Source: a virus. From it: a stretch of 64,000 nt of DNA. The stretch lies in the IMG/VR virus record IMGVR_UViG_2850695442_000001. One strand, given 5' to 3'. Below, in pieces: positions 1-64,000 of the stretch. The translations under genes were made by a program, and so were the position numbers. The notes under the pieces were generated by a model. It ran no database searches and was not told where the DNA came from. It saw nothing but the letters and a program-made list of their open reading frames with translations. How positions within the stretch are numbered: position 1 is the stretch's first letter; the number at the start of each line of letters is the position of its first letter.

Positions 1-866
1 TTATCTAATTTTAATACCCTATATTTCATTCTTTTATCTCCCCTAGCAAAAAATTCTATTAACTGTTCATCTGTTTCATGAAATTGAAAATAGTTATCCC
101 GATGAACAATTTCTAAATTATCTGAGCCACAGATGCTACAAAATTTTAGTTCACTCCCTAAATTGATTTCAAAACTTTTGCAGTCTCTACAAAAATGATA
201 GATGTTATCATCAATAGAATAAAGTAATCCAGAGTATCGGGAAGCATTCCTAGCTCCCATGTCAAAATAATTCTTTCGCAAATTGATTTTGATTTTATTA
301 TCAAAATAATCTTTAAAAGTTTCAGTCACTTGAAGCCAAGGATACTTTTGTCTTGTATGAAGTGTATTTTGTGCAACAAGAGCAGAAACATCAAAAACTT
401 TTTCTATAAATTCCTTTGACCAGTCGCCACTCGTCGCACAAGTTGGACAGAGTAATTCACTTGCAAAAGTGTCTGCCTCCCCTTCGAGTATAGAATTAAC
501 CCTTCCAAAGCCATTTCGGGGGAGAAGTCCACTATAATTTACAAAGTGTCCTAAAAGAATATGCCCCAATTCGTGAGCTAAAGAAAAGCGTATCCTTTGC
601 GGAATTTTCTGAATGGTATTGTCATTATAAAAAATAATGTAAGCATTAGTCCCTGTTTTACAGCTGAAAGCTTCATCTGAAATTTGTTCTGCTTTTTTCC
701 CTAATTTTGGAGCGATATCAGTATTAAACTTTTCATAGGTGTCCAGATGAATATTTGGAAAATTAGAAAGCAGTTGTAAGATATTAATCGGAAATGTAAT
801 GTCGCATTTTTCAACTAATATTTTCTGAGTAGTGTAGTTAATCCTAGAATAATTATATTTTCCCAT
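1..866 (-). CDS. ImmA/IrrE-family metallopeptidase with C-terminal zinc-ribbon motifs (runs off the left edge)
   Basis: Manual translation from ATG at 866: MGKYNYSRIN...RIRFSLAHELGHILLGH (HExxH)...EGEADTFASELL, then CRDC and CSIC. No stop before base 1, which is why it is absent from the ORF track. Confidence 0.85.
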   Translation of the reverse strand, partial: MGKYNYSRINYTTQKILVEKCDITFPINILQLLSNFPNIHLDTYEKFNTDIAPKLGKKAEQISDEAFSCKTGTNAYIIFYNDNTIQKIPQRIRFSLAHELGHILLGHFVNYSGLLPRNGFGRVNSILEGEADTFASELLCPTCATSGDWSKEFIEKVFDVSALVAQNTLHTRQKYPWLQVTETFKDYFDNKIKINLRKNYFDMGARNASRYSGLLYSIDDNIYHFCRDCKSFEINLGSELKFCSICGSDNLEIVHRDNYFQFHETDEQLIEFFARGDKRMKYRVLKLD

Positions 867-878
867 TTCATTGTTTTA

Positions 879-1208
879 CTACTTATCATAGCCGTTATCT
901 TTTGCGAATTTAGCAATAAGAGCCCCTAGCATATCTATTTCCTCATCTGAAAGTTCTGTATCCATTTTTCGGGCAAGAATTTGTACTTTAGGTTTTTGCA
1001 ACATTTCCTTAGGAGCATCTGCTCTACCTAGGAGATAATCAACGGTCACATTAAAATAATCAGCAACTTTTGCTAAATCTTCTCCTTTGGGTTTTGCAGT
1101 TTTCCATTTATAGATATTATTCTCGCTAAATCCTAATCTAATTGCTAAATCTTTTAGACTAATTCCTTGTCCATCAGCTAAAGATTTAATTCGTTCAAAT
1201 GTAGTCAT
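879..1208 (-). CDS. XRE-family HTH transcriptional repressor (ImmR/CI-like)
   Basis: MTTFERIKSLA...GISLKDLAIRLGFSENNIYKWK...LAKVADYFNVTVDYLLGR is a classic XRE HTH. It lies directly upstream of the IrrE-type peptidase. Confidence 0.9.
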   Translation of the reverse strand: MTTFERIKSLADGQGISLKDLAIRLGFSENNIYKWKTAKPKGEDLAKVADYFNVTVDYLLGRADAPKEMLQKPKVQILARKMDTELSDEEIDMLGALIAKFAKDNGYDK

Positions 1209-1248
1209 AATATTCCTTTCGCAAAATATCCAAAAAGATACTTTATTG

Positions 1249-1277
1249 TTGACTTATTTCTCGAAAAAGATTATAAT
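1249..1277 (+). promoter_or_regulatory. sigma70-type promoter for the rightward operon
   Basis: TTGACT (1249-1254), 17-bp spacer, TATAAT (1272-1277). Confidence 0.65.
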
Positions 1278-1484
1278 GAACCTTGTAAGAAATAAAAAAA
1301 TAAATAAAAAATCACCTAATAATTACATTAAACATTGCCCCAAGCTAGTTTGTAGAGTATTTAAGAGGATTTTTATTGTGTTTTAATATTATCATTTTCG
1401 ATAATATTTGTCAAGGGTTATTATATAAAGAAATAAATACTGTTGTCAAGAGTGATTATTTCAGAAAAAGCAGGAAGGATATAC

Positions 1485-1823
1485 ATGGAAATTAAAATTA
1501 ATGAGGAGTCGTATTTTACGGTAGAAGAAGTAATGAAAAAAACGGGACTATCAGAAAATTCACTTAAAAGTTATAAAAGTTCACGATTTCCCGAAATCAA
1601 AGAGATGGTAGTAAAAATTGGGGGAAAAACTTTATATTCCAAGAAAGCTATTGATTTTTTAAACAATCGTAAAACTGAAATGGGGTTTACTGAAGCTATT
1701 GAACTTGCTGGAATTGAATTCCCATCCAAGAAAGAAGCTGCCGCATACTTTGGCTTTCCGCCAGAAGACCTATCACGATATTTGCGCGTGAAAAAAGCAA
1801 TCGAAGCAGTAGAAAAAAATTAA
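1485..1823 (+). CDS. small HTH DNA-binding protein, possibly the partition adaptor or regulator
   Basis: RBS AGGAAGG before ATG 1485. N-terminal FTVEEVMKKTGLSENSLKSY and C-terminal FPSKKEAAAYFG are HTH-like. Immediately upstream of the actin gene. Confidence 0.55.
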   Translation: MEIKINEESYFTVEEVMKKTGLSENSLKSYKSSRFPEIKEMVVKIGGKTLYSKKAIDFLNNRKTEMGFTEAIELAGIEFPSKKEAAAYFGFPPEDLSRYLRVKKAIEAVEKN

Positions 1824-1913
1824 TTGATTTTTGTAAAAATTATCAAGGATTTTTTGAAACAAAAATATACTCATATTGTGAAGCGAAAAAGATTCACAAG
1901 AAAAGGAGAAAAA

Positions 1914-3068
1914 ATGGCAATCACAGTTAAGAAGACACTCATTTCCATTGACTTGGGAAATAAACAAGTAAAGTTAGAATCACGCGCAACAGGTGTTAAA
2001 GTTGCACCAAGTGTACTGTTAGATACGCGGTATGCACCAGATTTTTATCTTGGAGGGAAACCTGAAAATACACCGTCTATTTATCGTTTACGCCTCGATA
2101 AAGAAGAAAAATCTTTCCATTTTGGGGAGACGATAAACAGCTGGGGGAAAGCTTATGCAGGTCATTGGGAGACTTCCATTGGTTTTGGAATGAAACGCTA
2201 TACCAAACAGATTTTTAAAGAGCTTTTCCTATTTTCTGTCGCACGCGTAGTCAAGGAGATGAATACCAATCATCCTGTTCTTGATATTGTCACAGGATTA
2301 CCAACAGGCGATTATAAAGACCCAAAGGTCATAGATTATATTCGGAAAATAGCGAAAGGCTTCCACACTATCTATGTGGATGATAAGCCAGTTAATTTCG
2401 ATATCGCTTCCATTACGTTTTATCCTCAGTATCTTGGTTCTATTGCAAATAATTGTTTCCAATGGAACGGAGAAAAGTATCATCATTTGACTCAAAATCT
2501 TTCTAAGTTTTCAGGCATCCGGTATGGCTTCATGGATATTGGCGGTGGAACAATTTTGAGCGATGTTGTAGAAGGACTAAATTTTAACCTTTCAGAAACT
2601 AAAACAACAAGTCGCAATGGTGTTCATCGCCTGTTGGGACAAGTCGCTAAAGAGGCGAGTATTTCTCAAGTAGAAGCTGAACTTGCTTTATGGCATACGA
2701 ACGAGCAAGGACGTTATATTATAGGCGAGAAAACAGCAGCCCCAAAAGATATTACAGATATTGTATTGAGAGCTAAAAAAGCTTATACAGAAGTTGTCTT
2801 GCATGAAATTGAAACTCAATTTTTCCAAATTGATTTAGATGACCGACTTTCATCTGTTCGTTTGAATAAAATTTTTATCACGGGTGGAGGTGCATATCTT
2901 ATTGATGTGGACCAGCTGATTGAAGGAATTGAGAACAGCTACAATATTCCCGAAGAATTTACAGCATCTGGAGATTTCATTGAACTGCTCAATAATTCAA
3001 CAACTGCTAATGTTGAAGGTTATTTCAAATTAGGGGTGGCAGCTCACTTGGGTGAATTTGTGGAATAA
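1914..3068 (+). CDS. parM: ParM/StbA/Alp-type actin-like plasmid segregation ATPase
   Basis: Actin-fold motifs ISIDLGNKQVK (phosphate 1), MDIGGGT (phosphate 2) and ITGGGA (adenosine). RBS AAGGAG before ATG 1914. Confidence 0.85.
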   Translation: MAITVKKTLISIDLGNKQVKLESRATGVKVAPSVLLDTRYAPDFYLGGKPENTPSIYRLRLDKEEKSFHFGETINSWGKAYAGHWETSIGFGMKRYTKQIFKELFLFSVARVVKEMNTNHPVLDIVTGLPTGDYKDPKVIDYIRKIAKGFHTIYVDDKPVNFDIASITFYPQYLGSIANNCFQWNGEKYHHLTQNLSKFSGIRYGFMDIGGGTILSDVVEGLNFNLSETKTTSRNGVHRLLGQVAKEASISQVEAELALWHTNEQGRYIIGEKTAAPKDITDIVLRAKKAYTEVVLHEIETQFFQIDLDDRLSSVRLNKIFITGGGAYLIDVDQLIEGIENSYNIPEEFTASGDFIELLNNSTTANVEGYFKLGVAAHLGEFVE

Positions 3069-3086
3069 AACTTAAAAAGGAGAAAG

Positions 3087-3938
3087 ATGATGCTTGAAAA
3101 AGAAGTACAACCTGTTTTGGGTATCTATTTATCAGAAGTTAAATATTCTTACGATGACTACCAAGAAGCTTGTTGGAACATGAAACTTCTTAGTTATTAT
3201 CCAGTTAATTTACCTTGGTTGAAATTCTGGGGGAAAATAAACGAAGCGCTGTTTCGTTATTTTTACGAGGACACGGATGAGGGGGAATTGGAACAACTAT
3301 TAAACAGTCATCAAACAGAATTTGAACGCCTGGTGATAGTGGATGATTTGGTTCTTGAACGACTTGTGATTGGTTTTAAAATTTTAAATTCTCTAGCAAG
3401 TCCTACACTTGTGCATGCTCGTATCTCTTTCAATAGAATTGCAGCAGAAGTGGGAATTTCCCTTGACGATTTAGAAATCTTTATTCCTGAGATGTACAGT
3501 TATTACGACTGGGAAGATATTGATAGCGAACCTGAAAATTATGATGTCACAGACCTCTTTGCATCTATTGATACAATAGATAAATTTAACAATCAATCCC
3601 AAAATCAAAGAGAACTCGCACGCTTTTCTAAAGCATTGGATAAGACGGGACATAAAGTTATTAGTTATCGTTTCCGCGATTTTCAAGAAAGTGAAGGGAA
3701 ACTTTTTACAAGACTATTTGTGTATTTGTTAAATGTTATCGCACAGCGCAAGCGTACAAAACTACGCAAGTATCTGTTGGAATATAGTAATCACAGTGAT
3801 TATGTGCAGAACTCGTTCGGTTTGCGAAAACAAACCGATAAAAAAGGACGCTGCTATCTGCATGATGATTTGATTGGGCAAGACTTTGAGATTGATGAAA
3901 TTCTAAAACTTTACCATTTAGATGTATCAAAGTCATGA
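3087..3938 (+). CDS. hypothetical protein
   Basis: 283-aa ORF with RBS AAGGAG, in an operon with parM. Confidence 0.7.
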   Translation: MMLEKEVQPVLGIYLSEVKYSYDDYQEACWNMKLLSYYPVNLPWLKFWGKINEALFRYFYEDTDEGELEQLLNSHQTEFERLVIVDDLVLERLVIGFKILNSLASPTLVHARISFNRIAAEVGISLDDLEIFIPEMYSYYDWEDIDSEPENYDVTDLFASIDTIDKFNNQSQNQRELARFSKALDKTGHKVISYRFRDFQESEGKLFTRLFVYLLNVIAQRKRTKLRKYLLEYSNHSDYVQNSFGLRKQTDKKGRCYLHDDLIGQDFEIDEILKLYHLDVSKS

Positions 3939-3953
3939 TGGAAAGGAATTCCT

Positions 3954-4217
3954 ATGGTTATGAGTGACCCAAAGTATAAAGATTTGCTTTGCCCCTATTG
4001 TGGTACTTCTAATCGTTTTCCGACGGCTTGGGCAGAAGACCAACGTTGTATTCATTGCGATAAGTGGATGGTGCATAAAGACAAAAATATCATGGAAGAA
4101 GAACTTCGGGTATTGAAAGAACATTATCAAAAAGAAAAGAATGCTATTTATGAAAGGTACCGTGGAAATTATTATGAACCACATCTTAAGGTCATTGAAG
4201 AAGGCAAGAAAGTATGA
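3954..4217 (+). CDS. small zinc-ribbon protein
   Basis: CPYC...CIHC pairs; RBS present. Confidence 0.6.
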   Translation: MVMSDPKYKDLLCPYCGTSNRFPTAWAEDQRCIHCDKWMVHKDKNIMEEELRVLKEHYQKEKNAIYERYRGNYYEPHLKVIEEGKKV

Positions 4218-4456
4218 GTAGGATTGACAGAACGACCGCTGATTATATTTTTAGCGAATTATCGGCAAAGCATAAAATTTCAATAGAAAATGTGAAACAG
4301 CGATTTGTAACAGGAGAAGGCTTTGAACCTATACAAGGATTGTGGCGCAGAGATATGAGCATGGGATATCAAGACAAACGTGGACGCTTGCACGTTCGTC
4401 CGGTCACTCTTAAAGAATGGCAAGAAGATTGGAAATGTATGAAGGAACAAGAATAA
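4214..4456 (+). CDS. hypothetical protein
   Basis: ATGA overlap with the previous ORF (translational coupling). Confidence 0.6.
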   Translation: MSRIDRTTADYIFSELSAKHKISIENVKQRFVTGEGFEPIQGLWRRDMSMGYQDKRGRLHVRPVTLKEWQEDWKCMKEQE

Positions 4457-4572
4457 TATGATACTATTTATTATTTTGCTCATTGTCCTTATTATAGGAA
4501 CAATAATCAGTCATGGTCTTGTACGTGGTGCAGACCCTCGACAATAAAATAATTCACCGAAGGAGAGAAATC

Positions 4573-4839
4573 ATGAAACAATATAAGATTGATAAAATTT
4601 TAAACCACTTAAAAGAACAGAAAACTATTACAAGTTTAGAAGCTTTCCAGCTCTACAACATTACACGTTTATCTGCCATTATCTATGTTTTACGGCACAC
4701 TCACCATCTTTATATTACCAATGATGATTTTAAAGCCAAGGACGGCACACATTTTGCTCGTTATCATTTGCATGAGGGAGAAAGTGCTCCAGATGTTACG
4801 GTCGCAAAGGGACAAATGTCTATTAAAGATTTTATGTAG
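4573..4839 (+). CDS. phage-type winged HTH protein
   Basis: ILNHLKEQKTITSLEAFQLYNITRLSAIIYVLR pattern; RBS AAGGAG before ATG 4573. Confidence 0.6.
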   Translation: MKQYKIDKILNHLKEQKTITSLEAFQLYNITRLSAIIYVLRHTHHLYITNDDFKAKDGTHFARYHLHEGESAPDVTVAKGQMSIKDFM

Positions 4840-4944
4840 CTTTTGCTCGTTGTAAATCAAATTATTTTGTAAGAATATGAGAAATGTGCATCCAGGGTAT
4901 TGAACAATCAATACTCTGTGTTTGCCATTAGGTAGAGGAATTGT

Positions 4945-6000
4945 ATGTCAAATAAATATAAAGCAGCATATAGAGCAACTGATGAAGGAGCAAGAGGAAC
5001 GTGGGGGCTAGTTGAGAAGGAAGTAGGGATTGCTTATGAAAATATGTATGGTATCCAGAAGTCCGACGGTAACGGCTGGTTAGGATGGCTTAAAAGTGGT
5101 AATGGTTTTACTTCGGAAGAAGAATTTAGAGTGAAGGAAGAGTACACTCTTAGATATTATGATTATAGCGAGATGGGGACTCTAAGGACAGAACAAGGGA
5201 GTGGAGTATTTTTATTTGATGCTCAGGAGAAGGCGGGGGCTTTCATTGTTGAAGTGGTTGAGCAAATGTTTATGGATGCTAATTCATTAAAAGTTGAACA
5301 GATTGAAACCTCACCAACTTTGTTTATGAAACGATTATTTGATGATTATCATGATATTTTAAGTCAAGCACATGATAAATTTTTGGCAGAAGCTATTCGC
5401 TACGAGAACAATCAGCCTACTTCTCTTGAAGCACTGTGTGTGAAGAAGCGATATATTAAAATATTGCCTAAATTTCGATTCATACTCTGTAATTTGCTTG
5501 TGACGTGCTTCATTCTTGGTGGGATTTTCGCTAAAACTCAAATTATCTTTGTTTCTATAATGATACCTATAAGTATAATTTTGTTGGTCTTGCAGGTATT
5601 GGAGGATAGGGAAGGCATTGCTGATGGATATTCTCGTTTTTTGAAGCATACTACAAAAAATTATAGAGATTTTCTTTCTATCTTTGAAAAGTATCCTAAC
5701 CTTAGTGTGAAAGGTTTAGAGTATTTTGGCTATCAAGACCCAGTAACATACAAATTATTTAATGCTGTGATGACATTTGCCTTTAATAGTTTTACATTAG
5801 CGGACACACAAGGAGATAAGAAAGCCTTGGAACGCATTCTCCGACCAATTGTAGCTGATTTATTTAGACAGGTACAACTCAATTATAGAGAGCATTTAGA
5901 GATTGAACAAGCTGCCGCCAATGCACAAAAGCGGCAATTACAACAACAAATTGATTCTGATTTACACGCGTATGAGCATCGAATATTTAAAGAATTATGA
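4945..6000 (+). CDS. hypothetical membrane protein
   Basis: 351-aa ORF with two adjacent hydrophobic segments (FILCNLLVTCFILGGIF; IIFVSIMIPISIILLVL). Confidence 0.7.
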   Translation: MSNKYKAAYRATDEGARGTWGLVEKEVGIAYENMYGIQKSDGNGWLGWLKSGNGFTSEEEFRVKEEYTLRYYDYSEMGTLRTEQGSGVFLFDAQEKAGAFIVEVVEQMFMDANSLKVEQIETSPTLFMKRLFDDYHDILSQAHDKFLAEAIRYENNQPTSLEALCVKKRYIKILPKFRFILCNLLVTCFILGGIFAKTQIIFVSIMIPISIILLVLQVLEDREGIADGYSRFLKHTTKNYRDFLSIFEKYPNLSVKGLEYFGYQDPVTYKLFNAVMTFAFNSFTLADTQGDKKALERILRPIVADLFRQVQLNYREHLEIEQAAANAQKRQLQQQIDSDLHAYEHRIFKEL

Positions 6001-6114
6001 GGGGATATACCTCAATAAATATTAGATATTTTATCGTCTATGAGCAACACATGGTGTTTAGGGTGGTTAGATTCTGCCTTGTTGCTATAAATAATAAAAA
6101 AGGAAAGTTCTATT

Positions 6115-7548
6115 ATGTCAGTAGAAAAGAGACACTCAGCGAGTGCAGTTTTACGCAATCAAGAACATTTTTTTCAATTGGATGAACGATTGCTTTTGGT
6201 ATTTTCACCAGAGCAGTATATGTTCATCAATCGTCTTGATTTTTGGATTCAACAGAAATTGCAAGCACAACTAGCTAACGGTGAACCTGTTCGTGGTTGG
6301 GTTAACACAGAAAATAGAATGTATATTTTTAAGACATTAAAGCCTAGCCAACATCAAACGATTCCTTCATGGTTAGAAGAATTCTACCATTTTTCAGAAT
6401 CCAGTTTTAATCGTGTAGTAAAGTCGTTAGTTAGTGCGGGAATTGTACTCAAGCACAATGATAAGAACAAGCTTGCTAGAGATAAAACACTTTGGTATTC
6501 ACTTGATTATGAAGCATTGGACCGGTATTATTCCGAAAAATTTATAGAAAGATGGCAAGAAGTGATTGTCACACGCGTGACTTGGGAATTAAAAAAGTGG
6601 CTTGACTTTCAGCCAAATGTAGAAAATTCATCTCTTACGAATGTTCAATTAAGAAAGAAACTCTTTGACTCCAACGCAAAGGTCATAGCAAAACAACGAG
6701 CAGAAGAACTCGTTTTAGAGTTTAGTGATTTCAATGAACAAGTGATAAAAGATGAAGTCACAGAGGCAGTGAATAAAATTTTAACCCAATTAGAGCAGGA
6801 ATTTCTTGGTGTTGTTCCATGCTGTCAAAATGACAACATGAGTGATACCAACGGTTCAGATGGTGAAAACGAGAAAATTAACGAAAAAAAAGCTGGGAAG
6901 CCGCATGAACAGTCATGCTGTCAAAATGATAGCATGGAAGCTGTCAAAATGGCAGCAGCATTAACCATATATAACCAACCAGGTATAACAAAGAATTACG
7001 ATACTAATCGATACGTAAATCTTGACGATTTACCGAATAACTTCATTCAAGGAGTGAATCATCTTTTTCTTACGCCTAAAACCGTTGGACAACTCTCACA
7101 TTTTGGTGAAGAAGCCAAAGCATTACAAGATATCATTTTTAGAGCCAAACTAAAAGTTGAAAAAGAATACCACGAGCAGTTAAAGCTCAGATTTCCTGAT
7201 AGAGAAAAATCACGGATTGAGGGAGAATTTTGGCAAGATGATTTAGAGAATGAAGTTCAAAAGTTAATATTTGTGATTAAAGAGAGCAGACGCAAGGAGA
7301 AACCAATTCAAAATATTGAGGCTTTCTTTACGGCGATGATGGAAAATTTTTGGCTTGCGGCGCTGGTTATTGATTTAAACTGTTCTTACAGCTGGAAAGA
7401 AAATGCAAAATATCAAGCTGAGGAAGAGGGGAAGAATTTTCTCCACGCTTATTTTAGCAAATTTGATAAGGCGGAACTTAAAGAAGAATTGTCAAACTTT
7501 AGTAAGGAAGATGCTCAAAGGCTGAGCACGAATGAAATTTGGATTTGA
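6115..7548 (+). CDS. putative phage-type replication initiator (N-terminal wHTH)
   Basis: N-terminal FINRLDFWIQ...SFNRVVKSLVSAGIV...DKTLWYSLDYEAL resembles lambda-O/replisome-organiser-type initiators. The gene carries internal palindromic repeats. Confidence 0.6.
   Translation: MSVEKRHSASAVLRNQEHFFQLDERLLLVFSPEQYMFINRLDFWIQQKLQAQLANGEPVRGWVNTENRMYIFKTLKPSQHQTIPSWLEEFYHFSESSFNRVVKSLVSAGIVLKHNDKNKLARDKTLWYSLDYEALDRYYSEKFIERWQEVIVTRVTWELKKWLDFQPNVENSSLTNVQLRKKLFDSNAKVIAKQRAEELVLEFSDFNEQVIKDEVTEAVNKILTQLEQEFLGVVPCCQNDNMSDTNGSDGENEKINEKKAGKPHEQSCCQNDSMEAVKMAAALTIYNQPGITKNYDTNRYVNLDDLPNNFIQGVNHLFLTPKTVGQLSHFGEEAKALQDIIFRAKLKVEKEYHEQLKLRFPDREKSRIEGEFWQDDLENEVQKLIFVIKESRRKEKPIQNIEAFFTAMMENFWLAALVIDLNCSYSWKENAKYQAEEEGKNFLHAYFSKFDKAELKEELSNFSKEDAQRLSTNEIWI
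6818..6956. repeat. three palindromic iteron-like repeats inside the rep gene (candidate origin)
   Basis: CATGCTGTCA-AAA-TGACAACATG (6818-6840), CATGCTGTCA-AAA-TGATAGCATG (6914-6936) and GCTGTCA-AAA-TGGCAGC (6940-6956), with an A-rich tract between copies 1 and 2. Confidence 0.65.
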
Positions 7549-7693
7549 ATAGCATACAAAATTATTTGCCCGACAGATTTTTTTCCGTGAGATAATAAGA
7601 GAGTAAAAGGTTGTTGCCTTTCCTAGCTCAAAAGGCGTGCGAGTAGGATAAGTTAATTAGGACTGACGAAAGCGCAAAAAAGAGTATTTATAT

Positions 7694-8338
7694 TTGATTA
7701 TTAAAGGTGGGGAAATGTATAAAGGAAAACAAAAAATAGAGCTCAAAACGTTGAATGAGCATTTAAACTATATCGTTGTTGGCGGCATTATTGGGCTGCT
7801 TATTTTATTAGGGATTAGTGCTGTATTTACTTTTTTGAGTATAGCGGCCTATGCGGCAAGTGTTGACCATAGTATGTCTGTCGTTGATTATCTCTATAAT
7901 TCTAATTATAATCATACCGTTCTCAAATTTATCCTATTCGTCACAGGAGGTCTGGGAATTATTTTATTAGTTGTGACGGTTATTGCTAGTTTTATTTTAC
8001 TTATGAGAGGAAAGCAATGGCTTGGAGGGACAATTCTAGGAATAATTACTGTTTCTACATTGTTTTTGTTCTTTGTTCCTGTCAGTCAAACTCAAAAAGT
8101 TTACTCCGTTAAAGGGATTCTAAAAAATGACGTATTTATTGATGGGCGAAATGACTTTACTACCCCTAGTTATAAAAGCGTGGAAGAAGCGAAGCAAAAA
8201 TTTTTTGATGAGGTTTGGTTTAGTAGCCCTCAAGAGGTTACTTTTACAACGATTGTCAGTACCAGAAAGGTTTATCAACCTTTAGTCAAGATTGAATTCC
8301 CTCAGAAACCTGCCAGTTACAATGCGGATAATGAGTAA
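7694..8338 (+). CDS. hypothetical membrane protein
   Basis: Three hydrophobic segments in the N-terminal two thirds. Confidence 0.65.
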   Translation: MIIKGGEMYKGKQKIELKTLNEHLNYIVVGGIIGLLILLGISAVFTFLSIAAYAASVDHSMSVVDYLYNSNYNHTVLKFILFVTGGLGIILLVVTVIASFILLMRGKQWLGGTILGIITVSTLFLFFVPVSQTQKVYSVKGILKNDVFIDGRNDFTTPSYKSVEEAKQKFFDEVWFSSPQEVTFTTIVSTRKVYQPLVKIEFPQKPASYNADNE

Positions 8339-8501
8339 AGCATCTGATAAAGCCTTTCTTTTTGTCAGTGCAATAGAGTTTTGTGGAGATAGATATATAT
8401 GTACCAAAGAATTGAGCACCAAAACCTCTTTGCTAAAGCATGATGCTACGGAATTGAGGAAAAATCATAAAAAATAATATTTTGGAGGAGAAAATAGATG
8501 A

Positions 8502-8807
8502 TTGAAGTTAAACGATGTACCAATGATAAATCTAAAGAAGCGTTTGAGATGTACGCTAAAGTTATTAATGAGTTTAAGCCAACACCAGTGCGTTACCGTG
8601 GAGATTGGCTTGATATTGAGAAGAATTACGACATTGATAATAGGGACTGATTCTTACTATCCAAGCGGTCTTAAATTTTATGATAAGAATGGTTATCAAT
8701 CACTCAAAGAAAGTGAAATTCATGAAAATCTTGATATATTTAACGCTTATCAAGATTATAAAGATGTAGATGATATATGGTTAATAAAAAAATTGACTAT
8801 TAAATGA
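8502..8807 (+). CDS. hypothetical protein
   Basis: RBS GGAGG upstream; co-oriented with neighbours. Confidence 0.5.
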   Translation: MKLNDVPMINLKKRLRCTLKLLMSLSQHQCVTVEIGLILRRITTLIIGTDSYYPSGLKFYDKNGYQSLKESEIHENLDIFNAYQDYKDVDDIWLIKKLTIK

Positions 8808-8819
8808 ATCGAGGGTTAC

Positions 8820-10337
8820 ATGAGAGAACTCATAATTGATAATTTTGCAGGTGGCGGTGGCGCTTCAACAGGAATAGAAATGGCAATTGGTCGCTCGGTG
8901 GATGTTGCGATTAACCATGACCCGAACGCTATTGCAATGCACAAGGTCAACCATCCGACTACAAGACATTATTGTGAAGATGTTTTTCAAGTTGACCCTC
9001 ATGAAGCTACGAGAGGTCTCCCCGTTGCACTTTGCTGGTTTAGTCCTGATTGTAAGCATTTTTCTAAGGCAAAAGGCTCTACACCTGTTTCAAAGAAGAT
9101 TAGAGGTTTAGCCTGGGTAGCGGTCAAATGGGCAAAAGCAGTGAAACCGCGGGTCATCATTTTAGAAAATGTTGAAGAATTTCGGACATGGGGACCACTG
9201 ATAGAAACTGAAAAGGGATTGTTTCCAGACCCAGCTCACAAAGGCGAAACCTTTGAAGAATTTAAGTATGAGCTAGAAAAATGTGGTTACATCGTTGAAT
9301 TTAAAGAACTCAGAGCTTGTGATTATGGAGCCCCCACGACAAGAAAAAGGCTGTTTCTTATTGCACGTTCGGACGGCAAGCTAATTGTTTTTCCTGAAGC
9401 AACTCATGCCCCCAAAGATACTTTAGAGGTGCTTAGTGGATTAAAGCTTCCTTACCATTCTGCTGCAGAATGCATTGACTGGAATATTCCTGGACAATCT
9501 ATCTTTGACCGAAAGAAACCACTGGCAGAAAATACCATGAAGCGGATTGCCAGAGGTTTACAAAAATTTGTAATTCATAATCCAAACCCTTTTATTGTCA
9601 GAATCGGACAAACAGGATTTGGTGGAGACCGACTTTCCTATTCCTTAGAGCAGTCATTAACCACAATTACCACAAAAGCAGAACACTGTTTGGTTACGCC
9701 TACCATTATGGTTAATACCTCTGGACATCCGGGTTCAAGTGTTACTGAACCACTCAAAACAATTACTACTGGCGGGCATCAGGCACTTATTCAAACCAGT
9801 TGGATTAAAGAAGATTACTCCAAATCCACAGGGACAGATATCAGTAAGCCTGTTGGAACGATTACTGCACAAAGTGTTCATCAAGGTGTTATGTCGGCTT
9901 TTCTCTGCAAGCATTATGGCGGAAATTATCAAGGTGCAGGGATTGATGTCAGAAATCCAACCGATACAATAACGCAGGTTGACCATCATGCATTGGTTGA
10001 AGCGTTCCTGATAAAATATTATGGCTCGGATACGGGTCAAAGCCTCAATGACCCACTTCACACGATTCCAACTAAGGACCGGTTTGGTTTAGTTAGAATT
10101 GAAAATCAAGATTATCGGATAGTCGATATCACAATGCGGATGTTGCAACCGCATGAGCTTTCTAAAGCCCAAGGATTGCCCGAAGACTACATTATCGACC
10201 GAGACCCCGAAGGAAATAAAGTAAGTAAAGCCGTACAAACCGCAAGAATTGGGAACATGGTGGTTCCACAATGCGCAGAAGCGCTTGTTCGAGCCAACTT
10301 ACCAGAGTTATGTCAAACCACTCAAAATTCGAACTGA
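8820..10337 (+). CDS. dcm: DNA (cytosine-5)-methyltransferase, orphan, phage/plasmid type
   Basis: Motif I DNFAGGGGAS, motif IV SPDCKHFS, motif VI ENVEEF, motif VIII RKRLFLIAR, C-terminal IGNMV. No cognate endonuclease is adjacent. Confidence 0.95.
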   Translation: MRELIIDNFAGGGGASTGIEMAIGRSVDVAINHDPNAIAMHKVNHPTTRHYCEDVFQVDPHEATRGLPVALCWFSPDCKHFSKAKGSTPVSKKIRGLAWVAVKWAKAVKPRVIILENVEEFRTWGPLIETEKGLFPDPAHKGETFEEFKYELEKCGYIVEFKELRACDYGAPTTRKRLFLIARSDGKLIVFPEATHAPKDTLEVLSGLKLPYHSAAECIDWNIPGQSIFDRKKPLAENTMKRIARGLQKFVIHNPNPFIVRIGQTGFGGDRLSYSLEQSLTTITTKAEHCLVTPTIMVNTSGHPGSSVTEPLKTITTGGHQALIQTSWIKEDYSKSTGTDISKPVGTITAQSVHQGVMSAFLCKHYGGNYQGAGIDVRNPTDTITQVDHHALVEAFLIKYYGSDTGQSLNDPLHTIPTKDRFGLVRIENQDYRIVDITMRMLQPHELSKAQGLPEDYIIDRDPEGNKVSKAVQTARIGNMVVPQCAEALVRANLPELCQTTQNSN

Positions 10338-10512
10338 TGCAAAGCTATGGACAACGCTAGATTTAGAGAGAAAAATAAATATCGTTGCATCATGGATTGA
10401 ACTCATTGAAAATCAACATGTTAAACTGATGCACATTGATGATGGAACAAGTGATTTTGCTGAAAATTTAGCGAAAGTTCTAACTTGTCCTTTGGAAGAT
10501 TTATTAGATTAA

Positions 10513-10550
10513 GGACTTGTTTTAAGCTCAAAAATTATTTTTGAGATAAT
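10513..10550 (+). promoter_or_regulatory. conserved bipartite promoter motif GGACTT-N26-GATAAT, copy 1
   Basis: aaGGACTTgttt...tgaGATAAT upstream of ORF 10568. Confidence 0.75.
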
Positions 10551-10567
10551 AAAAGTAGAGGCAAAAT

Positions 10568-11422
10568 TTGTTGTTAGAGGAGAAAATACACATGTTTGGT
10601 CAAAAAAAGAAAAATATCTTAGATGATTTAAACGAAGAATTGGTAGATAGCGCTGCTGAGGAAACGCAAGAAACACTTGAGGAATTAAAGCATATAGAAG
10701 AAACTGACAAAGCGGCGGCGAAAAAGGTTGAAGACGAACGCCTCCAACAGCAAGCAGAAACAGTACGTCAACAGGCAGAGAATGCCGAACGCCTTCGACA
10801 TCAAGAAGGGCTTGAGAAGCAAGAATATTTAGAACGTGAACGACAACAAGCCCGTGAAGCAGCTGAACGTCGCCAAAAAGAATTGGAAGCTAAACAGAGT
10901 CATATTACTTCTCCTCAAAAAGAAAAATTAGATAATTATCTACAACAGTTACAAGTCAAACAAAGTGAGATAGCAAAAACGGTAAATCTGTTTGAGTTAA
11001 TACCGGCTCTTCATGAAGCGAGTGAAAGTTCGATTGCAAAGTTTGAAGATGATGAGGTAAGTAAATTAGCTACTGAAATTCAAAAAATGGATAAACGAGT
11101 GGAATTGAAAGATAAGGCTAAAGAAGCATCACGCGCTCGCCAGGAAAAGGAAGTGTCACGTTTAGATGCATTCTATCATGCACAAGAGTTAGAGAGAATT
11201 GCCGAAGTTCAGCGCTATATAAAAAAACAGCGAGAGGAGGAGCAAGAAGCAGTTCGAGATGCTGAAGCAAATACACTGAATCAAACATTACTTGAAATCG
11301 AAAATACAGAAACTGAAAAATTGGATACTTACTCTAAAAATCAAACAGAGCGCATTCGCTTTGAAAAGAAACATTATCAAGAAATGTGTAAAGACTCACT
11401 CAACAAGATTTTGGGGAAGTAA
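10568..11422 (+). CDS. coiled-coil hypothetical protein
   Basis: E/Q/R/K-rich helical 284-aa ORF. Confidence 0.75.
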   Translation: MLLEEKIHMFGQKKKNILDDLNEELVDSAAEETQETLEELKHIEETDKAAAKKVEDERLQQQAETVRQQAENAERLRHQEGLEKQEYLERERQQAREAAERRQKELEAKQSHITSPQKEKLDNYLQQLQVKQSEIAKTVNLFELIPALHEASESSIAKFEDDEVSKLATEIQKMDKRVELKDKAKEASRARQEKEVSRLDAFYHAQELERIAEVQRYIKKQREEEQEAVRDAEANTLNQTLLEIENTETEKLDTYSKNQTERIRFEKKHYQEMCKDSLNKILGK

Positions 11423-11592
11423 TTATGAAGGGAAAAATTTCGCTATGACAGCTAAACACCAACAATTTAATTTTTTGCCTAATGACCCACAAAAAAAGAA
11501 AGCTACTTTGCGGGACATTACTACTAAAGATACAGGATGGTTCCAAAGTGATTTTAAGGCACGTATTGCTGCTCTAGGAAGTCAGGATAATC

Positions 11593-12315
11593 ATGCGACA
11601 ACGTAATAGTAATTATGAAAGTTCTCACGAAACACAGCGTGGTGCAAGTAAGGCACGCACGGAAGCCATGACGACTTATTTTACTCAGCCTTTAATTACA
11701 GTAGATACGCCTGAAACGATTGCCAAACGTTATCTTCCCGTCTCAGTACTTTCAAGACATGTGGAAGATTTCATGCAAGAAGAACGTGGCGAGGGTTGGG
11801 TTATGATAAATGACGAATTGTCTCAAGAAGAAAACTCACTTTTGTTAATGAAGGAACAATACTATGAGAAATATTTATATTATCAGAGTTTTTATAAAAG
11901 TCATGACCGCCGACTGAGCACCATGATGCCGCTCATTCGTATGCTTAAACATAGCACTTATGAAGGTTTGGCTGCTAAACAAAAACGAAATTCTATTATT
12001 TTTGGAAGTCTGTTAATTCTAAGCGCATTGATTATTCTCGCACTTTTGCGTGTTGTATTGGCTACACCATATACTTTACTAGCAAGTATATTTGTAGGCT
12101 TATTTTTGGGTGTTTTTTTAATCTTTCAGTATGCCTACAAGCAAGATGTAGAAGATTTACTCCTGGATGCTGAGGTGCGAGAAGTTTTAAATAAAAAGTT
12201 CCAATATATTTTAGGACAAATCTTTAGAAATGCTGTAAATAATATCCAAGAATTACCAAATGCAGAAGAAAAAATGGGAAAACGGAGTATTTTCCCGACA
12301 AAATTTGGGTCATGA
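11593..12315 (+). CDS. hypothetical membrane protein
   Basis: Two TM-like segments near the C-terminus. Confidence 0.7.
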   Translation: MRQRNSNYESSHETQRGASKARTEAMTTYFTQPLITVDTPETIAKRYLPVSVLSRHVEDFMQEERGEGWVMINDELSQEENSLLLMKEQYYEKYLYYQSFYKSHDRRLSTMMPLIRMLKHSTYEGLAAKQKRNSIIFGSLLILSALIILALLRVVLATPYTLLASIFVGLFLGVFLIFQYAYKQDVEDLLLDAEVREVLNKKFQYILGQIFRNAVNNIQELPNAEEKMGKRSIFPTKFGS

Positions 12316-12401
12316 TAAAATAATAATGTGAGATTTTATATCTTTATATCTTTATATCTTTGTACAACTTTTATTCTAGGTACGTTCTCCTAGAATATCT
12401 A

Positions 12402-12474
12402 AGCAGAGTAGAGCAATGGCAGCTCATCTGGTTCATACCCAGAATTGGTGATGGTTCGAGTCCATCCTCTGCAA
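12402..12474 (+). tRNA. tRNA-Met(CAU), initiator-like
   Basis: Cloverleaf: acceptor AGCAGAG/CTCTGCA with a 1:72 mismatch, D stem GAGC/GCTC, anticodon arm TCTGG-TTCATAC-CCAGA, T arm GATGG-TTCGAGT-CCATC. CCA is not encoded. Confidence 0.9.
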
Positions 12475-12479
12475 TTATT

Positions 12480-13055
12480 GTCTCATCTCGGTTATACAGG
12501 GCTTGATAACCCTCCGAGAGCCTTTCTAAGTATGCCCTTAGTGGTGTATGAAAGTAACCTTTGTAAGTTTTAGTGGTGATAACCCCTAAGCGCGAAGATT
12601 GAAGCGTGTGAGCGTGAATTTGCTAGTAAAAGCTAGTGTGAAATGGAAGGTGTGGCAATGTTTTATCACTTTAGTGCATTCTTCTTTTCGGTAGATAGAA
12701 TTATACGGTGGTTGTTGCGAAAACCACAAGCAGCCGTATAGCTCAGTGAGGCTTGCTCTAGCTGGCAAGGAAACCTGAGTATTGCTAAGCAATCTGCTGT
12801 GTCGTGAAACTGAGAAATCAGGGTATAAGAGAAGCGAGAAGTTCAAGTAGCCCAAGACACATACTCATAATAAAAACATTTACTAAATTATATGTTGAAA
12901 TCTGTATCGGGTGAAAGTTGGGAGATTTTGTTTCTCGCCCAATCATTAAAAGCAATAGGAGCTAAGAGAGTTGCTACTCTTAGTAGAGCCTGTTGGGATT
13001 GTCGCATAATTAAGAGGAGTAAAACATTGTTTGGAGAAAAACCGGGACAATATTT
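12480..13055 (+). ncRNA. large ornate structured RNA candidate (ROOL-like; GOLLD is the alternative)
   Basis: ~575-nt GC-richer segment between tRNAs with only weak RBS-less ORFs and many helices: CTCGG/CCGAG, TATACGG/CCGTATA, TGGTT/AACCA, CTCAG/CTGAG, CTTGC/GCAAG, TTGGG/CCCAA, CTAAGAG/CTCTTAG, ATTGTC/GACAAT. Size and tRNA context fit ROOL. Confidence 0.55.
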
Positions 13056-13056
13056 T

Positions 13057-13145
13057 GGAGAAATAGAATGTAATTTGGTATCAGGCTAGACTTGAAATCT
13101 AGCAATCGCAAATGCGGTGTGTCGGTTCAAATCCGACTTTCTCCT
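13057..13145 (+). tRNA. tRNA-Ser(UGA)
   Basis: GGAGAAA/TTTCTCC acceptor, CTAGA-CTTGAAA-TCTAG anticodon arm, long variable arm, GTCGG-TTCAAAT-CCGAC. Confidence 0.9.
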
Positions 13146-13222
13146 TTGCCATTGTGGCGCATTTACCTAGTTTTTGTTGTTATTGTTTTGGTAGGAATTT
13201 TGCTGAAAATCCTACCTCTCAT

Positions 13223-13295
13223 AGAGAAGTAGCTCAGCGGGGAGAGCAGTGGTTTTACACTCCATATGTCAGCGGTTCAAATCCGTTCTTCTCTA
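13223..13295 (+). tRNA. tRNA-Val(UAC)
   Basis: AGAGAAG/CTTCTCT acceptor, GCTC/GAGC D stem, anticodon loop TTTACAC (stem has a T.T mismatch), T loop TTCAAAT. Confidence 0.85.
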
Positions 13296-13389
13296 TAAGC
13301 GTCAAATCTATGCTAGTAGATTTGGTGGTATTCTAGCAGATGCAATTTAAGAGCGTTCGCTTCCTCTTTGACAAATCGGAAAGACGAAA

Positions 13390-13461
13390 GTGCTTGTAGC
13401 TCAATGGTAGAGTGTTGGCTTACAGAGCCAAAGGTTGTAGGTTCAAGTCCTACCAAGCATG
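13390..13461 (+). tRNA. tRNA with ACA anticodon (nominally Cys; Arg(ACG)-like body)
   Basis: GTGCTTG/CAAGCAT acceptor, TTGGC-TTACAGA-GCCAA anticodon arm, GTAGG-TTCAAGT-CCTAC T arm, G73. Confidence 0.85.
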
Positions 13462-13496
13462 TAGTTATCATGATGATTTTTGATAGCATAATAACT

Positions 13497-13570
13497 CTGA
13501 ATATGGCTCAGTTTGGTAGAGCACCTGTTTTGGGAACAGGAGAGCGCAGGTTCAAATCCTGCTATTCAGA
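13497..13570 (+). tRNA. tRNA-Pro(UGG)
   Basis: CTGAATA/TATTCAG acceptor, CCTGT-TTTGGGA-ACAGG anticodon arm, GCAGG-TTCAAAT-CCTGC. Confidence 0.92.
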
Positions 13571-13580
13571 TTTTACAAAT

Positions 13581-13651
13581 GGTTTTGCTCAACAGTCAGA
13601 GTATCCAAACAAATTTGGGTTGGATAGGAGTTCGATACTCACACAGAACCA
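13581..13651 (+). ncRNA. degenerate tRNA-like element
   Basis: GGTTTTG/CAGAACC 7-bp acceptor-like stem, CTC/GAG D-like stem, long TATCCAA/TTGGATA arm with an 11-nt loop, and GAG-TTCGATA-CTC T-like arm. Confidence 0.5.
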
Positions 13652-13679
13652 CTATATATTTAAGAAAGAAGTAAAAAGG

Positions 13680-14012
13680 ATGAGAGATACAAAATCATTA
13701 TTGCCTAAATTTGAATATTTCAAATCTCCGAAAAGCGGAAAACTTAGAAAAGTTAAAAATGGCTATTCTTGGACAGTTATGCTATTTGGAATAATTGTAT
13801 TATTATTTCGCAGAGAATGGAAAATTGCGGGTATTGCCGTAGCAATCATTATTGCCTTTTCTGGACTAATGGTCATGTTTCACTTAGATGGAGGCAATGC
13901 ACTATTGCTTGCAGGTTGGATTTTTTATGGCTTTAAAGCAAATGAGCAGCGTAAGCATGACTTGCTTAATGCTGGCTATGAATTAGTAGATATGCCAGAG
14001 AAAACGGAATAA
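13680..14012 (+). CDS. small membrane protein (DUF2628-like)
   Basis: True start is ATG 13680 after RBS AAGGA; contains GYSWTVMLFGIIVLLFRREWK. The upstream part of the track ORF runs over tRNA genes and is spurious. Confidence 0.65.
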   Translation: MRDTKSLLPKFEYFKSPKSGKLRKVKNGYSWTVMLFGIIVLLFRREWKIAGIAVAIIIAFSGLMVMFHLDGGNALLLAGWIFYGFKANEQRKHDLLNAGYELVDMPEKTE

Positions 14013-14178
14013 TGTTGCTCATGCAGCATTATTTTTTGAAGAATCAAGATGAATAACAGAAAACTGATTAAAACTCCATCACTACACGAAGGAGATGTAT
14101 TGAAAGTCAATAACCGGCTGGTGCGCGTAAAACTTACAGGTGTTGGTTGGAAATATGTTGAGTTAGGAGAGAATTACC

Positions 14179-14766
14179 ATGTCACAGTATCGCAGAAGCA
14201 AGAAAAATCAAAAAAATGAAGATTATTGGAATCGACCGGTCTTTGAAAAAAATAAAGTTGAAGAAAGAAAGCGAGTTGTTTATCTCAAAGATGAGGAGAT
14301 AAAGGATAAGAGAGGCAATAAAAAACATAGCAATCTTTTAATATGGTGGCTTCTATTTTTGATTTTCACGCTTATTCTTATACTTGTAGGAGTCGTAGTT
14401 TTCGCAACAAAGACACCGGCAGGACCGCAAACACAGAAGAATTTTGCGCAAGTAAGTGTAAAGAAAAGTAGCGCTAAGAAACACTTTTCAAGCAAAGATA
14501 CGATACAATCTTCTAGCTTAGATACAACGGAGATGACAGAAACGCAAGAAACACTTCCTAGTTCTTCTAATGTGCCTGAAATGTCATCTAATGCACCATC
14601 AGATACACCGACAAGTAGTTCAGGGAAATATACGTTAAAGACAGTTTCCTCATCAGGAAGAACAAGTATAACTTATTTTGATGATTTACAAAGTGCTATC
14701 AATCAGGGAATTGCTTTGGTGAATAGTGGACAAGCCATAAATTATTGGGTGACAAACTCAAATTAA
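14179..14766 (+). CDS. membrane-anchored Ser/Thr-rich protein
   Basis: Basic N-terminus, single TM, Ser/Thr-rich linker, small C-terminal domain. Confidence 0.7.
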   Translation: MSQYRRSKKNQKNEDYWNRPVFEKNKVEERKRVVYLKDEEIKDKRGNKKHSNLLIWWLLFLIFTLILILVGVVVFATKTPAGPQTQKNFAQVSVKKSSAKKHFSSKDTIQSSSLDTTEMTETQETLPSSSNVPEMSSNAPSDTPTSSSGKYTLKTVSSSGRTSITYFDDLQSAINQGIALVNSGQAINYWVTNSN

Positions 14767-14825
14767 GTTTAATAATACACAATTCGTTACATATTGCTAC
14801 AAATTGAGACAATTTGTGTTTGCTT

Positions 14826-16224
14826 TATGGAACAACACCGAAAAACTCGGTATTTTAATGCCGAGATGAAAGGTGCTTTACTGTTAATTTACCCGACGAC
14901 TTTTTTCCCATGAGATAATAAGAGAGGAAGTTGATACTTAACGAAAGGAAGAATAATAAATGGTTATACGAAAAATCGCTCAAAAAATACCTTTCAAACC
15001 AACAAAGAAGCAAATTCAGTTCTTTGCGGATTGTTTTGGTGCGAGAAGATTTGTGTATAACAGCCAAGTTGCTGTATTCAATACTTACTTTGAAGAAAAT
15101 AAGAAGTTAGTCTATCCTAAAATCACAGACCTTAAACATGAGAATGAGTGGTTAAGAGGAAGTGTTGTGCCTGCTCACAGTCTCTCTAATGCACTCATGG
15201 ATTTTGGTAAAGCTCGTTCTGCCTACTTCAAAAAGAAAAAGTATTCAAAAAATCGTCCTCGATTTCAAAGCCGTCACGATTACATTCAATCGTTCAGAAA
15301 TGGAATGCCTCTAAAAACAATTCGTGAAAACGGACGCTACCAACTTTCAAAGAAGCTAGGATATATTAAAATCCGTAAACGTGACAACCTCCGCTATCCT
15401 ATTGAACAGATGACCCAATGGACAGTCAAGCGTGAGGGCGACAAATACTATATCGTCTTCTTGTTCACGGTTGAAGTTGAAACGCAATCTGAAACCACTG
15501 GTGCAGTTGGTATTGACCTTGGCATTAAAGACTTCGCTATCACATCGGACGGCGAAAAAATAGATTTGCCTGAACAAATCGGAAAACTGGAAGCCAAAGT
15601 GATAAAAGAACAGCGTAAACTTTCACGAAAACAAAAAGGCAAAGGCAAGCAGTCGAACAACTTCTATAAGCAAAAAGCGAAGTTACAAAAGGCTCATGCT
15701 AAAGTTCGTCATGTTCGTGAGAACTTCCATCATCATGTGTCAAAACAGCTCGTTGAAGAAAACCAATTCATTGCTTTGGAAACATTGAGACCTTCTAATA
15801 TGATAAAGAACCACAAGCTGGCTCGTTCGATTGCACGAGCAGGCTGGCGACAATTCACCAATCAGTTGGAATATAAAGCTCAATGGTATGGACGTACCGT
15901 ACAACACGTGGGGCAATACTATGCAAGTTCAAAGACTTGTGGAAATTGTGGCATCATCTATCACGGTCTTAAACTTTCTGAAAGAGAGTGGACGTGTTCA
16001 GAGTGCGGCACCCATCATGACAGAGACCTTAACGCAAGCCAAAACATTCTCAAAGAAGCACAACGATTAGCTTCTTAAAATAAATACTTGTAATTGTTAA
16101 AGAACCGACCGACAATCGGGGATAGCTCGCTCAATATAAGAACCTCTGGCACACGGAAACAAATCCGGAGTCAAGTCTGCTTAGTTCGCGAGAATCTCGG
16201 TACTTTAGTACCGAGAATGTTCAA
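14826..16224 (+). mobile_element. non-autonomous IS200/IS605-family element (tnpB only)
   Basis: Left-end hairpin CTCGGTA-TTTTAA-TGCCGAG (14846-14865); right-end hairpin CTCGGTAC-TTTA-GTACCGAG followed by TTCAA (16220-16224). No tnpA. The left boundary is approximate. Confidence 0.8.
14960..16078 (+). CDS. tnpB: RNA-guided endonuclease TnpB
   Basis: Ruv[12 protein letters not shown], RuvC-II IALETL, Zn finger SSKTCGNCG...CSECG, Ruv[15 protein letters not shown]. The D-E-D triad is intact. Confidence 0.95.
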
Positions 16225-16244
16225 AGAAAAAAGGAGAAGCTATG
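16050..16244 (+). ncRNA. TnpB omega/reRNA scaffold plus 3' guide
   Basis: Structured region from the tnpB 3' end to the right-end hairpin and TTCAA. Predicted guide is the flank AGAAAAAAGGAGAAGCTATG. The 5' boundary is uncertain. Confidence 0.6.
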
Positions 16245-16248
16245 AAAT

Positions 16249-16473
16249 TTGGAAATAAAAAGAGTAAGAAATATTATGGGATATTCGCAAGCGAGTAAAA
16301 TGCGATGGTTTCCTTTTGAAAAATTTGAGCCACAATACGCTCAAGGATATATTCGATTAGAAGCTGATTCAAATGAAGTTGGATTTAGAGTTGTAGATAC
16401 TTATGGACGTAGAGATGAAGAACTTGAAAAAGAGGGATTTGTCTTTGAAAAAGGGAGCAGCCAAAGCACGTGA
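16249..16473 (+). CDS. hypothetical protein (start uncertain)
   Basis: 74-aa ORF. The best RBS precedes an out-of-frame ATG at 16242. Confidence 0.4.
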   Translation: MEIKRVRNIMGYSQASKMRWFPFEKFEPQYAQGYIRLEADSNEVGFRVVDTYGRRDEELEKEGFVFEKGSSQST

Positions 16474-16559
16474 GAGCGTGCTTTTTATAATGGTTTAAAT
16501 AAAAATAATTATTTTTTAGCTGCTAAGAAAAGTGAAAAAATATATAAAAAGCAGAAGAA

Positions 16560-16597
16560 GGACTTGTTTTTGGTCAAAAAATTGTGCGTGAGATAAT
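16560..16597 (+). promoter_or_regulatory. GGACTT-N26-GATAAT motif, copy 2
   Basis: aaGGACTTgttt...tgaGATAAT, followed by ~850 nt with no ORF. Confidence 0.75.
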
Positions 16598-16603
16598 AAA
16601 CAG

Positions 16604-17445
16604 GTAAACATTTTATATACTATTCTATTTGACCTTAGGTCAGCCAGAACTCCGAAGCTTCGCTTTGGTGTATTGAGTTTCTTGTATGGGATATTTTTAT
16701 TGAAGGTTCACTCGTTGTGATATGCTTTGTCGATTTTATCGCCATTCTATCATTTCTTGATGTGTTCCCGCTCGGTTCAAATTTCTTCATTCAACACTTA
16801 ATTATCCATTGCAGCTTTTGTTAGAGGATAGGCAAATGAGAACGTGTGTTCTTATGAGGTAATATCGTGAGATATAGGTTTCTTGTGAAACTGTAAATTT
16901 TGATGCTATGTCATTTTTTACACCCAAGCACCAATAGCCGAAATTGAATTTAATGGGTTTGATTTTCTCGGTCAAACATCATGTTTCAATTTTAAAATGA
17001 ACAGCAATGATTTCCAAGTCTGGAAGTTGAGTGCATAAGAGAACTTGTACTGTTTTGTGAAAACAAGCAAAATCTGACTGTTCATCATTCAAATGTTCAA
17101 GTTAAAAACGTCCGATGTGGAATGGTTTAACCTGATTCATGATTAAGACAGCGTAACGTCCGGTGTGGAATTGACGTGTCACCCTAAGAAGTGGCTTGCA
17201 AGTGGTTCTTGCGTCTTAACAAGTTGAATGTAATTAAAATTTCTGTTGAGCTAGTATTCAGAAGAGAACAGATTTTATCTGTCTGATAATGAGCGAAAGT
17301 GTAGTGTACAAGAGTACATCCAGTTTTACAAGAGGCAATAGAACAAAATGTTCGTTAGTGCGTGGCATTTGTTTGTAGTTGTCCAAAGCATTTATTGTTT
17401 TTAAACACATAAGGGTCAACGTACCATACGTTTTTGCCCTTATGG
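16604..17445 (+). ncRNA. candidate large structured non-coding RNA (or structured ssDNA element)
   Basis: No ORF of 60 aa or more on either strand, and consecutive nested multi-branch helices (see findings). Confidence 0.45.
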
Positions 17446-17456
17446 GCTAGAAAGGC

Positions 17457-17630
17457 ATGAAAATGCAAAAAATTAGTAAAAAATACATTATTTTTCTTCA
17501 TTCTTCATCAGGTTATTCAATAGGACAAATTGAAGGAGACAACAAGCGAAAACTTGCGCTTGAAGCTCTGGATATTATGGATTGGGCTTCATTTAATTAT
17601 TGCTACCGACGTGTTAAACGGGTGGAATAA
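17457..17630 (+). CDS. small hypothetical protein (57 aa)
   Basis: RBS AGAAAGG; MKMQKISKKYIIFLHSSSGYSIGQIEGDNKRKLALEALDIMDWASFNYCYRRVKRVE. Confidence 0.5.
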   Translation: MKMQKISKKYIIFLHSSSGYSIGQIEGDNKRKLALEALDIMDWASFNYCYRRVKRVE

Positions 17631-17837
17631 TAAGAAAAGCTAATTGAATCGGTTTGATAAATGAATTGATAAGTAGAAAAATAATACTAACACAAAAACG
17701 CACTAGACGTTACTCTATTGAGTAAATAATTTGTGCGTTTTTCGTTCAGTAGAATTGAGAACAAACAACGCACAAAGTCTGTATGTTCAGGCTAATATTG
17801 TGCGTTTTTATATTTTATGCACAAAGGGGCACATATC

Positions 17838-18311
17838 ATGAATAACACACAACTCATCGGACGCACAACCAAAGTAATTGAACTTCAAACATCACCAGCT
17901 GGAAAAAGTTACGCACGTTTTACTATTGCAGTCAATCGTCGTTTCAAAAATGCCAATGGGGAGCGTGAGGCTGACTTCATTCCTTGTATCATTTTTGGAC
18001 AATCTGCGGAAATTTTTTCCAAATATGTTCAAAAAGGAGATTTAGTAGGAATTGATGGTGAATTGCGGACGAGTAATTACACTGATAAAGATGGCAATAA
18101 GCGCTTCAATATGGAAGTGATTGTCACAGCCTTTGATTTTTTGCCTTCGCATAATCAAAATGCTCAAGGAAATCAAAGTACACAACAGGGACAACAAAAT
18201 CCTTCCGCTTATCAAGCACCACAAGCAAATAGTGGTCAAGCTTCTACGTATGATGACCCATTCTCAGGTGGTACTCCAATGGAAATCAATCCAGAAGATT
18301 TGCCATTCTAA
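17838..18311 (+). CDS. ssb: single-stranded DNA-binding protein
   Basis: MNNTQLIGRTTK...ARFTIAVNRRFKNANGEREADFIPC...GELRTSNY OB fold with acidic tail INPEDLPF. Confidence 0.97.
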   Translation: MNNTQLIGRTTKVIELQTSPAGKSYARFTIAVNRRFKNANGEREADFIPCIIFGQSAEIFSKYVQKGDLVGIDGELRTSNYTDKDGNKRFNMEVIVTAFDFLPSHNQNAQGNQSTQQGQQNPSAYQAPQANSGQASTYDDPFSGGTPMEINPEDLPF

Positions 18312-18447
18312 AAACGATAAGTACGGTGTGGAACGGGGGAAAGAGAGAAACACGTAAAGTGTGGAAGGAATGAAACCCTGAGGTCAGTGCCTGTCAAGCT
18401 TGCTTGATATGGTAACACTTCACTTTACCTATCGTTATAATAAAAAA

Positions 18448-18757
18448 CAAAATAAATAATGGTATTAGGAAACTAATACCTTGTGGTAGCCACGTAAATC
18501 CTTTTACGGGGTAAAAAGAAAGGAGGTATCTTTTATGACCTCACTTCTTTCTCGCATGGTATTAGTTGGGATGTTCAAATTTGTACTCACGGGTACGAAG
18601 GCGAAAGAAAAACCGCCGCCGTAAGGCGAAACGGTTTCTCTTGTGGTTAGTTAGACTACTGATTCAACTATTGGTCCAAGGACTGATAAGCAAATTGGTA
18701 AACTATCTGACCCCACTTCTCTAATATTATTATACCATGCGAGACCCGCAGACGCAA
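18448..18757. other. type I toxin-antitoxin-like locus
   Basis: Plus strand: TATAAT at 18436, GGTATTAG-GAAA-CTAATACC hairpin, sequestered SD, small ORFs 18535-18624 and 18581-18724. Minus strand: TTGCGT-17-TATAAT promoter with extended TG (18757-18729) and a terminator with U-tract at 18640-18604. Confidence 0.65.
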
Positions 18758-18858
18758 GTTTGCGTGGCTTTCAGAGGGTATTGTTTACTTTTCCAAGAAA
18801 TAATCAGTTCAAAATAATGAAGAATTTGGACCTAATTAAAAAGAGAGTAGTAAATAAT

Positions 18859-19020
18859 ATGGAAAACATAGAAGCACTTTGTAACCATTTAGAGAATATG
18901 ACAGTGACGGAAAGAAAAAAACTGTTTGAAAGACTTTCTCTTTATAAAAAAATTATTTTTCTAATTTGTTTGGGATTAATAATCCTTTTAATGAAAAGGA
19001 ATAAAGAAGTTACAAAATAA
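18859..19020 (+). CDS. small membrane peptide
   Basis: C-terminal hydrophobic stretch KKIIFLICLGLIILLMKR. Confidence 0.5.
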   Translation: MENIEALCNHLENMTVTERKKLFERLSLYKKIIFLICLGLIILLMKRNKEVTK

Positions 19021-19037
19021 TAACTATAATAAAATTG

Positions 19038-19100
19038 CACCTAAACCCAATCGGGTATGGATAATTCCAACCCGAAAGGGTTGAGGAAGTAAATAAAATG
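19038..19100 (+). repeat. three-hairpin leader, copy 1
   Basis: CACCTAAACCCAATCGGGTATGGATAATTCCAACCCGAAAGGGTTGAGGAAGTAAATAAAATG, nearly identical to 20106-20168. Confidence 0.85.
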
Positions 19101-20093
19101 ACAAAAGAACTACTTGACCTTGCAAACACAGATAATTTGACAGCAAGCATTGTACGTCAATATATCACGGGTGGGGCACAAGCTTCCCCTGAAGAATTAG
19201 CATATCTGGTTACTATTGCAAAAAACATTAAAGCAAGTCCGTTTCTTAAAGAAATTTACTTTATTAAGTATGATGAGAAAACACCTGCTCAAATTGTAGT
19301 ATCTCGTGATTTTTATAGAAAACGAGCACAAATGAATCCTCTATTTAAGGGGATTGAATCTGGTGTTATTGTGACAGACCTTGATGGAGAGCTTGCTTAT
19401 CGTGATGGTGCGGTTAAATTACCAACAGACACCTTATTAGGCGGCTGGGCTAAAGTCTATGTCAAAGATTATGTTTCTCCTATCAAATCCTCTGTTATGT
19501 ATGATGAATATGTACAGATGAAGGATGTTTGGGAAAATAATCGAAAGACAGGAGAGAAAGAGCCAAAAGCATTATGGGCATCTAAACCTTTAACAATGAT
19601 TACTAAAGTTGCAGAGTCACAAGCTTTACGCTCAGCTTTTCCATCAGAATTTTCTGGTTCGTATGCCGAGGAAGAGATTCCAGAAGCTTCTGAACTGATT
19701 AATAAAGATAGAAAAGATGTCACGCCAGCACAAGGACAAATAGGAAATCCTGTTAATCAACAAGGGATGTATAAACAAACCTCAAGACAGGAAGTATTGG
19801 AAAAACAAAAAATGGAGAGCATTCAGAAAAAAGGGGAACGTCAACAAGCGCCAACTAATCAGTACGCACAACAAGGACTTTCCACTCAAAACGACCGCTA
19901 TCCGGATGTTCGTTCCTCTCAACAAGGGAACGGACAAGCACAACAGTCCCAGCAACCACAATATACTGGAACACAAGTAAGTAACGAACAACAGGCTCAA
20001 AATAATGATGAATTTAACCCTAATCGTTTTGCTCGTGACCCTCAACAAAGTTCACAAAAAAATGAAACGTTCGTTAATGAACTTCAATTTTAG
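19098..20093 (+). CDS. bet: phage recombination protein Bet/RecT-family single-strand annealing protein
   Basis: ASPEEL...KASPFLKEIYFIKY...QIVVSRDFYRKRA...LLGGWAKVY...W...PLTMITKVAESQALRSAFP, with a Q-rich tail. Confidence 0.9.
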   Translation: MTKELLDLANTDNLTASIVRQYITGGAQASPEELAYLVTIAKNIKASPFLKEIYFIKYDEKTPAQIVVSRDFYRKRAQMNPLFKGIESGVIVTDLDGELAYRDGAVKLPTDTLLGGWAKVYVKDYVSPIKSSVMYDEYVQMKDVWENNRKTGEKEPKALWASKPLTMITKVAESQALRSAFPSEFSGSYAEEEIPEASELINKDRKDVTPAQGQIGNPVNQQGMYKQTSRQEVLEKQKMESIQKKGERQQAPTNQYAQQGLSTQNDRYPDVRSSQQGNGQAQQSQQPQYTGTQVSNEQQAQNNDEFNPNRFARDPQQSSQKNETFVNELQF

Positions 20094-20105
20094 TTTATAT
20101 TAGTA

Positions 20106-20168
20106 CACCTAAACCCAATCGGGCATGGATAATTCCACCCCGAAAGGGTTGAAGAGGTAAATAAAATG
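20106..20168 (+). repeat. three-hairpin leader, copy 2
   Basis: CACCTAAACCCAATCGGGCATGGATAATTCCACCCCGAAAGGGTTGAAGAGGTAAATAAAATG. Confidence 0.85.
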
Positions 20169-20714
20169 AACGAAATTACACTTACTGGAGAATATAAAGC
20201 AATTTATCCAGAGAATAAAGAATATCAAAGTAGAGAGAGTTCTTTCTATTGGCATCTTACCAAAGAGGATAAAGAATTTCTTGATGTACTAGAGAATATT
20301 TTTAAACGCAAGGAAATAATTGAAAAATTTAAATCTGCTTTTGGAGATAATTTCCACTTTTATCATTCAGAATATAGCTTTACATATGATACCAATGAGG
20401 TAAATATCACATGCTTTTATAATGGGATGCGCGAACTTTCTTTACAAGAGAAGAAAGAAAAAGAAATTGCTGACGATAAGCAGATGGGGTCTTCTGAAAA
20501 GCTTGTACTGGCTCAAAATTTAACTGTACCCGCTTATTCAAAGAAAAGAGAACTTTTGTTTCGCGGAGAATCATTCAAAAAAAGAATTTGGGTAAATGAT
20601 TGGATATTAAAATTTGATGTTACAGATAACTTGATTTTAAAAGAGACCGGATTAGTTAATTCAAAAACGGTTCCTGATATGATGGAGTATTTATCTTCTA
20701 AATTTCCCAACTAA
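20166..20714 (+). CDS. hypothetical protein
   Basis: 182-aa ORF behind the repeated leader. Confidence 0.7.
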   Translation: MNEITLTGEYKAIYPENKEYQSRESSFYWHLTKEDKEFLDVLENIFKRKEIIEKFKSAFGDNFHFYHSEYSFTYDTNEVNITCFYNGMRELSLQEKKEKEIADDKQMGSSEKLVLAQNLTVPAYSKKRELLFRGESFKKRIWVNDWILKFDVTDNLILKETGLVNSKTVPDMMEYLSSKFPN

Positions 20715-20861
20715 CTATATAAATTGAACTCTTAATTGAGTAGCAATCACTTAGTATGATTCATAATGCCGCTAAAATCGGGCATTAACTACCGCAAGGG
20801 ATTTCATCACTCCCTTGCGGAATGGTGTGTTCCTACATTTATTAAAAATAAAGGAGACATT

Positions 20862-21356
20862 ATGACTAACACTATTAAAACAAATCAAAATCTCAAAGAA
20901 ACTTTTGCTGCGATTGCGAATAACGACTTAGACCGCATGGTTGCAGTTTATGAAAATGAACAAGTCAATCAAGCAGTACAAGCTTATCAAGCAAAAGTTC
21001 ATGCAATTTCTAGCCAACTGGCTCATGTTGCTGAACTTTGTACAGGGTTGAAACAACGCTACTTTGGTTTAAAGGAATCTACGTTCACTCGCGCCTCTTA
21101 TATGTCCGCAAAAGCTTCATTAAAGGTTTGTGCGAACGTGAAGAGAACTATCAAAAATACTCAGTTATTTTTAGTAGAAAGACGCTTTGAATTTGGATTT
21201 GAAGAAACAAAAGCAATGTTGAAACTTTTTGTACCATATCTTGAAGGACTTAAAATTTTAATTAAAGGCTATGTCCAAATGGTACAGAAGTATGAATTTG
21301 AACAAACACAAGCAGACTTGTTTTATTTACAAGCAAAGAATGTAGCACTTACTTAA
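20862..21356 (+). CDS. hypothetical protein
   Basis: RBS AAGGAG before ATG 20862. Confidence 0.7.
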   Translation: MTNTIKTNQNLKETFAAIANNDLDRMVAVYENEQVNQAVQAYQAKVHAISSQLAHVAELCTGLKQRYFGLKESTFTRASYMSAKASLKVCANVKRTIKNTQLFLVERRFEFGFEETKAMLKLFVPYLEGLKILIKGYVQMVQKYEFEQTQADLFYLQAKNVALT

Positions 21357-21445
21357 AAGTTTGTGATGCATAACACTCAGGAGGGTGCAATATTCCCTTC
21401 TGGGGATACTGTATCTCTCCATTTTTTGAAAGGAAATATTAAAAA

Positions 21446-21682
21446 ATGGCAGTAGAAATATACACAGCAGATGCAATCAACTTACTTTACTTGTATGAAA
21501 AAACAGGAGAATATGGCGATACCACGATTACCTTTGCGGAAATCAAAGATTACGTGGAGTATATCGCTAAAGTTCGTAAGATTGAAATAAAATCAGGAAA
21601 AGAAACAGAAGTTGATGTTGAACGTCCGCTCTCGATTCTATCCAGCACTTTCTCGAAAAATATAAAGCGAATAGACCTATAG
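21446..21682 (+). CDS. hypothetical protein
   Basis: RBS GAAAGGA; directly precedes the PARP-like gene. Confidence 0.6.
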   Translation: MAVEIYTADAINLLYLYEKTGEYGDTTITFAEIKDYVEYIAKVRKIEIKSGKETEVDVERPLSILSSTFSKNIKRIDL

Positions 21683-21705
21683 AGGTAGCACAGGCTAATA
21701 AAGGT

Positions 21706-22377
21706 GTGGAAAAATCTAAACTTAGTATGACTATAGAAAATTTTTATATAGCACTTAACAAGATTTTGAAGCATGAAAAATTAGATGTTGATGAAGCGTT
21801 ATTCTTTTTAGAAGAGACAAATGATGTTTTGAATAAAGAAAATATCTGGCAGTTTTTGGGACTCTCTGAAACGATGCTTGAAGAGACGGAACTTCCGTTT
21901 AATATGACTGATTCTATTTTTAAAGCACATAACCGCATTGGAAAAGTCTTTGCAGTTGAAAATGTACAAGAACTTTCACGATACAAACACGTTTGTTATG
22001 GTGCTCATGGAACCAAAAATGATAATGTTTTATCTATTTTATCCAATGGTTTTGTTTCATCTGACAAAGTTAAAGCCGTGGCATTTTCAGGTCAAATGTT
22101 CGGAGAAGGAGTCTATATGTGTCGCCTTTCTCAATTTTCTAAAGTTTTGAACTACATTTCTAGTCCCAGTACCTCAACTCCAAGTTATGCCTTTTTAATG
22201 AAAATTGGATATAACAAAAAAATTGATGTGACGTCTAGCAGAAGCGAAACTATACAACCTGGGGAATTAGTTCATGCTCATGATATTGGAATGTATTCAA
22301 GAGATGAATATGTTGTGGCGGATAGTTCTCAAATTGCTATTACGCATATTGTTGAAATTTTTGAGAAAAACAACTAA
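21706..22377 (+). CDS. PARP-fold (H-Y-E clade) ADP-ribosyltransferase
   Basis: AHGTKNDNVLSILSNGF, GQMFGEGVY, SKVLNY and DEYVV...QI align with PARP1 WHGS..GILSQGL, GYMFGKGIY, SKSANY and NEYIV. Confidence 0.85.
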   Translation: MEKSKLSMTIENFYIALNKILKHEKLDVDEALFFLEETNDVLNKENIWQFLGLSETMLEETELPFNMTDSIFKAHNRIGKVFAVENVQELSRYKHVCYGAHGTKNDNVLSILSNGFVSSDKVKAVAFSGQMFGEGVYMCRLSQFSKVLNYISSPSTSTPSYAFLMKIGYNKKIDVTSSRSETIQPGELVHAHDIGMYSRDEYVVADSSQIAITHIVEIFEKNN

Positions 22378-22495
22378 AAATATCACTTATCACTTGATAA
22401 GCCCAAGAGTTTTTAACTCTTTTTTATCATGGGATAAGACTTCTGCTTTAGCAGTTGGGGCTTTTATAATGGCATCTGCCAAAGAAAGGAGCCTC

Positions 22496-23473
22496 ATGGC
22501 TAAACAGATTATTTATCCCACTAACGAAAATGAAATTCTCACTCAAAAAGTGAACTACACCAAAACAAAAGATGGTATCACAAACTGGAACTTTTGGACA
22601 GGTAATTCTTCTGATAGATTTGGGTTTTATCCCTCTTTAGTAAATCCTATTACTAAAATGGAAGCATTGCTTGATTATCGAAAGAAAATGCGTGTAGCTT
22701 ATGAGAGAAGACTTACTGAACAACAAAAGAATGTTATCAATCCGATTGATAATCAACAACAACTGAAGCAATGGTTAGAAAAAGAGGGTGTAATAAAAGC
22801 AGCATCATACTTTGAATTTAAAGATTCATCAAGTAATTGGGTAGATTTGAAAGCTATTGCTCCTTATTATTATTCAGAAGCTGTTCTGTTTTTTGAAAAT
22901 CTTTTTTTACCTCAATTAGATGCTTTAAATACATTATTTACCTTTACTGGAAGTTGGGAAGATGATTTGAAAAGATATGCTTTTGAGATGGAAAAGACGC
23001 GTATTGAAAATTCAATGTTGCATCTGAATTTAAAAAACAAACATTCAGATACTGCTTTTCTAAGTCACTCTATTATTAGAAAGGTAACGGCTGAAATTAA
23101 TAAGGCTTATTATTCAACCATTGAAAATTTTAATGGTAATTCTAGGACAAAGCTAAACTTAGAAAATAGCACTTTGACAAACTTTGAAGGCTCAAATAAT
23201 TTTACTTTGGTGAATTCTAAGTGGTGTGATACGGCATTTCAGCGTCACACTGGTGGTGAAAATAACGCTAACATCTTCTTGGAAAATGTATCGCTTATCA
23301 ACTGTACGGTTAAATCAAATAATAAAATTAAATTCCGAGGAGAGGACGAGAATAATGTTCTCACCTTGAAAAATATAACAATTTTAGATTTTAGAGAAAT
23401 TTCATATACTACAGATGAAGAAACAACATTGACTGCCGATATGGTAAAGAATAATAAAATAATCCTTTACTAA
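22496..23473 (+). CDS. hypothetical protein with Asn-rich, beta-solenoid-like C-terminus
   Basis: RBS AAAGGAG before ATG 22496; low-complexity N/L/S/T periodicity in the C-terminal third. Confidence 0.65.
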   Translation: MAKQIIYPTNENEILTQKVNYTKTKDGITNWNFWTGNSSDRFGFYPSLVNPITKMEALLDYRKKMRVAYERRLTEQQKNVINPIDNQQQLKQWLEKEGVIKAASYFEFKDSSSNWVDLKAIAPYYYSEAVLFFENLFLPQLDALNTLFTFTGSWEDDLKRYAFEMEKTRIENSMLHLNLKNKHSDTAFLSHSIIRKVTAEINKAYYSTIENFNGNSRTKLNLENSTLTNFEGSNNFTLVNSKWCDTAFQRHTGGENNANIFLENVSLINCTVKSNNKIKFRGEDENNVLTLKNITILDFREISYTTDEETTLTADMVKNNKIILY

Positions 23474-23577
23474 TTTTACTTTTTAACACCCAAAGGGGGA
23501 TAATCGTTCCCTTTGGGAAGTTATCTCCTTTTTACTTTAAAAGCTTGCGAGCAAAAATAAAATGGAGGAATACTGAA

Positions 23578-24972
23578 ATGGCAAAAAATAAAAAGATAGT
23601 AAACGGACAGCTCTCGTTCTTTGACTTATTGGCAGGGTATGAACGTGAAGCAGTTGAAACACAAATCACTGTTCCCGAAATTAAAGGAATTACTGGAGAA
23701 CTTTTTGATTGGCAAAAAGCACCCACTGATGCCTTAAAAGCTATTTTACTAGATAAGGAAAATGAAGATTATAAAAATCAACGTGCTTTCTTCATATTTG
23801 GTGAAGTTGGTGTCGGGAAAACTTATATCTCATGTTATATAGCAAAAGATTGGCAAGGAGAAGTAAAAATTATTGCGCCAATAGGAACACACAAAAATTG
23901 GAAATCTTGTTTAAAACTTTTTGGCGTTGAAAACGCTGAAATAGTTGAGACTATAGATTTTGATATTTTCACAACGATTGACCCAGAAAATTTATTAATT
24001 ATTGTGGATGAAATTCATAATAATGTAAAAGATACAGAGTGGCTAAATTTGTATTCGTGCTTTGTAAAAGCAGGGGTAACCTTATTAGGATTGACAGGCA
24101 CACCTTTTGAAAAGCAAATTAATGTATTTGCGAAAGCAGCATTAATCCTTTCAAATTTGGACGTCCCTCGATTAAAAGCCGGACAAGTGAAAAAATATTT
24201 ATCACAAGTCGTTCCTTATCATGGTATATCCCTCTCTAAACCTGCTGAAAATATCCAGCCTCATTACATTACAAAGACGAAAGAAATTGCGATTGAAATG
24301 AGTTCGGAACAACGTGCGTTCTATGATTTTATGGTTGCACGTACTGGTAAATTGGATATTTCAAACTTTCAACTCGCAAAAGCGACTGATAATTTTGTGG
24401 ATTTTGGAGATACCGAAACATTCTTTACTAAGCGAGATACAGGACGCTATTTTGTAGGGTATAAAGCAGAAGATAAATGCGAAAATCAAAAATTGGTAGC
24501 ATTGAGAAAAGAAACTTTCACTTTATCTGGTAAGACTTTAGTCTATGTCAACACGAAAAAAGCCTTAGAATTCCTAGAAAAAGAAGGATTTGATACTTTA
24601 ACGTTTGAGGATAAAGAAAAAACAGAAGAACTCATCCATCAACACTATGAAACCAAGGATATTCTTGTTGTTTGCACAACAGAGGTCAAAGAAGGGATAA
24701 ATCTTGATGAAATAACCAACATTATTTGGTATCAAACTCCAAAAAATGCAGTAGATTTCACTCAATGCAACGGACGGATGCTTCGTGGTGTTCCAGAGAA
24801 AGATACTGTTAAAAATGTTATTCAGATTTTTTCTCATAACACGATTCAAGAAAAAGTGGCTAATCAATTAGCAGCTGTGGTTACAGGCAATAATATATCT
24901 ATTGCTTCTGAATCTTCAGAAACATGGGAAACGCGTCTGGAAGCTTTCTTGAGAAATGTACAAAGTATGTAA
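23578..24972 (+). CDS. superfamily 2 helicase-like protein
   Basis: Walker A GEVGVGKT, Walker B IVDEIH, motif III LTGT, KEGINL, motif VI TQCNGRMLR. Confidence 0.85.
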   Translation: MAKNKKIVNGQLSFFDLLAGYEREAVETQITVPEIKGITGELFDWQKAPTDALKAILLDKENEDYKNQRAFFIFGEVGVGKTYISCYIAKDWQGEVKIIAPIGTHKNWKSCLKLFGVENAEIVETIDFDIFTTIDPENLLIIVDEIHNNVKDTEWLNLYSCFVKAGVTLLGLTGTPFEKQINVFAKAALILSNLDVPRLKAGQVKKYLSQVVPYHGISLSKPAENIQPHYITKTKEIAIEMSSEQRAFYDFMVARTGKLDISNFQLAKATDNFVDFGDTETFFTKRDTGRYFVGYKAEDKCENQKLVALRKETFTLSGKTLVYVNTKKALEFLEKEGFDTLTFEDKEKTEELIHQHYETKDILVVCTTEVKEGINLDEITNIIWYQTPKNAVDFTQCNGRMLRGVPEKDTVKNVIQIFSHNTIQEKVANQLAAVVTGNNISIASESSETWETRLEAFLRNVQSM

Positions 24973-25063
24973 TAACACTAACCATAAAAGGAAAACAGCT
25001 TCTTTGGTGGTGTTTCTCTTTTATAAATTATTAAACTAACAATTATAAGGACATAAAAATAAA

Positions 25064-25477
25064 ATGGGATATACAAATTATTTTACAACAACTAAAAAAG
25101 ACTTTAATTCTGAATTTATTGCTTTAGCACGAAAGATTGTTGAACTATCTGACGTTTCTACTAAAGGCTGGGATGGAACGAAGAAGGCTGAGTTCAATCT
25201 TAAAACAATTTCCTTAAATGGGGATGCAAGCAATCAAGAAGATTTCGAGACGTTCGAGTTATCTAGGTTTGCTTATGATTTTCGAACAGATGACTACTAT
25301 TTACCGTCTGAACTGAAGTTTGCATTTACAAAAACTGAAAGATTACCTTACAGTTTTAATGGTAAAGTCACAGATAGCGAATTCATTGCAGGAGCAAATT
25401 TATTCAATAATGCTCTGGACTATTTTAACATTGAAAAACTATCTATCGAAGAATGTGAAAACTTTGTAAAGCAGTAG
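25064..25477 (+). CDS. conserved hypothetical phage/plasmid protein
   Basis: MGYTNYF...FETF...FTKTERLPY pattern; family not named with confidence. Confidence 0.6.
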   Translation: MGYTNYFTTTKKDFNSEFIALARKIVELSDVSTKGWDGTKKAEFNLKTISLNGDASNQEDFETFELSRFAYDFRTDDYYLPSELKFAFTKTERLPYSFNGKVTDSEFIAGANLFNNALDYFNIEKLSIEECENFVKQ

Positions 25478-25717
25478 GAAGAAAGTACAATCATGTTTAA
25501 TCAATATACAACACAAAAAGGAATAACTGTTACTGAATTAGTTTCAGGGTCACTCTGGATTGTTAATAATGGAAAATTACAATTTAAGTTTACTAATATC
25601 ATTGATTTTGTTCGGTATATGACAAAAGTGAAATGAATTTAAATTGGTAATCCCTCATGGGACTCACAGCGAGTGGCTGATTGTCCCGAGGGGGCGTTAT
25701 CTCGAAAGGAGAGGCAA

Positions 25718-25945
25718 ATGGTTACTGTTTATTCAAAAAACAACTGTATGCAATGCAGAATGGTTAAAAAATTTTTAACTGAACATGATGTTACTTTCAA
25801 AGAAATCAACGTAGATGAGAATCCTGAGTTTATTGCTCATTTAAAAGATGACCTTAATTTCATGGCAACCCCTGTTGTTGAAACTGAAAACATCGCTTTT
25901 TATGGTTTTGCGCCTGATAAGCTGAAAGCATTAGCAAACAATTAA
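25718..25945 (+). CDS. nrdH: glutaredoxin-like NrdH-redoxin
   Basis: MVTVYSKNNCMQC (CxxC)...TPVV...GFAPDKL; RBS AAAGGAG. Confidence 0.92.
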   Translation: MVTVYSKNNCMQCRMVKKFLTEHDVTFKEINVDENPEFIAHLKDDLNFMATPVVETENIAFYGFAPDKLKALANN

Positions 25946-26067
25946 CAATTAAATATTGCTTCATAACGAAGCCGCCTTGCACAGGGTGTCATTGAACGTG
26001 CGTGCTAAAATATTAGCTCGTAAGTCCTGATTCCCGTGAGGAACAGGCTGAGTTTAGGAGAAATGTA

Positions 26068-27066
26068 ATGAATGAATTGTCAGTTAAATTTATTCCCGCA
26101 AGTATTGAACTTGTTCAACAAAAAGAATTTGAGCAACAAATTATTGATATTGCTAATAAATATTCTAATTTGGTAGTGACTCAAGAAACATTGAAAGAAT
26201 CTCGCGAAACACGGGCAGAATTGAACGGTGTGATAAAAGACTTAGAGTCTAAAAGAAAACAGGTCAAAGCTCATATCAATGAGCCTTACGAGGCTTTCGC
26301 AGGATGGCTTAAACAGGCAACACTTTCTTTAACAGATACAATTTCAAAGATTGATGCAGGAATTAAAGAATGCGAACGGAATACTCGTGAGCTTCGATTA
26401 CAAATTCTTACAGCAAATCTTGAAAAAATTTGTGAAGATAAAGAATTGCAAATTAATGGGAAAGTTATGGATTCTCGCATCTTTGATGCAGAGCTATCAA
26501 AAATGGCTTTAGCTGTTAATTTTACAAAAGATATGAACTTGACTAAAGTGGCACGCGAAAAGCTTCAAGAATTAGTAGAAGTTGAATTTAATGCTAAAAA
26601 AGAATTAGCTTTGGCGACAGATTCAATCAATACAGTGGCTTTTAGCGTAAATCTTGAACCGCGTCCGTATCTTCAACTCTTTGTGCAGGGGAAACCTATT
26701 GCGGAAGTTTTGGTAATGATACAAAAGGATGCACAGGCAAAAGATGAACGTAGAAGGCTTGCGGAGCAAATACAGATTGAAAAAGCTGAAAAAGCCAAGC
26801 AAGCTGAGTTAGCAAAGCAAGAAGCGACACGGCAAGCAAAAGTGATGTCTTCTGCCGAGCCACCACATCAAAAGGTTATTGACCCATATCCAGCTCAACT
26901 CATTTTTTCGATTGACTTTGAAACTGTCGCACAAAAAGACTTCTTCAAATCAGTTATGGAAGATAATGGGTTTGAGTATGTGGTGAAATCTTTTGAATCG
27001 CGTAATCCGGAATACCTTAAAGTACTTGAACAGAAAAAAGCTCAGGAAAATAATTCTGTTGCATAA
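26068..27066 (+). CDS. DUF1351-like phage protein
   Basis: KYSNLVVT...RAELN...LESKRKQVK...EPYEAF coiled-coil pattern, typical of Bet-associated phage modules. Confidence 0.75.
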   Translation: MNELSVKFIPASIELVQQKEFEQQIIDIANKYSNLVVTQETLKESRETRAELNGVIKDLESKRKQVKAHINEPYEAFAGWLKQATLSLTDTISKIDAGIKECERNTRELRLQILTANLEKICEDKELQINGKVMDSRIFDAELSKMALAVNFTKDMNLTKVAREKLQELVEVEFNAKKELALATDSINTVAFSVNLEPRPYLQLFVQGKPIAEVLVMIQKDAQAKDERRRLAEQIQIEKAEKAKQAELAKQEATRQAKVMSSAEPPHQKVIDPYPAQLIFSIDFETVAQKDFFKSVMEDNGFEYVVKSFESRNPEYLKVLEQKKAQENNSVA

Positions 27067-27151
27067 TCTAATACACTGACCCAAAGGGCTGAAACATTAC
27101 TCTTTGGAGTGGTGTCTCTCTTTATTAATTTTAAAGGTAAAGGAGAATAAA

Positions 27152-27472
27152 ATGAATAAATCTGAGTTGGGAAACCTTCTAATCGAAGTAATTTCTCCCG
27201 CAGTTTCCACACAAATTTACATTACAACTTTCGATAATGACACCTGTCTCCATACTTGGAAGGAAGTCAAATGGAAAGGTGATTCATCCCAAGAATGGAA
27301 TGAATTTCTAGAAGTTGAAGTGACCTTGAATGAAATCTATGAAAAATTTAGAAATACAGAGAGGTCTCAAACTATTGTTGTTGTTGTTGTAGATGGTGGA
27401 CTTTCAGGGAAAATTTACCGTGAAGATAATGGGTTTTGGATGCAATATGCGGAAACTCACGGTTATGCTTAG
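27152..27472 (+). CDS. hypothetical protein
   Basis: RBS AAGGAG before ATG 27152. Confidence 0.65.
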   Translation: MNKSELGNLLIEVISPAVSTQIYITTFDNDTCLHTWKEVKWKGDSSQEWNEFLEVEVTLNEIYEKFRNTERSQTIVVVVVDGGLSGKIYREDNGFWMQYAETHGYA

Positions 27473-27819
27473 GAGAAAAAAGATGATAATTTAAGAGTTC
27501 ATCAAAATGGAAATGCTTATTCAATCAGAAGTAGTCATTCAAATATAGAAAGACTCATCAACTATATTCAGAGCATTAAAGTAGCGCATCGGTTTGATAC
27601 ATTGATTAGTACAGACTTTACGGAAGTTGAAAAAACTTTAGTATAGTGCTGGATTTAGATTTGAAAATTAACAAAAAATGCCAGATATGCTGATGAGCTG
27701 TTACAAAGGTAACACATAATGCTTCTAAAATCGGGCATTATACTAACAAACAATCCGTAAGGAAATTGTTATTTCCTTCGGGTATGATAATTTCCTTGGG
27801 AACGATTAAGGAGATTATC

Positions 27820-28299
27820 ATGGAAACAACAAATAAATTGAACTATTCAGAAGTTATGGAAATAACGGATAAGGTACTGAAACGTAAACCTTGGGATACG
27901 GCTGAGCACTGTAATATCATACATGGGACAATTCTCTCAAAAGTTTTTGGAGAAGTCCTAGATGATATAAGTATTGAAGACTTTGACAGAATTGAACAAG
28001 CAGTTAACAAAAAAATATTGGAGTCGCTTGGTATCACTCATCAAACGAAAGAAGAAGCGTTAGCATCTGAACAGCGTATTATGGAATATTGGGGATGGGG
28101 AGATAACGTTAAAAATATTTTTAATGGTAAGCCTTATTCTGATAAAGATGGTTTTGGTTCGATTATTTCCAGATATAGAGCGGATTTTCCCTTTAAATCT
28201 GTAAGAGCAGAGAATGCTTTCGTCAGAAGTCAAACTAGAAATTTGATTCATCATTGGTATTTTATGCTCAAAGAATGCTTACCCGAAAAGTTTGAGTAG
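27820..28299 (+). CDS. hypothetical protein
   Basis: RBS AAGGAG before ATG 27820. Confidence 0.65.
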   Translation: METTNKLNYSEVMEITDKVLKRKPWDTAEHCNIIHGTILSKVFGEVLDDISIEDFDRIEQAVNKKILESLGITHQTKEEALASEQRIMEYWGWGDNVKNIFNGKPYSDKDGFGSIISRYRADFPFKSVRAENAFVRSQTRNLIHHWYFMLKECLPEKFE

Positions 28300-28413
28300 A
28301 ACTATAAGATTACATCTCACCCTAGGGGACATTTTGACACCTTAGAGGTAGAGAAGTCAACTAGGATTTAAACACGCGCAGATGCGCTCTTAATTAAGCC
28401 TAGGAGGCACAAC

Positions 28414-28590
28414 ATGAAAACAACAACTTATATCGCATTATCAGTAGTATTTATCTTTGTAGCAGCTATCTTCTTTGCTCTTATGATAATCTTCAAGACC
28501 AATACGCTCTTTTTTGGAGCAGGTATCATTAGCGGAACGATTGTAGTTTTGTTTACAACCTTTGGCTATGCACTTATTGAAGAAGTCTAA
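28414..28590 (+). CDS. small two-TM membrane protein (58 aa)
   Basis: RBS AGGAGG; MKTTTYIALSVVFIFVAAIFFALMIIFKTNTLFFGAGIISGTIVVLFTTFGYALIEEV. Confidence 0.65.
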   Translation: MKTTTYIALSVVFIFVAAIFFALMIIFKTNTLFFGAGIISGTIVVLFTTFGYALIEEV

Positions 28591-28610
28591 GAAGGAGAGA
28601 AAAACTAAAA

Positions 28611-28889
28611 ATGAGATTAACAAAAGCTGATAAATTGACACTTTCTAAATTTGGTTTTTACCAAAACGACCTGCTTACTATCGAAGATTTGGATTATACC
28701 TTTCAATATAAGGGAAAATCTGTTTCATTTGTAGAAGTAAAACGCATCGCAAGTGACCCAAAACAAAAATCACTTGGACGAGAAGCCCTTCTAGTTTCTC
28801 TTGCACGCAGTGCTTTTAAAGGTAGCGTACAATTTGGAATTAAAAAGGATATTGTCGTTACCTCTTGGAATAAGGAGTGGTTACAATGA
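28611..28889 (+). CDS. hypothetical protein
   Basis: RBS AAGGAG; 92 aa. Confidence 0.6.
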   Translation: MRLTKADKLTLSKFGFYQNDLLTIEDLDYTFQYKGKSVSFVEVKRIASDPKQKSLGREALLVSLARSAFKGSVQFGIKKDIVVTSWNKEWLQ

Positions 28890-29044
28890 TTGAAAATCAA
28901 ATAAAAGAAAAATTAATTGTAATACTTGCTAAACATGAAGAGGGTGTCCGTCAGATGATGGCAAAGGCAAGGGAACATCAAATTGAAAATTTAGATTTGT
29001 TTTTATCACTTGTGAGAGAAGCAAATCAACACATTATTAAATAA
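28886..29044 (+). CDS. small hypothetical protein (52 aa)
   Basis: RBS AAGGAG; ATGA overlap with the previous ORF. Confidence 0.5.
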   Translation: MIENQIKEKLIVILAKHEEGVRQMMAKAREHQIENLDLFLSLVREANQHIIK

Positions 29045-29129
29045 CACTATTACTTCTCTGTTAGGATTTAATCTTTCCTACAGGGAAGACTAGATGCTTT
29101 CGGACTTTTAACAAGAAAGGAGCATCTAC

Positions 29130-29429
29130 ATGATGACTTTTAATGATAAAATCAATTGGCTAAAAAAATATTATCCTTACAAACTTTCACGCGCATGGTA
29201 TGAAGAAAATCCTGTGAGGACTTGCGCTATTTATAGACGTGAGTATCACAAATGGTATCAAGGTCAAATTGACCGTATCACTGATGAAGTACGTGCAAAA
29301 AATGCTGAAAAAACTGAAGCACTTGTAAAGCGAAGTTTGGAGTTATTTGGGAAAAAGATTTCACAATTAACCCCAGAACAAAGACGTGTGATGTTTACTG
29401 AAGCGCTTGCATTAGCTCGATGCCAATAA
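29130..29429 (+). CDS. hypothetical protein
   Basis: RBS AAAGGAG; 99 aa. Confidence 0.6.
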   Translation: MMTFNDKINWLKKYYPYKLSRAWYEENPVRTCAIYRREYHKWYQGQIDRITDEVRAKNAEKTEALVKRSLELFGKKISQLTPEQRRVMFTEALALARCQ

Positions 29430-29766
29430 CGATGAAAGTAGGAAATAGAATGACAAAAACAAAAAAAGAATACCGTGGGTATCCATTAACAACTGAGCTA
29501 GAATTTGTTCTTGATAGTACGGTAATGAAGAAGAATTAGACTTTTTATACTCAGGTGAAATGAGTATAGAAGATAAAGTTACTTTATCTAAGCTACTTGA
29601 TGCTGGTGTCTCTGCTGGTTACCTTGTCAAAACAAAAGATGGTTATGAAGCTGTCTAATTTAATAAAATAAAAAATAACTCTACAAGGAGCAAAATGAAT
29701 TACTTTCTCCTTGTAGGGGGATGTAGTTTAAATTTTGTTCCTTTTTCATTTTAAAGGACAAAAGAT

Positions 29767-30396
29767 ATGACAAAGAAAAATTTACAAAACGTAGCGAAGA
29801 ATGCTAAAATGTACGCACACAACGATTTGAAAGTCGTTCTCAATACATATAAACTCTCTTCCTTTACTGTAACAGAAAATGGATTTGGACAGTTCACAGG
29901 CAACTATTATGCTGTACTTGATTATCTTGGAGTTTCTGAAAAACGATTTATCAATCTCATTGCAGAATCCGAGAATGAAGAAAAGCAATTTAATCATCTC
30001 AAGAAAAAAATAGAACGCAAGTTGGGAATGTTAAATCACTCTCAACAAGATGATTTGATGACTCAATGGGTTAATTGGTCTAATGAGACACACGCTGACC
30101 CATGCGAATCACACAATAAACGTGTTTATATCAATCGTGATGATGAAGATTGGATGCCTATTGAAATGGAATTGGCGACTTTACAGAATTCTATGAAACT
30201 TATCAAACGCGAAGCAGTTGAACGTGCTTATTGCTTAGCAGCGCTTCATGTCTGCAAGCAAGAAAAGACACTTAGAGATTTAGCGTATGATTATGCTCTC
30301 AATTATGAATTGCTTTTGGAAGTCAACAATGACTTGTTCCAGCCAAAAGAAATTGAAGAAGACGAATTCTTTTGGAACTTCTTAAACTTAAACTAA
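29767..30396 (+). CDS. hypothetical protein
   Basis: 209 aa; followed by the terminator-like hairpin ACACCTCTA/TAGAGGTGT-TTTT (30408-30439). Confidence 0.65.
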   Translation: MTKKNLQNVAKNAKMYAHNDLKVVLNTYKLSSFTVTENGFGQFTGNYYAVLDYLGVSEKRFINLIAESENEEKQFNHLKKKIERKLGMLNHSQQDDLMTQWVNWSNETHADPCESHNKRVYINRDDEDWMPIEMELATLQNSMKLIKREAVERAYCLAALHVCKQEKTLRDLAYDYALNYELLLEVNNDLFQPKEIEEDEFFWNFLNLN

Positions 30397-30451
30397 ATAT
30401 CTATTATGACACCTCTATCTCTCTCTTAGAGGTGTTTTTATTTGATAGAAA

Positions 30452-30489
30452 GGACTTTTTACTCGATGAAAAATTTTCAATGAGATAAT
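30452..30489 (+). promoter_or_regulatory. GGACTT-N26-GATAAT motif, copy 3
   Basis: Upstream of the operon containing ORF 30526 and the Spx-like gene. Confidence 0.75.
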
Positions 30490-30525
30490 AAAAAGAAAAA
30501 ACGGAAATAAAAAGGATATAAAAAT

Positions 30526-31350
30526 ATGGCAAGTCCAAGTTATCAAAAGAAATTAAAAAGTGCTGTTCAGCGCTATAAAGTTCAGCAGATTAAGAAAACA
30601 TCTAGGGAAGAAAATAATAAAGAGATTAAAGAAAAATGGCTCAATCAAGAATTGATGACTCCTGTTATTCCGAATATGCCACGATGTCCAAAAAATGTTG
30701 ATGAATATCTGTATTTATTAACTATTCAGTATGGAATGGCTAATAAGGGAACAAAAAACACCAATGACCGGCGTGATATTCTCTCGAATTATAGTGGCGC
30801 TTGGATTGGAGTGGAAGGTTATGTGACGGATGCTAAAATCTTTAATGGAGTCATGCGACTTTGTATTTCGCTTCCGAGACTTGATACTTTTGATGCTAAC
30901 TCTGGCAAAATTATTGATAGCCATGTCTGGATTAAAATGAGTGATTTTCAATACAGTGATATTGATGATGGACGAATTACGAATCAAGCAATGTACGAGA
31001 GCGAAGAAAGCGTGGATGGTGCCATAAGTCTAGGAGATTTCGTCCAATTTGTTGGATTGGTTTATCCTTATGTCACAGGAAAAAAAGTGAAATATGGCTT
31101 CAATAAATTTAAAAGGATTAGCCGTGGGGGGCTAAAATTTGTTGTTGAATCTAAAAAAGGAAAGAAACAACGAATTGTTGATTCGCGTTATCCAAGATTG
31201 GGTTATTTGATTAAAGCACATCATATCCCTGGAACGAATAAATTTGCTTATCGTTTTGCAAATTGGAATGAAATTAATAAACAAAAAGAGAAATTAGAAA
31301 ATTTGTATAATGCTTACAAATTGAAAAATGGGGTTGGGGAAGAAGCATGA
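30526..31350 (+). CDS. hypothetical basic protein
   Basis: 274 aa, Lys-rich. Confidence 0.7.
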   Translation: MASPSYQKKLKSAVQRYKVQQIKKTSREENNKEIKEKWLNQELMTPVIPNMPRCPKNVDEYLYLLTIQYGMANKGTKNTNDRRDILSNYSGAWIGVEGYVTDAKIFNGVMRLCISLPRLDTFDANSGKIIDSHVWIKMSDFQYSDIDDGRITNQAMYESEESVDGAISLGDFVQFVGLVYPYVTGKKVKYGFNKFKRISRGGLKFVVESKKGKKQRIVDSRYPRLGYLIKAHHIPGTNKFAYRFANWNEINKQKEKLENLYNAYKLKNGVGEEA

Positions 31351-31790
31351 TAACAGTATTTGTAGGTTTGAATAATAAAAAATCAATAGGAACAGCCATT
31401 CAATGGCTCAAAGCGCATCATCTCTCTTATAAAGTAAAACACATAGAGGAGATGACTTTATCAGAACTCATTCATATTCTTTCGTTGACTGATGAAGGGA
31501 CCTCTGAATTAGAAGCTAACCCTGACCATAAAGCAAGAAATAAAGCATGGCGACAGATGCATGAAGCCATAGAAAATGCAGAGAGTTTAAGAGAAGTACA
31601 GACCTTCATTCACAGTTATCCTCAACACTTTCATGGATTATTTATCGTGGACGAACAAAGATTAGTAATTGGCTTTAATGCGAATGAAATTAGATGTTTT
31701 GTCCCTCGTGAAAATCGCCATGTTTTTATTAACGGGTTACATTCAAATGAATTAAGAGAACATTTGAATGTGCGCGGATATACGTCTTAA
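31347..31790 (+). CDS. Spx/MgsR (ArsC-fold) family regulator lacking the CxxC motif
   Basis: AIQWLKAHHLSY...ELIHILSLTDEG...IVDEQRLVIGFNANEIRCFVPRENR matches Spx; the N-terminal CxxC is replaced by NKKS. Confidence 0.75.
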   Translation: MITVFVGLNNKKSIGTAIQWLKAHHLSYKVKHIEEMTLSELIHILSLTDEGTSELEANPDHKARNKAWRQMHEAIENAESLREVQTFIHSYPQHFHGLFIVDEQRLVIGFNANEIRCFVPRENRHVFINGLHSNELREHLNVRGYTS

Positions 31791-31811
31791 ATAAGATGGA
31801 GGAGAGAGAAT

Positions 31812-32045
31812 ATGTATAATTTACTGAAACAATATCTTACAGAGAAGAATATTTTTTTAGGAAAAGAAATGTTCTCAGCTGTGTTATTGGATTTACAATT
31901 TAGAGAAGCCGGAAATACAACGCGGATTTCTAATGCTTTAGCTTATGGATTAAAGCTTTATCAAACATCAGACGGTTTTAAGATTGATAAGGACAAATTT
32001 GAATATTTATCAAGAATTTCTACCGAGGTGTGGAAGACAAAGTGA
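31812..32045 (+). CDS. hypothetical protein
   Basis: RBS GGAGGAG; 77 aa. Confidence 0.55.
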   Translation: MYNLLKQYLTEKNIFLGKEMFSAVLLDLQFREAGNTTRISNALAYGLKLYQTSDGFKIDKDKFEYLSRISTEVWKTK

Positions 32046-32061
32046 AACTCATATAGAAAAA

Positions 32062-32099
32062 GGACTTGTTTTAGGTGTTTTTTTCTTTTTTGAGAAGAT
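32062..32099 (+). promoter_or_regulatory. GGACTT-N26-GAAGAT variant, copy 4
   Basis: aaGGACTTgtttt...tgaGAAGAT upstream of the topoisomerase. Confidence 0.6.
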
Positions 32100-32121
32100 A
32101 GAAAAAAGGAGACGAGATAAA

Positions 32122-34230
32122 ATGAGTATTTTTGTGCTAAGCGAAAAAAACACCCAACAAGCTAAAAAATATGCACAAGCTCTCTTTGGACATACCAGGC
32201 GTAACAAGGAGGGTTTCTACGAGGGAGTGTGGGCTGGGAATTCAATGGTTATAGGGTATCTCGGCGGTCACTTATATGAACAATATTCACCTGCTGACTA
32301 TACGGATAGGTGGAATGCGCGTGAAGCAAAACCTCGACAGTTAATTGAAATGCAACCACTTGTTCCAGAAAAATGGAAAATCAAAGAAAAGAAGGGAAAA
32401 GTTGGCAAGCAGTCTATTCACGACCTTCTTCAAAAGATTAAACGCGCAGGAGACAATGTGACAGAAATTTATTTAGCGACTGACCCTGACCGTGAGGGGA
32501 CACTACTTGGGCGTGAGGTTTTAATTGAATTAGGATTGATGGATAAAGTGACGTCTCGCGTTTATGCTCATGATACGGCAGAGTCCCAAATTAGAAAAGC
32601 TTTCAGTCAGGCAAAGCCGATAGCAACGGATGAATTACTCTATGTTGCAGGTTTGGAAAGACAACGTGTAGATTGGCTTGGTGGAATTGCTTCTTTTGCC
32701 TTAATGAAGTCAGAAAATGCACTGAAAGGGCATCTTGGAAAAGGAACAGGTTCAATAGGACGTGTTAAATCTGGTGTTGCTATTTTTATAGAACAGGTCA
32801 ATCAAAAAAACGATAATTGGGACGAGGAAGCACCTGAAAATAATAAGTATGGTATAAAAATGACGACTTCTGATGGACTTGTTTTGAAATCTGCTCGACA
32901 GGCACCGCTAGAAGCACAAATTATTGGTTGGATAAAACGACATTCAACAATAACAACCGTTGATATAAAAGCAGAGGATAAAAAGCGTTCAGTGAATGCT
33001 CCAATGTTATTACAGCTCTCTAGTATTATGACTTGGGCGAAAAAAAATAAAATAAAAAAAGAGATTATGCCTTTTTTGAATAATTTGGCTCTTAAAGGCT
33101 ATATTACTTATCCTCGTACAGAAATAAATGTCATTTCAAAATCTTTTCGTGACGAAAATCTTGCACCACGCGCAGAAGAAGTTAAAAATCTTCTTGAAGT
33201 GAAGCTTCCTTTACCTAATCGTTTGATTTTTGATAAGCCTTGGATAAACAATAAAAAAGTAGATAACGCTGGACACATGGCAAATACCTATGGAGATAAT
33301 GTGCCCAGTAAGACGGAACTTGAAAGTTTAGAAAAAGAGGAACAACAACTTTACCGGATTATAGGATTGCGCTCTCTTGCGCCGATGATGCCTAAAGGAA
33401 TTGATAGCGTTCGCCAATATAGCAGTCAAGTTGATGATATGCCCTTTGCTGCAAGCAGTTCATCTATTCTAATAAAAGGCTGGCGAGAATTGCCTGAGCT
33501 TTATTCTAATAAAAATCAGTCAAAGAAATCAGATGAGGAAACGACTTTTGTGGATGGCGGTTTGAAAAATGTCAATTTTGAAGTGGAACGTATAAAACGT
33601 CATCCTCCAGTCCGTATTACTCCTGCAAATATCATAGAACTGATGGGAAAATATGGTTTGGGAACATCAGGAACCCGAGAAAATATTATTAAAGAGATGA
33701 CTTCTTTTGGACAAATCAAAAACAATGGAAAATATTATGAAGTAACGGAAGTAGGAAAAGCTTTGGTGTATAATCAGCCACTTTATACCTTTGAGTCCAC
33801 AAAAGAGCTTGGTAAACTTCTCTTAGATATTCAGGGATTAGGAGACTCAGAAACACCAATTCCAGCAGGAACGGCTATCAATAAACTTGCAAGGGATATT
33901 TCAACTTGGCGAGATGCGATATTGCCAAAAATAAATGACACGTTTACTTATTTTGACCCCAATATTGAAAAATACAAAGCAGTAGAACGTATGGAAGTGA
34001 AAACAAAGTCAGGTAAAACGTTGAAGTTTAAAAAAGAGTTTTTTGGACATACTTTTAGTGAAGAAGAATGTGAAGCGCTTAGTCAAGGGAAAGAAATTAC
34101 TTTTAAAGGAAATAATGGGAAGCCTGTCACTGGTATGCTAAAGCATCAAACTTTTAGTGGGAATAAATTTATAGGCTTTATGCCGAATTGGGACAGTGAA
34201 AAATATAAAAAAGCAAAAAGCGTGAGATAG
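32122..34230 (+). CDS. topB: type IA DNA topoisomerase (TopB/TraE-like)
   Basis: TOPRIM VLSEK and LATDPDREG, GSIGRVKS, active-site GYITYPRT, GLGTSGTR. Confidence 0.9.
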   Translation: MSIFVLSEKNTQQAKKYAQALFGHTRRNKEGFYEGVWAGNSMVIGYLGGHLYEQYSPADYTDRWNAREAKPRQLIEMQPLVPEKWKIKEKKGKVGKQSIHDLLQKIKRAGDNVTEIYLATDPDREGTLLGREVLIELGLMDKVTSRVYAHDTAESQIRKAFSQAKPIATDELLYVAGLERQRVDWLGGIASFALMKSENALKGHLGKGTGSIGRVKSGVAIFIEQVNQKNDNWDEEAPENNKYGIKMTTSDGLVLKSARQAPLEAQIIGWIKRHSTITTVDIKAEDKKRSVNAPMLLQLSSIMTWAKKNKIKKEIMPFLNNLALKGYITYPRTEINVISKSFRDENLAPRAEEVKNLLEVKLPLPNRLIFDKPWINNKKVDNAGHMANTYGDNVPSKTELESLEKEEQQLYRIIGLRSLAPMMPKGIDSVRQYSSQVDDMPFAASSSSILIKGWRELPELYSNKNQSKKSDEETTFVDGGLKNVNFEVERIKRHPPVRITPANIIELMGKYGLGTSGTRENIIKEMTSFGQIKNNGKYYEVTEVGKALVYNQPLYTFESTKELGKLLLDIQGLGDSETPIPAGTAINKLARDISTWRDAILPKINDTFTYFDPNIEKYKAVERMEVKTKSGKTLKFKKEFFGHTFSEEECEALSQGKEITFKGNNGKPVTGMLKHQTFSGNKFIGFMPNWDSEKYKKAKSVR

Positions 34231-34234
34231 AAAC

Positions 34235-34272
34235 GGAATTCTTACACGAAGAAAAAGCAATCATGAGATAAT
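34235..34272 (+). promoter_or_regulatory. GGAATT-N26-GATAAT variant, copy 5
   Basis: cGGAATTcttacacga...tgaGATAAT, similar to the 59222 copy. Confidence 0.65.
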
Positions 34273-34292
34273 ATTTTTGAGGAGGAAATGAA

Positions 34293-34499
34293 TTGAGAAA
34301 ATTAACAAGTGTTGGAAAAATCATCAATATTTTAGCGTTGTTAGCGGCAGTCTCTGCTATTATTTTATTTTTGCTTGAGCACAAGTTTCAGACGGCTCTT
34401 TGGGCTGGAATAAGTACGCTTTGGATTGCAAATACAATAAAGAAAGAACAGCAACTTCAACAAGTGATAAAAATACTTGAAGAAGTAGAGAAATATTAA
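34293..34499 (+). CDS. small membrane protein
   Basis: RBS GAGGAGG; two hydrophobic segments. Confidence 0.6.
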   Translation: MRKLTSVGKIINILALLAAVSAIILFLLEHKFQTALWAGISTLWIANTIKKEQQLQQVIKILEEVEKY

Positions 34500-34540
34500 A
34501 ATGAAGGTATTTTAGGAAGAATTTAATAGGTAGAAGAAGA

Positions 34541-34813
34541 ATGACAAAGAAAAATATTAAGAATGTTGATGGTAACCTTATTATTGAAAAAGTAAATCAA
34601 TTAGAGGCAATGGAATGTCCTTTCGTATCACTTGAAGATTACATCGCTTTTCAGCTGTACATGGATGGTCCTGCCATTGATGAGTTGGTGGATAAATTTA
34701 TCCCACATCTGCCAGAACGACACAATGAAGTAGCTGAGGCTTTAGCACAAAGGATAAGCGAATTTTCTGAGATTATGAAGAAGCTTTTGCTGGGAACGAA
34801 TATTGAAGAATGA
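34541..34813 (+). CDS. hypothetical protein
   Basis: 90 aa, acidic. Confidence 0.6.
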   Translation: MTKKNIKNVDGNLIIEKVNQLEAMECPFVSLEDYIAFQLYMDGPAIDELVDKFIPHLPERHNEVAEALAQRISEFSEIMKKLLLGTNIEE

Positions 34814-34867
34814 TAAATAGAAAAAGAATCGCACTGGGCGGTTCTTTTGTTGTTTGTAAGCAAAGAC

Positions 34868-34905
34868 GGACTTGTTTCCTGAAAAAAATAGAGCTATGGG
34901 ATAAT
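34868..34905 (+). promoter_or_regulatory. GGACTT-N26-GATAAT motif, copy 6
   Basis: GGACTTgtttcctgaaaaaaatagagctatggGATAAT, almost identical to the 46117 copy. Confidence 0.75.
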
Positions 34906-34911
34906 AGAAAA

Positions 34912-35215
34912 ATAAAATATCAAGGAGGTTCAATAGCTCCAGTGACACACGGGTTTGAAAACCCATGATTGCTCGCTTTGCTCAGTCGCATTGCAAGATG
35001 TGATTCGAGCGAAATATTGAATAGTCTAAGCTAGAAATAGCTACGTTATCTTGGTTAACAGACCCGTGGACCTTTGTTCTCATCTACGGCTCTCTGGAGG
35101 CACTGTAAACAGTTCTGTTGGAGACGGAACGGTCAACCTCGGTACGGCTTATCAAATAAGAAAGCCTTGATAACATTGACGAAGGACACCAACGGAGATT
35201 TATCTCCGATTTACA
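34912..35215 (+). ncRNA. IscB omega RNA (HEARO-type) with 5' guide
   Basis: TTCAATA/TATTGAA opening helix and hallmark blocks TTGAATAGTCTAAG, CTACGTT, TGTAAACAG, AACATTGACGAAG. The guide would be the 5' flank (about ATAAAATATCAAGGAGG). Confidence 0.75.
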
Positions 35216-36524
35216 TTAAATTTCAAAGGAGGGAAGCATGACCCAACAAATCAAATTCATCAATGTTCTGAATAACCACGGCACATGGTACGTCGATGGA
35301 TTAAAACAGGACAAGCACACTGGATTGGACGTGACACCATTCAATTCGACCGTCCAATAGGTTCAGAAACACAAGAACTCACATTAGGCATTAATGCCGG
35401 CTATAAAATCATTGGTGCATCAGTGACAAGTGAGACACAAGAGTATTATGCCTCAGAAACGAACCTGCGCACTGATATTGTCAAGAACTTGAGTACAAAA
35501 CGTCAATATAGACGGTCTCGTAGAAATCACAAGACACGATATCGTCAGGCACGCTTTGACAATCGTGTGAAGTCAAAGCATAAAGGTTGGCTTGCCTCAA
35601 GTATTGAAGTCAAGATTGACAATCATGTCCAGCTCATTCGCAAGCTTATAAAGAAGCTTCCGATAACTAATATTATCGTTGAAGCTGGACAGTTTGACAT
35701 TCAAAATCTCAAAAACCCTGACATCACAGGTAAAGAATACCAAGAAGGAAATCAACTTGGATTTGCTAATGTCAGAGAGTATGTCTTAGCAAGAGACCAT
35801 CACAAATGTCAACACTGCAAGGCAGATGGTTTGAAAGGTATCAAGTTACACGTCCGTCACCTCGTCTCACGAAAAGTGGGAGGTAACCGCCCTGACAATC
35901 TCATCATTTTGTGTGAAAACTGTCACGCAGCTTACCACCGTGGCGAGTTTGAATTAAAGAAAGCACCAAAAGGCTATGCGCCAGCTAGTGCAATGTCAAT
36001 CATGCGTTCGACCCTGCTTGACCGACTCATTAATGAATTTGGTGACAAGGTGGAGACAACGTTTGGCTATTTGGTCAAAGAAGCACGACTCACAATTGAC
36101 TTGCCAAAAACAAGCATGACTGATGCCTTCGTCATTGCAGGCAATCTAATGGCTGACAGATTAGACTTTCAAGAGCTGAGAAAGCATGTGCGCTGCCATA
36201 ACAGACAACTCCACAAAGCAAAATTTCTTAAAGGTGGCATCCGCAAAGCCAATCAAGCTCCAAGAGAAGTTCATGGTTTTCGACTGTTTGACAAGGTTCA
36301 GGTAGAAAACAAAAATTGGTTTGTTTTTGGAAGAAGAACCAGTGGCTATTTTGACCTTCGTAGTCTGACAGGAGAAAAGCTCAATAAGGGGAGCTATAGT
36401 GCCAAAAAAATTAAGCTCGTACACCGAGCAAATTCAGTAATCACACAATACGCAACAATCGCTCCAACGGGAGCATAGAAAGGGCGCATTCCTCTTGGCA
36501 TTTAAATACCGAGTCTTCTTGCGC
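34929..36524 (+). mobile_element. IscB-type IS200/IS605-superfamily element
   Basis: omega RNA scaffold, iscB, then a short hairpin right end (GCGCA...TGCGC). Removing it rejoins AAGGAGG with ATTAATT-ATG. Confidence 0.75.
35238..36478 (+). pseudogene. iscB: IscB (RRXRR-HNH) with PLMP motif deleted/frameshifted and catalytic substitutions
   Basis: RBS-ATG 35238 gives MTQQIKFINVLNNHGT, then shifts frame to MVRRWIKTG (35285). RuvC-I GINAG (D to N), bridge helix RQYRRSRRNHKTRYRQARFDNR, HNH LHVRH...NLIILCENCH, RuvC-III KTSMTDA. Confidence 0.85.
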
Positions 36525-36531
36525 ATTAATT

Positions 36532-37322
36532 ATGAGACAACATATTAACGGTAACTATTCTCAAAGGACAGCATCAATACGTCCTCCCAAAAATCATATG
36601 ATGAAAACAACCATTATTGTTGCAACGTCAATGGTAGCTTTAACAGGTGCATTCATCTTGGGAAAAACAAATTATGACATGCATATGAGTATTATTCATG
36701 CACAGGCTCAAACTCAGGCAGCACAAAGGAAAGCTAAAAAAGCAGAAACAGCACAAAAGAAAATTCAAGCTTTAGAAGCAACTGTTTCTCAAACGAATGT
36801 CAAAGTGCAAACTTTGACAAAATCAACAGCAGACATGAGTAAACAAATCACGTCTCTCAATCAACAGTTAAAATAAAACTGGCTGAACGGGCAAAGGCAA
36901 AACAAGAAGCACAAGCGCAAGCAGATGAAGCTGCTACACAGGCGCAACAAGAAAAGGAGAGTGCCAGCCAACCGACAGCCACACCGAAAGGAAGTAATAA
37001 CACCACTCAAACAACATCACAGGTACAATCACAGTCCTCTAGTTCAACGTCAGGCTTGAATATGAACCAGACATCAGGACAAGTTGATATTAACGCTGTC
37101 GCTCAGTATATGCAATCCATAACAGGAGGAGATGCAGGCACTTGGGCAACGATTATTCAACGGGAGTCAAGCGGGAATATGGATGCCAATAATAGTACCC
37201 ATTTTGGTTTATTTCAGTCAGACACTGCATATATTGGTATGACATTAGAACAAGAATGTGCTAATGCAAAAGAAAAATATGATAGTCAGGGCTTTGCAGG
37301 AGCGTGGCTCAATTATGAATAA
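36532..37322 (+). pseudogene. frameshifted secreted lytic-transglycosylase-like protein (SceD/IsaA/Apf-type C-terminus)
   Basis: N-terminal half (TM plus coiled coil) stops at 36876. The -1 frame continues KLAERAKAKQEAQ... into WATIIQRESSGNMDANNSTHFGLFQ...QGFAGAW. Confidence 0.75.
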
Positions 37323-37357
37323 CAAGTAAAAAATAAACACAAGAAAGGACATTTGAA

Positions 37358-37840
37358 ATGTCAAAAATCACAATCAAACTGGCTTCTTTGCAAGCCGTCA
37401 ACAATAAAATACCCAATACTATCCGCGGGATTGACCGTAGCACAGTTACTTTTCTGCCTGAAGCTATTGTCAAACGAATTGGTTCTGATGAAGATTTAGC
37501 ACTATTTGAAGAAAAGTGTCTTGTAACTACGCGCAATAGACAAAATCAGCAAAGTACTTTTTATCAAGTAAAAATTGCCCCAACAAGTAGTTTTCATATT
37601 TTTTCTAAAACAAAAGAAGATTGGACAGATAAAATAACCGCAAACATTTCTTATAATGTTGGAAAAGATGGGAAAGTTCTTGTCAATCTGGTTATTTTTG
37701 TTAGAGAAAGTCCAGAATTTCATACGAAATATCTTCGTGCGCGTGCATTGGTATTCAACACGGAAGAACTAGCTGACATTCATATTCATCGAGAACAGCA
37801 AGAAGAATTCAAGCTTAATGATGAAGATTATAATTTTTGA
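37358..37840 (+). CDS. hypothetical protein
   Basis: RBS GAAAGGA; 160 aa. Confidence 0.65.
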   Translation: MSKITIKLASLQAVNNKIPNTIRGIDRSTVTFLPEAIVKRIGSDEDLALFEEKCLVTTRNRQNQQSTFYQVKIAPTSSFHIFSKTKEDWTDKITANISYNVGKDGKVLVNLVIFVRESPEFHTKYLRARALVFNTEELADIHIHREQQEEFKLNDEDYNF

Positions 37841-37912
37841 TGACCGCACAAACCCCGCCGACAAAAAAGAATAATAAAATAATTTTTTGTTCTATGATTT
37901 ATCGGTTTTTAC

Positions 37913-39324
37913 TGTAAAGGGTCATGCTAAAATGTAGGAAAAAGGTCATTGAAAATGTAGGTTGAAGCGTAAACATGATATGCTTTTCTTACTCAATCCA
38001 AAGGAGGATTTGTTTGAGAAAAGACATCCTAGAAAGGCTCAGCTTACATTTTATGACTGACACTAAACCTAATTTCGCAGCCCTTGCCAGACGATATAAT
38101 TGTGATTATCGTACCGTCAAACGTTACTATGAACTCGGACAAGAACAAACCCTACAAGAAGCTTCTCGGCGCAATGTTCCGCCCACATTAATTGAAAATT
38201 TCAAGACCCTCATCAATGAAAAAGTTGAATTAGGATGTTCCGCTCGTTCTATTTTCTACCTCATTCAAAAACGAGGTTATAGTGGGAGTTATGTCACAGT
38301 CAGACGTTACGTGAAATCTTGTAAAGTAACCAAGCAACATAAAGCAACTGTTCGTGTAGAAACTTCTCCTGGACTTTCCGCTCAAGTCGATTGGAAAGAA
38401 AACCTCAAGATGACTTCTAAAAATGGAGAAGTATTCACGGTCAATATTTTTCTCTATGTGCTTGGCTACTCACGCATGAAATACCTTCAACTGACAACCA
38501 GCCGTGAACAGCCTATCCTATTTGACTGCTTGAACAACGCTTTCTTTGAACTCGGTGGAGTTCCTGAAGAAATATGGTTTGATAACATGAAAACCGTCGT
38601 TGACCATTCAAAGAGCCAATTCACTCATGCTGTATTCAACGAAACCTTCCGACAATATGCGAAGGATGCTGGATTTCAATTTCAACCCAAACTCAAAAAG
38701 ACAGACATCGTTGATTTGCATACGCTGCGTTTCTTGGACAATCATGACAATATTCTTTTTGTTGGAAATAGTGGTGTGGGTAAAACACATTTAGCCATTT
38801 CTCTGGCTTTAGAAGCTTTGGATAAAGGACACAGCTCTTATTTTATTCTCAGTAATGAACTGGTCAATAAGTTGCTTAAAGCCCAACAGCGTGGCGCTTT
38901 AGAACGTGCATTAAAGCAATACGCCAACTATGATTTACTCATTATTGATGAGATGGGTTATCTTCCTTTTTCCAGAGACGGCGCTACGTTGTTGTTTCAG
39001 CTTATCAATGCCCGATATGAGAAAAAATCCACCATTATTACCACCAATATTCCCTTGTCGCAATGGTCAGAGTTCTTACAAGATAAGAAATTAACGAATG
39101 CTTTATTAGACCGCTTAGTTCATCATTCTAAAGTTATTCCGATTACAGGTAATTCTTATCGAATGAAAGATTATAGCGAAAGAAAAACAAGGGTAGTCAC
39201 CACAAAGAAATAGAAAATATAGGGAGATTAAATCCGACATAATGACCCAAAAACTACATTTTCGATGACCATTTCCCTACATTTTCAATGACCAAAAAAC
39301 TACATTTTTACGTGACCCTTGACA
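37913..39324 (+). mobile_element. internally deleted IS21-family element (IS712-like)
   Basis: IRL TGTAAAGGGTCATGCTAAAATGTAG; IRR (reverse complement) TGTCAAGGGTCACGTAAAAATGTAG; multiple subterminal CTACATTTT..TGACC repeats; only 1412 bp. No target duplication seen. Confidence 0.85.
37975..39213 (+). pseudogene. in-frame IstA(N)-IstB(C) fusion
   Basis: IstA HTH NFAALARRYNCDYRTVKRYY, QVDW, WFDNMKTVV up to DAGFQ, then IstB FQPK...GNSGVGKT, LLIIDEMGY, LLDRLVHH. Confidence 0.85.
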
Positions 39325-39707
39325 AGCCAAATGATACTCAATTGAAAAAAGTTGCTTGGGAGCTAGGAACTTCAGTCGATTATTTATTGGGAGAGGTTGA
39401 TGAATCTCCGAAATTTGTAAAATTTGACAAAGAGGAGAAAGAAAATTTTTATCAAATTTTTCGAGGAAATTTAGATAAGCTATCAGAACAATTGTCAAAT
39501 CATGACATTACAAAAGAAGAATTTGAAAAGCAAGAAAAAATGATATTAGAATTTCTTGAAGAAGCTCCAGATGTAGAAGTTCGTAGTACAATTATTGGCT
39601 CATACCTTATTGCAGAAACAAGTAGGGGTAAAAATTTTACTTTTAATTTTGAAAATATGGAACAAAAAGAAACTGATGATGAAAATAATAGAGATAAATT
39701 AGGATAA
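39325..39707 (+). pseudogene. 5'-truncated XRE-family regulator
   Basis: LKKVAWELGTSVDYLLG is the end of an XRE HTH. The track ORF start lies inside the IS end, and the N-terminal half is not found at the left IS flank. Confidence 0.65.
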
Positions 39708-39847
39708 TTTTAAATTATAATAAAAAAGAAGTGGGCAAATACCTACTTTTTTTAGTGAAATTTAGGAAAGTTAATTGCAAACCTCTGTCAAAAAAAGTAA
39801 AATAAACTTAATGATAATTAAATAAAAAAGCAAGGAGATTTACATCT

Positions 39848-40123
39848 ATGGGAACATCAAGAATTAGTTCTGATATCATGACCGCACAGAGTGCAATTTC
39901 TAGGTTGACAGGAATTGAAGCTTCAGGGATTCAAAATGAACATCTTGAATTTGCAGGAAGTAATATTCCATGCATGAAAGCAGGGAAGAATCTGAACAAT
40001 CAAATACTTAAAGATGTGAGCGAACTCGTTACTTGTATTCAAAAGCAAGCAGATAAAGTTGAAGGACTAGCCCAGGCAATAGAATATCGAGATAAAGCTG
40101 ACGCTAATAGTTGGGGATTCTAG
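39848..40123 (+). CDS. small T7SS-associated WXG100-like protein (TIGR04197-like)
   Basis: 91 aa, ISSDIMTAQSAISRL start, helical; first gene of a three-gene LXG cassette. Confidence 0.65.
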   Translation: MGTSRISSDIMTAQSAISRLTGIEASGIQNEHLEFAGSNIPCMKAGKNLNNQILKDVSELVTCIQKQADKVEGLAQAIEYRDKADANSWGF

Positions 40124-40124
40124 T

Positions 40125-40481
40125 ATGAGAGATAAAAGTGCAGATGAACGAGTGATGTTAGGACGTGAAATTCTTTTCAAAGAAAATCAAATTGACGAAA
40201 TCAACCGAGAATATCAAAATCAAGAGAGTCAACTTGAACGTTTTCATAGTGAAATGAATCGTTTATTTAATGCAGAACAAGAATTGTATGCCCAAGCTCA
40301 ACAAGAGGGAGAAAATACAAGCTGGAAAGAGGCAGAATTTCAAGCGGTTAGTCAAGAAGTTCAGCGTGTTGTTTTTACCGAATCGGAACTCATTCATCAA
40401 GGTTACAGTCAAGCTCGACTGACAATTCAAGATGATATTGACCAACTTCATAAAGAGAGGAATGCTTTGCCGTGGGATTAA
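40125..40481 (+). CDS. LXG-associated helical accessory protein (DUF3958-like)
   Basis: 118-aa E/Q-rich coiled coil immediately before the LXG gene. Confidence 0.6.
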   Translation: MRDKSADERVMLGREILFKENQIDEINREYQNQESQLERFHSEMNRLFNAEQELYAQAQQEGENTSWKEAEFQAVSQEVQRVVFTESELIHQGYSQARLTIQDDIDQLHKERNALPWD

Positions 40482-42004
40482 AGTATAATAAAAATGACGG
40501 TCAACTTTTCATTTCGGCTATGAATCATAATGTTTCAAGTGCGAATGAAATCGTAAGTCGATTAAAAGACGGAAGCGACCATTTAATTAGTATGGTAAAT
40601 GGCGGTTCAGCTCAATTATCAGGAAAAGCTTATAATGCAGTTGGAACACTTTTTACAAGTCTAGTTCAACCTGTGCTTTCAAAATTAGAGTCAGCAACAG
40701 AAGATATCAAAAATGATATTCAAGTTTTTCAAGCTCAAAGCTCTGCCTTTAATGCTTTTAATGATACGATTTATGATGAAGATAGATTAAATCAATTAAA
40801 AGAGATTAAACAACAACAGCAAGCAACAGTTGTGGCTCAAATTGGCATGTTCAATAGTACCTTGTTAGGAGATTTAGCAAAAAATGTAGCCGAAGCACTC
40901 TTTTATGAGGGGAAACGATTAGAGAATGTCGCCGAGCATTATGCCAATGAAATTAGAGAAATTGATGATAAACTTCGAATTTTACATGAGTTTTCTTCAA
41001 GTACTAGTCATTTGTTTCAAGACAGTTTAACTGTTTTTCAAAGTGCTATGCAAGGGGTTAAGGCACTTAATCAAGGACGATTTGATTCTAATGGTAATTT
41101 TTCAATACCAAACAATTCTAGTATGGATTGGTATAAAACACTCACAAATCAAAAATTGGATTCAGCCTTAGTTTCAGATGATGAAGCAGAACGAGAAGAA
41201 CTACTCAAAGGACTTGATGTTAAAGGCTTGACAGATAAAGACCGAGATAAATATGAGTCGTCAGTTTCAGATATCCTCAAGACACTACAGAAACAGGGGT
41301 GGACGAAAGAGGGGCTTGAAGCTTATCTCAAAACCTTAGCGACAATCAATTCAAATAGTCATTCTGCAGGAGATGTTTTTCCAATAGATTCTTTGATTGA
41401 AAATGCACAATTAATGAAATTCTTATTGGACAATGCGAGTCATCTTGATGTTTCGAAATATGTTGAGAAAGGTTGGGAGTGGGAGAAGACAAATACTTAT
41501 TATTTTATCAATGGGGAGCCAAACTTTGTTTTAACACAACTAGGCGCATATCTTCCAAATTTTAAAGTGACCAAACAAGCCAGTCCAGAAGAAATGGCAA
41601 GTGTATCTAAAGTTGTGGAGGATAAAGTTGTTGCCCCAGGGGAAAGCCAAGCATTATTGATTGCGGATACTATTTTAGAAGAGTCAGAATTACTTAAAAT
41701 AACTGATAGTGAAGTATTTATAAAGGCATTAGGTGGTAAAACATATACAGAAAACACTAATTTCGTATATAATTTTTCTTCTGAAACAAAAGGTTACAGT
41801 GCTGCTAAAAAAGAATTTGATAGTATGAATTTATCTAATGTTAGAATATATAATCAAGGAACTGATAAAGAAACAATAGTGGGAAAACTCTCAAATGGGG
41901 ATACGGTCAATCTTCATACCTCATCATCGAAAAATATTGGGGAACCTCCATCTATTGAAATTTATGACCCAATTACTAAAAAGAAAATTAAAATAAGGTT
42001 TTAG
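40472..42004 (+). CDS. LXG-domain polymorphic toxin (T7SS effector)
   Basis: N-terminal LXG-type region (QLSGKAYNAVGTLFTSLVQP...IYDEDRL...KLRILHEFSSSTSHLF), linker, and a compact variable C-terminal domain ending PSIEIYDPITKKKIKIRF. Confidence 0.8.
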   Translation: MGLKYNKNDGQLFISAMNHNVSSANEIVSRLKDGSDHLISMVNGGSAQLSGKAYNAVGTLFTSLVQPVLSKLESATEDIKNDIQVFQAQSSAFNAFNDTIYDEDRLNQLKEIKQQQQATVVAQIGMFNSTLLGDLAKNVAEALFYEGKRLENVAEHYANEIREIDDKLRILHEFSSSTSHLFQDSLTVFQSAMQGVKALNQGRFDSNGNFSIPNNSSMDWYKTLTNQKLDSALVSDDEAEREELLKGLDVKGLTDKDRDKYESSVSDILKTLQKQGWTKEGLEAYLKTLATINSNSHSAGDVFPIDSLIENAQLMKFLLDNASHLDVSKYVEKGWEWEKTNTYYFINGEPNFVLTQLGAYLPNFKVTKQASPEEMASVSKVVEDKVVAPGESQALLIADTILEESELLKITDSEVFIKALGGKTYTENTNFVYNFSSETKGYSAAKKEFDSMNLSNVRIYNQGTDKETIVGKLSNGDTVNLHTSSSKNIGEPPSIEIYDPITKKKIKIRF

Positions 42005-42015
42005 GAGCTTGGAAA

Positions 42016-42573
42016 ATGGAAAAAATAAAAAATAGTGAGTTATATTACAAAATCAAGTTTATAAAAAATATTATGGGGGGAAATCAAGAATTTTCAATTA
42101 TATTTGAATCGGATAATAAGGAAGAATATAAACTATATTTTGGACCAGTTTATGAAATGCGATATACAGTGGAAATGGCGAATATATCACGTTTTTCAGA
42201 TGCAAAATTTATTGAGGAATTAAGCACAGACATATTGCTAATAGAGAATTCTGATTATGTCAATAGTTTAGAGGAAGCTATGGTGTATGCCTATTCTTTA
42301 GAGAATATCAAACATTATTTCATACATGATGAAATGGATACAGTAATAGATGTCTTAGCAAATGGGGAACCAAGAATAGAAAAAATTAGTAAATCTGAAA
42401 GTACCGATTTACTAAAAAAAGAAGTTAAACATTTGAAGTGGTGGGATAACAACGAAAATATATCGCTCATTCAAAAAGAGTTAGAAGATTTACGAGCATA
42501 TAAATTAAAACGTGAACAAGAGGATAAAAAAGCTAGAGAAGATGAGATAGCAAGAAATTCTTTTGGATTTTAG
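42016..42573 (+). CDS. putative cognate immunity protein
   Basis: Acidic ORF directly downstream of the toxin with RBS AGGAG. Confidence 0.6.
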   Translation: MEKIKNSELYYKIKFIKNIMGGNQEFSIIFESDNKEEYKLYFGPVYEMRYTVEMANISRFSDAKFIEELSTDILLIENSDYVNSLEEAMVYAYSLENIKHYFIHDEMDTVIDVLANGEPRIEKISKSESTDLLKKEVKHLKWWDNNENISLIQKELEDLRAYKLKREQEDKKAREDEIARNSFGF

Positions 42574-42977
42574 AAACAATAAAAAACCACGTCTTAAAGT
42601 AAAGAGGTGGTTTAGGTTACTTAATATTTACTTCTCAACGTTAAGGCTCGGTTGATTATTGCTGAGATTTAATAAAGTTTTGTTTAACATTATTAAAAAT
42701 GTGAGAAGACATATTATGCTAGTAAAATTGTATTCATTATTATGACTATCTTTTTATGATTAGATTTGGTGTGAATTGGTGCAAAAATTATCCTGAAACA
42801 TACTTGTGTATCTTTAAATATCATATCTAACAAAAGTGAATTAGTGATAGAACTGGATTTTTAAGTATTCATAAGTATATTAATGTTGATAGAGAATTCT
42901 CAAAATTTTAGGAAAATTGAATAATAGAGCAATTTCTGAATCGAAATTGCTCTTTTAATCGGAGAAAAGTAGAAGAA

Positions 42978-43015
42978 GGACTTGTTTTAAGTCCTTTTTT
43001 TCTTTGTGGGAAAAT
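42978..43015 (+). promoter_or_regulatory. GGACTT-N26-GAAAAT variant, copy 7 (overlaps inverted repeat AAGGAC..GTCCTT)
   Basis: aaGGACTTgttttaagtcctttttttctttgtggGAAAAT. Confidence 0.65.
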
Positions 43016-44526
43016 GAAATAAAAAAGGGGGTGATTGCGATTGGTTCTCTTATCATTATGCTTCTAAAGAAAGTCTTGATTAAAAGTGCGGAAAAAGCAG
43101 TAAAAATTGCACAGCAACACGCCCAAAAAGCAGGAAAAGCATTTCTTGGGAATAATAAAGCATTACGCCATTTGCAGCGTATCAAAGGGATATTGCATGT
43201 CATAACGATTATTGGGGGACTGTTGGATTTTGGTGTTGTGATTGCAGGCTTCGTCCTTATCATTGTTTTAGTCTTCGGGTTAGCTTCAACATCAAGTGCT
43301 TGTAGTAATGGGAGTGATGATGCTTCAACAAATGTGGCTGAAACCAGCAATTCTAACTCAAAAGAAACATTTACCTTAGCTCAAGTCACACAGTTTGGAA
43401 ATGATGGCTTGACATCCACTTGGGGAGTCTCTGAACAAAATGTAGAAAATTATTTTCTTGCGAATAATCGTGCAACGGCTGCAAAATACAATCTCATCGC
43501 TTCAAATATCGGAGAAGTTTCAGATGCAGTCAAGAGCGAGGGCGTTTCTCCAACTTTCTTTTGGCTTTATGTCGTCAATGAAGGGGGTGGCGCTGGTGGA
43601 TTTATCAATCATTATGGTTCTGACTCAGGGAATGCGGTGACAGATGCAAAACGTGATGCGGATTACCTTGTTCAATATGCAAGTTTAAACACAAAGGTGG
43701 CAACTGTCGGTGGAGAACCGGCAGATATGCCAACTGATGAAGCAACAAGTTTTTTAAAAGCTCAACCTAACGGAAGTATTGGACGTGTCTATGTACAAGC
43801 AACTTCCGCTGTAACCGCAGAAATTGAAACTTTGTCAGGGAAAACGGGAGATTGGACAGGTAAATTTAATCTCCCGTTGTCTACAATGATGAATAATATT
43901 GATAATCTTGGTGGAAATTGGAAAGAAGGAGCAAAGGCACAAGCAGCTGGAGACTCCAATTCCAGTACTACAGATAAGTCCAGTGACAGTACAGATGATG
44001 ATTGTTCTGCAAGTGATTCTACTTATACTCCTGGTAGTATTCCTAGTGGAGGGATGAAGCTAACGATTGCTCAAAATTGGATGAGTAAAAATTATGCGAC
44101 TGCGCCACTTCCTAGTGATTACTATGGAGAAGCACAGGGAAGTCCCGACGTTCATGATAACTGTACTCTTTTTTCAGGTTGGTTTGTCGCAAACTTTACT
44201 GATTTAAAATGGAGTCATGGAAATGGTGCAGATATTGTTAAAAATCTTTCTGCTGCAAATGGTATTCAGCCAATGAATAAGCCGGAAGTCTATGCCATTT
44301 TCTCTATTCAGGGGGACGTGACACAGGTATGGGCTGGAAAACATCAAACCCAGAAGGACACACGGGAGTTGTTCTTGGCATTGATGGTGATAATGCGATT
44401 ATTGGACAAGCGGGTTATGGAAGTAACTTTATCAATGCTGCCTCAGTACCTTTGAAAGATTTGACTGCCGCAAACGGATGGAGTTTCTTTAGTACGAAAG
44501 GACATTTAAAAAATGTTCCGAAATAA
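43004..44526 (+). pseudogene. CHAP-domain conjugative cell-wall hydrolase, frameshifted in a G5 run
   Basis: TM N-terminus, lysozyme-like middle, CHAP Cys motif HDNCTLFSGWF in frame 1, His motif PEGHTGVV in the ORF at 44329-44526. The true start is probably downstream of 43004. Confidence 0.75.
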
Positions 44527-44528
44527 AA

Positions 44529-44750
44529 ATGGGTAGGAAAGGAGAGGGGAAAATGTCAGAATGTAAGAAAATCAAATATTCAAATTTAGGTGCGTTGTAT
44601 GCGTTAGTTTCTGCACAAGAAACTCATAATGATTATCGTCCCATTCGCAAATATTTTTGTAAAGAATGTCAGGCTTATCATCTAACAAGCAAACAACATA
44701 TTCATTATTTAGAAGAAATGGGTACTCTTGGGTTTCACTTAAATTCATAA
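44529..44750 (+). CDS. small zinc-finger protein
   Basis: CKKIKY...PIRKYFCKECQAYHLTS. Confidence 0.55.
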   Translation: MGRKGEGKMSECKKIKYSNLGALYALVSAQETHNDYRPIRKYFCKECQAYHLTSKQHIHYLEEMGTLGFHLNS

Positions 44751-44791
44751 TAGAAAAAAGAATTTTGAAAACTAAAATAACGAAAGGAAAG

Positions 44792-45454
44792 ATGAGTTTG
44801 AAAAAAATAATCATAGCGAGTTTGCTTTCATTAACGAGTTTAACTTTATTAAGTGCTTGCGGGAACTCACTCAAAAAAACGTCCCAATCAAAGAACGAGA
44901 AAACAGAACAGCTTTCACCAAATGTAAAAGACAAAGGAACATCAAAAACAAAAAATACTTTAAACGGTGGAACAATACAAACTGCGCCAAAAGTTTCATC
45001 TTCATCCAAACAAGTGGCTACTACGAAACCCTCATCTTCATCTGAAAGTGTAGCAGATAAAGAAGCACAGAATAAAAAAATTGTTACAGAATTCTTTGCG
45101 GATTATCTTACTTTCAACACTTCAACAATGCCTGCTTATCAGCGTGCAGAAAATATGCTTAAACTTTCCAATGAGAAAGTCGTCAATTACTTAATGCCTA
45201 ATGTCCTAGCTAATGGAAACAATGTCAGAGAGTCCATTAACTATACACAATCTTATATATCACCGATTATCATTAAAAATTCTAGTCAAGCACAGTACCA
45301 ATATGATGTGACAGTAGAGTACAAAACTTCTATTGCCGGTAATGATAATCAAACGAAAGAAATGTATTCTTTGAGCCTTCAAAACGGCAAAGTAAGTGTG
45401 ATTAAAAAAGATGTGACTTGGATATGGAATCCGAGTACAAAGTCGTATCAATAG
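44792..45454 (+). CDS. conjugation-associated lipoprotein (NTF2-like C-terminal domain)
   Basis: Lipobox LLSAC after a signal peptide, Ser/Thr/Lys linker, beta-rich C-terminus. Confidence 0.65.
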   Translation: MSLKKIIIASLLSLTSLTLLSACGNSLKKTSQSKNEKTEQLSPNVKDKGTSKTKNTLNGGTIQTAPKVSSSSKQVATTKPSSSSESVADKEAQNKKIVTEFFADYLTFNTSTMPAYQRAENMLKLSNEKVVNYLMPNVLANGNNVRESINYTQSYISPIIIKNSSQAQYQYDVTVEYKTSIAGNDNQTKEMYSLSLQNGKVSVIKKDVTWIWNPSTKSYQ

Positions 45455-45470
45455 CGAATGGGAGAATAAA

Positions 45471-46058
45471 ATGAAGATGAGAGATGAAATAGAAATAAGC
45501 TTCATCAATATAGGGAAAAGTATTATTTCTGAAACCAAGATAAAAGATATAGGTCAGCCTTTATCCATTACCCTATTACTAGCAATGATTATCAATCATA
45601 ACGCTCTCCTACTAGCAAGTAATGTTATTCTATTAGCCTTATTTTTGATTGTATTATTTAGGATAGGAAAGGGAATTATTTCTTATTTTAATACACAAGA
45701 TATGCTAGAAAGTGTAGAAGAACGCTTCAAAAAACAGAATGACGTCGTGAATAGTTTTGAAGTGGCAATGCTTGGTATTGGAACGTTGTTCAACTTTGTC
45801 TATGAGACAGTGAGACTAACAGTTTTATTCCTTGTATTCATAATTTTTTGGACTGCTGTGATGGCGGAACCCAGCGAATTGAGTGATTTTTTGAAAGAAA
45901 TGAATAGTGGAAACATGATGACGCTTTTTCAGATAGTGTTGGGTTGGCGATGTGTATGGTCGGGCTTTAAACTAGTCATAAGCCTTTACTCTAACAAGAA
46001 AGCACATATTTGGAACAATAAGTTTTTTGACTACTGCAATGCATTGCTTAATCATTGA
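45471..46058 (+). CDS. multi-TM membrane protein
   Basis: About four hydrophobic segments. Confidence 0.65.
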   Translation: MKMRDEIEISFINIGKSIISETKIKDIGQPLSITLLLAMIINHNALLLASNVILLALFLIVLFRIGKGIISYFNTQDMLESVEERFKKQNDVVNSFEVAMLGIGTLFNFVYETVRLTVLFLVFIIFWTAVMAEPSELSDFLKEMNSGNMMTLFQIVLGWRCVWSGFKLVISLYSNKKAHIWNNKFFDYCNALLNH

Positions 46059-46116
46059 AAAAGAACGCTGATAAGCGTTTTTTTATTGGAGAGCATTGTT
46101 GAAAATGTTCGACAAA

Positions 46117-46154
46117 GGACTTATTTCCTGAAAAAAATAGAACCGTGAGATAAT
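46117..46154 (+). promoter_or_regulatory. GGACTT-N26-GATAAT motif, copy 8
   Basis: aaGGACTTatttcctgaaaaaaatagaaccgtgaGATAAT. Confidence 0.75.
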
Positions 46155-46190
46155 GAAAGTATCAAATTAAAATGAAAGAGGAACCCATTT

Positions 46191-46436
46191 ATGGCTTCTA
46201 AGTTAGCGGTAATCGCACTTTTAGACACTTGCGGAATTTTACAAGAACAAACTTCCCTTGCCTTTTCTGATTTAAAAAGAAAAATAAAAATTTGCGATGA
46301 CTTTGAATTTCTCAGTTTAATTATTGAGCAAAAAGAACCTCATGAAACGAGACTGAGTGATGCTCAAAAAAAAGAACTTTCTAATCTTGCTCGTACAGTT
46401 GTTCAAATTTTGAGACACAAAAAAGTGATTGCTTAG
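46191..46436 (+). CDS. hypothetical protein
   Basis: RBS GAGG; 81 aa. Confidence 0.55.
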   Translation: MASKLAVIALLDTCGILQEQTSLAFSDLKRKIKICDDFEFLSLIIEQKEPHETRLSDAQKKELSNLARTVVQILRHKKVIA

Positions 46437-46452
46437 AAAGTAGGAAAAGACG

Positions 46453-47070
46453 TTGCTAGATTTCATTTGGATAATTATTGTCATTATCGTGCTTACTTGT
46501 CTTTCGAGCTTTCTTATACTTTCGCGGAAGAAGAGCAGACTGAGCCGATGGCAAAGAATACTCATTACTCTCTCAATTTTTTTTATTGCTTTCCCCTTGC
46601 GTTTGTTTTTGGTTTGGGATTTATTTACAAAACCTGCACCTTTTATTCAAACTCTGCAATATGCTTCGAAGGCAAATATACAAAAAGAATTGCCATTGTT
46701 GATGAATAATACGCATCATGAAAGTCAGATAGATTTTTCTAAGCCTCAATTTATCATCTTGTATAAAGTTGGTTGTCCTTATTGTAATGCAGCACATCAG
46801 ACGATTGAACAGGAGATAAAAGACTTACCACGCGCACAAGTCCATTTTGTGGAAGTAAGAAGCCATTTAGGAAAACAACTTGTCCAACGCTATCAAGTAC
46901 AAAAAGCACATACAATTATTGTGACACGTCCTAAAACAGATGAAAGCACACTTTTTGAAGAAGCCCAAGCAGTATTAAATAGTGAGCATCAATTAGTGTT
47001 TTCTGCGGATAAGAGTAGTATTCAAGAAGCTATTCAATATTTCAAAGGAGAAAATTCAAAAGGAAAGTAA
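46453..47070 (+). CDS. membrane-anchored thioredoxin-fold protein
   Basis: Two N-terminal TMs and LYKVGCPYC (CxxC). Confidence 0.75.
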   Translation: MLDFIWIIIVIIVLTCLSSFLILSRKKSRLSRWQRILITLSIFFIAFPLRLFLVWDLFTKPAPFIQTLQYASKANIQKELPLLMNNTHHESQIDFSKPQFIILYKVGCPYCNAAHQTIEQEIKDLPRAQVHFVEVRSHLGKQLVQRYQVQKAHTIIVTRPKTDESTLFEEAQAVLNSEHQLVFSADKSSIQEAIQYFKGENSKGK

Positions 47071-47084
47071 TGATAATAAAACCT

Positions 47085-47315
47085 ATGGGACAGCACCGAA
47101 AAACTCGGTATTTTAATGCCGAGATGAAAGACGCATTACTGTTAATTTGCCTGACGGATTTTGTCTCCGTGAGATAATAAGAGAGGAAGTTGATACTTAA
47201 CATTGCGATTGAAACATTAAGACCCTCTAACATGATTAAAAATCACAAACTTGCTCGCTCTATTGCAAGAGCAGGCTGGCGACAATTCACCAATCAGTTG
47301 GAATATAAAGCCCAA
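47085..47315 (+). mobile_element. remnant of a second tnpB element (left end fused to an internal tnpB fragment)
   Basis: Roughly 80% similar to 14826-14941, including the CTCGGTATTTTAATGCCGAG hairpin. From 47201 it encodes [38 protein letters not shown]. Confidence 0.85.
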
Positions 47316-47365
47316 CCGTTTGCCAAGCCTAACGGTTTTGGTAAAAATTAAGAAAGGAATTCAAA

Positions 47366-48688
47366 GTGAGAGATATAAAAACAACACTTTTTACCCGACT
47401 ACTTCCAAAATACTTAAAAAAGAATAAAAATAGTGAAGAGGATGCCCCTGTTATTGTTATCCCTTCACTCATAAATTTGGAAACATTAAAAGGCAACATT
47501 TCACTTGATTTATCATTCTATAAAGAAAATCATGCCCCTAAAAAGTACCTCACTTCGTCAGACTATGAAGAGGTTTATTTTTCGGATATTAAAGATGACC
47601 CGATTGCGTTTGAACTGCTACGTTTCTTAGCTAAAGTAACTTTTGCCCATAAATTACAAGTAGAGCATTATATGCTTTCTTACTGTGAAGCATTAACAGA
47701 AATCGTTGCCCCAAAGTTACGTGAGAAAGCTTTGGATAAAACGATTATCAAATTACAAAAGAATAATCTTTTGAGAAAGATGATTTATACAGGTTCTGAC
47801 AAGACACCATTTGATGTACCTATTTTATCCTTGACAGGTGAGGGCTATCGTTTTGCAAAACATTTGCGTGCGCAGCTTGGTATTAATTATTTTATTGCTT
47901 CGCCTGATAGCTACCTTGAAAGAGTTCCGCGTGCTTTTGCGCGTGCATGGTCTATCGTGGATGTCTTTTTGGCATCCCTTGCTTTAAAGAACTTTAGAGG
48001 TTATGAAAGTCATTTCACAGGATTTTCTGATGCGGAAATAAACTATTCTACACCTGTGTCTAACTGCGTAATAACCTTTGAACTCGCTTCTCATGTCAAG
48101 ACATCCCTTTTTGCTTATACTTACTTTGAAAATGATAATCCTTTCTATCTCAAACAAGCCATTAAAGCCTGGATAGGTATTGCAGAAAATTACTCTAATA
48201 AAAGTATTCCCGGATTTGAGGGGGACATTAACCTTTTTGCGGTCATTGTACAAACACGTGAAATGGCAGAGTTTATCAATCAACAATTCGGGTTAGACCA
48301 ACTGCCCTATCCTCCTGTTTTAATTATTCTTGAAATGATGCAAGACCAAAGCATTGAAGAAGCTTTTGTTTTCTGGGATAAAAATGGGAAACTTTCAAAA
48401 TTAGCTTTAACGGCAAAACAACCTTTTAAGGAAAGTAAGCCATTGGAACCTATTGAACCTATTGAAAAACCAAAAACAACCCTTTCTGAGGCTTTATCCG
48501 AAAAGCCGGATGAAGAAATAGAAACAGGTGCTGAGCAAGAAAAATCAATATCTGAAGTTGAGAATACGTTAGAAAATCAAAATGATGATGAAGTTGAAGA
48601 AGAAATCTTGTACGAGGAAAGCGAAGATATTGACGATGAAGTGATTGAAGAATCAACAGATGATGACGATTTTGAAGGGAGCTGGTAA
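47366..48688 (+). CDS. hypothetical protein (wHTH, possibly Replic_Relax-like) with acidic tail
   Basis: LLRFLAKVTFA...IIKLQKNNLLRK...LSLTGEGYRFA wHTH-like segment; family call is tentative. Confidence 0.55.
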   Translation: MRDIKTTLFTRLLPKYLKKNKNSEEDAPVIVIPSLINLETLKGNISLDLSFYKENHAPKKYLTSSDYEEVYFSDIKDDPIAFELLRFLAKVTFAHKLQVEHYMLSYCEALTEIVAPKLREKALDKTIIKLQKNNLLRKMIYTGSDKTPFDVPILSLTGEGYRFAKHLRAQLGINYFIASPDSYLERVPRAFARAWSIVDVFLASLALKNFRGYESHFTGFSDAEINYSTPVSNCVITFELASHVKTSLFAYTYFENDNPFYLKQAIKAWIGIAENYSNKSIPGFEGDINLFAVIVQTREMAEFINQQFGLDQLPYPPVLIILEMMQDQSIEEAFVFWDKNGKLSKLALTAKQPFKESKPLEPIEPIEKPKTTLSEALSEKPDEEIETGAEQEKSISEVENTLENQNDDEVEEEILYEESEDIDDEVIEESTDDDDFEGSW

Positions 48689-48691
48689 TCA

Positions 48692-49669
48692 ATGGGAATC
48701 ACACTTTATTTAGAAGCAAATTTTATCACAAATAAATCTCAGAACCCTTTTTTCTCTAAGATTATTAACAGTGCAGGAAATTTGCTTTATGTCGCAAGTT
48801 CTTATTTGCAAGGAACAGATGCTTTTCTTGAGGGTAAGCTTAAAGCCTCACAACAGTTTATTCAAACACCAGAGGAAAAACTAGACGAAAGTATTGCAGG
48901 GGGTATCATTGAGGAAAATTGCACAATGTTTATTGATGATGCTTTAGGCGATTTGAAAAAAAGTACCTTGACAAAGTTATTAAATTCTAATGTACGTGCC
49001 ATCTTTATTCTTGCTCGTTTCGAGGATTGGTTACATGGACCAGAGAATAAATATACGCTATCAAATGGCTTCGACTCCTTCTTAATTTCACGTCCTGTGA
49101 TTACCAATCCTCAACGTCTCCTAGAATTTGTGAATATCTTTCCAGAAGCAGAAGAAAAAGTATTAGACTGGGTGGAACATCCGAGAAAATTGCCGGTAAA
49201 TAGCTATTATGTCTTTAATAAGCAACAATTTAAAGGAGTGGACTATTTTTCTATCTTTGACCCACGGACAGTCTCTTTCATCTCCCTAGAAGAAAGTAAG
49301 CAAATGTTAGCGCGTGATGATAAGAGTCAGTTGTATTTCAATACCTTAGCGAAACGCTTGAAGGAGTTGACAACCCTCGTCACAACACAAGGAGAGAACC
49401 TGAACCATTTAAAGCAAGAACTAGCAGGTCTCACTCAAAAAGAAAAGGACACAACAGAATTAAAGGAAAAAGTGTCAGAAGCGTTGACAGAAAACTTCCA
49501 ACCCCTACATAATGAATTATTGGAACTTATTCAAAAAAGTGCCACTAACCAAGAAAATGCTGAGAAACTATTACAAAAATTAATAGAACACCAACATATT
49601 GAACTGGAAGAAAAGAAAACCATCACAAATAATGTGAAACAAACTTCTCTTGAAGAATTGTTCAGCTAG
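48692..49669 (+). CDS. hypothetical protein with C-terminal coiled coil
   Basis: 325 aa, in an operon with the previous gene. Confidence 0.65.
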   Translation: MGITLYLEANFITNKSQNPFFSKIINSAGNLLYVASSYLQGTDAFLEGKLKASQQFIQTPEEKLDESIAGGIIEENCTMFIDDALGDLKKSTLTKLLNSNVRAIFILARFEDWLHGPENKYTLSNGFDSFLISRPVITNPQRLLEFVNIFPEAEEKVLDWVEHPRKLPVNSYYVFNKQQFKGVDYFSIFDPRTVSFISLEESKQMLARDDKSQLYFNTLAKRLKELTTLVTTQGENLNHLKQELAGLTQKEKDTTELKEKVSEALTENFQPLHNELLELIQKSATNQENAEKLLQKLIEHQHIELEEKKTITNNVKQTSLEELFS

Positions 49670-49678
49670 TTTCCAAAA

Positions 49679-49716
49679 GGACTTTTACCCCCGTCCTTTT
49701 TTCTTTGTGAGAGAAT
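49679..49716 (+). promoter_or_regulatory. GGACTT-N26-GAGAAT variant, copy 9
   Basis: aaaaGGACTTttacccccgtccttttttctttgtgaGAGAAT. Confidence 0.65.
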
Positions 49717-49744
49717 AATGATATAAAAACAAAAAGGAAAATGT

Positions 49745-50716
49745 ATGACAGTAAGAAAGATAAGTATTTTATTTATAGCTTCACTATTACTTTGTAGTTC
49801 AATTCCTGTAGCAGCCACACCACAGACTACAGGTGAAGCAAAACAGGATATTCTCACGACACAAGCTACAGCACAAAAGCAACTTAATCAAAGTAAGCTC
49901 ATTCAAATAAAGATTGATAAGCTCAATAAAGAAGTGACGACAGAACAGAGTGTTTTAAAAGAAGAGGCGCGTGAAGTCCAAACCAGTCAGTTAGGTTCAG
50001 GAAATAATATTATCTCTATTGTGGCGAATTCAAAGAATTTATCTGATTTTTTGATGAAAATGAATGGCATCTCCACCTTACAAAAGCAACAAGCACTACA
50101 AATTGCAGCACAAAATAAAACGCTTGTCGATTTAAAAGGACAGAAAAAGAAGTCTGATGATGCGATAGAAAAAGCAAATCAAGCGCTAAAAGAAGCACAA
50201 ACAGAATATAATACACTCTCTGCCAAAGAAAAAGCTGAATTTCTTAAAGCACAAGAAAACAAAGCCAGTGATAATATTCTCCAGTCTGTCCCAGTTTCCA
50301 ATACTAAAACTACCGCATCAGAAGTTCAATCTGCCCTAACAGCTTCGAACACTATAGTATCTTCAAGTAGTAGCAATGCAGCCAAGATTATCAGCGTCGC
50401 AAAACAATATTTGGGTGTCCCTTATGTCTGGGGAGGCACAACACCTTCCGGTTGGGATTGTTCCGGCTTTACCTCTTTTGTTTATCGACAAGCACTCGGC
50501 ATGGAAATTGGACGCACAACCTACAACCAAATGGCTTCGGGGCACTCCATCCCATTTAGTCAGGCTCAGCCAGGGGATTTGTTGATTTTTGATGGTGGTG
50601 GACATGTTGGTATTTACCTAGGAAATAACGAGATGATTAATGCAGAGAATCCATCTGTCGGTACAGTCATTGCCAGTCTTACTTATTGGCAACCAGATTA
50701 TGCCTTAACCTATTAG
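49745..50716 (+). CDS. secreted coiled-coil NlpC/P60 (C40) peptidoglycan endopeptidase (PcsB/CwlO-like)
   Basis: Signal peptide, coiled coil, YLGVPYVWGGTTPSGWDCSGFTSFVY, GHVGIY. Confidence 0.92.
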   Translation: MTVRKISILFIASLLLCSSIPVAATPQTTGEAKQDILTTQATAQKQLNQSKLIQIKIDKLNKEVTTEQSVLKEEAREVQTSQLGSGNNIISIVANSKNLSDFLMKMNGISTLQKQQALQIAAQNKTLVDLKGQKKKSDDAIEKANQALKEAQTEYNTLSAKEKAEFLKAQENKASDNILQSVPVSNTKTTASEVQSALTASNTIVSSSSSNAAKIISVAKQYLGVPYVWGGTTPSGWDCSGFTSFVYRQALGMEIGRTTYNQMASGHSIPFSQAQPGDLLIFDGGGHVGIYLGNNEMINAENPSVGTVIASLTYWQPDYALTY

Positions 50717-50728
50717 AAAGGACGAGTC

Positions 50729-50854
50729 ATGTTCATCATCTATTTTTTAATTGCTGCTTTAGCGGTTTGCGTGGGAATCTTTGCAATCATCATGGGAATC
50801 ATTGGGTTCATAGCACTTGCCGTTGAAGCTATTTTAGATAAATTGGGAGACTAG
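50729..50854 (+). CDS. small hydrophobic peptide (41 aa)
   Basis: RBS GAAAGGA; MFIIYFLIAALAVCVGIFAIIMGIIGFIALAVEAILDKLGD. Confidence 0.55.
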   Translation: MFIIYFLIAALAVCVGIFAIIMGIIGFIALAVEAILDKLGD

Positions 50855-50875
50855 CAGTTTTAATGATGAAAGAAA

Positions 50876-50913
50876 GGACTTGTTTTAAGCTCCTTTTTTA
50901 ATTTTGGGATAAT
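50876..50913 (+). promoter_or_regulatory. GGACTT-N26-GATAAT motif, copy 10
   Basis: Upstream of the pilin-like gene. Confidence 0.75.
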
Positions 50914-50950
50914 TAAACAGTATAAAATTAAATTCTTTAAAGGAGAAAAA

Positions 50951-51502
50951 ATGAAAGATGTTTTTTCTGGTATCTATACGGTCATCAACAACAACTTACC
51001 AATCATCGTATGGATTATGTTGGGAGCTTTTATCGCATTATTTCTTGTTGCCATTGGCTTTGCGGTCGTAAAGCTAATTTTTGGAGGACAAGATGGAGTA
51101 CATGCTGCTCGCCAGTCTATTGGTAAAATTCTTACAGGGGCATTGATTGCCCTCCTAGCATCTGCTTTAGCACATGGCGCGCAAACTGCTCTAAAAGCTG
51201 TCAAGATTGCAAATATCACGGTTGCTGGTGGAGGGAAAGCACAAGATGTGGTCGATACGATTGTGAGTGCAGGAAATGCCATTTTAGCATTGTTGATTGC
51301 TTTTATTCTAGTTGGAATTGTTCTTACTTGTATTGGAGCTGCCTTGATGTTCTTGGGTGGAGAAGATATGGCAAAGAAAGGGAAAACGATGTTGATGACG
51401 TGTATCATCGCTGTTGTCATTATGTTAATCGCACTCCCTGTTTCTAAAATCATATCAGATGCTTTATTAAATGGTTATAAACCACTTGATATTACAGGCT
51501 AG
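50951..51502 (+). CDS. TrbC/VirB2-like membrane protein with two tandem pilin-like units
   Basis: Two TM-GG(Q/E)D-amphipathic-TM modules: LIFGGQDGVHAARQSIGKILTG and MFLGGEDMAKKGKTMLMTCIIA. Confidence 0.65.
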   Translation: MKDVFSGIYTVINNNLPIIVWIMLGAFIALFLVAIGFAVVKLIFGGQDGVHAARQSIGKILTGALIALLASALAHGAQTALKAVKIANITVAGGGKAQDVVDTIVSAGNAILALLIAFILVGIVLTCIGAALMFLGGEDMAKKGKTMLMTCIIAVVIMLIALPVSKIISDALLNGYKPLDITG

Positions 51503-51512
51503 AGATAAAGAA

Positions 51513-51550
51513 GGACTTGTTTGAGTCCTTCTTTTGTGTTGCGAGATAAT
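51513..51550 (+). promoter_or_regulatory. GGACTT-N26-GATAAT motif, copy 11 (perfect inverted repeat AAGAAGGAC/GTCCTTCTT)
   Basis: Upstream of ORF 51658 and the virB6-like gene. Confidence 0.75.
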
Positions 51551-51657
51551 GAGACCAAACCACTTTTGAAAGGGGGGTTATCATCAAATTCAAATTTAAT
51601 ACGCTGTTAGTCAAGGGAAAGAAAGTTGTTTTTCCTTGGGTCAATCTGGCGCGTCCA

Positions 51658-52005
51658 TTGATGATAGAAGAATTCATAGGAATTGCGAATGACCTGCAAT
51701 TAAAGGCTATCCAGTTTTTAGATAATGACCTTGAAAGCTCACTTATGATAAGTCTTACTATTTCTACGGAAGACTATGCGGTGCGCCCACAAACAATTAC
51801 TATAAAATGGGACATTCAGACAATCACACTTCCTGCTCTTACGTTGATAATTACGGCAATGCTTGAACTCTGTTATCACACTAAAATTGAAACAGAAAAT
51901 GCGGAACTGTTAGGGCATTGGATATGGGAGGTCCGTCAACTTTTGGAAGAACTCTATACTATCAAAGTGGAGATAGAACAGGAGGAAGGCAACCATGCGG
52001 TTTAA
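51658..52005 (+). CDS. hypothetical protein
   Basis: 115 aa, overlapping the next gene. Confidence 0.55.
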   Translation: MMIEEFIGIANDLQLKAIQFLDNDLESSLMISLTISTEDYAVRPQTITIKWDIQTITLPALTLIITAMLELCYHTKIETENAELLGHWIWEVRQLLEELYTIKVEIEQEEGNHAV

Positions 52006-54298
52006 AAAAACGAAAATTGGCGGGCTCTTGGTTTCATTCACTTTCTTGTTAAGTCTCCGTATCCAAGCGTTTGCGGATGATAGCTTGATGTCAAAAGATT
52101 CTGCAGAAGCAATTAAGCACATTCGAGCTTGGCAAGATTATGTGAGCACGCAAAGTGTCATTTGGGATATCTTTCGCTTGATAGGATGGGGAATTGTTAA
52201 ATTTTTCTTTTCTATCAACCAAGCTTTGGCTGACTTCATGACATGGTACATCTCTCCCGCAAAAGGAATTTTCAGTATTCTTAGCCAAGGGTCAAGCGCT
52301 AAAGCTTCTGTGAGTGACCAAATTGCAGCAAGTCCCTTTGCTTTCTTGTTTTTTGTAGGGACAGCGGTCATTGTTGTGGGAGTGACGATTGCGATTGCTC
52401 TTAATGCTTTTCATTATTTTACTGGCAAAGGACGTCCAGTCAACGAACTCATTATGACGCTTCTCAAAAATGCGGGAATTATTATGTTGGCTCCCTATAT
52501 GCTTATGTTTGGACTTTTGATATTCCAGTCGCTTTCTTCAGCAGTAGGATTTACCAATAGCACGACAACAGATGCCAATGGTCTCAAAGTGACGCTTGCT
52601 TCTCAAATGATAGGAAATAATCTTATTGATGCAGAAGACGCCAATGCTCAAGACTTACCTATTTATGGGAAAGCAAAATATGAAGAAGATACGACAATTA
52701 AGGGAAATTATGGAGAATCAAACCTCAATCCTTTTCGACTCATTCCGATTGGAGCGATTGCTGGTTCAGGTTATGCCGTTGGTAGTGAGGGAGGTGTAGA
52801 AGCCTACACTAAACCGTCTGATATTTATAATATTGACATCAACCAAATCGTAAAAAATAGTCCCTATAACAGTGACAATCATACATCCACAGACTGGGTT
52901 CACGCAGCACACGGAGACTTTGGTTCAAAGGTTTCAGATTTTTTCTCTTCGGGTAATGCGGATGTAGATAAAGAAAACCTAATCATTTATACAGCACGTA
53001 ATATAGACTTGAATGAAAATCCAAATCCAGATAAAAAAGCAAGCTATTATCTGGACTCACGGACATCGGGCATTCCAAGTATTAGTGCTGGTGTTTATGT
53101 TTGGCACGTTTCATGGCTTCCTATTATTATTGGTGAGTTTGCGCTCACAATGGTTTATATTTTTGCTATCTTTAAAATTGCTAAGATTGCTTGGGAATTT
53201 ATCAATCTTTTAATTTTAGGCATTCCAACAGGCGCAGTAAAAATAGGAACAGAAGAAGGGGCAAGGTTTATTCTTGATGAGACCTTTGAAATGTTACTTT
53301 CTCTGTTTATGACCGTTATTGGTGTCAACATGTTTATTGGATTTTCAACGGTTATTGGGACATTGGTAAGTGGTTGGCAAGCTTCGGGGATGTATGAAAA
53401 TCTTCTTAAATCTGTAATAACGCCTATCTTGCTTTTGATGTTTGCAGGCTTCTCTCGTGAAGACCCACGGTTCTGGCGTGCTTCGGGTGCGATGCAGGGA
53501 AATTCCAATATGGGAATGACAACACGAGGTCTCGTGGGAAGTATGATGGCAATGAATGCGGCAAAATCTGCGATTGGAGGTGTCACACGTCTTGGAAAGA
53601 ATGTAGTTGGTTCAGATATTAAAGGTGCTATGCAACGTTCTGCTGCACAAAATGGAGGGAAAACGACCATAGGTGGAACATTGGCAAATCTTCGAGGAGC
53701 GCGTGCAGCTTCCTTTATGGGAGGTAAAGTTAATCGTGGTTTTCAGGAGGGGATGAATGCTTATCATAAATCTTCTGCAAAAACAGCTCGAAAGAATGCA
53801 GAGCATCATGACAATAGTAAAGGCAAAATAAAAGCTGCTGCTGTTGGTCTTGGAGCAGGGATTATTTCTCCCGGAATAGAAGCGGCAGGTTCTATTCGCA
53901 AGGGTTCTCGAAACTTTGGTAAAACAATGATGAAAAATACAAGTGTAGCTAAGCGAACGGGGGCTTCTGAGAAAATGAATGAAGCTGTTCGAAATGGTGA
54001 TGATAGAAAACTAGAGCATTTAGAAAATAAAGCGAAGGCAAAGCAAGATGCTGTACGTTATTCAATCCCACATAGACATGACATCTCTGCTGTTCGTAAG
54101 GCTAATAAAGCAACAACAAGAGCGTATGAAACAGAATCTAAAATAGGTCTTGCACGGGAATATGCCGCCTATGTTAGCTTACCACCTAAAGCACAAAAAG
54201 AAATGAGATTTGAGGAAGTTAATCGTCATCCATTGCACGAGGTAAATGTGGATAGCAATATGTCATTGCCGCCTAAGCGTCCTACAAAAAAATATTAA
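51995..54298 (+). CDS. VirB6/TrbL-like (pLS20_p028-type) polytopic T4SS channel protein
   Basis: Signal peptide, WDIFRLIGWGIVKFF, about 7 TMs, Gly/Ala-rich basic cytoplasmic tail. Confidence 0.75.
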   Translation: MRFKKTKIGGLLVSFTFLLSLRIQAFADDSLMSKDSAEAIKHIRAWQDYVSTQSVIWDIFRLIGWGIVKFFFSINQALADFMTWYISPAKGIFSILSQGSSAKASVSDQIAASPFAFLFFVGTAVIVVGVTIAIALNAFHYFTGKGRPVNELIMTLLKNAGIIMLAPYMLMFGLLIFQSLSSAVGFTNSTTTDANGLKVTLASQMIGNNLIDAEDANAQDLPIYGKAKYEEDTTIKGNYGESNLNPFRLIPIGAIAGSGYAVGSEGGVEAYTKPSDIYNIDINQIVKNSPYNSDNHTSTDWVHAAHGDFGSKVSDFFSSGNADVDKENLIIYTARNIDLNENPNPDKKASYYLDSRTSGIPSISAGVYVWHVSWLPIIIGEFALTMVYIFAIFKIAKIAWEFINLLILGIPTGAVKIGTEEGARFILDETFEMLLSLFMTVIGVNMFIGFSTVIGTLVSGWQASGMYENLLKSVITPILLLMFAGFSREDPRFWRASGAMQGNSNMGMTTRGLVGSMMAMNAAKSAIGGVTRLGKNVVGSDIKGAMQRSAAQNGGKTTIGGTLANLRGARAASFMGGKVNRGFQEGMNAYHKSSAKTARKNAEHHDNSKGKIKAAAVGLGAGIISPGIEAAGSIRKGSRNFGKTMMKNTSVAKRTGASEKMNEAVRNGDDRKLEHLENKAKAKQDAVRYSIPHRHDISAVRKANKATTRAYETESKIGLAREYAAYVSLPPKAQKEMRFEEVNRHPLHEVNVDSNMSLPPKRPTKKY

Positions 54299-54359
54299 TA
54301 TAAAAACAGAAGGAAAGCCCTATTTTTAGAGTTTTTCTTTTTATTAAGAGTGTAAAGAA

Positions 54360-54397
54360 GGACTTGTTTCAAGCTTCTTTTTTTATTTTGAGATAAT
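54360..54397 (+). promoter_or_regulatory. GGACTT-N26-GATAAT motif, copy 12
   Basis: Upstream of the trsD-like/virB4 operon. Confidence 0.75.
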
Positions 54398-54425
54398 CAA
54401 AAAGAAAGACAAAGGAGGTACTTTT

Positions 54426-55064
54426 TTGGGACATATTTTACTGATTGTCGGCATCATTGGGGCAATTCTAACCATTGGATTATTAGCTCTTTTATTTTTA
54501 CCAGAATTAAAAAGTTTGGGAAGCGGTAATGCTAGCGGAGGCTTGTCTTTAGCTTCTTTAGGGAAAGGTTCACTTGATGAATACAATCCCCTCATTATAG
54601 GAATTGCTGAGGATACGTATGTCATACTCTCGCCAAAAGCTGGGGGAGGCTATTATACCTACCTTAAAATCGAAGCTGTTGATTTATTTGATATTTCTGA
54701 TGAAAACTTGGAACGCCGTATTCGTGGATTCGCTAAATTCTTGGAAGCAAATGTTAAAGGCATTCAGTTCGTTAGTTTTGCGACTAAGATTGATTCAAGC
54801 CTGCAAAAGGAACATCTTTCAAGACGTATTGCAAAGGCAAAGACTGAAAAGCAACTACAACTGTTGGAAATTGAAATGCAGAAAATTTATGAAGCAGAGC
54901 TGACAGACCAACAAAAAGTATTTTATTTTAAAATATTTGACCGTAAGTTGGGAAGCTTAAAGAAGCGCATCATGTTACTAGGAGCTATTAACAATGATTT
55001 TCCTTATGAGCAAATCAAAGGAATGGATGAAATAGCCGAAATTGAGAAAAAACTTGTTGAATAA
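54426..55064 (+). CDS. conjugation protein (TrsD-like)
   Basis: TTG start after GGAGGT, N-terminal TM, immediately upstream of virB4. Confidence 0.55.
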   Translation: MGHILLIVGIIGAILTIGLLALLFLPELKSLGSGNASGGLSLASLGKGSLDEYNPLIIGIAEDTYVILSPKAGGGYYTYLKIEAVDLFDISDENLERRIRGFAKFLEANVKGIQFVSFATKIDSSLQKEHLSRRIAKAKTEKQLQLLEIEMQKIYEAELTDQQKVFYFKIFDRKLGSLKKRIMLLGAINNDFPYEQIKGMDEIAEIEKKLVE

Positions 55065-55079
55065 ATCAAAGGAGAAAGA

Positions 55080-57149
55080 ATGCGACAACAACCAACATTA
55101 CTTGGAACAAATCCTACGATATTGGGAAAGAAAAAGACTATCAAAATAAAAGGCAATAAAAAAGAAAAGCAAAAAGAGGAGAGTGCGCGACCACCTTATA
55201 CAAACGAACGAATGAAGTTGGAGCAGTTAAAGCGGTTGATTGCGAAACAACGTCAAAAGGGTTATGATGTTGATTTTATTTCCAAAACACAGCCCTCAGG
55301 GACGATTACTTTTGAAGAAAGTTATGTTCAAACAGGGAGTGGCATAGAAACGACAGTTCTTGTTGATGCATTCCCTCAAAGTCCGTTGCCTTTTTGGATT
55401 GTCAACTTAGCAGAATCAGCCCCAGATGTGATTTGTATTATGAATATTGAGTCTGAAAACAAAGTAACAACGAGACGACGATATCAAAAGATGCTGCGAG
55501 AAGAAAAATTTGGGCTAGAACACGCCAAAGATGACTCTGCGGCAATGGAAGCGCAAATTGAAGTGGAAAAATTGCAACAACTCATTCTGGGAACCTTTCA
55601 AGGGGAATCCTCTCAAAAAGTTATTTCCGTGCGCCTCACCATTAAAACGGTGGACAAAAAATCGCATCAGGAGCGTTTAACGGAATTAGTCAATACACTT
55701 AAAGGAGGAGGCTTTCATGCGCAAGCTTTTCCAAGTGACACGAAAGCACTTTATGATGCCAAATGGCTTTCTCCTGAACAGACTTCTAGTTCCTTTTATA
55801 AAATTGCGCCTTTTTCTATTAGTTCAAACGACCTCGCCAAAGGCTATCCTTTTAATCATACAGAGTTGACAGACCCAGAGGGTGCTTATCAGGGACGAAC
55901 AGACACAGGAGGGGCTATTTTCTTTGACCCTTGGTATCGTATTGGACAACGTACCGCAAGTAATATCATGATTTTAGGGAAGACCGGAGCGGGGAAATCT
56001 CACTTCATTAAGAAGAATTTAGATTTTCAAGTAGCCCTTGGGAATCGAATCATCACCTTTTCTAAAAATAATGAATACAATAAATGGACAAAAGATGTCA
56101 ATGGGATTGTCGTTGGTATGTTTAGTTCAACAGAGCGTATCAACATGATGCAGGTTTCTGGCTCTGTTTCAAAGGTAAACGAAGACGGTTCGGGAAAAAA
56201 TGAGATAGATATTTCAGCCTCATTTACAGCCCATATTTCAAGTATCGTGAATAATTTCAGATTACTTGACCGCACAATTACGGATACCGAATCGAATGCT
56301 ATGTCTGTTATTTTGAATCAGTTTTATATTGCTTATGGTATTTGGAGAAGCCCAGAAGATTTAGCGAAGTTTGGAATGCCAGATGTGACATCTTTGTCTC
56401 CTGAAGAATATCCTATTTTATCTGACCTTCAAGACTTTGTTTACAAGACTCTAGAACTTTTTACAGACGCTTCAACAGAATATAAAATGAAAACAGCACT
56501 TAAAATGCTCATAGAAGTAGGCTCTGGTGTCTTTGATGGGATAACGAATGTCCGTGACCTGACTAAAGAGCAGGTAGTTTGTTTTGATTTGGATACATTA
56601 TTAGCCCAAGACCGAGCTTTCCAGCAAATTCAGCTTGCTAATGCCTTTAACTTGATTGTTTCACAAGCATTAATTTCGGGCTTAAAACAGCGTGATTATG
56701 TGGCAGAGGGGGGCGACCCAGATGGTGTGATGCACACGATATTAATGATAGATGAGTGCCATAATTTGATTAATATTCATAATCCATTTATTGCCGAACA
56801 GGTAACGACCTCTTTGCGTGAATTACGTAAACTCTATGGTGCGATTTGGTTGGCAACACAGACACCAAAGGAAATGCGTCCTTCTGGAACACCACAAACA
56901 AAAGAATTAATGACCGCTGTTGAATCCATTAATAAGATTGTTGATTTTATGACGTATCGTTTTTTGTTTAACTTGGATAATTCAGCTGAAATCAAAGATT
57001 TGATTGGAGATAACCTCCCGGAGGAATATGCAAAAGCTATTCCACTTCTTGACAAAGGGCAATGTGTCTTTATGTCTGGGAAGACGGTTATGAAAATGAG
57101 CGTCCACTTTGACCCTGTACGTAATCAAGTCTATTCAGGAGGTGAATAA
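55080..57149 (+). CDS. virB4: VirB4-family conjugative ATPase
   Basis: YPFNHTELTDPEG..QGRTDTGG, Walker A GKTGAGKS, Walker B LMIDECH, LRKLYG..WLATQ. Confidence 0.92.
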   Translation: MRQQPTLLGTNPTILGKKKTIKIKGNKKEKQKEESARPPYTNERMKLEQLKRLIAKQRQKGYDVDFISKTQPSGTITFEESYVQTGSGIETTVLVDAFPQSPLPFWIVNLAESAPDVICIMNIESENKVTTRRRYQKMLREEKFGLEHAKDDSAAMEAQIEVEKLQQLILGTFQGESSQKVISVRLTIKTVDKKSHQERLTELVNTLKGGGFHAQAFPSDTKALYDAKWLSPEQTSSSFYKIAPFSISSNDLAKGYPFNHTELTDPEGAYQGRTDTGGAIFFDPWYRIGQRTASNIMILGKTGAGKSHFIKKNLDFQVALGNRIITFSKNNEYNKWTKDVNGIVVGMFSSTERINMMQVSGSVSKVNEDGSGKNEIDISASFTAHISSIVNNFRLLDRTITDTESNAMSVILNQFYIAYGIWRSPEDLAKFGMPDVTSLSPEEYPILSDLQDFVYKTLELFTDASTEYKMKTALKMLIEVGSGVFDGITNVRDLTKEQVVCFDLDTLLAQDRAFQQIQLANAFNLIVSQALISGLKQRDYVAEGGDPDGVMHTILMIDECHNLINIHNPFIAEQVTTSLRELRKLYGAIWLATQTPKEMRPSGTPQTKELMTAVESINKIVDFMTYRFLFNLDNSAEIKDLIGDNLPEEYAKAIPLLDKGQCVFMSGKTVMKMSVHFDPVRNQVYSGGE

Positions 57150-57152
57150 CGC

Positions 57153-58049
57153 ATGGCATTAAGAGAGACGAATGACAAAGATGAGCAAAAAATTGATTTT
57201 AGCCACTCTGATAAGAAAAACGCACGAAAGCTGTATGGGAGCATAGGAGGCGTGCTTGTACTCTTTCTTGCTCTTGGATTTACCTTGCGTACTCCTCCAA
57301 AACCTGTGACGCCCACCTTGACGAAAATGAACACTTCACAAGTAACAGCTGTCGGGAATATCTATTATATCGGAACCAGTCTTAGTGCCTCTAAGAAAAT
57401 GGCACAGTCTCTTTATTATATTGATGCGCCACAAACAGATGGTGCGCTCTCTATTAAAGTGACAGCTACTCTTACAGCTCAAAATGGGAATGCGGTTGAA
57501 AGCAAAGTCTATCAAGCAGGGGCACATATCTTTGCGATAGAGTATAAACCACAAGCTAAGTTGCCTATTATCTCTCAATCTATTGCCATAAAGAATTTAT
57601 CTATAGTGAGTGATGAGGGAACGACAAATGAAGCCCAAGCAGTCTCAGACCCCTTTGTAGTCAAACCGAACAATAAAGTGAAGTATCAAGTCCCAAATTA
57701 TCGTCATTTAATAACGGAAGAATTGGTTTATCAAATTAACTTGTATAACAAAGAAATTGCCAAGCAGGGAAAGACGTTGACGCAAGCGACAAATAAGCTC
57801 AATAAAGATAATCAAACGATTGATGCTATCAACGCTCAAAATAAAACGAATTTAACAGAGGACCAGTTAAATGCCAATCAGTCACAGGTGGATGCATTAA
57901 CTGCGGATGTCGCTACACAACAAGCCAATATCGCTCAAGCAAAGGCTCAACAACAGACTTTACAGGAAAATCTAAAGAAAGCCATAAATGTTCAAGAAGC
58001 GGTTAAAAAGGCGACCACGGATGATGCCATTGCAAAAGCATTGGGCTAG
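57153..58049 (+). CDS. membrane-anchored coiled-coil conjugation protein
   Basis: Single TM and a long Q/A/N-rich coiled-coil tail. Confidence 0.65.
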   Translation: MALRETNDKDEQKIDFSHSDKKNARKLYGSIGGVLVLFLALGFTLRTPPKPVTPTLTKMNTSQVTAVGNIYYIGTSLSASKKMAQSLYYIDAPQTDGALSIKVTATLTAQNGNAVESKVYQAGAHIFAIEYKPQAKLPIISQSIAIKNLSIVSDEGTTNEAQAVSDPFVVKPNNKVKYQVPNYRHLITEELVYQINLYNKEIAKQGKTLTQATNKLNKDNQTIDAINAQNKTNLTEDQLNANQSQVDALTADVATQQANIAQAKAQQQTLQENLKKAINVQEAVKKATTDDAIAKALG

Positions 58050-58058
58050 GAGAAGAAA

Positions 58059-58511
58059 ATGAGTAGTCAATATTTAAACGAACCCATTAAAATTTACTCT
58101 ACACAAAAGAAAGATATGAAGCTCTTTAGAGGTGTCAATGTTTGGTATATTGGAGCAGGAGCTGTGCAGCTGCCGCTCTTCATGAGTCTCTATAATCAAA
58201 AACTAAGTTTGGGGTTTATCATTCCCATTATTATCATCACAACAGTCCTTTCACTGAACGGGGTACGTTGGTCTAATAAATATAAAGGACGGAGAAATTA
58301 TCGTAACATCCTTCGTTCATTGACACAGCGTAGGCAGAAATTTCAGACCTATAATATCAAGGCGATTCAGTGGGCAGAAGTAGAGGCTGCGGAGTATGAT
58401 GTCTATAATGATACCGTGGATGCGATAGAGAGCCTTATACTGGAGCGTATGGCACGTTTAGGAATTGTAGATGCACAAGAACTCAAAGCAATCAATCAAA
58501 GTATTCATTAA
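58059..58511 (+). CDS. VirB3/PrgI-like membrane protein (DUF5592-like)
   Basis: Y...IKIY..KKDMKLFRGV start with two TMs, located in the T4SS cluster. Confidence 0.55.
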   Translation: MSSQYLNEPIKIYSTQKKDMKLFRGVNVWYIGAGAVQLPLFMSLYNQKLSLGFIIPIIIITTVLSLNGVRWSNKYKGRRNYRNILRSLTQRRQKFQTYNIKAIQWAEVEAAEYDVYNDTVDAIESLILERMARLGIVDAQELKAINQSIH

Positions 58512-58645
58512 AAAATATCAGCCCATTCATTGCTGGCTGATATTTTTGTAAGGTTACCCGGCATAAAAAATAATAGGCGATAATGTTATGAGGATAGAAA
58601 AATTGCAATAAAAGTTTGGCTCAACCATGCGGATAGTCAGGCTAA

Positions 58646-58683
58646 GGATTTGTTTGGGACTTGTAATATTTTTATGGTATAAT
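58646..58683 (+). promoter_or_regulatory. GGATTT-N26-TATAAT variant, copy 13
   Basis: aaGGATTTgttt...tggTATAAT upstream of ORF 58713. Confidence 0.7.
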
Positions 58684-58712
58684 GATGCGTTTGCCAATTT
58701 TTTGGCGAGAAA

Positions 58713-59028
58713 TGGAGAAAATATGAATCAGTTAGTACGAACAGTGAAACGTTATCCCTTTCAAGTATGGGCGGTTGTTTCTAATTTAGGAGTCTTTGCT
58801 TGGCTTCAAGCCAATACGGGACGATTTGTGCAAGAAGGTAAAGCGATGATGGCAACGCATCAGAGCGACCTTGAAAGATTTTGGAATTTTCTTAAAGAGA
58901 ATCCGCTCATAGTTTTAGGAATTGCAGTCATATTAGTGATTAGCTTTCATTTCTTAGAGAATATAGGACGTACTATTTTTACCCTTTTGAATCTTTTACT
59001 TTTACTCAAAATTTTGGGAGTATTTTAA
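58713..59028 (+). CDS. small multi-TM membrane protein
   Basis: RBS GGAG before ATG near 58713-58725; three hydrophobic segments. Start approximate. Confidence 0.55.
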
Positions 59029-59221
59029 ATCAGAAACAAAAAAAGCAGAGAGTGATTGCAAAAGACAATCATTATCTGCTTTTTCCTTTGCCTAAAGGTT
59101 ACAAAGGGACTTTCAGAATACCACAAGTTCTTATTTTTTACAAGTAAGTGTTCATTCTATGTGAGAAACATTTTATTCCTCCTATTTTTCTTTCTTTAGT
59201 GCTTGAAAATGGTACTACAGC

Positions 59222-59259
59222 GGACTTCTTACCCGACAAAAGAAAAGACATGAGATAAT
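59222..59259 (+). promoter_or_regulatory. GGACTT-N26-GATAAT motif, copy 14
   Basis: Upstream of the intein-helicase. Confidence 0.75.
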
Positions 59260-59292
59260 AATAGAAAAAGCATAAGAAAGAATAAGTTTGAT

Positions 59293-62200
59293 ATGGATTT
59301 GATTAAAGAATTGGATATTAAAAATGATGTTCCTTCCGTAAAATTGCGCTATTATCAAGAAGAAGCGAAAGCTGCGATTGAAGCAGAATGGGAAAAAGGC
59401 AACAAAAGAACCCTAGTTGTTATGGCAACAGGGTGTCATAGAGTCGGTGAAGGTCTTTTAATGGCTGATGGAACTGTTCAAAAAGTTGAAAATATCAAAG
59501 TTGGTGATAAATTATTAGGGGGTGACGGCTCTCCTCGTACAGTATTAAAACGGCATGAAGGAGAAGATGAAATTTATGAGATTAAACCTATCAAAGGAAA
59601 AAGTTTTTTTGTAACAGGGAATCATAAACTAACTTTGGTGAAAACAAGAAGGCGTGGAGATAATTCGCCACAGTATCCATCTTATCAGTATGATGCTTCT
59701 TTTGTAGATGTATCAGTAGATGATTGGCTTTCATGGGGTAAAACACAAAAGCATATCCATAAATTAGTTAGAACAACAGGGGTTGAATTTCTAAATAAGG
59801 TTACTTTACCTCTTCCCCCTCATTTTCTTGGTGTTCTTCTTGGAGATGGTGGCTTGAAGTATCAGTTAAATGTGACTACTATGGATGAAGAAATTGTTGA
59901 AGAACTCATTAATCAAACTAAGGCACTTAATATGGAGCTTAGTCATACACCTGCTGGACGAGCAAAAACATATAAATTTTTAGATAATCATAAGCACAAT
60001 AATAAATTAAGAAATATTTTAGATACTTTAGATTTAACTGATAAAGGCTCAGAAGAAAAATTTATTCCACAAATTTACAAAACTGCATCTACGCAAGATA
60101 GACTAGAATTAATTGCAGGATTATTAGATACAGATGGAAGTTTAAGCAATACAACTTATGATTTTACATCTAAATCAAAACAATTAGCAGAAGATTTGGT
60201 ATTTCTTTGTCGCTCGGTTGGTTTAGCCGCTTATATGTCTGAAGCTAAAAAAGGAATAAAAAGTTTAAATTTTGAAGCAATTTATTGGCGTGTATGTATT
60301 AGTGGAAATACTGATAGAATTCCATGTAGAGTAGCGCATAAAATTGCTTCCAAAAGAAAACAAAAGAAAAATGTACTTAGAACAGGTTTTACTGTGACTC
60401 CTGTTGGAAAAGATAATTATGTTGGTTTTACAGTAGATGGAGATAATCGTTACTTACTAGATGATTTTACGATTACTCATAACTGTGGCAAAACGATAGT
60501 CATGGCAAAGGTCGCGGAAGAACAACAACGTCTTCATCCAGACAAACAAATTTTAGTGCTTGCTCACCGTGGAGAACTGCTAAATCAAGCAATGAATAAA
60601 TTTGAAAAAGCAACAGCACTTACCACTGTAAAAGAGAAAGCCCAAGAGACAAGTATTGGTTCGGAAGCACAAGTCGTTGTTGCTTCTGTTCAAACCATGA
60701 AAAATGATAAACGTCTGCATCAATTTGACCCAGAACAGTTTAGCACCATTATGGTCGATGAGACACATCATATTATGGCAAAGATGTACCGCAAAGTCAT
60801 TGACTATTTCCCCAATGCGAATATGTTAGGTGTCACAGCGACAGCTGACCGGACAGATAAATTAGATTTAGGAGAAGTATTTGACAGTGTTGCTTATGAG
60901 TACGATTTAGCAACAGCTATTAAGGACGGCTATCTTTCTCCATTAACCGCTCAGACTATTCCAATTAATATTGATTTAAACGGCGTACATATGAAAGCAG
61001 GAGATTTTAATGAATCTGAACTTGATGATGTTTTAGGACCTTATTTAGAACGAATCGCAGATGAAATGGTCCTCGCGTGTGAAGGACGACAAACAGTCGT
61101 TTTTATGCCGTTGATTGCGACTTCCAAACGTTTTGTGGATATCCTAAATAAAAAAGGCTTTCGTGCTGCTGAGGTCAATGGACAATCTAAGAATCGGGAT
61201 ACCATTCTCAAAGATTTTGAAAATCGGAAATATGAAGTGTTGGTGAATGCCATTTTGCTTACTGAAGGTTGGGATTGTCCGACTGTGGATTGTATTGTTA
61301 TGCTTCGTCCAACCAAAAGCCGAAGTCTTTATGCACAGTGTATTGGGCGGGGAACTCGCTTATCGCAAGGAAAAAAAGAGTGCCTTATTTTAGATTTTCT
61401 CTGGAATAGTTCTAAGCACGCACTCTGTCATCCTGTTTCGCTTCTTACCAAAAATGAAGCACTGGTACATAATGCGTCACTCCTCGCACAAAATGGCGAA
61501 CCAAAAGCTGTTGACGAGTTAGTTGAAGAAGCGAAAGAAGAATATAAAAAAGCACAATATGCACAGTTGACACGAGAATTAGAAGCTCTTTCTATTCGGC
61601 GCCGTCGGAAAAAGCTTGACCCTTTTGAAATTTTTCTAGGGAATGCGAATGGTGTGGATTTCTCTGATGAAACCCAGAAAATGACAATGAGTCAAAATCA
61701 AAAAAACTGGTTGGATAGTAATAATATAGATACTTCTTTGATTAAAACCTACGCACAAGCTGAGAGTTTAATCAATCAATTAACACATCGTGAACCAGAC
61801 CAAGCTACGCTGAAGCAAGTGAAACTTCTTAAAGATAAAGGATTTAAACAGGCTGACCAATGGACAAAAGTAGAAGCGTCCGAAGTCATAGGAAAAATAG
61901 CAGAAAACTTCTGGGAAGTGCCACGCTCAATCCATCCAAATACATATCAACCAAAACGCTTAGAAAATATTGAAAATAAAGAGAATTCTTCCTCAATACA
62001 ACACTCTGAGATAAAAGAGCGTATTAAAAAATTTGATAAACTGATAGAAAAGCAATTTTTAGAGTTGATTGCATCTGATAAAGAAGTGACAGCTAATGAT
62101 AAGTTACGAAAAGCCATGCTTCAAGCCATGATGGAAGAAAAAAGCAACAGAGTAACGGCAATAAAACGAGCCTTTTTACAGAAAAAATCTCAAAAAGAAA

Positions 62201-62706
62201 TAGATGGTATTGTTTATCAAGAAAACAAAGAATTTTACACTCAAACGAAGGAAGCTTGGAAAGTCTCAGAAGAAAAGCTTCGACAAGAAAAACGGCGAGA
62301 AGCCCGCAAAAAGGAGCGGGTGAAAAAAGAACAAAAGCAAAAAGAAAAAATCATAAGTCGAGAAAAAGCCGAAGAAGTCAGCAAGGCGCGTGAAGATAAA
62401 ATTAAAGAGTTGTTTCCTGATGAATGGTACTTAGTTAAAGCACTTAATGGACGATGGATGAAAAAATATAAAGGGCGGATTACTGCTATCGCTCTTACAA
62501 AACGTGAAGGGGATTATTATGTGAGAGTCCACATTTCTGATTTTAATAAGAAAACATTCAAGGAAAGAAAAAAAAAACAAATTATTGACCATTTCTATGG
62601 GTTTAGCTCTGAAGTGCATTTTAGAGGCGAAAAGCATCTCTCTATTCCGATTTCAACACTCAAAGAATTTTTTTACAAGGAGACAGTGGTAGCAGCCATT
62701 TTGTGA
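59293..62706 (+). CDS. DEAD/DEAH-box SF2 helicase (phage/type III Res-like) containing an intein
   Basis: After splicing: ATGCGKT Walker A, VDETHH, TATADRTD, LTEGWD, YAQCIGRGTR; long basic C-terminal extension. Confidence 0.9.
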   Translation: MDLIKELDIKNDVPSVKLRYYQEEAKAAIEAEWEKGNKRTLVVMATGCHRVGEGLLMADGTVQKVENIKVGDKLLGGDGSPRTVLKRHEGEDEIYEIKPIKGKSFFVTGNHKLTLVKTRRRGDNSPQYPSYQYDASFVDVSVDDWLSWGKTQKHIHKLVRTTGVEFLNKVTLPLPPHFLGVLLGDGGLKYQLNVTTMDEEIVEELINQTKALNMELSHTPAGRAKTYKFLDNHKHNNKLRNILDTLDLTDKGSEEKFIPQIYKTASTQDRLELIAGLLDTDGSLSNTTYDFTSKSKQLAEDLVFLCRSVGLAAYMSEAKKGIKSLNFEAIYWRVCISGNTDRIPCRVAHKIASKRKQKKNVLRTGFTVTPVGKDNYVGFTVDGDNRYLLDDFTITHNCGKTIVMAKVAEEQQRLHPDKQILVLAHRGELLNQAMNKFEKATALTTVKEKAQETSIGSEAQVVVASVQTMKNDKRLHQFDPEQFSTIMVDETHHIMAKMYRKVIDYFPNANMLGVTATADRTDKLDLGEVFDSVAYEYDLATAIKDGYLSPLTAQTIPINIDLNGVHMKAGDFNESELDDVLGPYLERIADEMVLACEGRQTVVFMPLIATSKRFVDILNKKGFRAAEVNGQSKNRDTILKDFENRKYEVLVNAILLTEGWDCPTVDCIVMLRPTKSRSLYAQCIGRGTRLSQGKKECLILDFLWNSSKHALCHPVSLLTKNEALVHNASLLAQNGEPKAVDELVEEAKEEYKKAQYAQLTRELEALSIRRRRKKLDPFEIFLGNANGVDFSDETQKMTMSQNQKNWLDSNNIDTSLIKTYAQAESLINQLTHREPDQATLKQVKLLKDKGFKQADQWTKVEASEVIGKIAENFWEVPRSIHPNTYQPKRLENIENKENSSSIQHSEIKERIKKFDKLIEKQFLELIASDKEVTANDKLRKAMLQAMMEEKSNRVTAIKRAFLQKKSQKEIDGIVYQENKEFYTQTKEAWKVSEEKLRQEKRREARKKERVKKEQKQKEKIISREKAEEVSKAREDKIKELFPDEWYLVKALNGRWMKKYKGRITAIALTKREGDYYVRVHISDFNKKTFKERKKKQIIDHFYGFSSEVHFRGEKHLSIPISTLKEFFYKETVVAAIL
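59434..60483 (+). mobile_element. intein with LAGLIDADG homing endonuclease (350 aa)
   Basis: Starts CHRVGEGLLMADG, contains FVTGNHKL (block B), LGVLLGDG and IAGLLDTDG, ends FTITHN, followed by the C+1 Cys. Confidence 0.95.
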
Positions 62707-62724
62707 TAAAGCAGATACATAAAA

Positions 62725-62762
62725 GGACATTTTTCTCGTCCTTTTTTTTCTTGTGGGATAAT
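62725..62762 (+). promoter_or_regulatory. GGACAT-N26-GATAAT variant, copy 15 (inverted repeat AAAAGGAC/GTCCTTTT)
   Basis: Upstream of the antirepressor. Confidence 0.7.
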
Positions 62763-62791
62763 TATTGTAGAAAATAATTGGAGGAAAGAAG

Positions 62792-63613
62792 ATGAATTCA
62801 AATTTAACGATGCAAGAATTGATTAAAGTTGTACAAAATGATAATGGCGAACAAGTAGTAAGTGCAAGGGATTTGCATAAAGGACTTGGACTTTCAAAGA
62901 AATTTTCAGCGTGGTGGGAACAAAACTCATTATTGCTTATCGAGAAAGAAGATTTTACAAGGGAACCTCAAAGTTACCTTGTTCAAAAAGGGAATGGAGC
63001 GAGTCAATTATTCGATGATTACGTCTTGACGATTGACGCTGCAAAACATTTAGCTATGCAAAGTAAAACTGAAAAAGGGCGTGAATATCGTAATTACTTT
63101 ATTTTAGTTGAAAAAGCATGGAATTCTGATGAAATGATTCTTATGCGAAGCAGACAAATTCTTGAACGAAAAGTTGATAGACTACAAATTGAGCTTCAAG
63201 AGAAAGAAGTATTAACTGCTCAACTTCAACTTGAAAAAGAAAACTTAAAACTAGAATTAGAAGAAGCGACAGAAAAAACACGGTATCTTGATATCATCTT
63301 AGAATCTAAAGATGAAATGGTCGTCAAACAACTGGCGCAAGATTACGGGATGTCTGCTATTCAATTCAACCGGATTTTACACGAATTAAAAATTCAATAC
63401 AAGGTCAACGGACAATGGATTTTATACGCAAAGTATCAAGCAAAAGGCTACACTAAGAGCCGTACTGTTTCTTTCTTAGACCATAATGGTATCCAACATA
63501 CACGAGTAAATACTTGCTGGAGTCAGAAAGGAAGAGAGTTTCTTTATAGAAAACTGCTCAATCAAAATATTCTTCCATTGATTGAACAAGAACAAGAGGT
63601 AAAGTATGGCTAA
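62792..63613 (+). CDS. phage antirepressor (AntA/AntB N-domain plus KilAC C-domain)
   Basis: VSARDLHKGLG..KKFSAW...DYVLTIDAAKHLAM...GREYRNYFILVEKAWNS and QLAQDYGMSAIQFNRILHEL...WSQKGREFLY. Confidence 0.92.
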   Translation: MNSNLTMQELIKVVQNDNGEQVVSARDLHKGLGLSKKFSAWWEQNSLLLIEKEDFTREPQSYLVQKGNGASQLFDDYVLTIDAAKHLAMQSKTEKGREYRNYFILVEKAWNSDEMILMRSRQILERKVDRLQIELQEKEVLTAQLQLEKENLKLELEEATEKTRYLDIILESKDEMVVKQLAQDYGMSAIQFNRILHELKIQYKVNGQWILYAKYQAKGYTKSRTVSFLDHNGIQHTRVNTCWSQKGREFLYRKLLNQNILPLIEQEQEVKYG

Positions 63614-64000
63614 AAAAGGTGGAAATTCAAATCGAGGGTGCGGTGCAACCATCGGAGCTATCCTATTTTTATTGGTCCTGTTTTTTTCATTAGCTTTCGT
63701 GGCAGTGCGCGTGGCTAACGCACATGGCTTTGATGTTTTAGGAACTTTAAAAAATGCAGGAACTTGGATATGGAAGAACTCTGATACAAAGGGAATTGAT
63801 GATGTGAAATTTTCGGCACCTAACACCAGTAGTATTAAATCAGCCGTAGATAAAGGAAAAACAGTGGCTGGGAATGTTGCTTCAAACGCAAATACCGCAT
63901 TAGATAAGGCAAATCCAAATACACAATCTAGTGCAACGACAACTCAAGGAAATGTTGATTATGGTAAGACAATGGATAAACAACCAACAGAAAGTTTGGC
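63606..64000 (+). CDS. membrane-anchored protein, partial (runs off the right edge)
   Basis: MAKKGGNSNRGCGATIGAILFLLVLFFSLAFVAV..., open to base 64000. Confidence 0.65.
   Translation, partial: MAKKGGNSNRGCGATIGAILFLLVLFFSLAFVAVRVANAHGFDVLGTLKNAGTWIWKNSDTKGIDDVKFSAPNTSSIKSAVDKGKTVAGNVASNANTALDKANPNTQSSATTTQGNVDYGKTMDKQPTESL

Follow-up and report, generated by a model that had tools for sequence, protein, structure and literature searches.

To our knowledge, Gram-positive bacteria have been described to regulate conjugation mostly through single derepressed operons. ICEBs1 expresses one long operon from a single promoter, Pxis, upon its derepression. The MotA/AsiA-dependent middle promoters of phage T4, a case of sigma appropriation, combine a good -10 box with a fixed upstream box and a polymerase-bound accessory protein and have no -35 box. 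A second tier, in which a master activator governs a whole regulon, is known from Proteobacteria (SXT/IncC), but no description of it for an integrative conjugative element (ICE) of a Firmicute was found in the literature searched. The activators SetCD (SXT/R391 ICEs) and AcaCD (IncA/C) are FlhDC-like heteromers of Gammaproteobacteria with a 19-bp site, and defective or satellite islands bear the same boxes (PMC4344509). [quoted passage not shown] Thereby it wraps the 'extended -44 element (-46 to -37)' (PMC8501982). Spx-RNA polymerase requires the sequence AGCA at -45 to -42, with -44 and -43 being the most predictive positions (PMC3479203).

The DNA analysed here, a window of 64 kb, belongs to a Lactococcus-like (Firmicute) chromosome (genome G000, 2.76 Mb), which carries an integrated conjugative element of about 115 kb (C1:184642-299684). 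Direct repeats of 17 bp, at C1:184642 and C1:299668, bound the element. The left repeat lies within the SRP RNA gene, and the 3' end of this gene is the insertion site. Besides these ends, the element exhibits the ICE hallmarks tyrosine integrase, VirB4-like AAA_10 ATPase of a type IV secretion system (T4SS) and TraG/TrwB-like coupling protein. For the relaxase, there was only a weak match to Replic_Relax. The element reaches past both sides of the window. Plasmid and phage collections, searched for near-identical sequences, yielded an IS21 alone.

An earlier note on the window had listed 15 copies of a promoter motif, GGACTT-N26-GATAAT, as an element-wide regulon. All of them were found again, with the same positions and spacing (Table 1). 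Nine are exact and lie on the plus strand (mean of 0.01 in shuffled sequences), and the other six carry 1-2 mismatches at unchanged spacing. The set was nevertheless incomplete, as a matrix scan of the whole genome returned 23 strong copies and one weaker copy, all within the element. The strong copies span C1:186308-295971, with 15 in the window, seven to its right and one to its left. The latter, the only one on the minus strand, heads xis and the tyrosine integrase gene. This unit is to be added to the T4SS, hydrolase, topoisomerase, helicase and antirepressor units which the copies had correctly been said to head.

Table 1. Motif copies and regulatory genes of the element (positions refer to the window)
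Feature	Position	Strand	Context and remarks
Copy 1, exact, 47.5 bits	10513..10550	+	Heads 284-aa and 240-aa genes
Weak variant copy, GGAGTA...TGATAAAAT, 22 bits, tentative	12284..12321	+	tRNA array downstream
Copy 2, exact	16560..16597	+	Heads ORF-free stretch of ~840 nt; first ~30 nt conserved in relative
Copy 3, exact	30452..30489	+	Heads 274-aa/Spx-like operon
Copy 4, -10 box GAAGAT	32062..32099	+	Heads topoisomerase gene; real start ~32122
Copy 5, GGAATT	34235..34272	+	Heads small ORFs 3' of topoisomerase gene
Copy 6, exact	34868..34905	+	RRXRR/HNH gene block downstream
Copy 7, GAAAAT	42978..43015	+	Heads PlyCA-like hydrolase gene; terminator hairpin (-11.7 kcal/mol) and T7
Copy 8, exact	46117..46154	+	Heads 81-aa and thioredoxin-like genes
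Copy 9, GAGAAT	49679..49716	+	Heads NlpC/P60 hydrolase gene; terminator hairpin
Copy 10, exact	50876..50913	+	Heads T4SS pilin-like gene; hairpin
Copy 11, exact	51513..51550	+	Heads 115-aa and DUF8208 (767-aa) genes; terminator hairpin (-14.8 kcal/mol)
Copy 12, exact	54360..54397	+	Heads TraC-like, VirB4-like (AAA_10) and subsequent genes
Copy 13, GGATTT/TATAAT	58646..58683	+	Heads ORF of ~101 aa; weakest of the numbered copies
Copy 14, exact	59222..59259	+	Heads 1137-aa SNF2/ResIII helicase gene with intein
Copy 15, GGACAT	62725..62762	+	Heads AntA/ANT antirepressor gene; terminator hairpin
M78 peptidase (ImmA-like anti-repressor protease)	3..866	-	5' part outside the window
Cro/CI-type repressor (ImmR-like)	879..1208	-	Kept in relative
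Divergent switch region	1249..1449	.	Canonical sigmaA promoters, 11/12 and 12/12 consensus matches
274-aa protein, unknown fold	30526..31350	+	Translationally coupled to Spx-like gene; pair in four lineages
Divergent Spx/MgsR-family protein, 147 aa, candidate activator	31347..31790	+	No CxxC, no RPI; Gly52 region kept

The two hexamers described before are both present, but the motif is richer and reads AAGGACTTnTT, followed by 19 nucleotides and TGrGATAAT. If GATAAT is taken as -12 to -7, thereby assuming the transcription start, the upstream box occupies about -46 to -36 and TGrGATAAT -15 to -7. The box thus lies where an activator linked to alphaCTD would act, in line with the original proposal. 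The spacing was constant over 44 instances from five lineages. With a relaxed -10 box, a spacing of N23 between GGACTT and TG gave 15 matches in the element and six in a distant relative, while all other spacings from 14 to 33 gave none in either. G was found at -12 in 41 and at -43 in 43 of the 44 instances, and positions -45 to -42 read AGGA. On the chromosome, TATAAT is the commoner form of the -10 box compared to GATAAT. The reported lack of a -35 box was borne out, too: the best match to TTGACA at a distance of 16-18 bp averaged 2.8 of 6 positions, which is the background level.

The copies in the window lie upstream of plus-strand ORFs, which have a Shine-Dalgarno (SD) sequence and whose start codon is located 20-41 nt past the -10 box. 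Those at 32062, 34868 and 58646 are situated within long ORFs if these are called naively; two of the three, 32062 and 58646, have a better SD/ATG start directly downstream of the motif. Furthermore, about 13 of the 23 copies contain the inverted repeat and T-run noted before as a potential terminator (-6 to -15 kcal/mol, then T6-T8). In these copies the 5' arm is formed by GGAC, with compensatory variation in the 3' arms. About ten copies without hairpin exhibit an A-run instead and keep the box as well as its exact distance to TGrGATAAT.

The scan of the element and its relatives, recommended in the earlier note, revealed a motif which is specific to the element and conserved in relatives. 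Elsewhere in the chromosome (2.6 Mb), the matrix scan detected nothing comparable. Among about 800 related genomes there were single chance matches at most, except for a decayed relative (G010), and about 185,000 species genomes contained singletons at chance level. The same was true for the strict motif in genome, metagenome and viral collections, and a matrix rescan agreed. At syntenic intergenic sites the motif is kept in three distant intact relatives and in one decayed remnant. Nine orthologous intergenic pairs were compared with a relative of about 47-70% protein identity; thereby 80% of the box and 88% of the extended -10 were identical, against 30-37% of the flanks. The decayed element of G010 contains seven motif copies and no orthologue of the Spx-like gene described below.

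Copy 3 heads an operon consisting of the gene of the 274-aa protein and a gene related to spx. The product of the latter matches the NCBIfam Spx profile with E=4e-18 and TIGR01617 with E=2.6e-8, but stays below the curated cut-offs (NF002459, 65.6 vs 123 bits; TIGR01617, 34.1 vs 75), and Pfam ArsC gave no match at E<=0.01. By sequence, its homology to Spx is significant, yet the protein is divergent. Spx chains of the PDB were aligned with E ~1e-11, including the Gly52 region, Arg60/Lys62 and the C-terminal block. An AlphaFold2 model (pLDDT 85) found Spx entries at all of the ranks 1-8 in a Foldseek search of the PDB (TM by target 0.74-0.82, 28% identity) and scored lower against ArsC entries (TM 0.55-0.70). 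Judged by the model, the protein has a confident Spx fold, nearer to Spx than to arsenate reductases.

In the alignment with 3GFK/3IHQ, the residues Leu45, Gly51, Ile75, Glu76, Leu81 and Val84 correspond to Leu46, Gly52, Val71, Glu72, Leu76 and Leu79 of Spx, respectively, whose roles in alphaCTD contact are described (PMC8501982). The Spx-like protein thus keeps the alphaCTD-contact residues, i.e. the glycine, which is invariant in 12 relatives, and the hydrophobic patch. The host gene rpoA was found, and the alphaCTD which it encodes has the segment V-R-x-Y-N-x-L-K-R. At the two cysteine positions of the CxxC redox switch, the Spx-like protein has Lys and Ile. The Arg-Pro-Ile positions of the RPI motif are occupied by Gly-Leu-Phe, and His is found at the Arg91 position. 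In addition, there is an insertion of five residues ahead of Arg60, which is not conserved in the orthologue of the JGI relative.

Orthologues of the Spx-like gene are located behind a homologue of the 274-aa gene and adjoin motif copies in the JGI relative, in L054 and in L058/L059, so that the Spx-like gene and the motif co-occur in four of four intact lineages. The model of the 274-aa protein reached a pLDDT of 38. Two distant Spx-like proteins (P0006 and P0008) are encoded beside SNF2 helicases, and no motif was detected on their short contigs. Positions -46/-45 are AA or GC, and no simple pattern of covariation with N-terminal residues of the Spx-like proteins emerged.

We propose that the copies constitute a dedicated promoter class of the element and that the element's own Spx-family protein, working with the sigmaA polymerase of the host, is the best candidate for its activator, a reading to which we assign a probability of about 55%. 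The dependence of the promoters on this protein, its contacts to the polymerase and the transcription start sites are what we infer. Each copy would be an extended -10 promoter (TGrGATAAT) without -35 box, fired by the host sigmaA RNA polymerase only if a polymerase-bound activator is present on the non-palindromic AAGGACTTnTT. This activator would be the redox-blind Spx-family protein, possibly together with the coupled 274-aa protein. By analogy to B. subtilis Spx, the protein would attach to alphaCTD and sigmaA as a monomer and wrap the '-44 element', which would account for an orientation that is fixed and a spacing that does not vary.

In the proposed cascade, a CI/ImmA-type switch with ordinary promoters would control the early genes. 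The Spx-like operon would then enter a positive feedback, as its position behind copy 3 implies autoregulation; for the same reason another factor must prime the Spx-like gene. Once on, the regulon would include xis-int, the T4SS, cell-wall hydrolases, the coupling protein and relaxase-like genes, as well as adhesin/sortase, topoisomerase, helicase and antirepressor genes. Since the GGAC box is the 5' arm of an intrinsic terminator in about half of the copies, these would act as insulated terminator-promoter cassettes. More tentatively, and at slightly less than even odds, the protein may be a captured and rewired Spx, stripped of its redox switch and changed in its DNA-contact residues, which serves as a private promoter-specificity factor for about 24 promoters of a 115-kb ICE including those for excision. 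If this is true, decayed or satellite relatives which keep the boxes, e.g. the G010 island, could be trans-activated by an incoming element.

Compared to B. subtilis Spx, the element shares the non-palindromic site (-46 to -37 there, about -46 to -36 here with the start assumed) and, according to the model, an Spx fold with the equivalents of Leu46, Gly52, Glu72 and Leu76. Unlike B. subtilis Spx, the element protein lacks the CxxC redox switch and the RPI motif, of which Arg92 reads DNA in B. subtilis, and its gene is always paired with the 274-aa gene. The core is AGGA instead of AGCA (G-44, C-43). The box is longer and far more conserved than the weak chromosomal Spx signature, with GGACTT nearly invariant. 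Canonical Spx promoters retain a sigmaA -35 box (TTGac), whereas the element promoters have none and possess an extended -10 in which position -12 is G. The regulon belongs to a mobile element, in contrast to the thiol-stress response controlled by B. subtilis Spx.

The analogy to AcaCD drawn earlier is apt with regard to architecture: boxes confined to the element, promoters without -35, and control of xis/int and transfer operons. As with SetCD and AcaCD, a repeated box lies directly upstream of the absent -35 in many xis/int and transfer promoters, and one activator encoded by the element would be responsible (here the candidate Spx-like protein). The G010 remnant with its seven boxes and no activator gene is comparable to the satellite islands of these systems. 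The element promoters differ from them in the Firmicute host, the Spx-like candidate, the 12-bp monomer-type site and the extended-type -10, and there is no sequence relationship. No FlhDC-family domain was detected among the approximately 70 element proteins scanned against Pfam. Like ImmR-ImmA of ICEBs1 and ICESt3, the Cro/CI-type repressor and the M78 protease are located next to int at the left end with divergent promoters, which are canonical, unlike the motif promoters. Unlike ICEBs1, the element has about 24 dedicated promoters, among them that of xis-int, interposed as a second tier. The T4 MotA box has its centre at -30 and depends on AsiA to remodel sigma region 4; the element box lies one helical turn further upstream, and the two systems are not homologous.

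It is rather unlikely, though the most serious of the alternatives, that another element protein reads the box, either as a divergent sigma factor or as a class II activator, and that the Spx-like protein has a different role, e.g. anti-alpha interference with host transcription. The 274-aa partner and the conserved 283-aa and 351-aa early proteins are possible readers. The 274-aa gene is linked to the motif as tightly as the Spx-like gene, and the other two are conserved early genes of no known family. None of the three, however, matches any sigma or HTH family, and the 283-aa gene is located 3' of an actin-like ALP gene and more probably encodes a segregation adaptor. The invariant spacing and the unusual G at -12 resemble recognition by a specificity subunit of the holoenzyme, but the 26-bp gap between the hexamers exceeds any -35/-10 recognition of the sigma-70 family known to us. 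A search for sigma-70-family genes detected none in the element: matches to TIGR02937 and PF08281 in the genome all lay outside it, except for one with E=0.6 in a Xis-like ORF. The loss of the DNA-reading RPI motif fits a different role of the Spx-like protein, and Spx proteins are also anti-activators (PMC3479203); on the other hand, the box lies at the position of the published Spx footprint (PMC8501982). Other early HTH proteins of the element were not conserved in the relative. A triple-HTH, sigma-region-4-like protein encoded upstream of the gene pair in L058/L059 was rejected, too, since neither G000 nor the JGI relative encodes a homologue. Promoters of the sigmaH-like and sigmaB-like types, the ComX cin-box and ComK boxes were rejected because of their sequence and spacing.

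An extended -10 with TGn is able to support transcription without a -35 box. The promoters might accordingly be constitutive, needing no element factor, with GGACTT being read by a host Spx paralogue or by alphaCTD as an UP-like element; this we consider improbable. The host chromosome encodes about 11 Spx/ArsC paralogues, G010 retains motif copies without the Spx-like gene, and AGGA at -45 to -42 is one base off the canonical AGCA (PMC3479203). But the lack of comparable sites in the rest of the chromosome means that no host regulon uses the box, which also contains G+C and is not UP-like. G at -12 weakens the -10 box relative to TATAAT, fitting promoters that are silent until activated, and it would presumably be costly to express xis and the T4SS constitutively. 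Least probable is that the copies chiefly represent an intrinsic terminator family, or else an RNA-level element, which has spread in the element, the -10-like part being incidental. This would suit the folding copies with their compensatory 3' arms, but not the copies without hairpin which hold the box at the exact distance. Moreover, the -10 is the best-conserved part of the footprint, SD sequences and start codons follow at promoter-like distance, and upstream of the xis-int copy there is no gene of the same orientation whose transcript could be terminated.

The motif can serve directly as a marker by which this poorly sampled element family is found and delimited, and together with its activator it would offer a promoter/activator pair, both compact and orthogonal, for use in lactic acid bacteria. 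Should the Spx-like protein be the activator, it would represent a natural Spx with a sharp, information-rich DNA target, which may inform on how Spx and alphaCTD read DNA. Spx biology would then extend beyond stress to the control of mobile-element genes.

The 64-kb window contains nine exact copies of the arrangement GGACTT-N26-GATAAT, each on the plus strand, compared to 0.01 in shuffled sequences. At the six further coordinates listed in the earlier note the arrangement is present as well, with one or two mismatches. An alignment of these 15 sites extends the pattern beyond the two hexamers, to an upstream block A-A-G-G-A-C-T-T-g-T-T-T, a spacer containing a T-run or an A-run, and an extended -10 of the form T-G-r-G-A-T-A-A-T. 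The logo of 44 instances reads -46 A/g, -45 A/c, G-44, G-43, A-42, C-41, T-40, T-39, T-37, T-36 for the upstream box and T-15, G-14, A/g-13, G-12, A, T, A, A, T-7 for the -10 part. Both the exact spacing and the missing -35 claimed previously were borne out: GGACTT lies always 23 nt from TG, with no occurrence at other spacings from 14 to 33 under a relaxed -10 pattern, and at 16-18 bp the closest match to TTGACA scores 2.8/6 on average, equal to background sites. TGnGATAAT is enriched threefold in the element; TGnTATAAT predominates on the chromosome. A Shine-Dalgarno sequence and a start codon follow 20-41 nt past the -10.

The window corresponds to C1:187379-251378 of a genome of 2.76 Mb. 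Scanning this entire genome with a position weight matrix returned 23 hits that score at least 25 bits. They all fall within C1:186308-295971, 22 of them on the plus strand and one on the minus strand immediately left of the window. One weaker copy was detected at window position 12284, upstream of a tRNA array (see table), and nothing comparable on the remaining chromosome or the two small contigs. The element is bracketed by 17-bp direct repeats (CTTATGTGCTCTTTTTT) and thus comprises about 115 kb; since the left repeat forms the 3' end of the gene for the small SRP RNA, the element is inserted in ffs. As had been proposed, motif copies head the genes for a topoisomerase, PlyCA-like and NlpC/P60 hydrolases, a T4SS pilin-like protein, an intein-containing SNF2 helicase and an AntA/ANT antirepressor. 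They also head those for a DUF8208 protein, TraC-like and VirB4-like (AAA_10) proteins, a TraG-like coupling protein, a Replic_Relax-like protein, an LPXTG adhesin and a sortase. Taken together, the actin-like, 283-aa and DnaD-like genes suggest that the excised element replicates and segregates autonomously. The cassette with the weak LXG hit may be a polymorphic-toxin module of these elements.

Features of the element and its relatives. Positions refer to the window unless prefixed (C1, L001, L004: host genome G000; G010: congener with a decayed relative element; L046: JGI relative; L058, L059: Logan contigs)
Feature	Position	Remarks
Left 17-bp repeat	C1:184642-184658 (= L001:14642)	
SRP RNA gene	L001:14571-14667	Rfam RF00169
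Right 17-bp repeat	C1:299668-299684 (= L004:8290)	
Tyrosine integrase, 75-aa Xis-like ORF	left end	directly 3' of minus-strand motif copy
241-aa protein	left end	after integrase/Xis-like ORF
M78/ImmA-like protease, Cro/CI-type repressor	left end	after 241-aa protein
Divergent switch region	left end	after repressor; canonical sigmaA promoters, 11/12 and 12/12 consensus matches
Actin-like (ALP/ParM-type) gene, then conserved 283-aa gene	1824-3938	early region
DnaD-like gene	6115-7548	477 aa
tRNA array	12402-13571	5 genes: Met, Ser, Val, ACA-anticodon tRNA (ARAGORN: Cys), Pro
TnpB/IS605 OrfB gene	14960-16078	with the IS21 insertion, breaks up the element
ORF-free stretch	16598-17445	~840 nt
Second, short ArsC/glutaredoxin-like ORF	25673-25945	90 aa; matches N-terminal half of TIGR01617; glutaredoxin gene in matching region of JGI relative
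274-aa gene	30526-31350	
Spx-like gene	31347-31790	147 aa
IS21-family insertion, istA/istB	37975-39707	~78% identical to lactococcal IS712-like copies
Three-gene cassette	39848-42004	91, 118, 510 aa; weak LXG hit; divergent copy in G010, LXG protein in L058
SNF2/ResIII helicase	59293-62706	1137 aa; intein near N-terminus (Hint domain residues 48-117, LAGLIDADG homing endonuclease 264-340)
Inverted remnant	G010:C3:~4000-36000 (L005, L006)	~30 kb
YcaO/nitroreductase/ABC transporter/LytTR cluster	L046:9090-14972	among T4SS-associated genes; absent from G000
188-aa protein	L058:9315-9881; L059:1048-1614	three sigma-region-4/GerE-like HTH modules

Outside this genome the pattern is rare. Among 19 congeners it was found in G010 alone, and some 800 genomes from the same family and order gave single chance hits at most. 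Under stricter criteria, about 185,000 species genomes as well as metagenome and viral contigs gave nothing beyond chance-level singletons. The G010 remnant carries seven motif copies, including motif-xis-int, and has kept adhesin and sortase genes; the relaxase-like ones are broken up, and most T4SS and early genes are missing. The DUF8208 protein has one homologue in 5.8 billion proteins (47% identity), encoded on an 87-kb JGI contig that is syntenic with the element. In the 73 kb examined we detected ten motif copies, all on the plus strand and exactly spaced, with the local consensus G-C-G-G-A-C-T-T. Across nine orthologous intergenic pairs identity amounts to 80% for the box and 88% for the extended -10, compared to 30% upstream and 37% downstream. 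Two more lineages, represented by the short Logan contigs L054 and L058/L059, likewise carry exactly spaced copies. The YcaO cluster of the JGI relative probably makes a thiazole/oxazole-modified peptide. We put the probability that the motif is a real, element-specific and deeply conserved promoter class, as predicted from these sequences, at about 90%.

The earlier note had also considered several copies as possible terminators of the upstream transcript. When each copy was folded from position -6 to +22, about 13 of the 23 G000 copies formed a hairpin (-6 to -15 kcal/mol) followed by 6-8 T, which supports this function for that subset; the 5' arm is GGAC(TT), and the 3' arms vary among copies with pairing preserved. 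The remaining copies contain an A-run and no hairpin. Because both classes keep the box as well as its distance from the -10, the promoter reading is their common denominator. Copy 16560 heads the ORF-free stretch, and the first ~30 nt past its -10 (GTAAACATTTTATAT...) are near-identical in the JGI relative, with diverged flanks, which fits a conserved transcript predicted to begin there.

No sigma-70-family gene is present within the element. The likeliest activator, slightly better than an even bet, is the 147-aa Spx-like protein. It has no Pfam match; NCBIfam assigns it to Spx across its full length (E=4e-18, under the curated cut-off), TIGR01617, the Spx/MgsR model, gives E=2.6e-8 and PDB Spx chains about 1e-11. 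The structures closest to its AlphaFold2 model (pLDDT 85) are those of Spx (TM 0.74-0.82), which rank above ArsC. Spx itself has no classical DNA-binding domain and partners with alphaCTD, the complex requiring AGCA at -45 to -42, with -44/-43 most predictive (PMC3479203). [quoted passage not shown] With GATAAT taken as -12 to -7, the box described here spans -46 to -36, with AGGA at -45 to -42. In the alignment, the element's protein retains the C-terminal block, Arg60/Lys62 and the segment with Gly52. The two cysteines of CxxC are missing, as is the RPI motif, and five residues are inserted ahead of Arg60; its altered DNA-contact residues would fit an altered specificity. A Spx-like monomer locked onto the holoenzyme would read the box, and this would explain why the box is non-palindromic, in one orientation and at fixed spacing.

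The Spx-like gene is translationally coupled to the 274-aa gene downstream of motif copy 30452, so that the operon would be autoregulated. Motif copies also precede or adjoin the pair in the JGI relative (44% identity), in L054 and in L058/L059. This conservation applies to the partner, too, and one of the conserved 274-, 283- and 351-aa proteins may be what actually reads the box, or may act as a partner. G010 has no orthologue of the Spx-like gene. In the JGI relative, the other early HTH and DnaD-like proteins of G000 are without a counterpart. One lineage of relatives, L058 and L059, encodes the 188-aa triple-HTH protein immediately 5' of the 280-aa/Spx-like pair, for which protein no homologue was found in G000 or the JGI relative. 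The Spx-like sub-clade is tiny: a profile run against 1.84 billion representatives gave no more than two proteins below 1e-30, followed by P0005, the L054 protein. More distant Spx-like proteins occur in other contexts, where the motif was not found.

A literature search yielded no report of a conjugative element or phage under the control of a Spx-type regulator. Compared to Spx, the element's variant would be redox-blind and element-borne; its target would be much sharper, and its promoters would lack a -35. The analogy to an AcaCD-like master switch is sustained by the architecture, a counterpart of the SetCD/AcaCD regulons, whereas the candidate factor is unrelated. In those regulons the box lies just 5' of a missing -35, xis/int and tra operons are included, and satellites exploit them (PMC4344509). 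Similarly, the G010 remnant may behave like a satellite that an intact element can activate in trans.

Follow-up and report, generated by a model that had tools for sequence, protein, structure and literature searches.

We found that an integrated conjugative element (ICE) carries, within a tRNA array, an RNA gene that on the evidence of its sequence is a bona fide ROOL, a fresh member of a known RNA family. The window, by which we mean the whole 64,000-nt stretch of DNA that was analyzed, corresponds to G000:C1:187379-251378 on a 2.695-Mb chromosome, and the ROOL gene occupies 12475..13056 on its plus strand. A first-pass annotation had described a gap of about 575 nt at 12480-13055 between tRNA-Met and tRNA-Ser genes and had proposed, from size and context, that it most likely holds ROOL. 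ARAGORN places the ends of the tRNA-Met(CAU) and tRNA-Ser(UGA) genes within 5 nt of those positions and leaves a tRNA-free gap of 582 nt at 12475-13056. When this region was searched with Rfam 15 covariance models, the ROOL model (RF03087) matched window positions 12463-13064 on the plus strand with 171.8 bits (E 1e-36), against a gathering score of 99.1 bits, so the family assigned earlier by context is borne out by the model. The match is full length (model positions 1-574 of 574), and the size of 582 nt compares with a family mean of 581 nt. The overrun into the flanking tRNAs, of 12 and 8 nt, arises only because the long A/U-rich P1 helix of the model aligns to the tRNA ends. The GOLLD model gave no match at its gathering threshold, nor at E-values up to 1, which rules out GOLLD identity.

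ROOL is single-copy in a genome-wide search of the 2.76-Mb genome. As had been remarked, the gene is richer in G+C than its surroundings, although the difference is slight (40.2%, versus about 37% in the 5-kb flanks and 36.2% in the window). An antisense open reading frame of 89 codons runs through positions 12586-12855 and is conserved in none of the ROOL relatives; we therefore rejected a coding reading and treat 12475-13056 as non-coding. A blastn search with the ROOL sequence against PLSDB plasmids and GenBank phages returned no match, because the sub-family to which it belongs is too divergent for sequence search.

We identified ROOL in 7 of 150 other Streptococcaceae species genomes and recovered four more copies from viral contigs. 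Three of these relatives, from Lactococcus muris, L. ileimucosae and Pseudolactococcus laudensis, score 166-174 bits and form one clade with the ICE ROOL (support 0.997). The ICE copy is 62-65% (about 64%) identical to the three, which are 80-93% identical to each other, and the four-member sub-family shares only about 40-47% identity with the other ROOLs compared. Streptococcal phage ROOLs score 240-355 bits, well above the 172 bits of the ICE copy, and are about 40-45% identical to it; the top-scoring one resembles parts of phages Javan246 and PH15 (85% identity) and matches no plasmid. The three closest relatives (L006/L020, L007/L022 and L008/L021) lie in prophages, between a late transcriptional activator and the small terminase subunit gene (terS). 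A 25-base pattern specific to the sub-family occurred in no viral contig and, among genomes, only in the three already known. A looser gapped pattern retrieved 111 viral loci, most of which are apparently chance matches because nhmmer flagged only 4 as ROOL-like. Among the viral-contig copies and the Streptococcaceae copies with a resolved genomic context (all but L003, L004 and L005), the ICE ROOL is the only one on a conjugative element, and every other copy is phage-borne. A recent transfer from phage to ICE is unsupported, since identity to the closest copies is only about 64%.

The sub-family alignment was used to examine RNA structure. RNAalifold predicted 144 pairs in 24 helices from the four homologues, which agrees with the earlier description of the region as dense with helices, and 97% of alignment cells are paired across those 144 positions. 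Compensatory changes, in which both sides of a pair are altered, occur in 48 of the 144 pairs, compared to only 2-7 in controls in which pairing partners were slid by 1-3 columns; none of 500 shuffled controls reached the observed values. The alignment comprises four sequences, three of which are close kin (the prophage copies), and the compensatory changes mostly separate the ICE copy from these because the ICE copy is the outlier. The fold has therefore been maintained through about 36% divergence. The first-pass annotation had named the lack of both a covariance-model match and covariation as grounds for abandoning the ROOL call, and the region has both. The folding energy of the single sequence is unremarkable (z = -1.94) and is weak evidence by itself.

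The core of the RNA, at model positions of about 290-430, contains the GUAUAA, AGUAGC and GUGAAAGUUGG motifs and aligns to RF03087 at high posterior probability. The peripheral stems diverge from the model, and one small hairpin at model positions of about 450-461 is deleted. The 9-bp closing helix P1 pairs a 5' strand at 12476..12484 (+), which starts 1 nt past the tRNA-Met discriminator base, with a 3' strand at 13044..13052 (+), which is followed by UUUU and then by position +1 of tRNA-Ser. For the ROOL family, three pseudoknots or kissing loops are predicted, and one of these joins separate molecules in the cage. A search for complementary unpaired segments yielded low-complexity candidates only, and the covariance model ignores pseudoknots. 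An A/U-rich linker at 12855..12905 (+), delimited by the covariance-model alignment, varies in length among relatives and aligns with low confidence; the corresponding linker in the published env-120 structure is disordered and apparently lies inside the cage.

The gene is embedded in an array of five co-oriented tRNA genes called by ARAGORN, all on the plus strand: tRNA-Met(CAU) at 12402..12474, the 5' flank of ROOL; tRNA-Ser(UGA) at 13057..13145, of the long-arm type and the 3' flank; tRNA-Val(UAC) at 13222..13296; a tRNA with anticodon ACA at 13390..13461; and tRNA-Pro(UGG) at 13496..13571, the final gene. None of the five encodes its CCA end. An upstream non-coding leader at 12335..12396 (+) contains three tandem copies of an 8-nt repeat (TTTATATC) at 12335-12364, then a palindrome (TTCTAGG...CCTAGAA) that ends in TAGAAT immediately 5' of tRNA-Met. 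The leader is a possible weak promoter or operator; a promoter scan found no convincing sigma-70 promoter upstream of the array, and no terminator was found within or ahead of the array. Some of the tRNAs have unusual features. The tRNA-Met called at 12402-12474 has an A1-A72 mismatch atop its acceptor stem and an anticodon stem with just two G-C pairs, and its identity could be initiator, elongator or lysidine-Ile. A T-arm-like motif (GGAGTTCGATACTC) lies at 13600-13650, 3' of tRNA-Pro, where no complete tRNA is called; it may be a decayed sixth tRNA.

The same tRNA-ROOL-tRNA sandwich is found in all four sub-family genomes, with inter-tRNA spacers of 553-582 nt. In each of the four copies, 0-1 nt separates the start of P1 from the discriminator base of the upstream tRNA and 4-5 nt separate its end from the downstream tRNA, and the flanking pairs differ: Met/Ser for the ICE copy and Phe/Trp, Asn/Met and Ser(GCU)/Asn for the other three. 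A fifth copy of the cassette, on viral contig L125, adjoins tRNA-Trp and is interrupted by the contig end. The sub-family to which the ICE ROOL belongs is divergent and takes the form of portable tRNA-ROOL-tRNA cassettes.

This geometry suggests how the RNA is made. Each ROOL in the cassettes begins with the bases UU, and a UU start favors cleavage by B. subtilis RNase Z. From the abutting tRNAs, the absent CCA ends and the lack of a terminator or a convincing promoter, we infer that ROOL is co-transcribed with the tRNAs and released by RNase Z and RNase P. With no terminator and no convincing promoter of its own, ROOL would be transcribed together with the five-tRNA array. An RNase Z cut after the CCA-less tRNA-Met (12474|12475) would set the 5' end, an RNase P cut before tRNA-Ser (13056|13057) would set the 3' end, and a 582-nt RNA with its ends clamped by the 9-bp P1 helix would be left. 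Such clamped ends would fit the stability and abundance of the ROOL of L. salivarius, a discrete, very abundant and stable 520-nt RNA (PMC5643018). That accumulation as a discrete RNA bears on another account of the cassette, in which the ROOL fold mainly governs maturation or storage of the flanking tRNAs and does not act as a free RNA. ROOL does abut tRNAs on both sides, and "inhibited storage" has been proposed for tRNAs embedded in GOLLD (PMC12990946). However, many ROOLs have no nearby tRNA, including four streptococcal and other loci (L002-L005) for which the surveyed sequence extends about 1.5 kb per side (L004 and L005) or less on short contigs (L002 and L003). We consider a role confined to tRNA precursors distinctly improbable.

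We next considered the carrier. The first-pass annotation had called it a conjugative, ParM-partitioned element with no phage structural genes in view. The conjugative call holds, and VirB4, a coupling protein (T4CP) and a channel protein can be added to it; the refinement is that the carrier is an integrated ICE and not a free plasmid, because it is chromosomally integrated, with a tyrosine integrase and att repeats. The island (C1:184661-299960) is a 115.3-kb insertion relative to 285 bp at the same place in G066, the genome of the closest species, which is 90-96% identical in the flanks. On its left side it adjoins the 3' end of the small SRP RNA gene (RF00169; L015:17193-17289), downstream of tadA, and a 17-bp direct repeat, CTTATGTGCTCTTTTTT, bounds the island at G000:C1:184642-184658 and 299668-299684. 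The right junction holds a partial copy of the SRP RNA 3' end. The integrase lies just inside the left end, to the left of the window. The window itself opens with a regulatory module (3..1823, both strands) that comprises an ImmA-like M78 peptidase (3-866, minus), an ImmR-like HTH repressor (879-1208, minus) and a divergent Xis-like HTH_17 protein (1443-1823, plus); this int/immA/immR/xis-like arrangement is an ICEBs1-type layout. It is followed by an actin-like partition ATPase of the ALP_N/Alp7A type (1824..3068, plus), in line with the partition system reported earlier.

Gene order after the partition gene is a DnaD-like initiator candidate, a C5 methylase, the tRNA/ROOL array, an IS605 TnpB, SSB and RecT, so that ROOL sits between replication/partition genes and ssb/recT establishment genes. 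Farther along the island are a PARP-type domain, helicases and TopoIII, then the conjugation genes and an LPXTG adhesin with a sortase. The conjugation module (49745..57149, plus) encodes an NlpC/P60 wall hydrolase, a weakly pilin-like protein, a pLS20_p028-type transmembrane channel protein (51995-54298, plus; family E 1e-21, below the curated cut-off) and VirB4 (family E 2.4e-57). VirB4 is divided between two in-frame genes, of which the first (54426-55064, plus) encodes a 212-aa N-terminal membrane part and the second (55080-57149, plus) the 689-aa ATPase part. We rejected a virB4 pseudogene, since a ribosome-binding site and an ATG come after the in-frame TAA, a two-gene arrangement. Beyond this module, a TraG/TraD-type coupling protein is represented by weak matches, and two Replic_Relax-type proteins, candidate relaxases, have weak scores (E 4e-4 and 7e-7).

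It could be argued that the carrier is a prophage or phage-plasmid, which would make this an ordinary phage context for ROOL, and the island does encode phage-like RecT, SSB and DUF1351 proteins, an antirepressor and an S24 repressor. Against this, Pfam and PHROGs searches of the larger open reading frames of the whole 115-kb island gave no match to a terminase, portal, capsid or tail protein, which extends to the entire island what had been noted of the part first in view. The VirB4, T4CP, channel, wall hydrolase and adhesin/sortase genes also speak against a phage. We therefore rejected the prophage reading, which we regard as very improbable indeed, and treat the carrier as an ICE.

Several other features of the island deserve mention. 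It may be a composite of two elements, because an internal tRNA-Met fragment and an IS110 are present. A sixth tRNA-Met-like gene lies within the island at L016:11812-11886 (G000:C1:263190-263264); ARAGORN calls it complete, its Rfam match is partial, and it is up to 97% identical to the chromosomal tRNA-Met of other lactococci. The IS605-family tnpB gene (14960-16078), 1.4 kb downstream of the array, is 82.5% identical in DNA sequence to the transposase of Lactococcus phage 949. A 1137-aa SNF2/ResIII helicase (59293-62706) is split by an intein that contains Hint and LAGLIDADG homing-endonuclease domains. Two LXG-domain polymorphic-toxin-like proteins are encoded at window 40472-42004 and L016:12753-14648, of which only the latter clears the Pfam cut-off.

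The neighbors of the array led to a related element. The ICE belongs to a rare kind of element: a 284-aa neighbor protein had homologues in none of 400 Streptococcaceae species. The 240-aa product of the gene immediately upstream of tRNA-Met had a single homologue (58% identity) among 5.8 billion proteins, and this homologue is encoded on an 87-kb metagenomic contig, L135. The contig has the same order of genes as the ICE: ALP, five genes, the 240-aa homologue, a tRNA array and SSB. Its array contains four tRNAs and lacks ROOL. Two anchors are shared by the arrays. The 5' half of the ICE tRNA-Met is orthologous to the first tRNA of L135, and a 253-nt block (Val/Phe, spacer, ACA/UCA) is 89% identical between the two. 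Between these anchors the ICE has the 3' half of tRNA-Met, ROOL and tRNA-Ser, whereas L135 has an anticodon arm with an insertion, then a 190-nt spacer and a further tRNA-Met. tRNA-Ser(UGA) has no counterpart in L135, and no ROOL scar was found in the 190-nt spacer of that contig. Because everything between the two orthologous anchors differs, ROOL and tRNA-Ser behave as a swapped-in module. ROOL is an optional cassette, or cargo, in this element family, since the only related element found has the orthologous array at the same place without ROOL.

The two arrays also differ in their tRNAs. The body of the ICE tRNA-Val(UAC) (13222-13296) is 81% identical to tRNA-Phe(GAA) of L135, and the ACA tRNA (13390-13461) is 92% identical to its UCA tRNA. 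Comparison of window 13222-13461 with L135:11234-11472 suggests anticodon switching within a mobile-element tRNA array. The L135 counterpart of tRNA-Met(CAU) (L135:10818-10915) is 98 nt long and has an insertion of about 25 nt beside the anticodon loop, which could be an intron, or the gene could be a tRNA-like scaffold with a replaced arm.

The optional presence of ROOL raises the question of whether it is a passenger, selfish or neutral, which recombination moves from one tRNA array to another with no benefit to the ICE. Its absence from the only sister element, which retains an orthologous array, would be expected of such a passenger, as would flanking tRNAs that are unlike in every copy, the pattern of a shuffled cassette. 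In addition, the L. salivarius mutant that lacks ROOL is viable and, apart from a reduced megaplasmid ratio, shows no clear phenotype (PMC5643018). A passenger of this kind is harder to reconcile with the full-length model match and with a structure kept over about 36% divergence by 48 compensatory pairs, which together argue for selection on the RNA, although this selection could date from phage ancestors. We judge pure hitch-hiking rather unlikely.

RNA-only hexamer or octamer cages have been established for three ROOLs, those of env-120, E. faecalis and L. salivarius (PMC12286853, PMC12990946). By homology to these solved ROOLs, the ICE RNA is predicted to fold flat and to self-assemble into a hollow cage of the hexamer or octamer type. 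Cage formation is not assured, because its peripheral stems diverge and the small hairpin is deleted, and changes of this sort alter stoichiometry in the L. salivarius ROOL (PMC12990946).

One role that has been hinted at is an effect on replicon level: when ROOL was deleted in L. salivarius, the megaplasmid-to-chromosome ratio fell from 1.61 to 1.16 (PMC5643018). By analogy, the ICE ROOL might raise or stabilize the copy number of the excised, replicating element, and its position just downstream of the ALP partition gene and the DnaD-like initiator candidate is consistent with such a role. However, the closest relatives sit between the late activator and terS, away from replication genes, and the sister element has the same replication/partition genes without ROOL. 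Replicon maintenance is therefore a quite unlikely explanation.

We then examined the cargo that accompanies ROOL. The host already carries tRNAs for all four standard anticodons of the array: Met(CAU), Ser(UGA), Val(UAC) and Pro(UGG). UCA, GUA, CCA and AUG codons are no more common in 55 ICE open reading frames than in 1502 host reading frames; UCA, for example, occurs at 15.7 per thousand in the ICE and 20.9 per thousand in the host. Codon compensation was rejected on both counts, the anticodons being redundant with those of the host and their cognate codons not enriched in ICE genes. Kinase/ligase pairs of the Pnkp/Rnl1 type are the classic means of repairing tRNAs cut by anticodon nucleases. 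The same island encodes a 349-aa Pnkp-like P-loop polynucleotide kinase (best PDB matches Pnkp1 4xrp and the C. thermocellum Pnkp kinase domain) adjoining a 369-aa T4 Rnl1-family RNA ligase (PDB 2c5u, 5tt6) at L019:2099-4495 (G000:C1:293477-295873), to the right of the window. The two genes resemble a tRNA-repair pair, here on a conjugative element with tRNAs of its own. The genes are about 93 kb from ROOL on the integrated map and would be about 20 kb away if the element circularizes.

Because codon compensation fails and the island has a Pnkp/Rnl1-type pair, the most economical reading of the cargo is a tRNA/translation-centered counter-defense package. ROOL would support this counter-defense upon entry or induction of the element, and its partners would be the redundant backup tRNAs and the RNA repair pair; co-location is what points to a share for ROOL itself. 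As a whole, the explanation we favor is that this is a functional ROOL gene, tRNA-processed and cage-forming, carried as optional ICE cargo that aids counter-defense. We consider it reasonably probable: it joins the observed family identity, structure conservation, cassette geometry, ICE context and optional presence to a processing route, cage formation and biological role that we infer. A bolder version is that ROOL is a portable cassette dependent on tRNA processing, swapped among phage and conjugative tRNA arrays, which with backup tRNAs and Pnkp/Rnl1 constitutes an RNA-based counter-defense; one way would be for the cage to act as a decoy for, or to sequester, host or competitor nucleases aimed at tRNAs or ribosomes while the element enters or is induced. 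This version is speculative and, in our estimation, unlikely. If it were true, the ICE and L135 would form a natural test pair.

The ICE ROOL can be set beside several known systems. It shares with the ROOL family (RF03087; Weinberg 2017, PMC5737381; PMC12286853, PMC12990946) a full-length match, multi-junction architecture, a variable A/U-rich linker and tRNA neighbors on a mobile element. It differs in that the sub-family P1 is shortened to 6-9 bp and butts against the tRNAs, and in the hairpin loss and ICE carrier of this copy, for which a cage is predicted by homology. The L. muris, L. ileimucosae and P. laudensis cassettes belong to the same sub-family and have the same spacer range and tRNA junction geometry; the ICE copy differs from these prophage copies in its place between replication/partition and establishment modules, in its flanking tRNAs and in its identity of about 64%. 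The L. salivarius megaplasmid lncRNA (Cousin 2017, PMC5643018) is likewise a ROOL outside a phage. The text of PMC5643018 refers to tRNA a single time and describes no tRNA-flanked arrangement, the carrier is a megaplasmid and not an integrated conjugative element, and blastn against the plasmid collection detected no sequence similarity to the ICE copy.

The closest parallel in layout involves a different RNA. According to Morgado 2020, as cited in PMC12286853, GOLLD is embedded in tRNA arrays on the plasmids, phages and chromosomes of mycobacteria. Array units are found on conjugative-type linear plasmids (PMC12803027), and such GOLLD arrays have been suggested to be anti-defense cargo (PMC12803027; Morgado 2020 as cited in PMC12286853). 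As in the ICE, a large, ornate, cage-forming RNA lies within a tRNA array on a non-phage mobile element. However, the sequence and fold are unrelated, and the mycobacterial arrays cover 19-20 amino-acid specificities compared to the five tRNAs of the ICE. Non-phage carriers of ROOL have been reported before, namely L. salivarius megaplasmids and E. faecalis chromosomes (PMC5643018, PMC12990946). Our literature search found no paper that connects ROOL with conjugative elements, and the novelty here is a new kind of carrier, an ICE, for a known RNA family.

ROOL cages are known in structural detail, and discussion of ROOL has been tied almost entirely to phages. A structurally intact copy on a conjugative element shows that the role of ROOL is not specific to virion production or lysis. 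The exact butt-joint with the tRNAs offers a concrete, testable route of biogenesis through RNase Z and RNase P, and the redundant tRNAs and RNA repair pair on the ICE point experiments toward defenses that target tRNAs or translation. With the ROOL-less array of L135 as its natural comparison partner, the ICE ROOL is a tractable system in which to test what this RNA does.

Follow-up and report, generated by a model that had tools for sequence, protein, structure and literature searches.

A UCA tRNA charged with tryptophan is the classical opal suppressor and the decoder of genetic code 4. To our knowledge, bacteria avoid the ACA anticodon, since conversion to inosine would let it read the stop codon UGA. 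TGA suppressor tRNAs are tryptophanylated in E. coli according to work cited by Borges et al. (bioRxiv 10.1101/2021.08.26.457843), who described opal suppressor tRNA(UCA) in phages that recode TGA to Trp. The ACA anticodon was absent from 25 species surveyed (PMC5289835) and, outside the locus described here, is almost unknown in bacteria; "tRNA-Cys-ACA" has been annotated in some N4-like phages, without functional study (PMC11927229). Two published descriptions of ROOL/GOLLD tRNA islands, which belong to phages and prophages, mention neither suppressor-type nor ACA tRNAs (PMC5737381; bioRxiv 10.1101/2024.12.08.627333).

The ACA tRNA gene described here, which we call tRNA X, lies in a tRNA/ROOL array (Table 1) within the window, by which we mean the whole 64-kb stretch of DNA that was analysed (positions 187379-251378 of a 2.70-Mb chromosome; genome 2.76 Mb, 37% G+C). 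ARAGORN called a tRNA of 72 nt with anticodon ACA, and Rfam model RF00005 matched it along the full model at 70.3 bits (E 1.2e-14) with zero non-canonical pairs flagged, which is above the gathering threshold of 29 bits and counts it as a tRNA. In the drawn cloverleaf, the 7-bp acceptor stem is topped by G1.U72 and followed by discriminator G73, the D-stem GCUC/GAGU closes D-loop AAUGGUA, the anticodon stem UUGGC/GCCAA carries the loop UU-ACA-GA (window positions 13420-13426), and a variable loop AGGUU precedes the T-stem GUAGG/CCUAC. The well-formed cloverleaf reported earlier in a sequence-only reading of this locus, with loop TT-ACA-GA, AGGTT, G73 and D-loop AATGGTA, was recovered in every particular by ARAGORN, Rfam and the drawing. 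There is one copy of tRNA X in the genome, and it does not encode CCA, which is the case for all 66 tRNA genes found in the genome by ARAGORN. The long variable arm and extended acceptor/T of tRNA-Sec are absent from tRNA X (72 nt, 5-nt variable loop, 7/5), and the "SeC" label that ARAGORN attaches to its UCA allele, described below, reflects the anticodon only.

Table 1. Features of the array in the window, and the positions at which tRNA X differs from its UCA ortholog in the related element
Feature	Window coordinates	Strand	Description
tRNA-Met(CAU)	12402..12474	+	First in array; A1xA72 mismatch atop acceptor stem; ARAGORN, Rfam 55.3 bits
ROOL RNA (RF03087)	12463..13064	+	171.8 bits vs gathering threshold of 99.1; full model 1-574
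tRNA-Ser(UGA)	13057..13145	+	ARAGORN; long variable arm
tRNA-Val(UAC)	13222..13296	+	ARAGORN, Rfam; ortholog in relative is tRNA-Phe(GAA) on the same scaffold
Conserved spacer between tRNA-Val and tRNA X	13297..13389	+	12-bp hairpin at 13300-13327
tRNA X	13390..13461	+	Canonical 7/4/5/5 cloverleaf; G1.U72, G73, A9, U20
Anticodon ACA of tRNA X	13422..13424	+	Position 34 (13422) is A; T in both relatives
tRNA-Pro(UGG)	13496..13571	+	ARAGORN, Rfam; absent from related element's array
Degenerate tRNA-like fold	13581..13652	+	Fold -19.3 kcal/mol, z -2.08; follows array
tRNA X position 1			Window G, relative A; acceptor stem
tRNA X position 16			Window U, relative C; D-loop
tRNA X position 34			Window A, relative U; anticodon wobble
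tRNA X position 40			Window C, relative U; anticodon stem
tRNA X position 65			Window C, relative U; T-stem
tRNA X position 71			Window A, relative G; acceptor stem

The ROOL RNA of this array is abutted by tRNA genes on either side, and the same tRNA-ROOL-tRNA arrangement was found in three other genomes with isotypes differing each time. For tRNA-Ser(UGA) the best Rfam model was tRNA-Sec, at a sub-gathering score (38.9 vs 47). The tRNA-like fold that follows the array is built from an 8-bp acceptor-like stem, a 3-bp D-like arm, a 7-bp arm with an 11-nt loop and a 4-bp T-like arm with UUCGA; it drew no ARAGORN call and no Rfam match at E<=1. A promoter and terminator scan of the array stayed at background level.

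All genes surrounding the array are on the + strand. They encode an actin-like ParM/ALP protein, a C5 methylase, TnpB, SSB, RecT, a helicase and DUF1351, further neighbors being a topoisomerase, an HNH/RRXRR protein, an IstB-like ATPase, an antirepressor, a VirB4-like AAA_10 ATPase and an NlpC/P60 hydrolase. No structural phage proteins were detected with PHROGs among ten large open reading frames of the window. We read the carrier as a large, integrated, conjugative-type element. The near DNA matches were to Lactococcus phages only, by way of an IS605-type tnpB, which suggests a Lactococcus-like host. The tRNA set of this host is complete by itself and includes tRNA-Cys(GCA), tRNA-Trp(CCA), two tRNA-Arg(ACG) and two tRNA-Leu(AAG) genes.

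For the 240-aa gene immediately upstream of the array, a search of 5.8 billion clustered proteins gave one homolog only, a protein of 238 aa (58% identical) on JGI metagenome contig L042. This contig is syntenic with the window, carrying an ALP gene (66% identical), several small genes, the 238-aa homolog, a tRNA array and then ssb. Its host belongs to another genus, with an IleRS 68% identical to that of the window host and a G+C content of 32%. The L042 array comprises a Met-like tRNA with an insertion of ~25 nt in the anticodon arm, tRNA-Met, tRNA-Phe(GAA) and a 72-nt UCA tRNA. Contig L097, from an independent ENA sample, is identical to L042 across the tRNA-array region, and the TCA anticodon is therefore seen in two independent samples (JGI 3300073834 and ENA ERZ27257297); a further contig, L095, ends before the tRNA position.

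The block made up of the preceding tRNA, the spacer and tRNA X is ~92% identical to the relative, and its flanks are unalignable. tRNA X and the UCA tRNA are orthologous and differ at 6 of 72 nt (92% identity). Divergence of tRNA X is not slower than that of the spacer, where 8 of the 94 positions 13296-13389 differ (~91.5% identity; 6/72 vs 8/94). All four differences in stems (positions 1, 40, 65 and 71) retain pairing (window/relative G.U/A-U, U-A/U.G, G-C/G.U and G-C/G.U), for which the chance would be ~1 in 16 were they random transitions, and this may be taken as modest evidence for structural constraint in tRNA X. Position 34 is the sole transversion between the two alleles and the sole change that alters decoding.

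This is a rare family of elements. BLAST against 400 Streptococcaceae and 400 Lactobacillales genomes gave no additional ortholog of tRNA X, nor did phage and plasmid databases. Exact-pattern scans returned only unrelated tRNAs from IMG/VR, nothing from GTDB genome contigs beyond two non-tRNA matches and the tRNA-Arg(GCG) genes of three Saccharibacteria loci, and 37 matches from JGI metagenomes, all of them unrelated tRNAs of several isotypes. Searches with neighboring proteins gave no match in IMG/VR, and a word-indexed search with the 284-aa upstream protein no homolog; a HMMER search of all libraries with the ALP protein found one close cluster, whose other contigs were too short or without tRNAs.

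The adjoining tRNA-Val(UAC) also differs in anticodon from its ortholog. The anticodon arm and variable loop account for 7 of its 12 differences from tRNA-Phe(GAA) of the relative, its 1-72 pair has changed from A-U to G-C in compensatory fashion, and the Phe loop of the relative, UUGAAGC, is identical to the tRNA-Phe loop of the window host. Such clustering of substitutions suggests that anticodon changes in the array can be selected and need not mean decay. By comparison of the two arrays, anticodon change on a fixed scaffold looks like a recurring, and possibly selected, trait of the tRNA module, and the Val/Phe switch keeps the more interesting readings of tRNA X alive.

Bacterial tRNA-Cys is recognized by U73 (the major determinant), G34, C35 and A36, and bacterial tRNA-Arg by A20 (the main determinant), C35 and G36 or U36, with G73 allowed (PMC9976931). 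tRNA X has C35 and A36 of the cysteine set and lacks U73, which host tRNA-Cys has, and G34. From the arginine set it has C35 and the allowed G73; position 20 is U (D-loop AAUGGUA, against GGAUA in host Arg tRNAs) and position 36 is A in both alleles. The earlier statement that this tRNA possesses neither full Cys identity (G73 and A34 in place of U73 and G34) nor full Arg identity (U20 and A36 in place of A20 and G/U36) therefore holds. Bacterial Trp determinants include G73, A1-U72, G3-C70, A9, C35 and A36 (PMC9976931, Table 1), and the B. subtilis set is G2-C71, G3-C70, G4-C69, G5-C68 and A9 (PMC9976931). Present in tRNA X are G73, G3-C70, A9, C35 and A36; missing are G2-C71, G4-C69 and G5-C68 (here U-A, C-G and U-A) and the pyrimidine at position 34, which is A. 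G73 is common to both alleles, and the ortholog has A1-U72 where tRNA X has G1.U72, as well as a pyrimidine (U34). Position 37 is G in tRNA X as opposed to A37 in host tRNA-Trp. Among the 66 tRNA genes of the genome, G73 occurs only in tRNA X and in host Asp, Gln, Asn and Trp tRNAs, and U72 together with G73 only in tRNA-Trp (A1-U72) and tRNA X. We infer from this combination that Trp is the best-fitting identity for the tRNA X lineage.

In its complex with tRNA, E. coli TrpRS recognizes C35 and A36 through hydrogen bonds, and A34 or G34 placed in silico clashes with the enzyme (PMC12135181). The single TrpRS of the window host is nearest the D. radiodurans TrpRS II type (E 4e-121) as against E. 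coli TrpRS (~1e-43), so the E. coli steric argument, which applies by analogy, may not transfer.

In S. pyogenes, TadA edits tRNA-Arg(ACG), tRNA-Leu(AAG) and 27 mRNA sites with consensus YUAMGRA and core UAMG; conservation of the consensus is reduced only at bases 35 and 37, and both tRNA substrates have G36 (PMC11472039). The host of the window has a tadA gene 3 kb upstream of the window, and its two tRNA-Leu(AAG) genes suggest that its TadA is probably of the relaxed, S. pyogenes-like type. These two genes also run against the idea that A34 is nearly restricted to tRNA-Arg(ACG), which is not so in this host. The loop UUACAGA fits the S. pyogenes consensus at six of seven bases (32-35, 37 and 38), with A instead of the core G at position 36, and deamination of A34 would consequently be disfavored. 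Of the proposal that an ICA anticodon reads UGU, UGC and UGA, the connection with UGA survives, solely by way of the UCA ortholog, and the inosine step is disfavored, as A36 departs from the TadA core UAMG.

Genes of the window stop at TAA in 35 cases, TAG in 16 and TGA in 14. Reading TGA as sense joined few of them, all separate small genes with their own start codons, and there are thus no in-frame TGA genes in the window. In the ~30 kb of the UCA-bearing element that could be seen, the stops are TAA 19, TAG 4 and TGA 4, zero genes are interrupted, and behind each TGA a TAA or TAG comes 0-10 codons later. TGA recoding (code 4) of either element was rejected on this account, with no genes opening under TGA as sense in the 64-kb window or the ~30 kb. 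A role for tRNA X in Cys codon supply was also rejected, the TGT share of Cys codons being 70% in the element and 72% in the host. With no UGA-interrupted client gene in the 64-kb window or in the ~30 kb of the UCA-bearing element, the suppressor role of the lineage is itself only putative.

We tentatively favor a reading of tRNA X as a local A34 allele of a Trp-like opal-suppressor lineage, probably without UGA reading and most charging, that persists in a co-transcribed tRNA/ROOL array. The lineage would be a small family of NCA-anticodon tRNAs with the alleles UCA and ACA, an opal-suppressor type that a rare, integrated element of conjugation type carries in its tRNA/ROOL array, upstream of the ssb region. 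Its UCA form would be charged by host TrpRS and would read UGA (and UGG). In tRNA X, A34 probably stays unmodified because the loop lacks the G36 needed by streptococcal TadA, and a purine at position 34 is predicted to be a poor fit to TrpRS; as A34 should also abolish pairing with UGA, the tRNA is most likely no longer able to read UGA and is probably charged poorly if at all. What would be left is a "disarmed" suppressor, kept as an intact, co-transcribed and processed member of the array. The change is taken to have run from UCA to ACA on grounds of function and of the rarity of ACA, not of phylogeny; with only two lineages known, ACA may instead be the older allele.

The sequence-only reading had derived tRNA X from tRNA-Arg(ACG) by the single change G36A, and had named ACG or GCA at the anticodon of relatives as what would refute it; they have neither, but TCA. 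The two alleles have A36 and G37 in common and differ at base 34. A36 is therefore older than their split and did not arise in the window genome alone, which contradicts a recent G36A event as the origin of tRNA X. A recent one-off mutant of this kind, picked up along with tRNA-Pro from one of the tRNA operons of the host, would nevertheless agree with several local similarities: Arg(ACG) directly precedes Pro(UGG) in host operons just as tRNA X precedes its Pro, the 3' part of tRNA X plus Pro aligns by BLAST to the Arg-Pro pair of three same-genus genomes (71-72%), Arg(ACG) is the host tRNA most similar to tRNA X (72-75%), and the anticodon arm plus variable loop is matched exactly in the three Saccharibacteria tRNA-Arg(GCG) genes. 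We consider it very unlikely all the same, given the UCA ortholog with no Pro gene behind it and the G73, G1.U72 and U20 of tRNA X, where host tRNA-Arg has A73 and G1-C72 in 4/4 species and A20 in the two that were drawn (ACG and CCG). The 24-mer of variable loop and T-arm that tRNA X has in common with host Arg(ACG) occurs in at least eight metagenome tRNA isotypes (Arg, Met, Thr, Trp, Ala, Asn, Pro and Ile), and its closest phage counterparts spread over five (Asn, Thr, Arg, Pro and Trp), so isotype assignment from body similarity was discarded as uninformative. The lineage as a whole may still descend from Arg(NCG) at some depth, and both the Saccharibacteria match and the Arg-Pro order of host operons speak for such a distant link, although the array of the relative has no Pro gene after its UCA tRNA. 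An assembly or sequencing error at 13422, the true anticodon being UCA as in the relatives, would explain why the relatives' allele differs within the loop at this base alone and why so rare an anticodon, absent from the surveyed species (PMC5289835), appears here. Such an error is highly improbable in a finished-grade assembly (3 contigs, 100% complete) at a base outside any homopolymer, and the five other real differences imply that the alleles are diverged copies.

tRNA X could instead be an active recoding tRNA, in which A34 is converted to I34 or wobbles broadly when unmodified and reads UGU/UGC as well as UGA, with Cys-codon mis-insertion, opal read-through or both as the outcome. The TadA encoded by the host, its probably relaxed specificity, the near-complete loop match and the preserved structure of tRNA X are all consistent with this, and UGA decoding may be a conserved task if the sister UCA tRNA reads UGA. 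We judge it unlikely, because A36 stands where the TadA core requires G (PMC11472039), misreading of Cys codons would cost the cell, and there are no in-frame TGA genes to serve and no shift in Cys codon usage. I:A pairing is weak, which also counts against UGA reading by an inosine form. Somewhat doubtful, though possible, is a role outside decoding, in which tRNA X marks the co-transcribed tRNA/ROOL array for processing by RNase P/RNase Z, or is a decoy or spare against tRNA-targeting host defenses upon entry, its anticodon being either unconstrained or under selection for difference. The varying isotypes of the tRNAs that abut ROOL here and in three other genomes would suit such a role, as would the anticodon differences of both tRNAs of the conserved block, the degenerate tRNA-like fold behind the array, and the position of the array upstream of ssb, recT and methylase genes in an element that also encodes a VirB4-like ATPase and an NlpC/P60 hydrolase. 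However, tRNA X does not directly flank ROOL, its surroundings yielded no gene for an anticodon nuclease or for tRNA repair, and the proper-looking Val and Phe loops of the neighbor, the latter the same as that of the host, argue that the array tRNAs truly decode. A further reading, which we regard as distinctly unlikely, makes the two conserved tRNAs a module by ROOL in the early-entry region of a conjugative-type element, with anticodons switched between lineages (UCA/ACA and GAA/UAC); the NCA tRNA would modulate host decoding at UGA/UGN, and U34/A34 would be an on/off or specificity switch, for instance with ICA or unmodified ACA reading UGU/UGC/UGA. If true, suppressor-type tRNA systems, so far described in phages only, would gain their first example elsewhere.

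U34 and A34 form a natural allele pair with which wobble control of suppression, TrpRS charging and TadA specificity can be tested in Lactobacillales. With this locus, suppressor-type tRNAs are no longer confined to recoded phages but occur also on a conjugative-looking element without recoding. Taken with the Val/Phe switch, the allele pair suggests that mobile-element tRNAs can have their anticodons remodelled on a fixed scaffold. If tRNA X is simply inactive it is a minor curiosity; interest would rise sharply if it were charged and modified.

Among the closest described counterparts is the phage-borne opal suppressor tRNA(UCA) reported with TGA-to-Trp recoding by Borges et al. (bioRxiv 10.1101/2021.08.26.457843), which resembles the present lineage in being a mobile-element tRNA within a tRNA cluster, in a standard-code Firmicute host, with a UCA anticodon (here in the sister allele) and likely charging by host TrpRS. 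In contrast, the carrier here is conjugative-looking, neither element has in-frame TGA genes, and the ACA of tRNA X cannot read UGA unless deaminated. With tRNA-Trp(CCA) and its UCA derivatives tRNA X has in common G73, U72, G3-C70, A9, C35 and A36, and its 7-nt D-loop AAYGGUA resembles AAAGGUA of host tRNA-Trp; it differs from the latter in being <64% identical, in lacking G2-C71, G4-C69 and G5-C68, and in having G37 instead of A37 as well as A34. tRNA-Arg(ACG), the canonical TadA substrate, shares A34 and C35, the U33-A34-C35 context, the variable loop AGGUU and, in the host, the same T-stem, whereas A36, U20, G73 with G1.U72 and the U34 of the ortholog set tRNA X apart. As in tRNA-Cys(GCA), the anticodon would pair with the Cys codon UGU, but the major cysteine determinants U73 and G34 (PMC9976931) are not there. 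ROOL/GOLLD tRNA islands (PMC5737381; bioRxiv 10.1101/2024.12.08.627333) likewise place ROOL in a tRNA cluster on a Lactobacillales mobile element, those islands being of phages and prophages whereas the carrier here is not an evident phage.

In each of four genomes, one tRNA gene directly abuts the ROOL RNA on either side, and the isotypes of these flanking tRNAs are different in each genome. The presence of a tRNA on both sides of the RNA, whatever its isotype, suggests that ROOL is released by tRNA-processing enzymes.

An unpaired 1-72 position is a hallmark of bacterial initiator tRNAs. The tRNA-Met(CAU) gene of the element has an A1xA72 mismatch at its acceptor end, and the base of its anticodon stem is closed by just two G-C pairs. 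The product may be an initiator or an elongator tRNA, or may resemble tRNA-Ile2. Its ortholog in L042, a metagenome contig carrying a syntenic related element, is identical in the independent contig L097 and has an insertion of ~25 nt in its anticodon arm, placed after the 5' stem strand and ahead of the loop UUCAUAC, and is therefore called by ARAGORN as a 98-nt "Asn(AUU)".

A neighboring tRNA scaffold carries the anticodon UAC (Val) in the window and GAA (Phe) in L042. Of the 12 differences between the two genes, seven are concentrated in the variable loop and anticodon arm. At 1-72, a compensatory change has turned A-U into G-C. Judging by these two sequences, the pair is an apparent natural switch of both anticodon and identity. 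The spacer between this tRNA and the ACA-anticodon tRNA is as conserved as the tRNAs themselves, with 8 differences from the related element over 94 positions (13296-13389), unlike the protein genes flanking the conserved tRNA block, which are just 58-66% identical. The spacer includes a 12-bp hairpin, in which the sole stem change preserves pairing.

Located 3' of tRNA-Pro is a cloverleaf-like fold whose acceptor-like stem spans 8 bp. One of its arms, of 7 bp, ends in an 11-nt loop that includes AAAUUUG, and its T-like loop reads UUCGA. Neither ARAGORN nor Rfam calls a tRNA at this position, and the fold may thus be a tRNA mimic or a decayed tRNA.

Coordinates of array, element and host features (C1, chromosome of the Lactococcus-like host genome G000; L039-L041, loci in three other genomes)
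Feature	Location	Strand
ROOL + flanking tRNAs Met/Ser	window 12402-13145	
ROOL + flanking tRNAs Phe/Trp	L039 9683-10392	
ROOL + flanking tRNAs Asn/Met	L040 9618-10316	
ROOL + flanking tRNAs Ser/Asn	L041 6624-7335	
tRNA-Met(CAU)	window 12402-12474	
tRNA-Met ortholog	L042 10818-10915; L097 958-1055	
tRNA-Val(UAC)	window 13222-13296	
tRNA-Phe(GAA)	L042 11234-11306	
Conserved spacer	window 13297-13389	
Cloverleaf-like fold	window 13581-13652	
101-aa ORF and C5 methylase	window 8502-10337	
SNF2/ResIII helicase	window 59293-62706	
Truncated ALP, ATPase and helicase genes	L098 1480-5215	
Host tadA candidate	G000 C1:184115-184552	
Host tRNA-Leu(AAG)	G000 C1:2253984-2254070	
Host tRNA-Leu(AAG)	G000 C1:2393639-2393725	
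Host's only TrpRS	G000 C1:2181900-2182925 (L093 1345-2370)	minus

Elsewhere in the window, a 101-aa ORF ends in a TGA stop (8805-8807), 12 nt downstream of which a C5 methylase starts in the same frame. The shared frame is probably coincidental, since the methylase profile is complete counting from its own ATG. The 1137-aa SNF2/ResIII helicase has Hint and LAGLIDADG homing-endonuclease domains close to its N-terminus and probably contains an intein. The Logan assembly contig L098 has a truncated copy (233 aa) of the gene for ALP, the actin-like ParM-type protein of the element, but no tRNA array. Downstream of this copy lie genes for a TOPRIM-containing OLD-family/AAA_15 ATPase and for a helicase, which together resemble the Gabija defense pair.

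The best host candidate for tadA (tRNA adenosine deaminase; PF14437 match, 135 bits) sits immediately beyond the left end of the element, ~3 kb to the left of the window. The host TrpRS is nearest to Deinococcus radiodurans TrpRS II (E 4e-121), with the Escherichia coli or B. stearothermophilus enzymes far behind (~1e-43). Two host tRNA-Leu(AAG) genes (loop UUAAGGA) provide a second A34 tRNA species alongside tRNA-Arg(ACG). In having these two A34 species the host resembles S. pyogenes, in which tRNA-Leu(AAG) likewise accompanies tRNA-Arg(ACG) (PMC11472039).

What the first reader, a model, noticed from the sequence alone, without database searches (positions are those of the whole stretch)
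16604..17445. ~840-nt ORF-free, multi-domain structured region under the conserved promoter: candidate new large ncRNA
Seen: it starts right after promoter copy 2 (16560-16597), has no ORF of 60 aa or more on either strand, and folds by eye into consecutive closed domains. These are TTCGCTTTGGTG (16659-70) with CACCAATAGCCGAA (16930-43); AAATTGAA/TTCAATTT enclosing GTTTGA/TCAAAC; TGAACAG (16998) with CTGTTCA (17078) enclosing TTCCA/TGGAA and TGTTTT/AAAACA; CATTCAA (17086) with TTGAATG (17224) enclosing TTAAGAC/GTCTTAA, ACGTC/GACGT and GCAAG/CTTGC; AAAATTTCTGTT/AACAGATTTT; TGTAC/GTACA; GAACA/TGTTC; and a closing ATAAGGG/CCCTTAT hairpin (17409-43). It also has a 17-nt tandem repeat AACGTCCG(A/G)TGTGGAAT (near 17108 and 17156). 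No group I or II intron hallmarks were found. Inference: (a) an undescribed large RNA, (b) a processive-antitermination RNA like conAn2 of pLS20, which would fit the many hairpin/T-tract spacers in the downstream 13-kb gene array, or (c) folded ssDNA (Frpo/ssi-type) at the start of a leading region just before ssb.
Basis: partly seen in the sequence, partly recalled or inferred. Interest (0 to 1): 0.8.

Follow-up and report, generated by a model that had tools for sequence, protein, structure and literature searches.

The report
Novel 0.8-kb structured RNA before ssb
An ~850-base gene-free stretch between a promoter and the ssb gene of a mobile element in a Lactococcus-like bacterium folds into a conserved multi-domain RNA that matches no known RNA family and probably controls, or is released from, the element's early-gene transcript.

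Summary
Window 16604-17456 has no coding potential and no Rfam match even at E<=10.

I found homologues by following neighbouring ssb and helicase genes into metagenome contigs. They form three clades: the window, L029, and the L015 group of five contigs. All share the order promoter, ~730-850 nt gene-free RNA, small ORF, ssb.

Similarity to L029 starts at the -10 box and runs to the small ORF. Two gap-free core blocks (16829-16939 and 17084-17232) are 73-87% identical, at least as conserved as the flanking protein genes. A 34-mer (17173-17206) is invariant.

The consensus fold has 181 pairs:
- 93.8% of cells are paired, against 36-44% for slid controls.
- 45 pairs show compensatory double changes, against 7-14 for slid controls and 0 of 1000 shuffles reaching 45.
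- In the 149-nt core domain, 12 of 48 pairs are compensatory (0 of 500 shuffles).

G-U excess and consensus energy favour the + (transcribed) strand.

It is not ROOL, GOLLD, pLS20 EGeRS1, conAn2 or an Frpo-type ssDNA promoter by the tests I could run. Function is unknown. The best guess is a cis-acting leader of the ssb-recT early operon. No RNA-seq run was available.

The parts
16463..16486 (+). Terminator-like hairpin plus T5 that ends the upstream unit (TnpB and a 74-aa ORF)
   Evidence: Read directly from the sequence: stem 16463-70/16477-84 followed by a T run. The simple scan did not list it.
16560..16597 (+). Element-type promoter: upstream box GGACTTGTTT (16560-69) and extended -10 TGAGATAAT (16589-97); predicted start near 16603-16605
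   Evidence: The -10 is conserved in L029 (TGAGATACT) and in the L015 group (TGAGATAAT). Similarity to L029 begins at 16586. The start site is inferred, not mapped.
16604..17449 (+). The whole structured RNA, a 5' leader of about 850 nt (about 830 nt in L029, about 735 nt in L015)
   Evidence: Consensus fold of 181 pairs, 45 of them compensatory. Non-coding in all homologues. No Rfam family.
16629..16643 (+). Conserved 5' hairpin (UUGACC/GGUCAG, loop UUA), about 25 nt after the predicted start
   Evidence: 100% paired in all sequences. The loop varies and one pair goes C-G to U-G (helix 2).
16644..16828 (+). Variable 5' region, 47-71% identical between clades; hairpins at similar places but a poor alignment
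   Evidence: (helices 3-5).
16829..16939 (+). Core block A: a hairpin 16836-43/16848-55, then a junction closed by 16858-60/16922-24 holding three hairpins, one with a GUGA tetraloop (stem 16862-66/16871-75, loop 16867-70)
   Evidence: Gap-free in all six sequences, 76-82% identity between clades. 32 pairs, 5 compensatory, including the junction-closing helix and the GNRA-capped hairpin.
16940..16993 (+). Helix 16940-47/16986-93 enclosing a hairpin present only in the window and L029
   Evidence: 98% paired, one compensatory pair. The inner hairpin is absent from the L015 group (helix 10).
16998..17084 (+). Domain closed by 16998-17004/17078-84, with hairpins 17010-15/17022-27 and 17032-36/17043-47 and a lineage-specific insert
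   Evidence: The closing helix is 100% paired and 3 of its 7 pairs are compensatory (helices 11-13).
17084..17232 (+). Core block B, a 149-nt domain of 8 helices closed by 17086-92/17224-30
   Evidence: Gap-free alignment A3/A4 and model R1. 97.6% of cells paired, 12 of 48 pairs compensatory, 0 of 500 shuffles reach this, slid controls give 0-3. Helix 17097-17106/17126-35 has 7 of 10 pairs compensatory. G-U 17 against A-C 3 cells.
17107..17171 (+). Two 17-nt direct repeats (17107-23 and 17155-71), each forming a small hairpin
   Evidence: The hairpins 17111-13/17119-21 and 17159-62/17166-69 covary.
17173..17206 (+). 34-nt stretch invariant in all three clades. It holds the 5' strand of hairpin 17178-82/17191-95 with loop CCUAAGAA, plus the 5' strand and loop of hairpin 17198-202/17208-12
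   Evidence: The 33-mer was found only in the own genome among 401 sampled genomes of the order.
17233..17449 (+). Variable 3' domain with conserved islands (UCCAG..UACAAGAGGC 17320-38, GUCCAA 17383-88), the terminal hairpin 17409-43 and the conserved GGGCUAGAA just before the ribosome-binding site
   Evidence: (helices 22-33). Full-leader folds predict the ribosome-binding site paired in the window and the L015 group, less so in L029.
17450..17630 (+). Ribosome-binding site GAAAGG (17450-55) and a small ORF (start 17463 or 17457, stop 17630) that follows the RNA in all clades
   Evidence: 58% identical to the L029 copy and 26% to the L015-group copy. Third-position excess of substitutions, 11/12/20. 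No Pfam family and no fold match.
17817..18311 (+). ssb, the first recognisable gene of the downstream array (recT 19098-20093 and onward). No other copy of the element promoter lies before 30451
   Evidence: Pfam SSB 1.3e-30 and RecT 2.8e-33. Promoter copies.

Best explanation
Window 16604-17449 encodes a previously undescribed structured RNA of about 0.85 kb. It is transcribed rightwards from the element's own extended -10 promoter (16589-97).

It forms the 5' part of the transcript that continues into a conserved small ORF, ssb, recT and about 12 kb of early or establishment-type genes, in a chromosomally integrated plasmid-like or conjugative element.

The RNA has two strongly conserved core domains (16829-16939 and 17084-17232). 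Each is a multi-helix junction with invariant loops. They are joined and flanked by variable helices and lineage-specific hairpins.

Its last helices end 4-8 nt before the ribosome-binding site and are predicted to pair with it. I therefore read it as a cis-acting leader whose fold gates expression of the small ORF-ssb operon. The trigger could be a protein, a ligand or a state met on entry into a new cell, sensed by the conserved cores.

Shown here: conservation, non-coding nature, base-paired architecture and strand preference.

Inferred: transcription from the promoter, co-transcription with ssb, and the regulatory role.

Rough odds: real conserved structured RNA 0.85; made as a leader from this promoter 0.7; cis-regulatory role 0.4-0.45.
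For: 1. No coding potential. There are 12-24 stops per + frame in every homologue. Substitutions between the window and L029 show no 3-nt periodicity (45/46/50), against 61/44/88 in ssb.

2. Homologues with the same gene order in three clades. Similarity to L029 runs from 16586, in the -10 box, to 17606, the end of the small ORF.

3. Core blocks are 73-87% identical and gap-free. The flanks are 47-71% identical. Against the L015 group the blocks (77-79%) beat ssb (70%) and the helicase (66%).

4. Covariation over the whole RNA: 181 consensus pairs, 93.8% of cells paired against 36-44% slid, and 45 pairs with double changes against 7-14 slid. Shuffles give 23.6+-3.0, and 0 of 1000 reach 45.

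5. Covariation in the core domain: 12 of 48 pairs compensatory, 0 of 500 shuffles. Block A: 5 of 32 pairs.

6. Strand. Consensus energy is -117.4 on + against -84.1 on -. G-U against A-C cells are 98:12 overall, 14:5 in pairs predicted on both strands, and 17:3 in the core domain.

7. RNA-type motifs: an invariant GUGA tetraloop on a covarying stem.

8. The -10 box and a hairpin at about +25 are conserved in all clades.

9. There is no conserved terminator between the RNA and the small ORF. The ribosome-binding site is predicted paired (unpaired probability about 0-0.3) in the window and the L015 group, through different sequences.

10. Other operons under the same promoter type have leaders of tens to about 400 nt. 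This 860-nt leader is therefore exceptional.
Against: No transcript data exist for this organism, so the start, the end and even expression are inferred.

Only three effective lineages (eight sequences) are known, and all were found through neighbouring genes. The constant RNA-small ORF-ssb order is therefore partly an ascertainment effect.

RNAalifold chooses pairs that covary, which inflates counts. The slid and shuffle controls do not fully correct for relatedness.

Single-sequence folding z-scores are modest and do not separate the strands.

Occlusion of the ribosome-binding site is weak in L029 and has no covariation support.

Nothing identifies a ligand, a protein partner or an alternative fold. 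A cis-regulatory leader of this size is not among the cases I know or read here (own knowledge; PMC8708921).
Confidence: 0.45

Rival explanations
1. A stand-alone, trans-acting large ornate RNA, in the manner of ROOL, GOLLD or OLE. It would be made at the 5' end of the operon transcript and released by processing. It would then act as an RNA machine, scaffold or decoy, for example against host defence at element entry, rather than regulating the genes behind it.
For: Its size, multi-domain architecture, invariant loops, variable peripheral hairpins and GNRA loop resemble the known ornate RNAs. The same element also makes a ROOL RNA from a similar promoter. The downstream genes are of the early or anti-defence type. 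The most conserved parts are central, not next to the ribosome-binding site.
Against: No terminator or recognisable processing site separates it from the small ORF. The last helix abuts the ribosome-binding site in all clades. There is no match to ROOL, GOLLD, OLE or any other Rfam model. No transcript data are available.
Confidence: 0.3
2. A processive-antitermination RNA (the functional class of conAn2, put and EAR). It would modify RNA polymerase so that it reads through hairpins in the 13-kb array that has only this one promoter.
For: It sits at the head of a long, single-promoter, multi-gene array in a conjugative-type element. conAn2 regions are 260-600 bp and poorly conserved, so a lack of similarity is not decisive (PMC8191782).
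Against: No conAn1-type gene precedes it, and the operon is not the T4SS operon. + strand terminator-like sites in 17400-31000 are few and weak: 4 on +, and 12 on both strands against 6.6+-2.5 expected. The RNA is larger than the 260-600 bp reported for conAn2 regions.
Confidence: 0.1
3. A structure that works as single-stranded DNA on the transferred strand. This would be an Frpo-type ssDNA promoter, an ssi/sso priming site, or an EGeRS1-like element acting as DNA.
For: It lies just upstream of ssb in a leading-region-like array, as Frpo/ssi does in F and IncI plasmids (PMC8708921; PMC11541004 listed). Covariation alone cannot tell RNA from DNA. For pLS20 the transferred strand is the sense strand.
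Against: The fold is a many-branched set of helices of 10 bp or less, with no long hairpin that would rebuild -35 and -10 boxes. Pairing fits the sense strand, whereas an Frpo promoter for these genes must form on the template strand. Conservation starts at a normal double-strand promoter and ends at the ribosome-binding site. It is three to five times larger than sso/ssi sites. No relaxase gene or oriT was located, so transfer polarity is unknown.
Confidence: 0.07
4. No function of its own: a decayed gene or a spacer whose apparent structure is chance.
For: Single-sequence z-scores are modest. The family is small.
Against: The core blocks are as conserved as, or more conserved than, the neighbouring genes, and gap-free across clades. 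Compensatory changes are far above controls. No frame is open in any homologue and there is no codon periodicity.
Confidence: 0.03

Closest known systems
EGeRS1, the establishment gene regulatory sequence type 1 of pLS20-family plasmids (PMC8708921)
   Same: A long (420-750 bp), multi-hairpin, conserved non-coding sequence. It sits directly upstream of the ribosome-binding site of establishment-type operons on Gram-positive conjugative plasmids. It is orientation dependent and its mechanism is unknown (RNA or ssDNA undecided).
   Different: No sequence or structure similarity: blastn finds nothing, and model R1 scores at most 10.8 bits (E 0.6) on the pLS20 copies. EGeRS1 is multi-copy (five on pLS20), GC-rich (51% against 38%) and lacks a promoter. 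This RNA is single-copy in the window, has the element's own promoter, and matches background GC (0.361 against 0.362).
ROOL (RF03087) and GOLLD large ornate RNAs of Lactobacillales phages and plasmids
   Same: Similar size class (about 0.6-0.8 kb), ornate multi-domain folds, carriage on mobile elements of Lactobacillales, and unknown function. A true ROOL lies 3.5 kb upstream in the same element (171.8 bits).
   Different: No match to either model even at E<=10. It is not embedded among tRNAs. It has no terminator of its own and runs straight into a ribosome-binding site.
conAn2 RNA of the conAn antitermination system (PMC8191782)
   Same: A non-coding RNA of several hundred nt near the start of a long operon on Gram-positive conjugative elements.
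   Different: conAn2 follows the conAn1 gene at the head of the T4SS operon and acts on many internal terminators. Here the RNA directly follows the promoter, the operon is ssb-recT and onward, and internal terminators are not enriched.
Frpo/ssi single-stranded DNA promoters of F and ColIb-P9
   Same: A position upstream of ssb and other leading-region genes, and dependence on intrastrand pairing.
   Different: Frpo is a single long imperfect hairpin of about 300 nt on the template strand that rebuilds a promoter. This element is about 850 nt, many-branched, fits the sense strand and has an ordinary promoter in front.

Membership tests
Any Rfam 15 family, including ROOL, GOLLD, OLE, HEARO, group I/II introns and T-box | Covariance-model match at or near the gathering score | tested here: not met
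   There is no hit in 16604-17445 at gathering level or at E<=10 with lax filters. L029, L021 and L015 give only tRNAs.
EGeRS1 (pLS20 family) | Sequence similarity (62-95%) to the pLS20 EGeRS1 copies | tested here: not met
   blastn against PLSDB finds no match. Direct blastn against pLS20 gives only chance words. Model R1 scores at most 10.8 bits on pLS20.
EGeRS1 (pLS20 family) | Several copies per plasmid, each before an establishment operon | tested here: not met
   Model R1 finds one copy in the window and one in the whole genome. The DNA search of the own genome also gives one place.
EGeRS1 (pLS20 family) | GC content well above the plasmid mean, and no sigma-A promoter in or before it | tested here: not met
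   GC is 0.361 against 0.362 for the window. A conserved extended -10 promoter lies directly upstream.
EGeRS1 (pLS20 family) | A long multi-hairpin non-coding region abutting the ribosome-binding site of an establishment-type operon | tested here: met
   The structure ends 4-8 nt before the ribosome-binding site of the small ORF-ssb operon.
conAn (conAn1 plus conAn2) | A conAn1 protein gene immediately upstream, at the start of the T4SS operon | tested here: not met
   The RNA follows the promoter directly. Upstream lie a terminator-like hairpin, a 74-aa ORF and TnpB. Downstream lie the small ORF, ssb and recT.
conAn (conAn1 plus conAn2) | Read-through of several intrinsic terminators inside the operon | tested here: inconclusive
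   Only 4 weak + strand terminator-like sites lie in 13.6 kb. The activity itself cannot be tested in silico.
Frpo/ssi ssDNA promoter | A long imperfect hairpin on the template (transferred) strand that rebuilds -35 and -10 boxes | tested here: not met
   The consensus fold is branched with helices of 10 bp or less. The minus strand gives weaker consensus energy, and the G-U to A-C ratio favours the sense strand.
Frpo/ssi ssDNA promoter | A location in the leading region next to oriT, on the strand that enters first | not testable with these tools
   No relaxase of families PF03389, PF03432 or PF02486 lies near the island. oriT is unknown.
ssoA-type single-strand origin | About 150-300 nt with RSB and the CS-6 loop (TAGCGT) on a rolling-circle plasmid (feature list from my own knowledge) | tested here: not met
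   TAGCGT occurs only in the L015 group. It reads CAGCGT or CAACGT in the others and lies in a stem. The element is large, with an actin-like partition gene and an initiator-like gene.
Protein-coding gene or pseudogene | An open or interrupted frame with codon-position bias, conserved among homologues | tested here: not met

The most novel reading that the evidence does not exclude
A new class of giant ornate RNA, specific to large plasmid-like or conjugative elements of Lactococcus-type bacteria. It would be produced as the very first product of the early (ssb-recT-anti-defence) transcription unit. It would act in its own right, for instance as an RNA assembly or a decoy that protects or establishes the incoming element, rather than as a mere leader. 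The same element already carries a ROOL RNA, so it would be a mobile element that deploys two unrelated large structured RNAs.
Probability: 0.3. Interest if true: 0.88.

Novelty: new variant of a known kind. Interest (0 to 1): 0.72.

Why it matters
Large structured bacterial RNAs above 500 nt are rare. Each new class (OLE, GOLLD, ROOL, raiA) has opened a line of work, and several turned out to form unexpected RNA-only assemblies (PMC12286853).

This candidate has comparative support. It has a defined genetic position: the first product of the early transcription unit of a mobile element, directly before ssb. It also has a host genome in which it can be deleted.

It parallels the unexplained EGeRS1 sequences of Bacillus plasmids without being related to them. 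This suggests that long folded non-coding regions in front of establishment genes may be a general, convergent feature of Gram-positive conjugative elements.

If it is a cis-acting sensor, it would be larger than any leader I know of. If it is trans-acting, it adds a new member to the ornate RNA group, with a clearer functional context than most.

Tried and rejected
Rfam: no match at gathering level or at E<=10.

DNA searches for homologues:
- blastn of the region against INPHARED phages and PLSDB plasmids found no match.
- DNA search in 61 relatives and 401 genomes of the family gave only chance 20-40 nt hits.
- The invariant 33-mer with up to 3 mismatches in 401 genomes of the order hit only the own genome.
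- Model R1 in 151 relatives hit only the own genome.
- The first metagenome pattern scan found nothing. The second pattern contained a position that varies in the L015 group and returned only a chance 20-mer (L014).
- Three viral-contig pattern scans found nothing.

Sequencing runs: no RNA holder was listed. Two termite-gut DNA runs held short contigs 83-94% identical to 16836-16946 and 16998-17250 only. Their variant letters later matched L029.

Routes through neighbouring genes:
- The small ORF as a route to homologues was an orphan in the 90% cluster search.
- A profile search gave one distant relative in a TGA=W contig with no RNA upstream.
- recT as a route gave only 53% relatives in prophages without the RNA.
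- The phage-type ssb relatives L016 and L018 lack the RNA.
- The helicase relatives L028, L030 and L031 lie in other contexts.

Other checks:
- Pseudogene reading was rejected.
- The small ORF fold (pLDDT 82) has no PDB match, and atlas scores are at chance level.
- Relaxase searches to fix transfer polarity found none near the island.
- The resemblance of CGTGAGATA at 16866-74 to the promoter -10 box is explained by a GUGA-capped hairpin.
- CCUAAG in the invariant loop resembles half of the 11-nt tetraloop receptor. The partner UAUGG is not conserved, so I dropped this.
- A possible long-range pairing of UUCUUA (16849-54) with UAAGAA (17185-90) is complementary in all sequences. Both sides are invariant, so it is untestable by covariation.
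Full report
SETTING

The window is chromosome contig C1:187379-251378 of a complete 2.76-Mb genome. The family's largest sampled genus has 345 species, and the nearest named protein relatives are Lactococcus or Pseudolactococcus. I infer a Lactococcus-like host.

Nearly all genes lie on the + strand. Together they describe a large plasmid-like or conjugative element:
- an actin-like partition protein, an initiator-like gene and a C5 methylase
- a true ROOL RNA (171.8 bits) among five tRNAs
- a TnpB
- ssb, recT, a helicase, DUF1351 and a topoisomerase
- an NlpC/P60 hydrolase, a VirB4-like ATPase and an intein-bearing SNF2 helicase

A promoter-like motif recurs about 13 times: GGACTT.. followed by an extended -10 TGAGATAAT. 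The copy at 16560-16597 faces the finding. The next copy downstream is at 30451. This promoter is therefore the only one of its type for about 14 kb.

OBSERVATION

Between 16604 and 17456 there is no start-codon ORF of 60 aa or more, and every frame is full of stops.

Folding of the single sequence is only modestly better than shuffles. The z-score is -2.7 on + and -2.1 on -. Domain-level z-scores run from -1.7 to -3.1 and do not separate the strands. On its own sequence the case would therefore be weak.

FINDING RELATIVES

Direct DNA searches failed everywhere:
- phages, plasmids, 61 relatives and 401 genomes of the family
- metagenome and viral pattern scans

Two termite-gut runs held short contigs matching only 16836-16946 and 16998-17250 at 83-94% identity, while the flanking genes were not matched. 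This was the first hint that the centre of the gap is under constraint.

Following neighbouring proteins worked:
- The best ssb relative (51% identity) lies on a Logan contig, L015, behind 1.1 kb with no called gene. It is followed by the same PARP-like and helicase genes as in the window.
- Helicase relatives gave L019/L029 (an 86.9-kb JGI contig) and L020-L023.
- blastn shows window 16586-17606 aligned to L029 7341-8333 at 72%.
- Against the L015 group two blocks align, 16830-16945 at 79% and 17087-17229 at 78%. ssb (70%), the helicase (66%) and the PARP region (70%) are less conserved.

The variant letters seen in the termite-gut contigs are those of L029.

There are thus three clades: the window, L029, and five L015-type contigs that are 90-95% alike. 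All have the order terminator or spacer, -10 box, gene-free 735-850 nt, small ORF, ssb.

CONSERVATION PATTERN

The six-sequence alignment shows the mosaic typical of structured RNA:
- a conserved -10 box
- a conserved hairpin about 25 nt after the predicted start
- a variable 5' part (47-71% identity)
- a gap-free block A (76-82%)
- a middle part in which whole hairpins are present or absent by lineage
- a gap-free block B (73-87%) holding a 34-mer that never varies (17173-17206)
- a variable 3' part (53-60%) ending in GGGCUAGAA just before the ribosome-binding site

Substitutions show no codon periodicity in the RNA (45/46/50). They do in ssb (61/44/88) and in the small ORF (11/12/20).

STRUCTURE AND COVARIATION

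RNAalifold gives 181 pairs, 45 of them with compensatory double changes. I ran my own controls on five distinct sequences:
- 93.8% of cells are paired, against 36-44% when the 3' partners are slid by 1-3 columns.
- 45 double-change pairs, against 7-14 when slid.
- Shuffles give 23.6+-3.0, and none of 1000 reaches 45.

The best test is the 149-nt block B, where the alignment has no gaps and so no alignment freedom. Model R1 has 48 pairs. Of its cells, 97.6% are paired, and 12 pairs are compensatory against 5.8+-1.6 in shuffles (0 of 500) and 0-3 when slid. One 10-bp helix (17097-17106/17126-35) has 7 compensatory pairs.

Block A, also gap-free, forms a hairpin plus a three-hairpin junction. It has 5 compensatory pairs. 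These include the junction-closing helix and a stem capped by an invariant GUGA tetraloop.

Independent single-sequence folds of block B from the three clades give the same architecture.

Caveats:
- There are only three deep lineages.
- The structure was predicted from the same alignment it is tested on.
- The controls do not fully remove phylogenetic signal.

WHICH STRAND, AND RNA OR DNA

Consensus energy is -117.4 kcal/mol on + and -84.1 on -. On the + structure there are 98 G-U cells against 12 A-C cells. In pairs predicted on both strands the ratio is 14 to 5, and in block B it is 17 to 3. This favours the sense strand.

Several observations point to RNA:
- Conservation starts at a normal promoter.
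- Conservation ends at a ribosome-binding site.
- A GNRA loop is present.
- The helices are short and many-branched.

An Frpo-type promoter for these genes would have to form on the template strand as one long hairpin, and that is not seen. A sense-strand ssDNA role cannot be strictly excluded, because the transfer polarity is unknown. No relaxase of three common families lies near the island.

HOW IT MIGHT WORK

No conserved terminator separates the RNA from the small ORF. The RNA is therefore most simply the 5' leader of the small ORF-ssb-recT transcript.

In full-leader folds the ribosome-binding site is paired in the window and in the L015 group, with different partner sequences. It is less paired in L029.

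Other operons under the same promoter type have short leaders.

I therefore favour a cis-acting leader that gates expression of the early operon, with the invariant core loops as the sensing or binding surface. This is inference, at about 0.4-0.45.

The main rival, at about 0.3, is a processed trans-acting ornate RNA. Processive antitermination is possible but lacks its expected context.

The small ORF is conserved: 58% identity to the L029 copy and 26% to the L015-group copy. Its confident small beta-beta-alpha-alpha-beta model has no structural match. A distant relative occurs without the RNA in a TGA=W contig. No RNA-protein pairing can therefore be claimed.

COMPARISON WITH KNOWN SYSTEMS

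The nearest analogue in position and character is EGeRS1 of pLS20-family plasmids (PMC8708921). It is a multi-hairpin region of 420-750 bp, directly before the ribosome-binding sites of establishment operons, and its mechanism is unresolved.

I located the pLS20 copies (L034) and found no similarity by blastn or by model R1. The defining traits also differ:
- copy number
- GC enrichment
- absence of a promoter

This RNA therefore works in a similar place but is not a member of that family. It is likewise not ROOL, GOLLD or any other Rfam family, not conAn2 by context, and not Frpo by shape and strand.

I found no paper describing it. The scan's own notes hold no look-alike on other DNA.

VERDICT

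This is a real, conserved, base-paired non-coding element, most likely an RNA of about 0.85 kb that represents a new family. Its distribution is narrow so far: one genome and seven metagenome contigs in three clades. It was not found in about 1000 sampled genomes, PLSDB, INPHARED or IMG/VR patterns. Function is unknown. Transcript mapping and reporter genetics are the decisive next steps.

Noticed in passing
window 12284-13571: A ROOL RNA (12463-13064, 171.8 bits) lies inside an array of five tRNAs (Met, Ser, Val, Cys-ACA, Pro), behind a weaker copy of the element promoter (12284-12334). The related element L029 keeps four tRNAs at the same place, 89% identical over 13224-13476, but has no ROOL.
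   Followed up: partly
window 19029-19101 and 20097-20169; L015 6704-6792 and 7432-7477; L029 19536-19608: The duplicated ~73-nt hairpin-rich leader before recT and the next gene is also conserved in the related elements at 78-91% identity. It is a second candidate RNA motif of this element family.
   Followed up: partly
window, about 13 sites such as 10505, 16560, 30451, 34234, 34867, 42970, 46116, 50868, 51505, 54352 and 59221: A family of promoter-like repeats, (A/C)GGACTT..N..TGAGATAAT. The conserved upstream box lies farther from the -10 than a normal -35 would, which suggests an element-encoded regulator or an unusual recognition mode.
   Followed up: partly
window 14826-16078 and 47084-47322: A TnpB gene (14960-16078) of the IS605 OrfB / Cas12f-like TNB type. 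Its left end and an internal 122-nt piece are repeated at 85-89% at 47084-47322, which looks like a second, internally deleted copy.
   Followed up: no
window 21706-24972; L015, L020-L023, L029; also L028 and L030: A PARP-like gene, a gene of about 300-400 aa and an SF2 helicase travel together in all related elements. In L028 and L030 the same trio sits among Abi_2, WYL and GIY-YIG genes in what look like chromosomal defence islands.
   Followed up: no
window 59293-62706: A 1137-aa SNF2/ResIII helicase interrupted by an intein with Hint and LAGLIDADG domains.
   Followed up: no
window 17463-17630; L036 392-550: The small ORF after the RNA has a distant homologue (P0133, E 1.2e-4) on a contig that is read with TGA=W. 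There it is tightly packed between genes, with no RNA upstream.
   Followed up: partly
window 37975-39213: A 412-aa ORF combines an rve integrase-core match with a full IstB_IS21 ATPase match. This may be a fused or frameshift-joined IS21 istA/istB.
   Followed up: no
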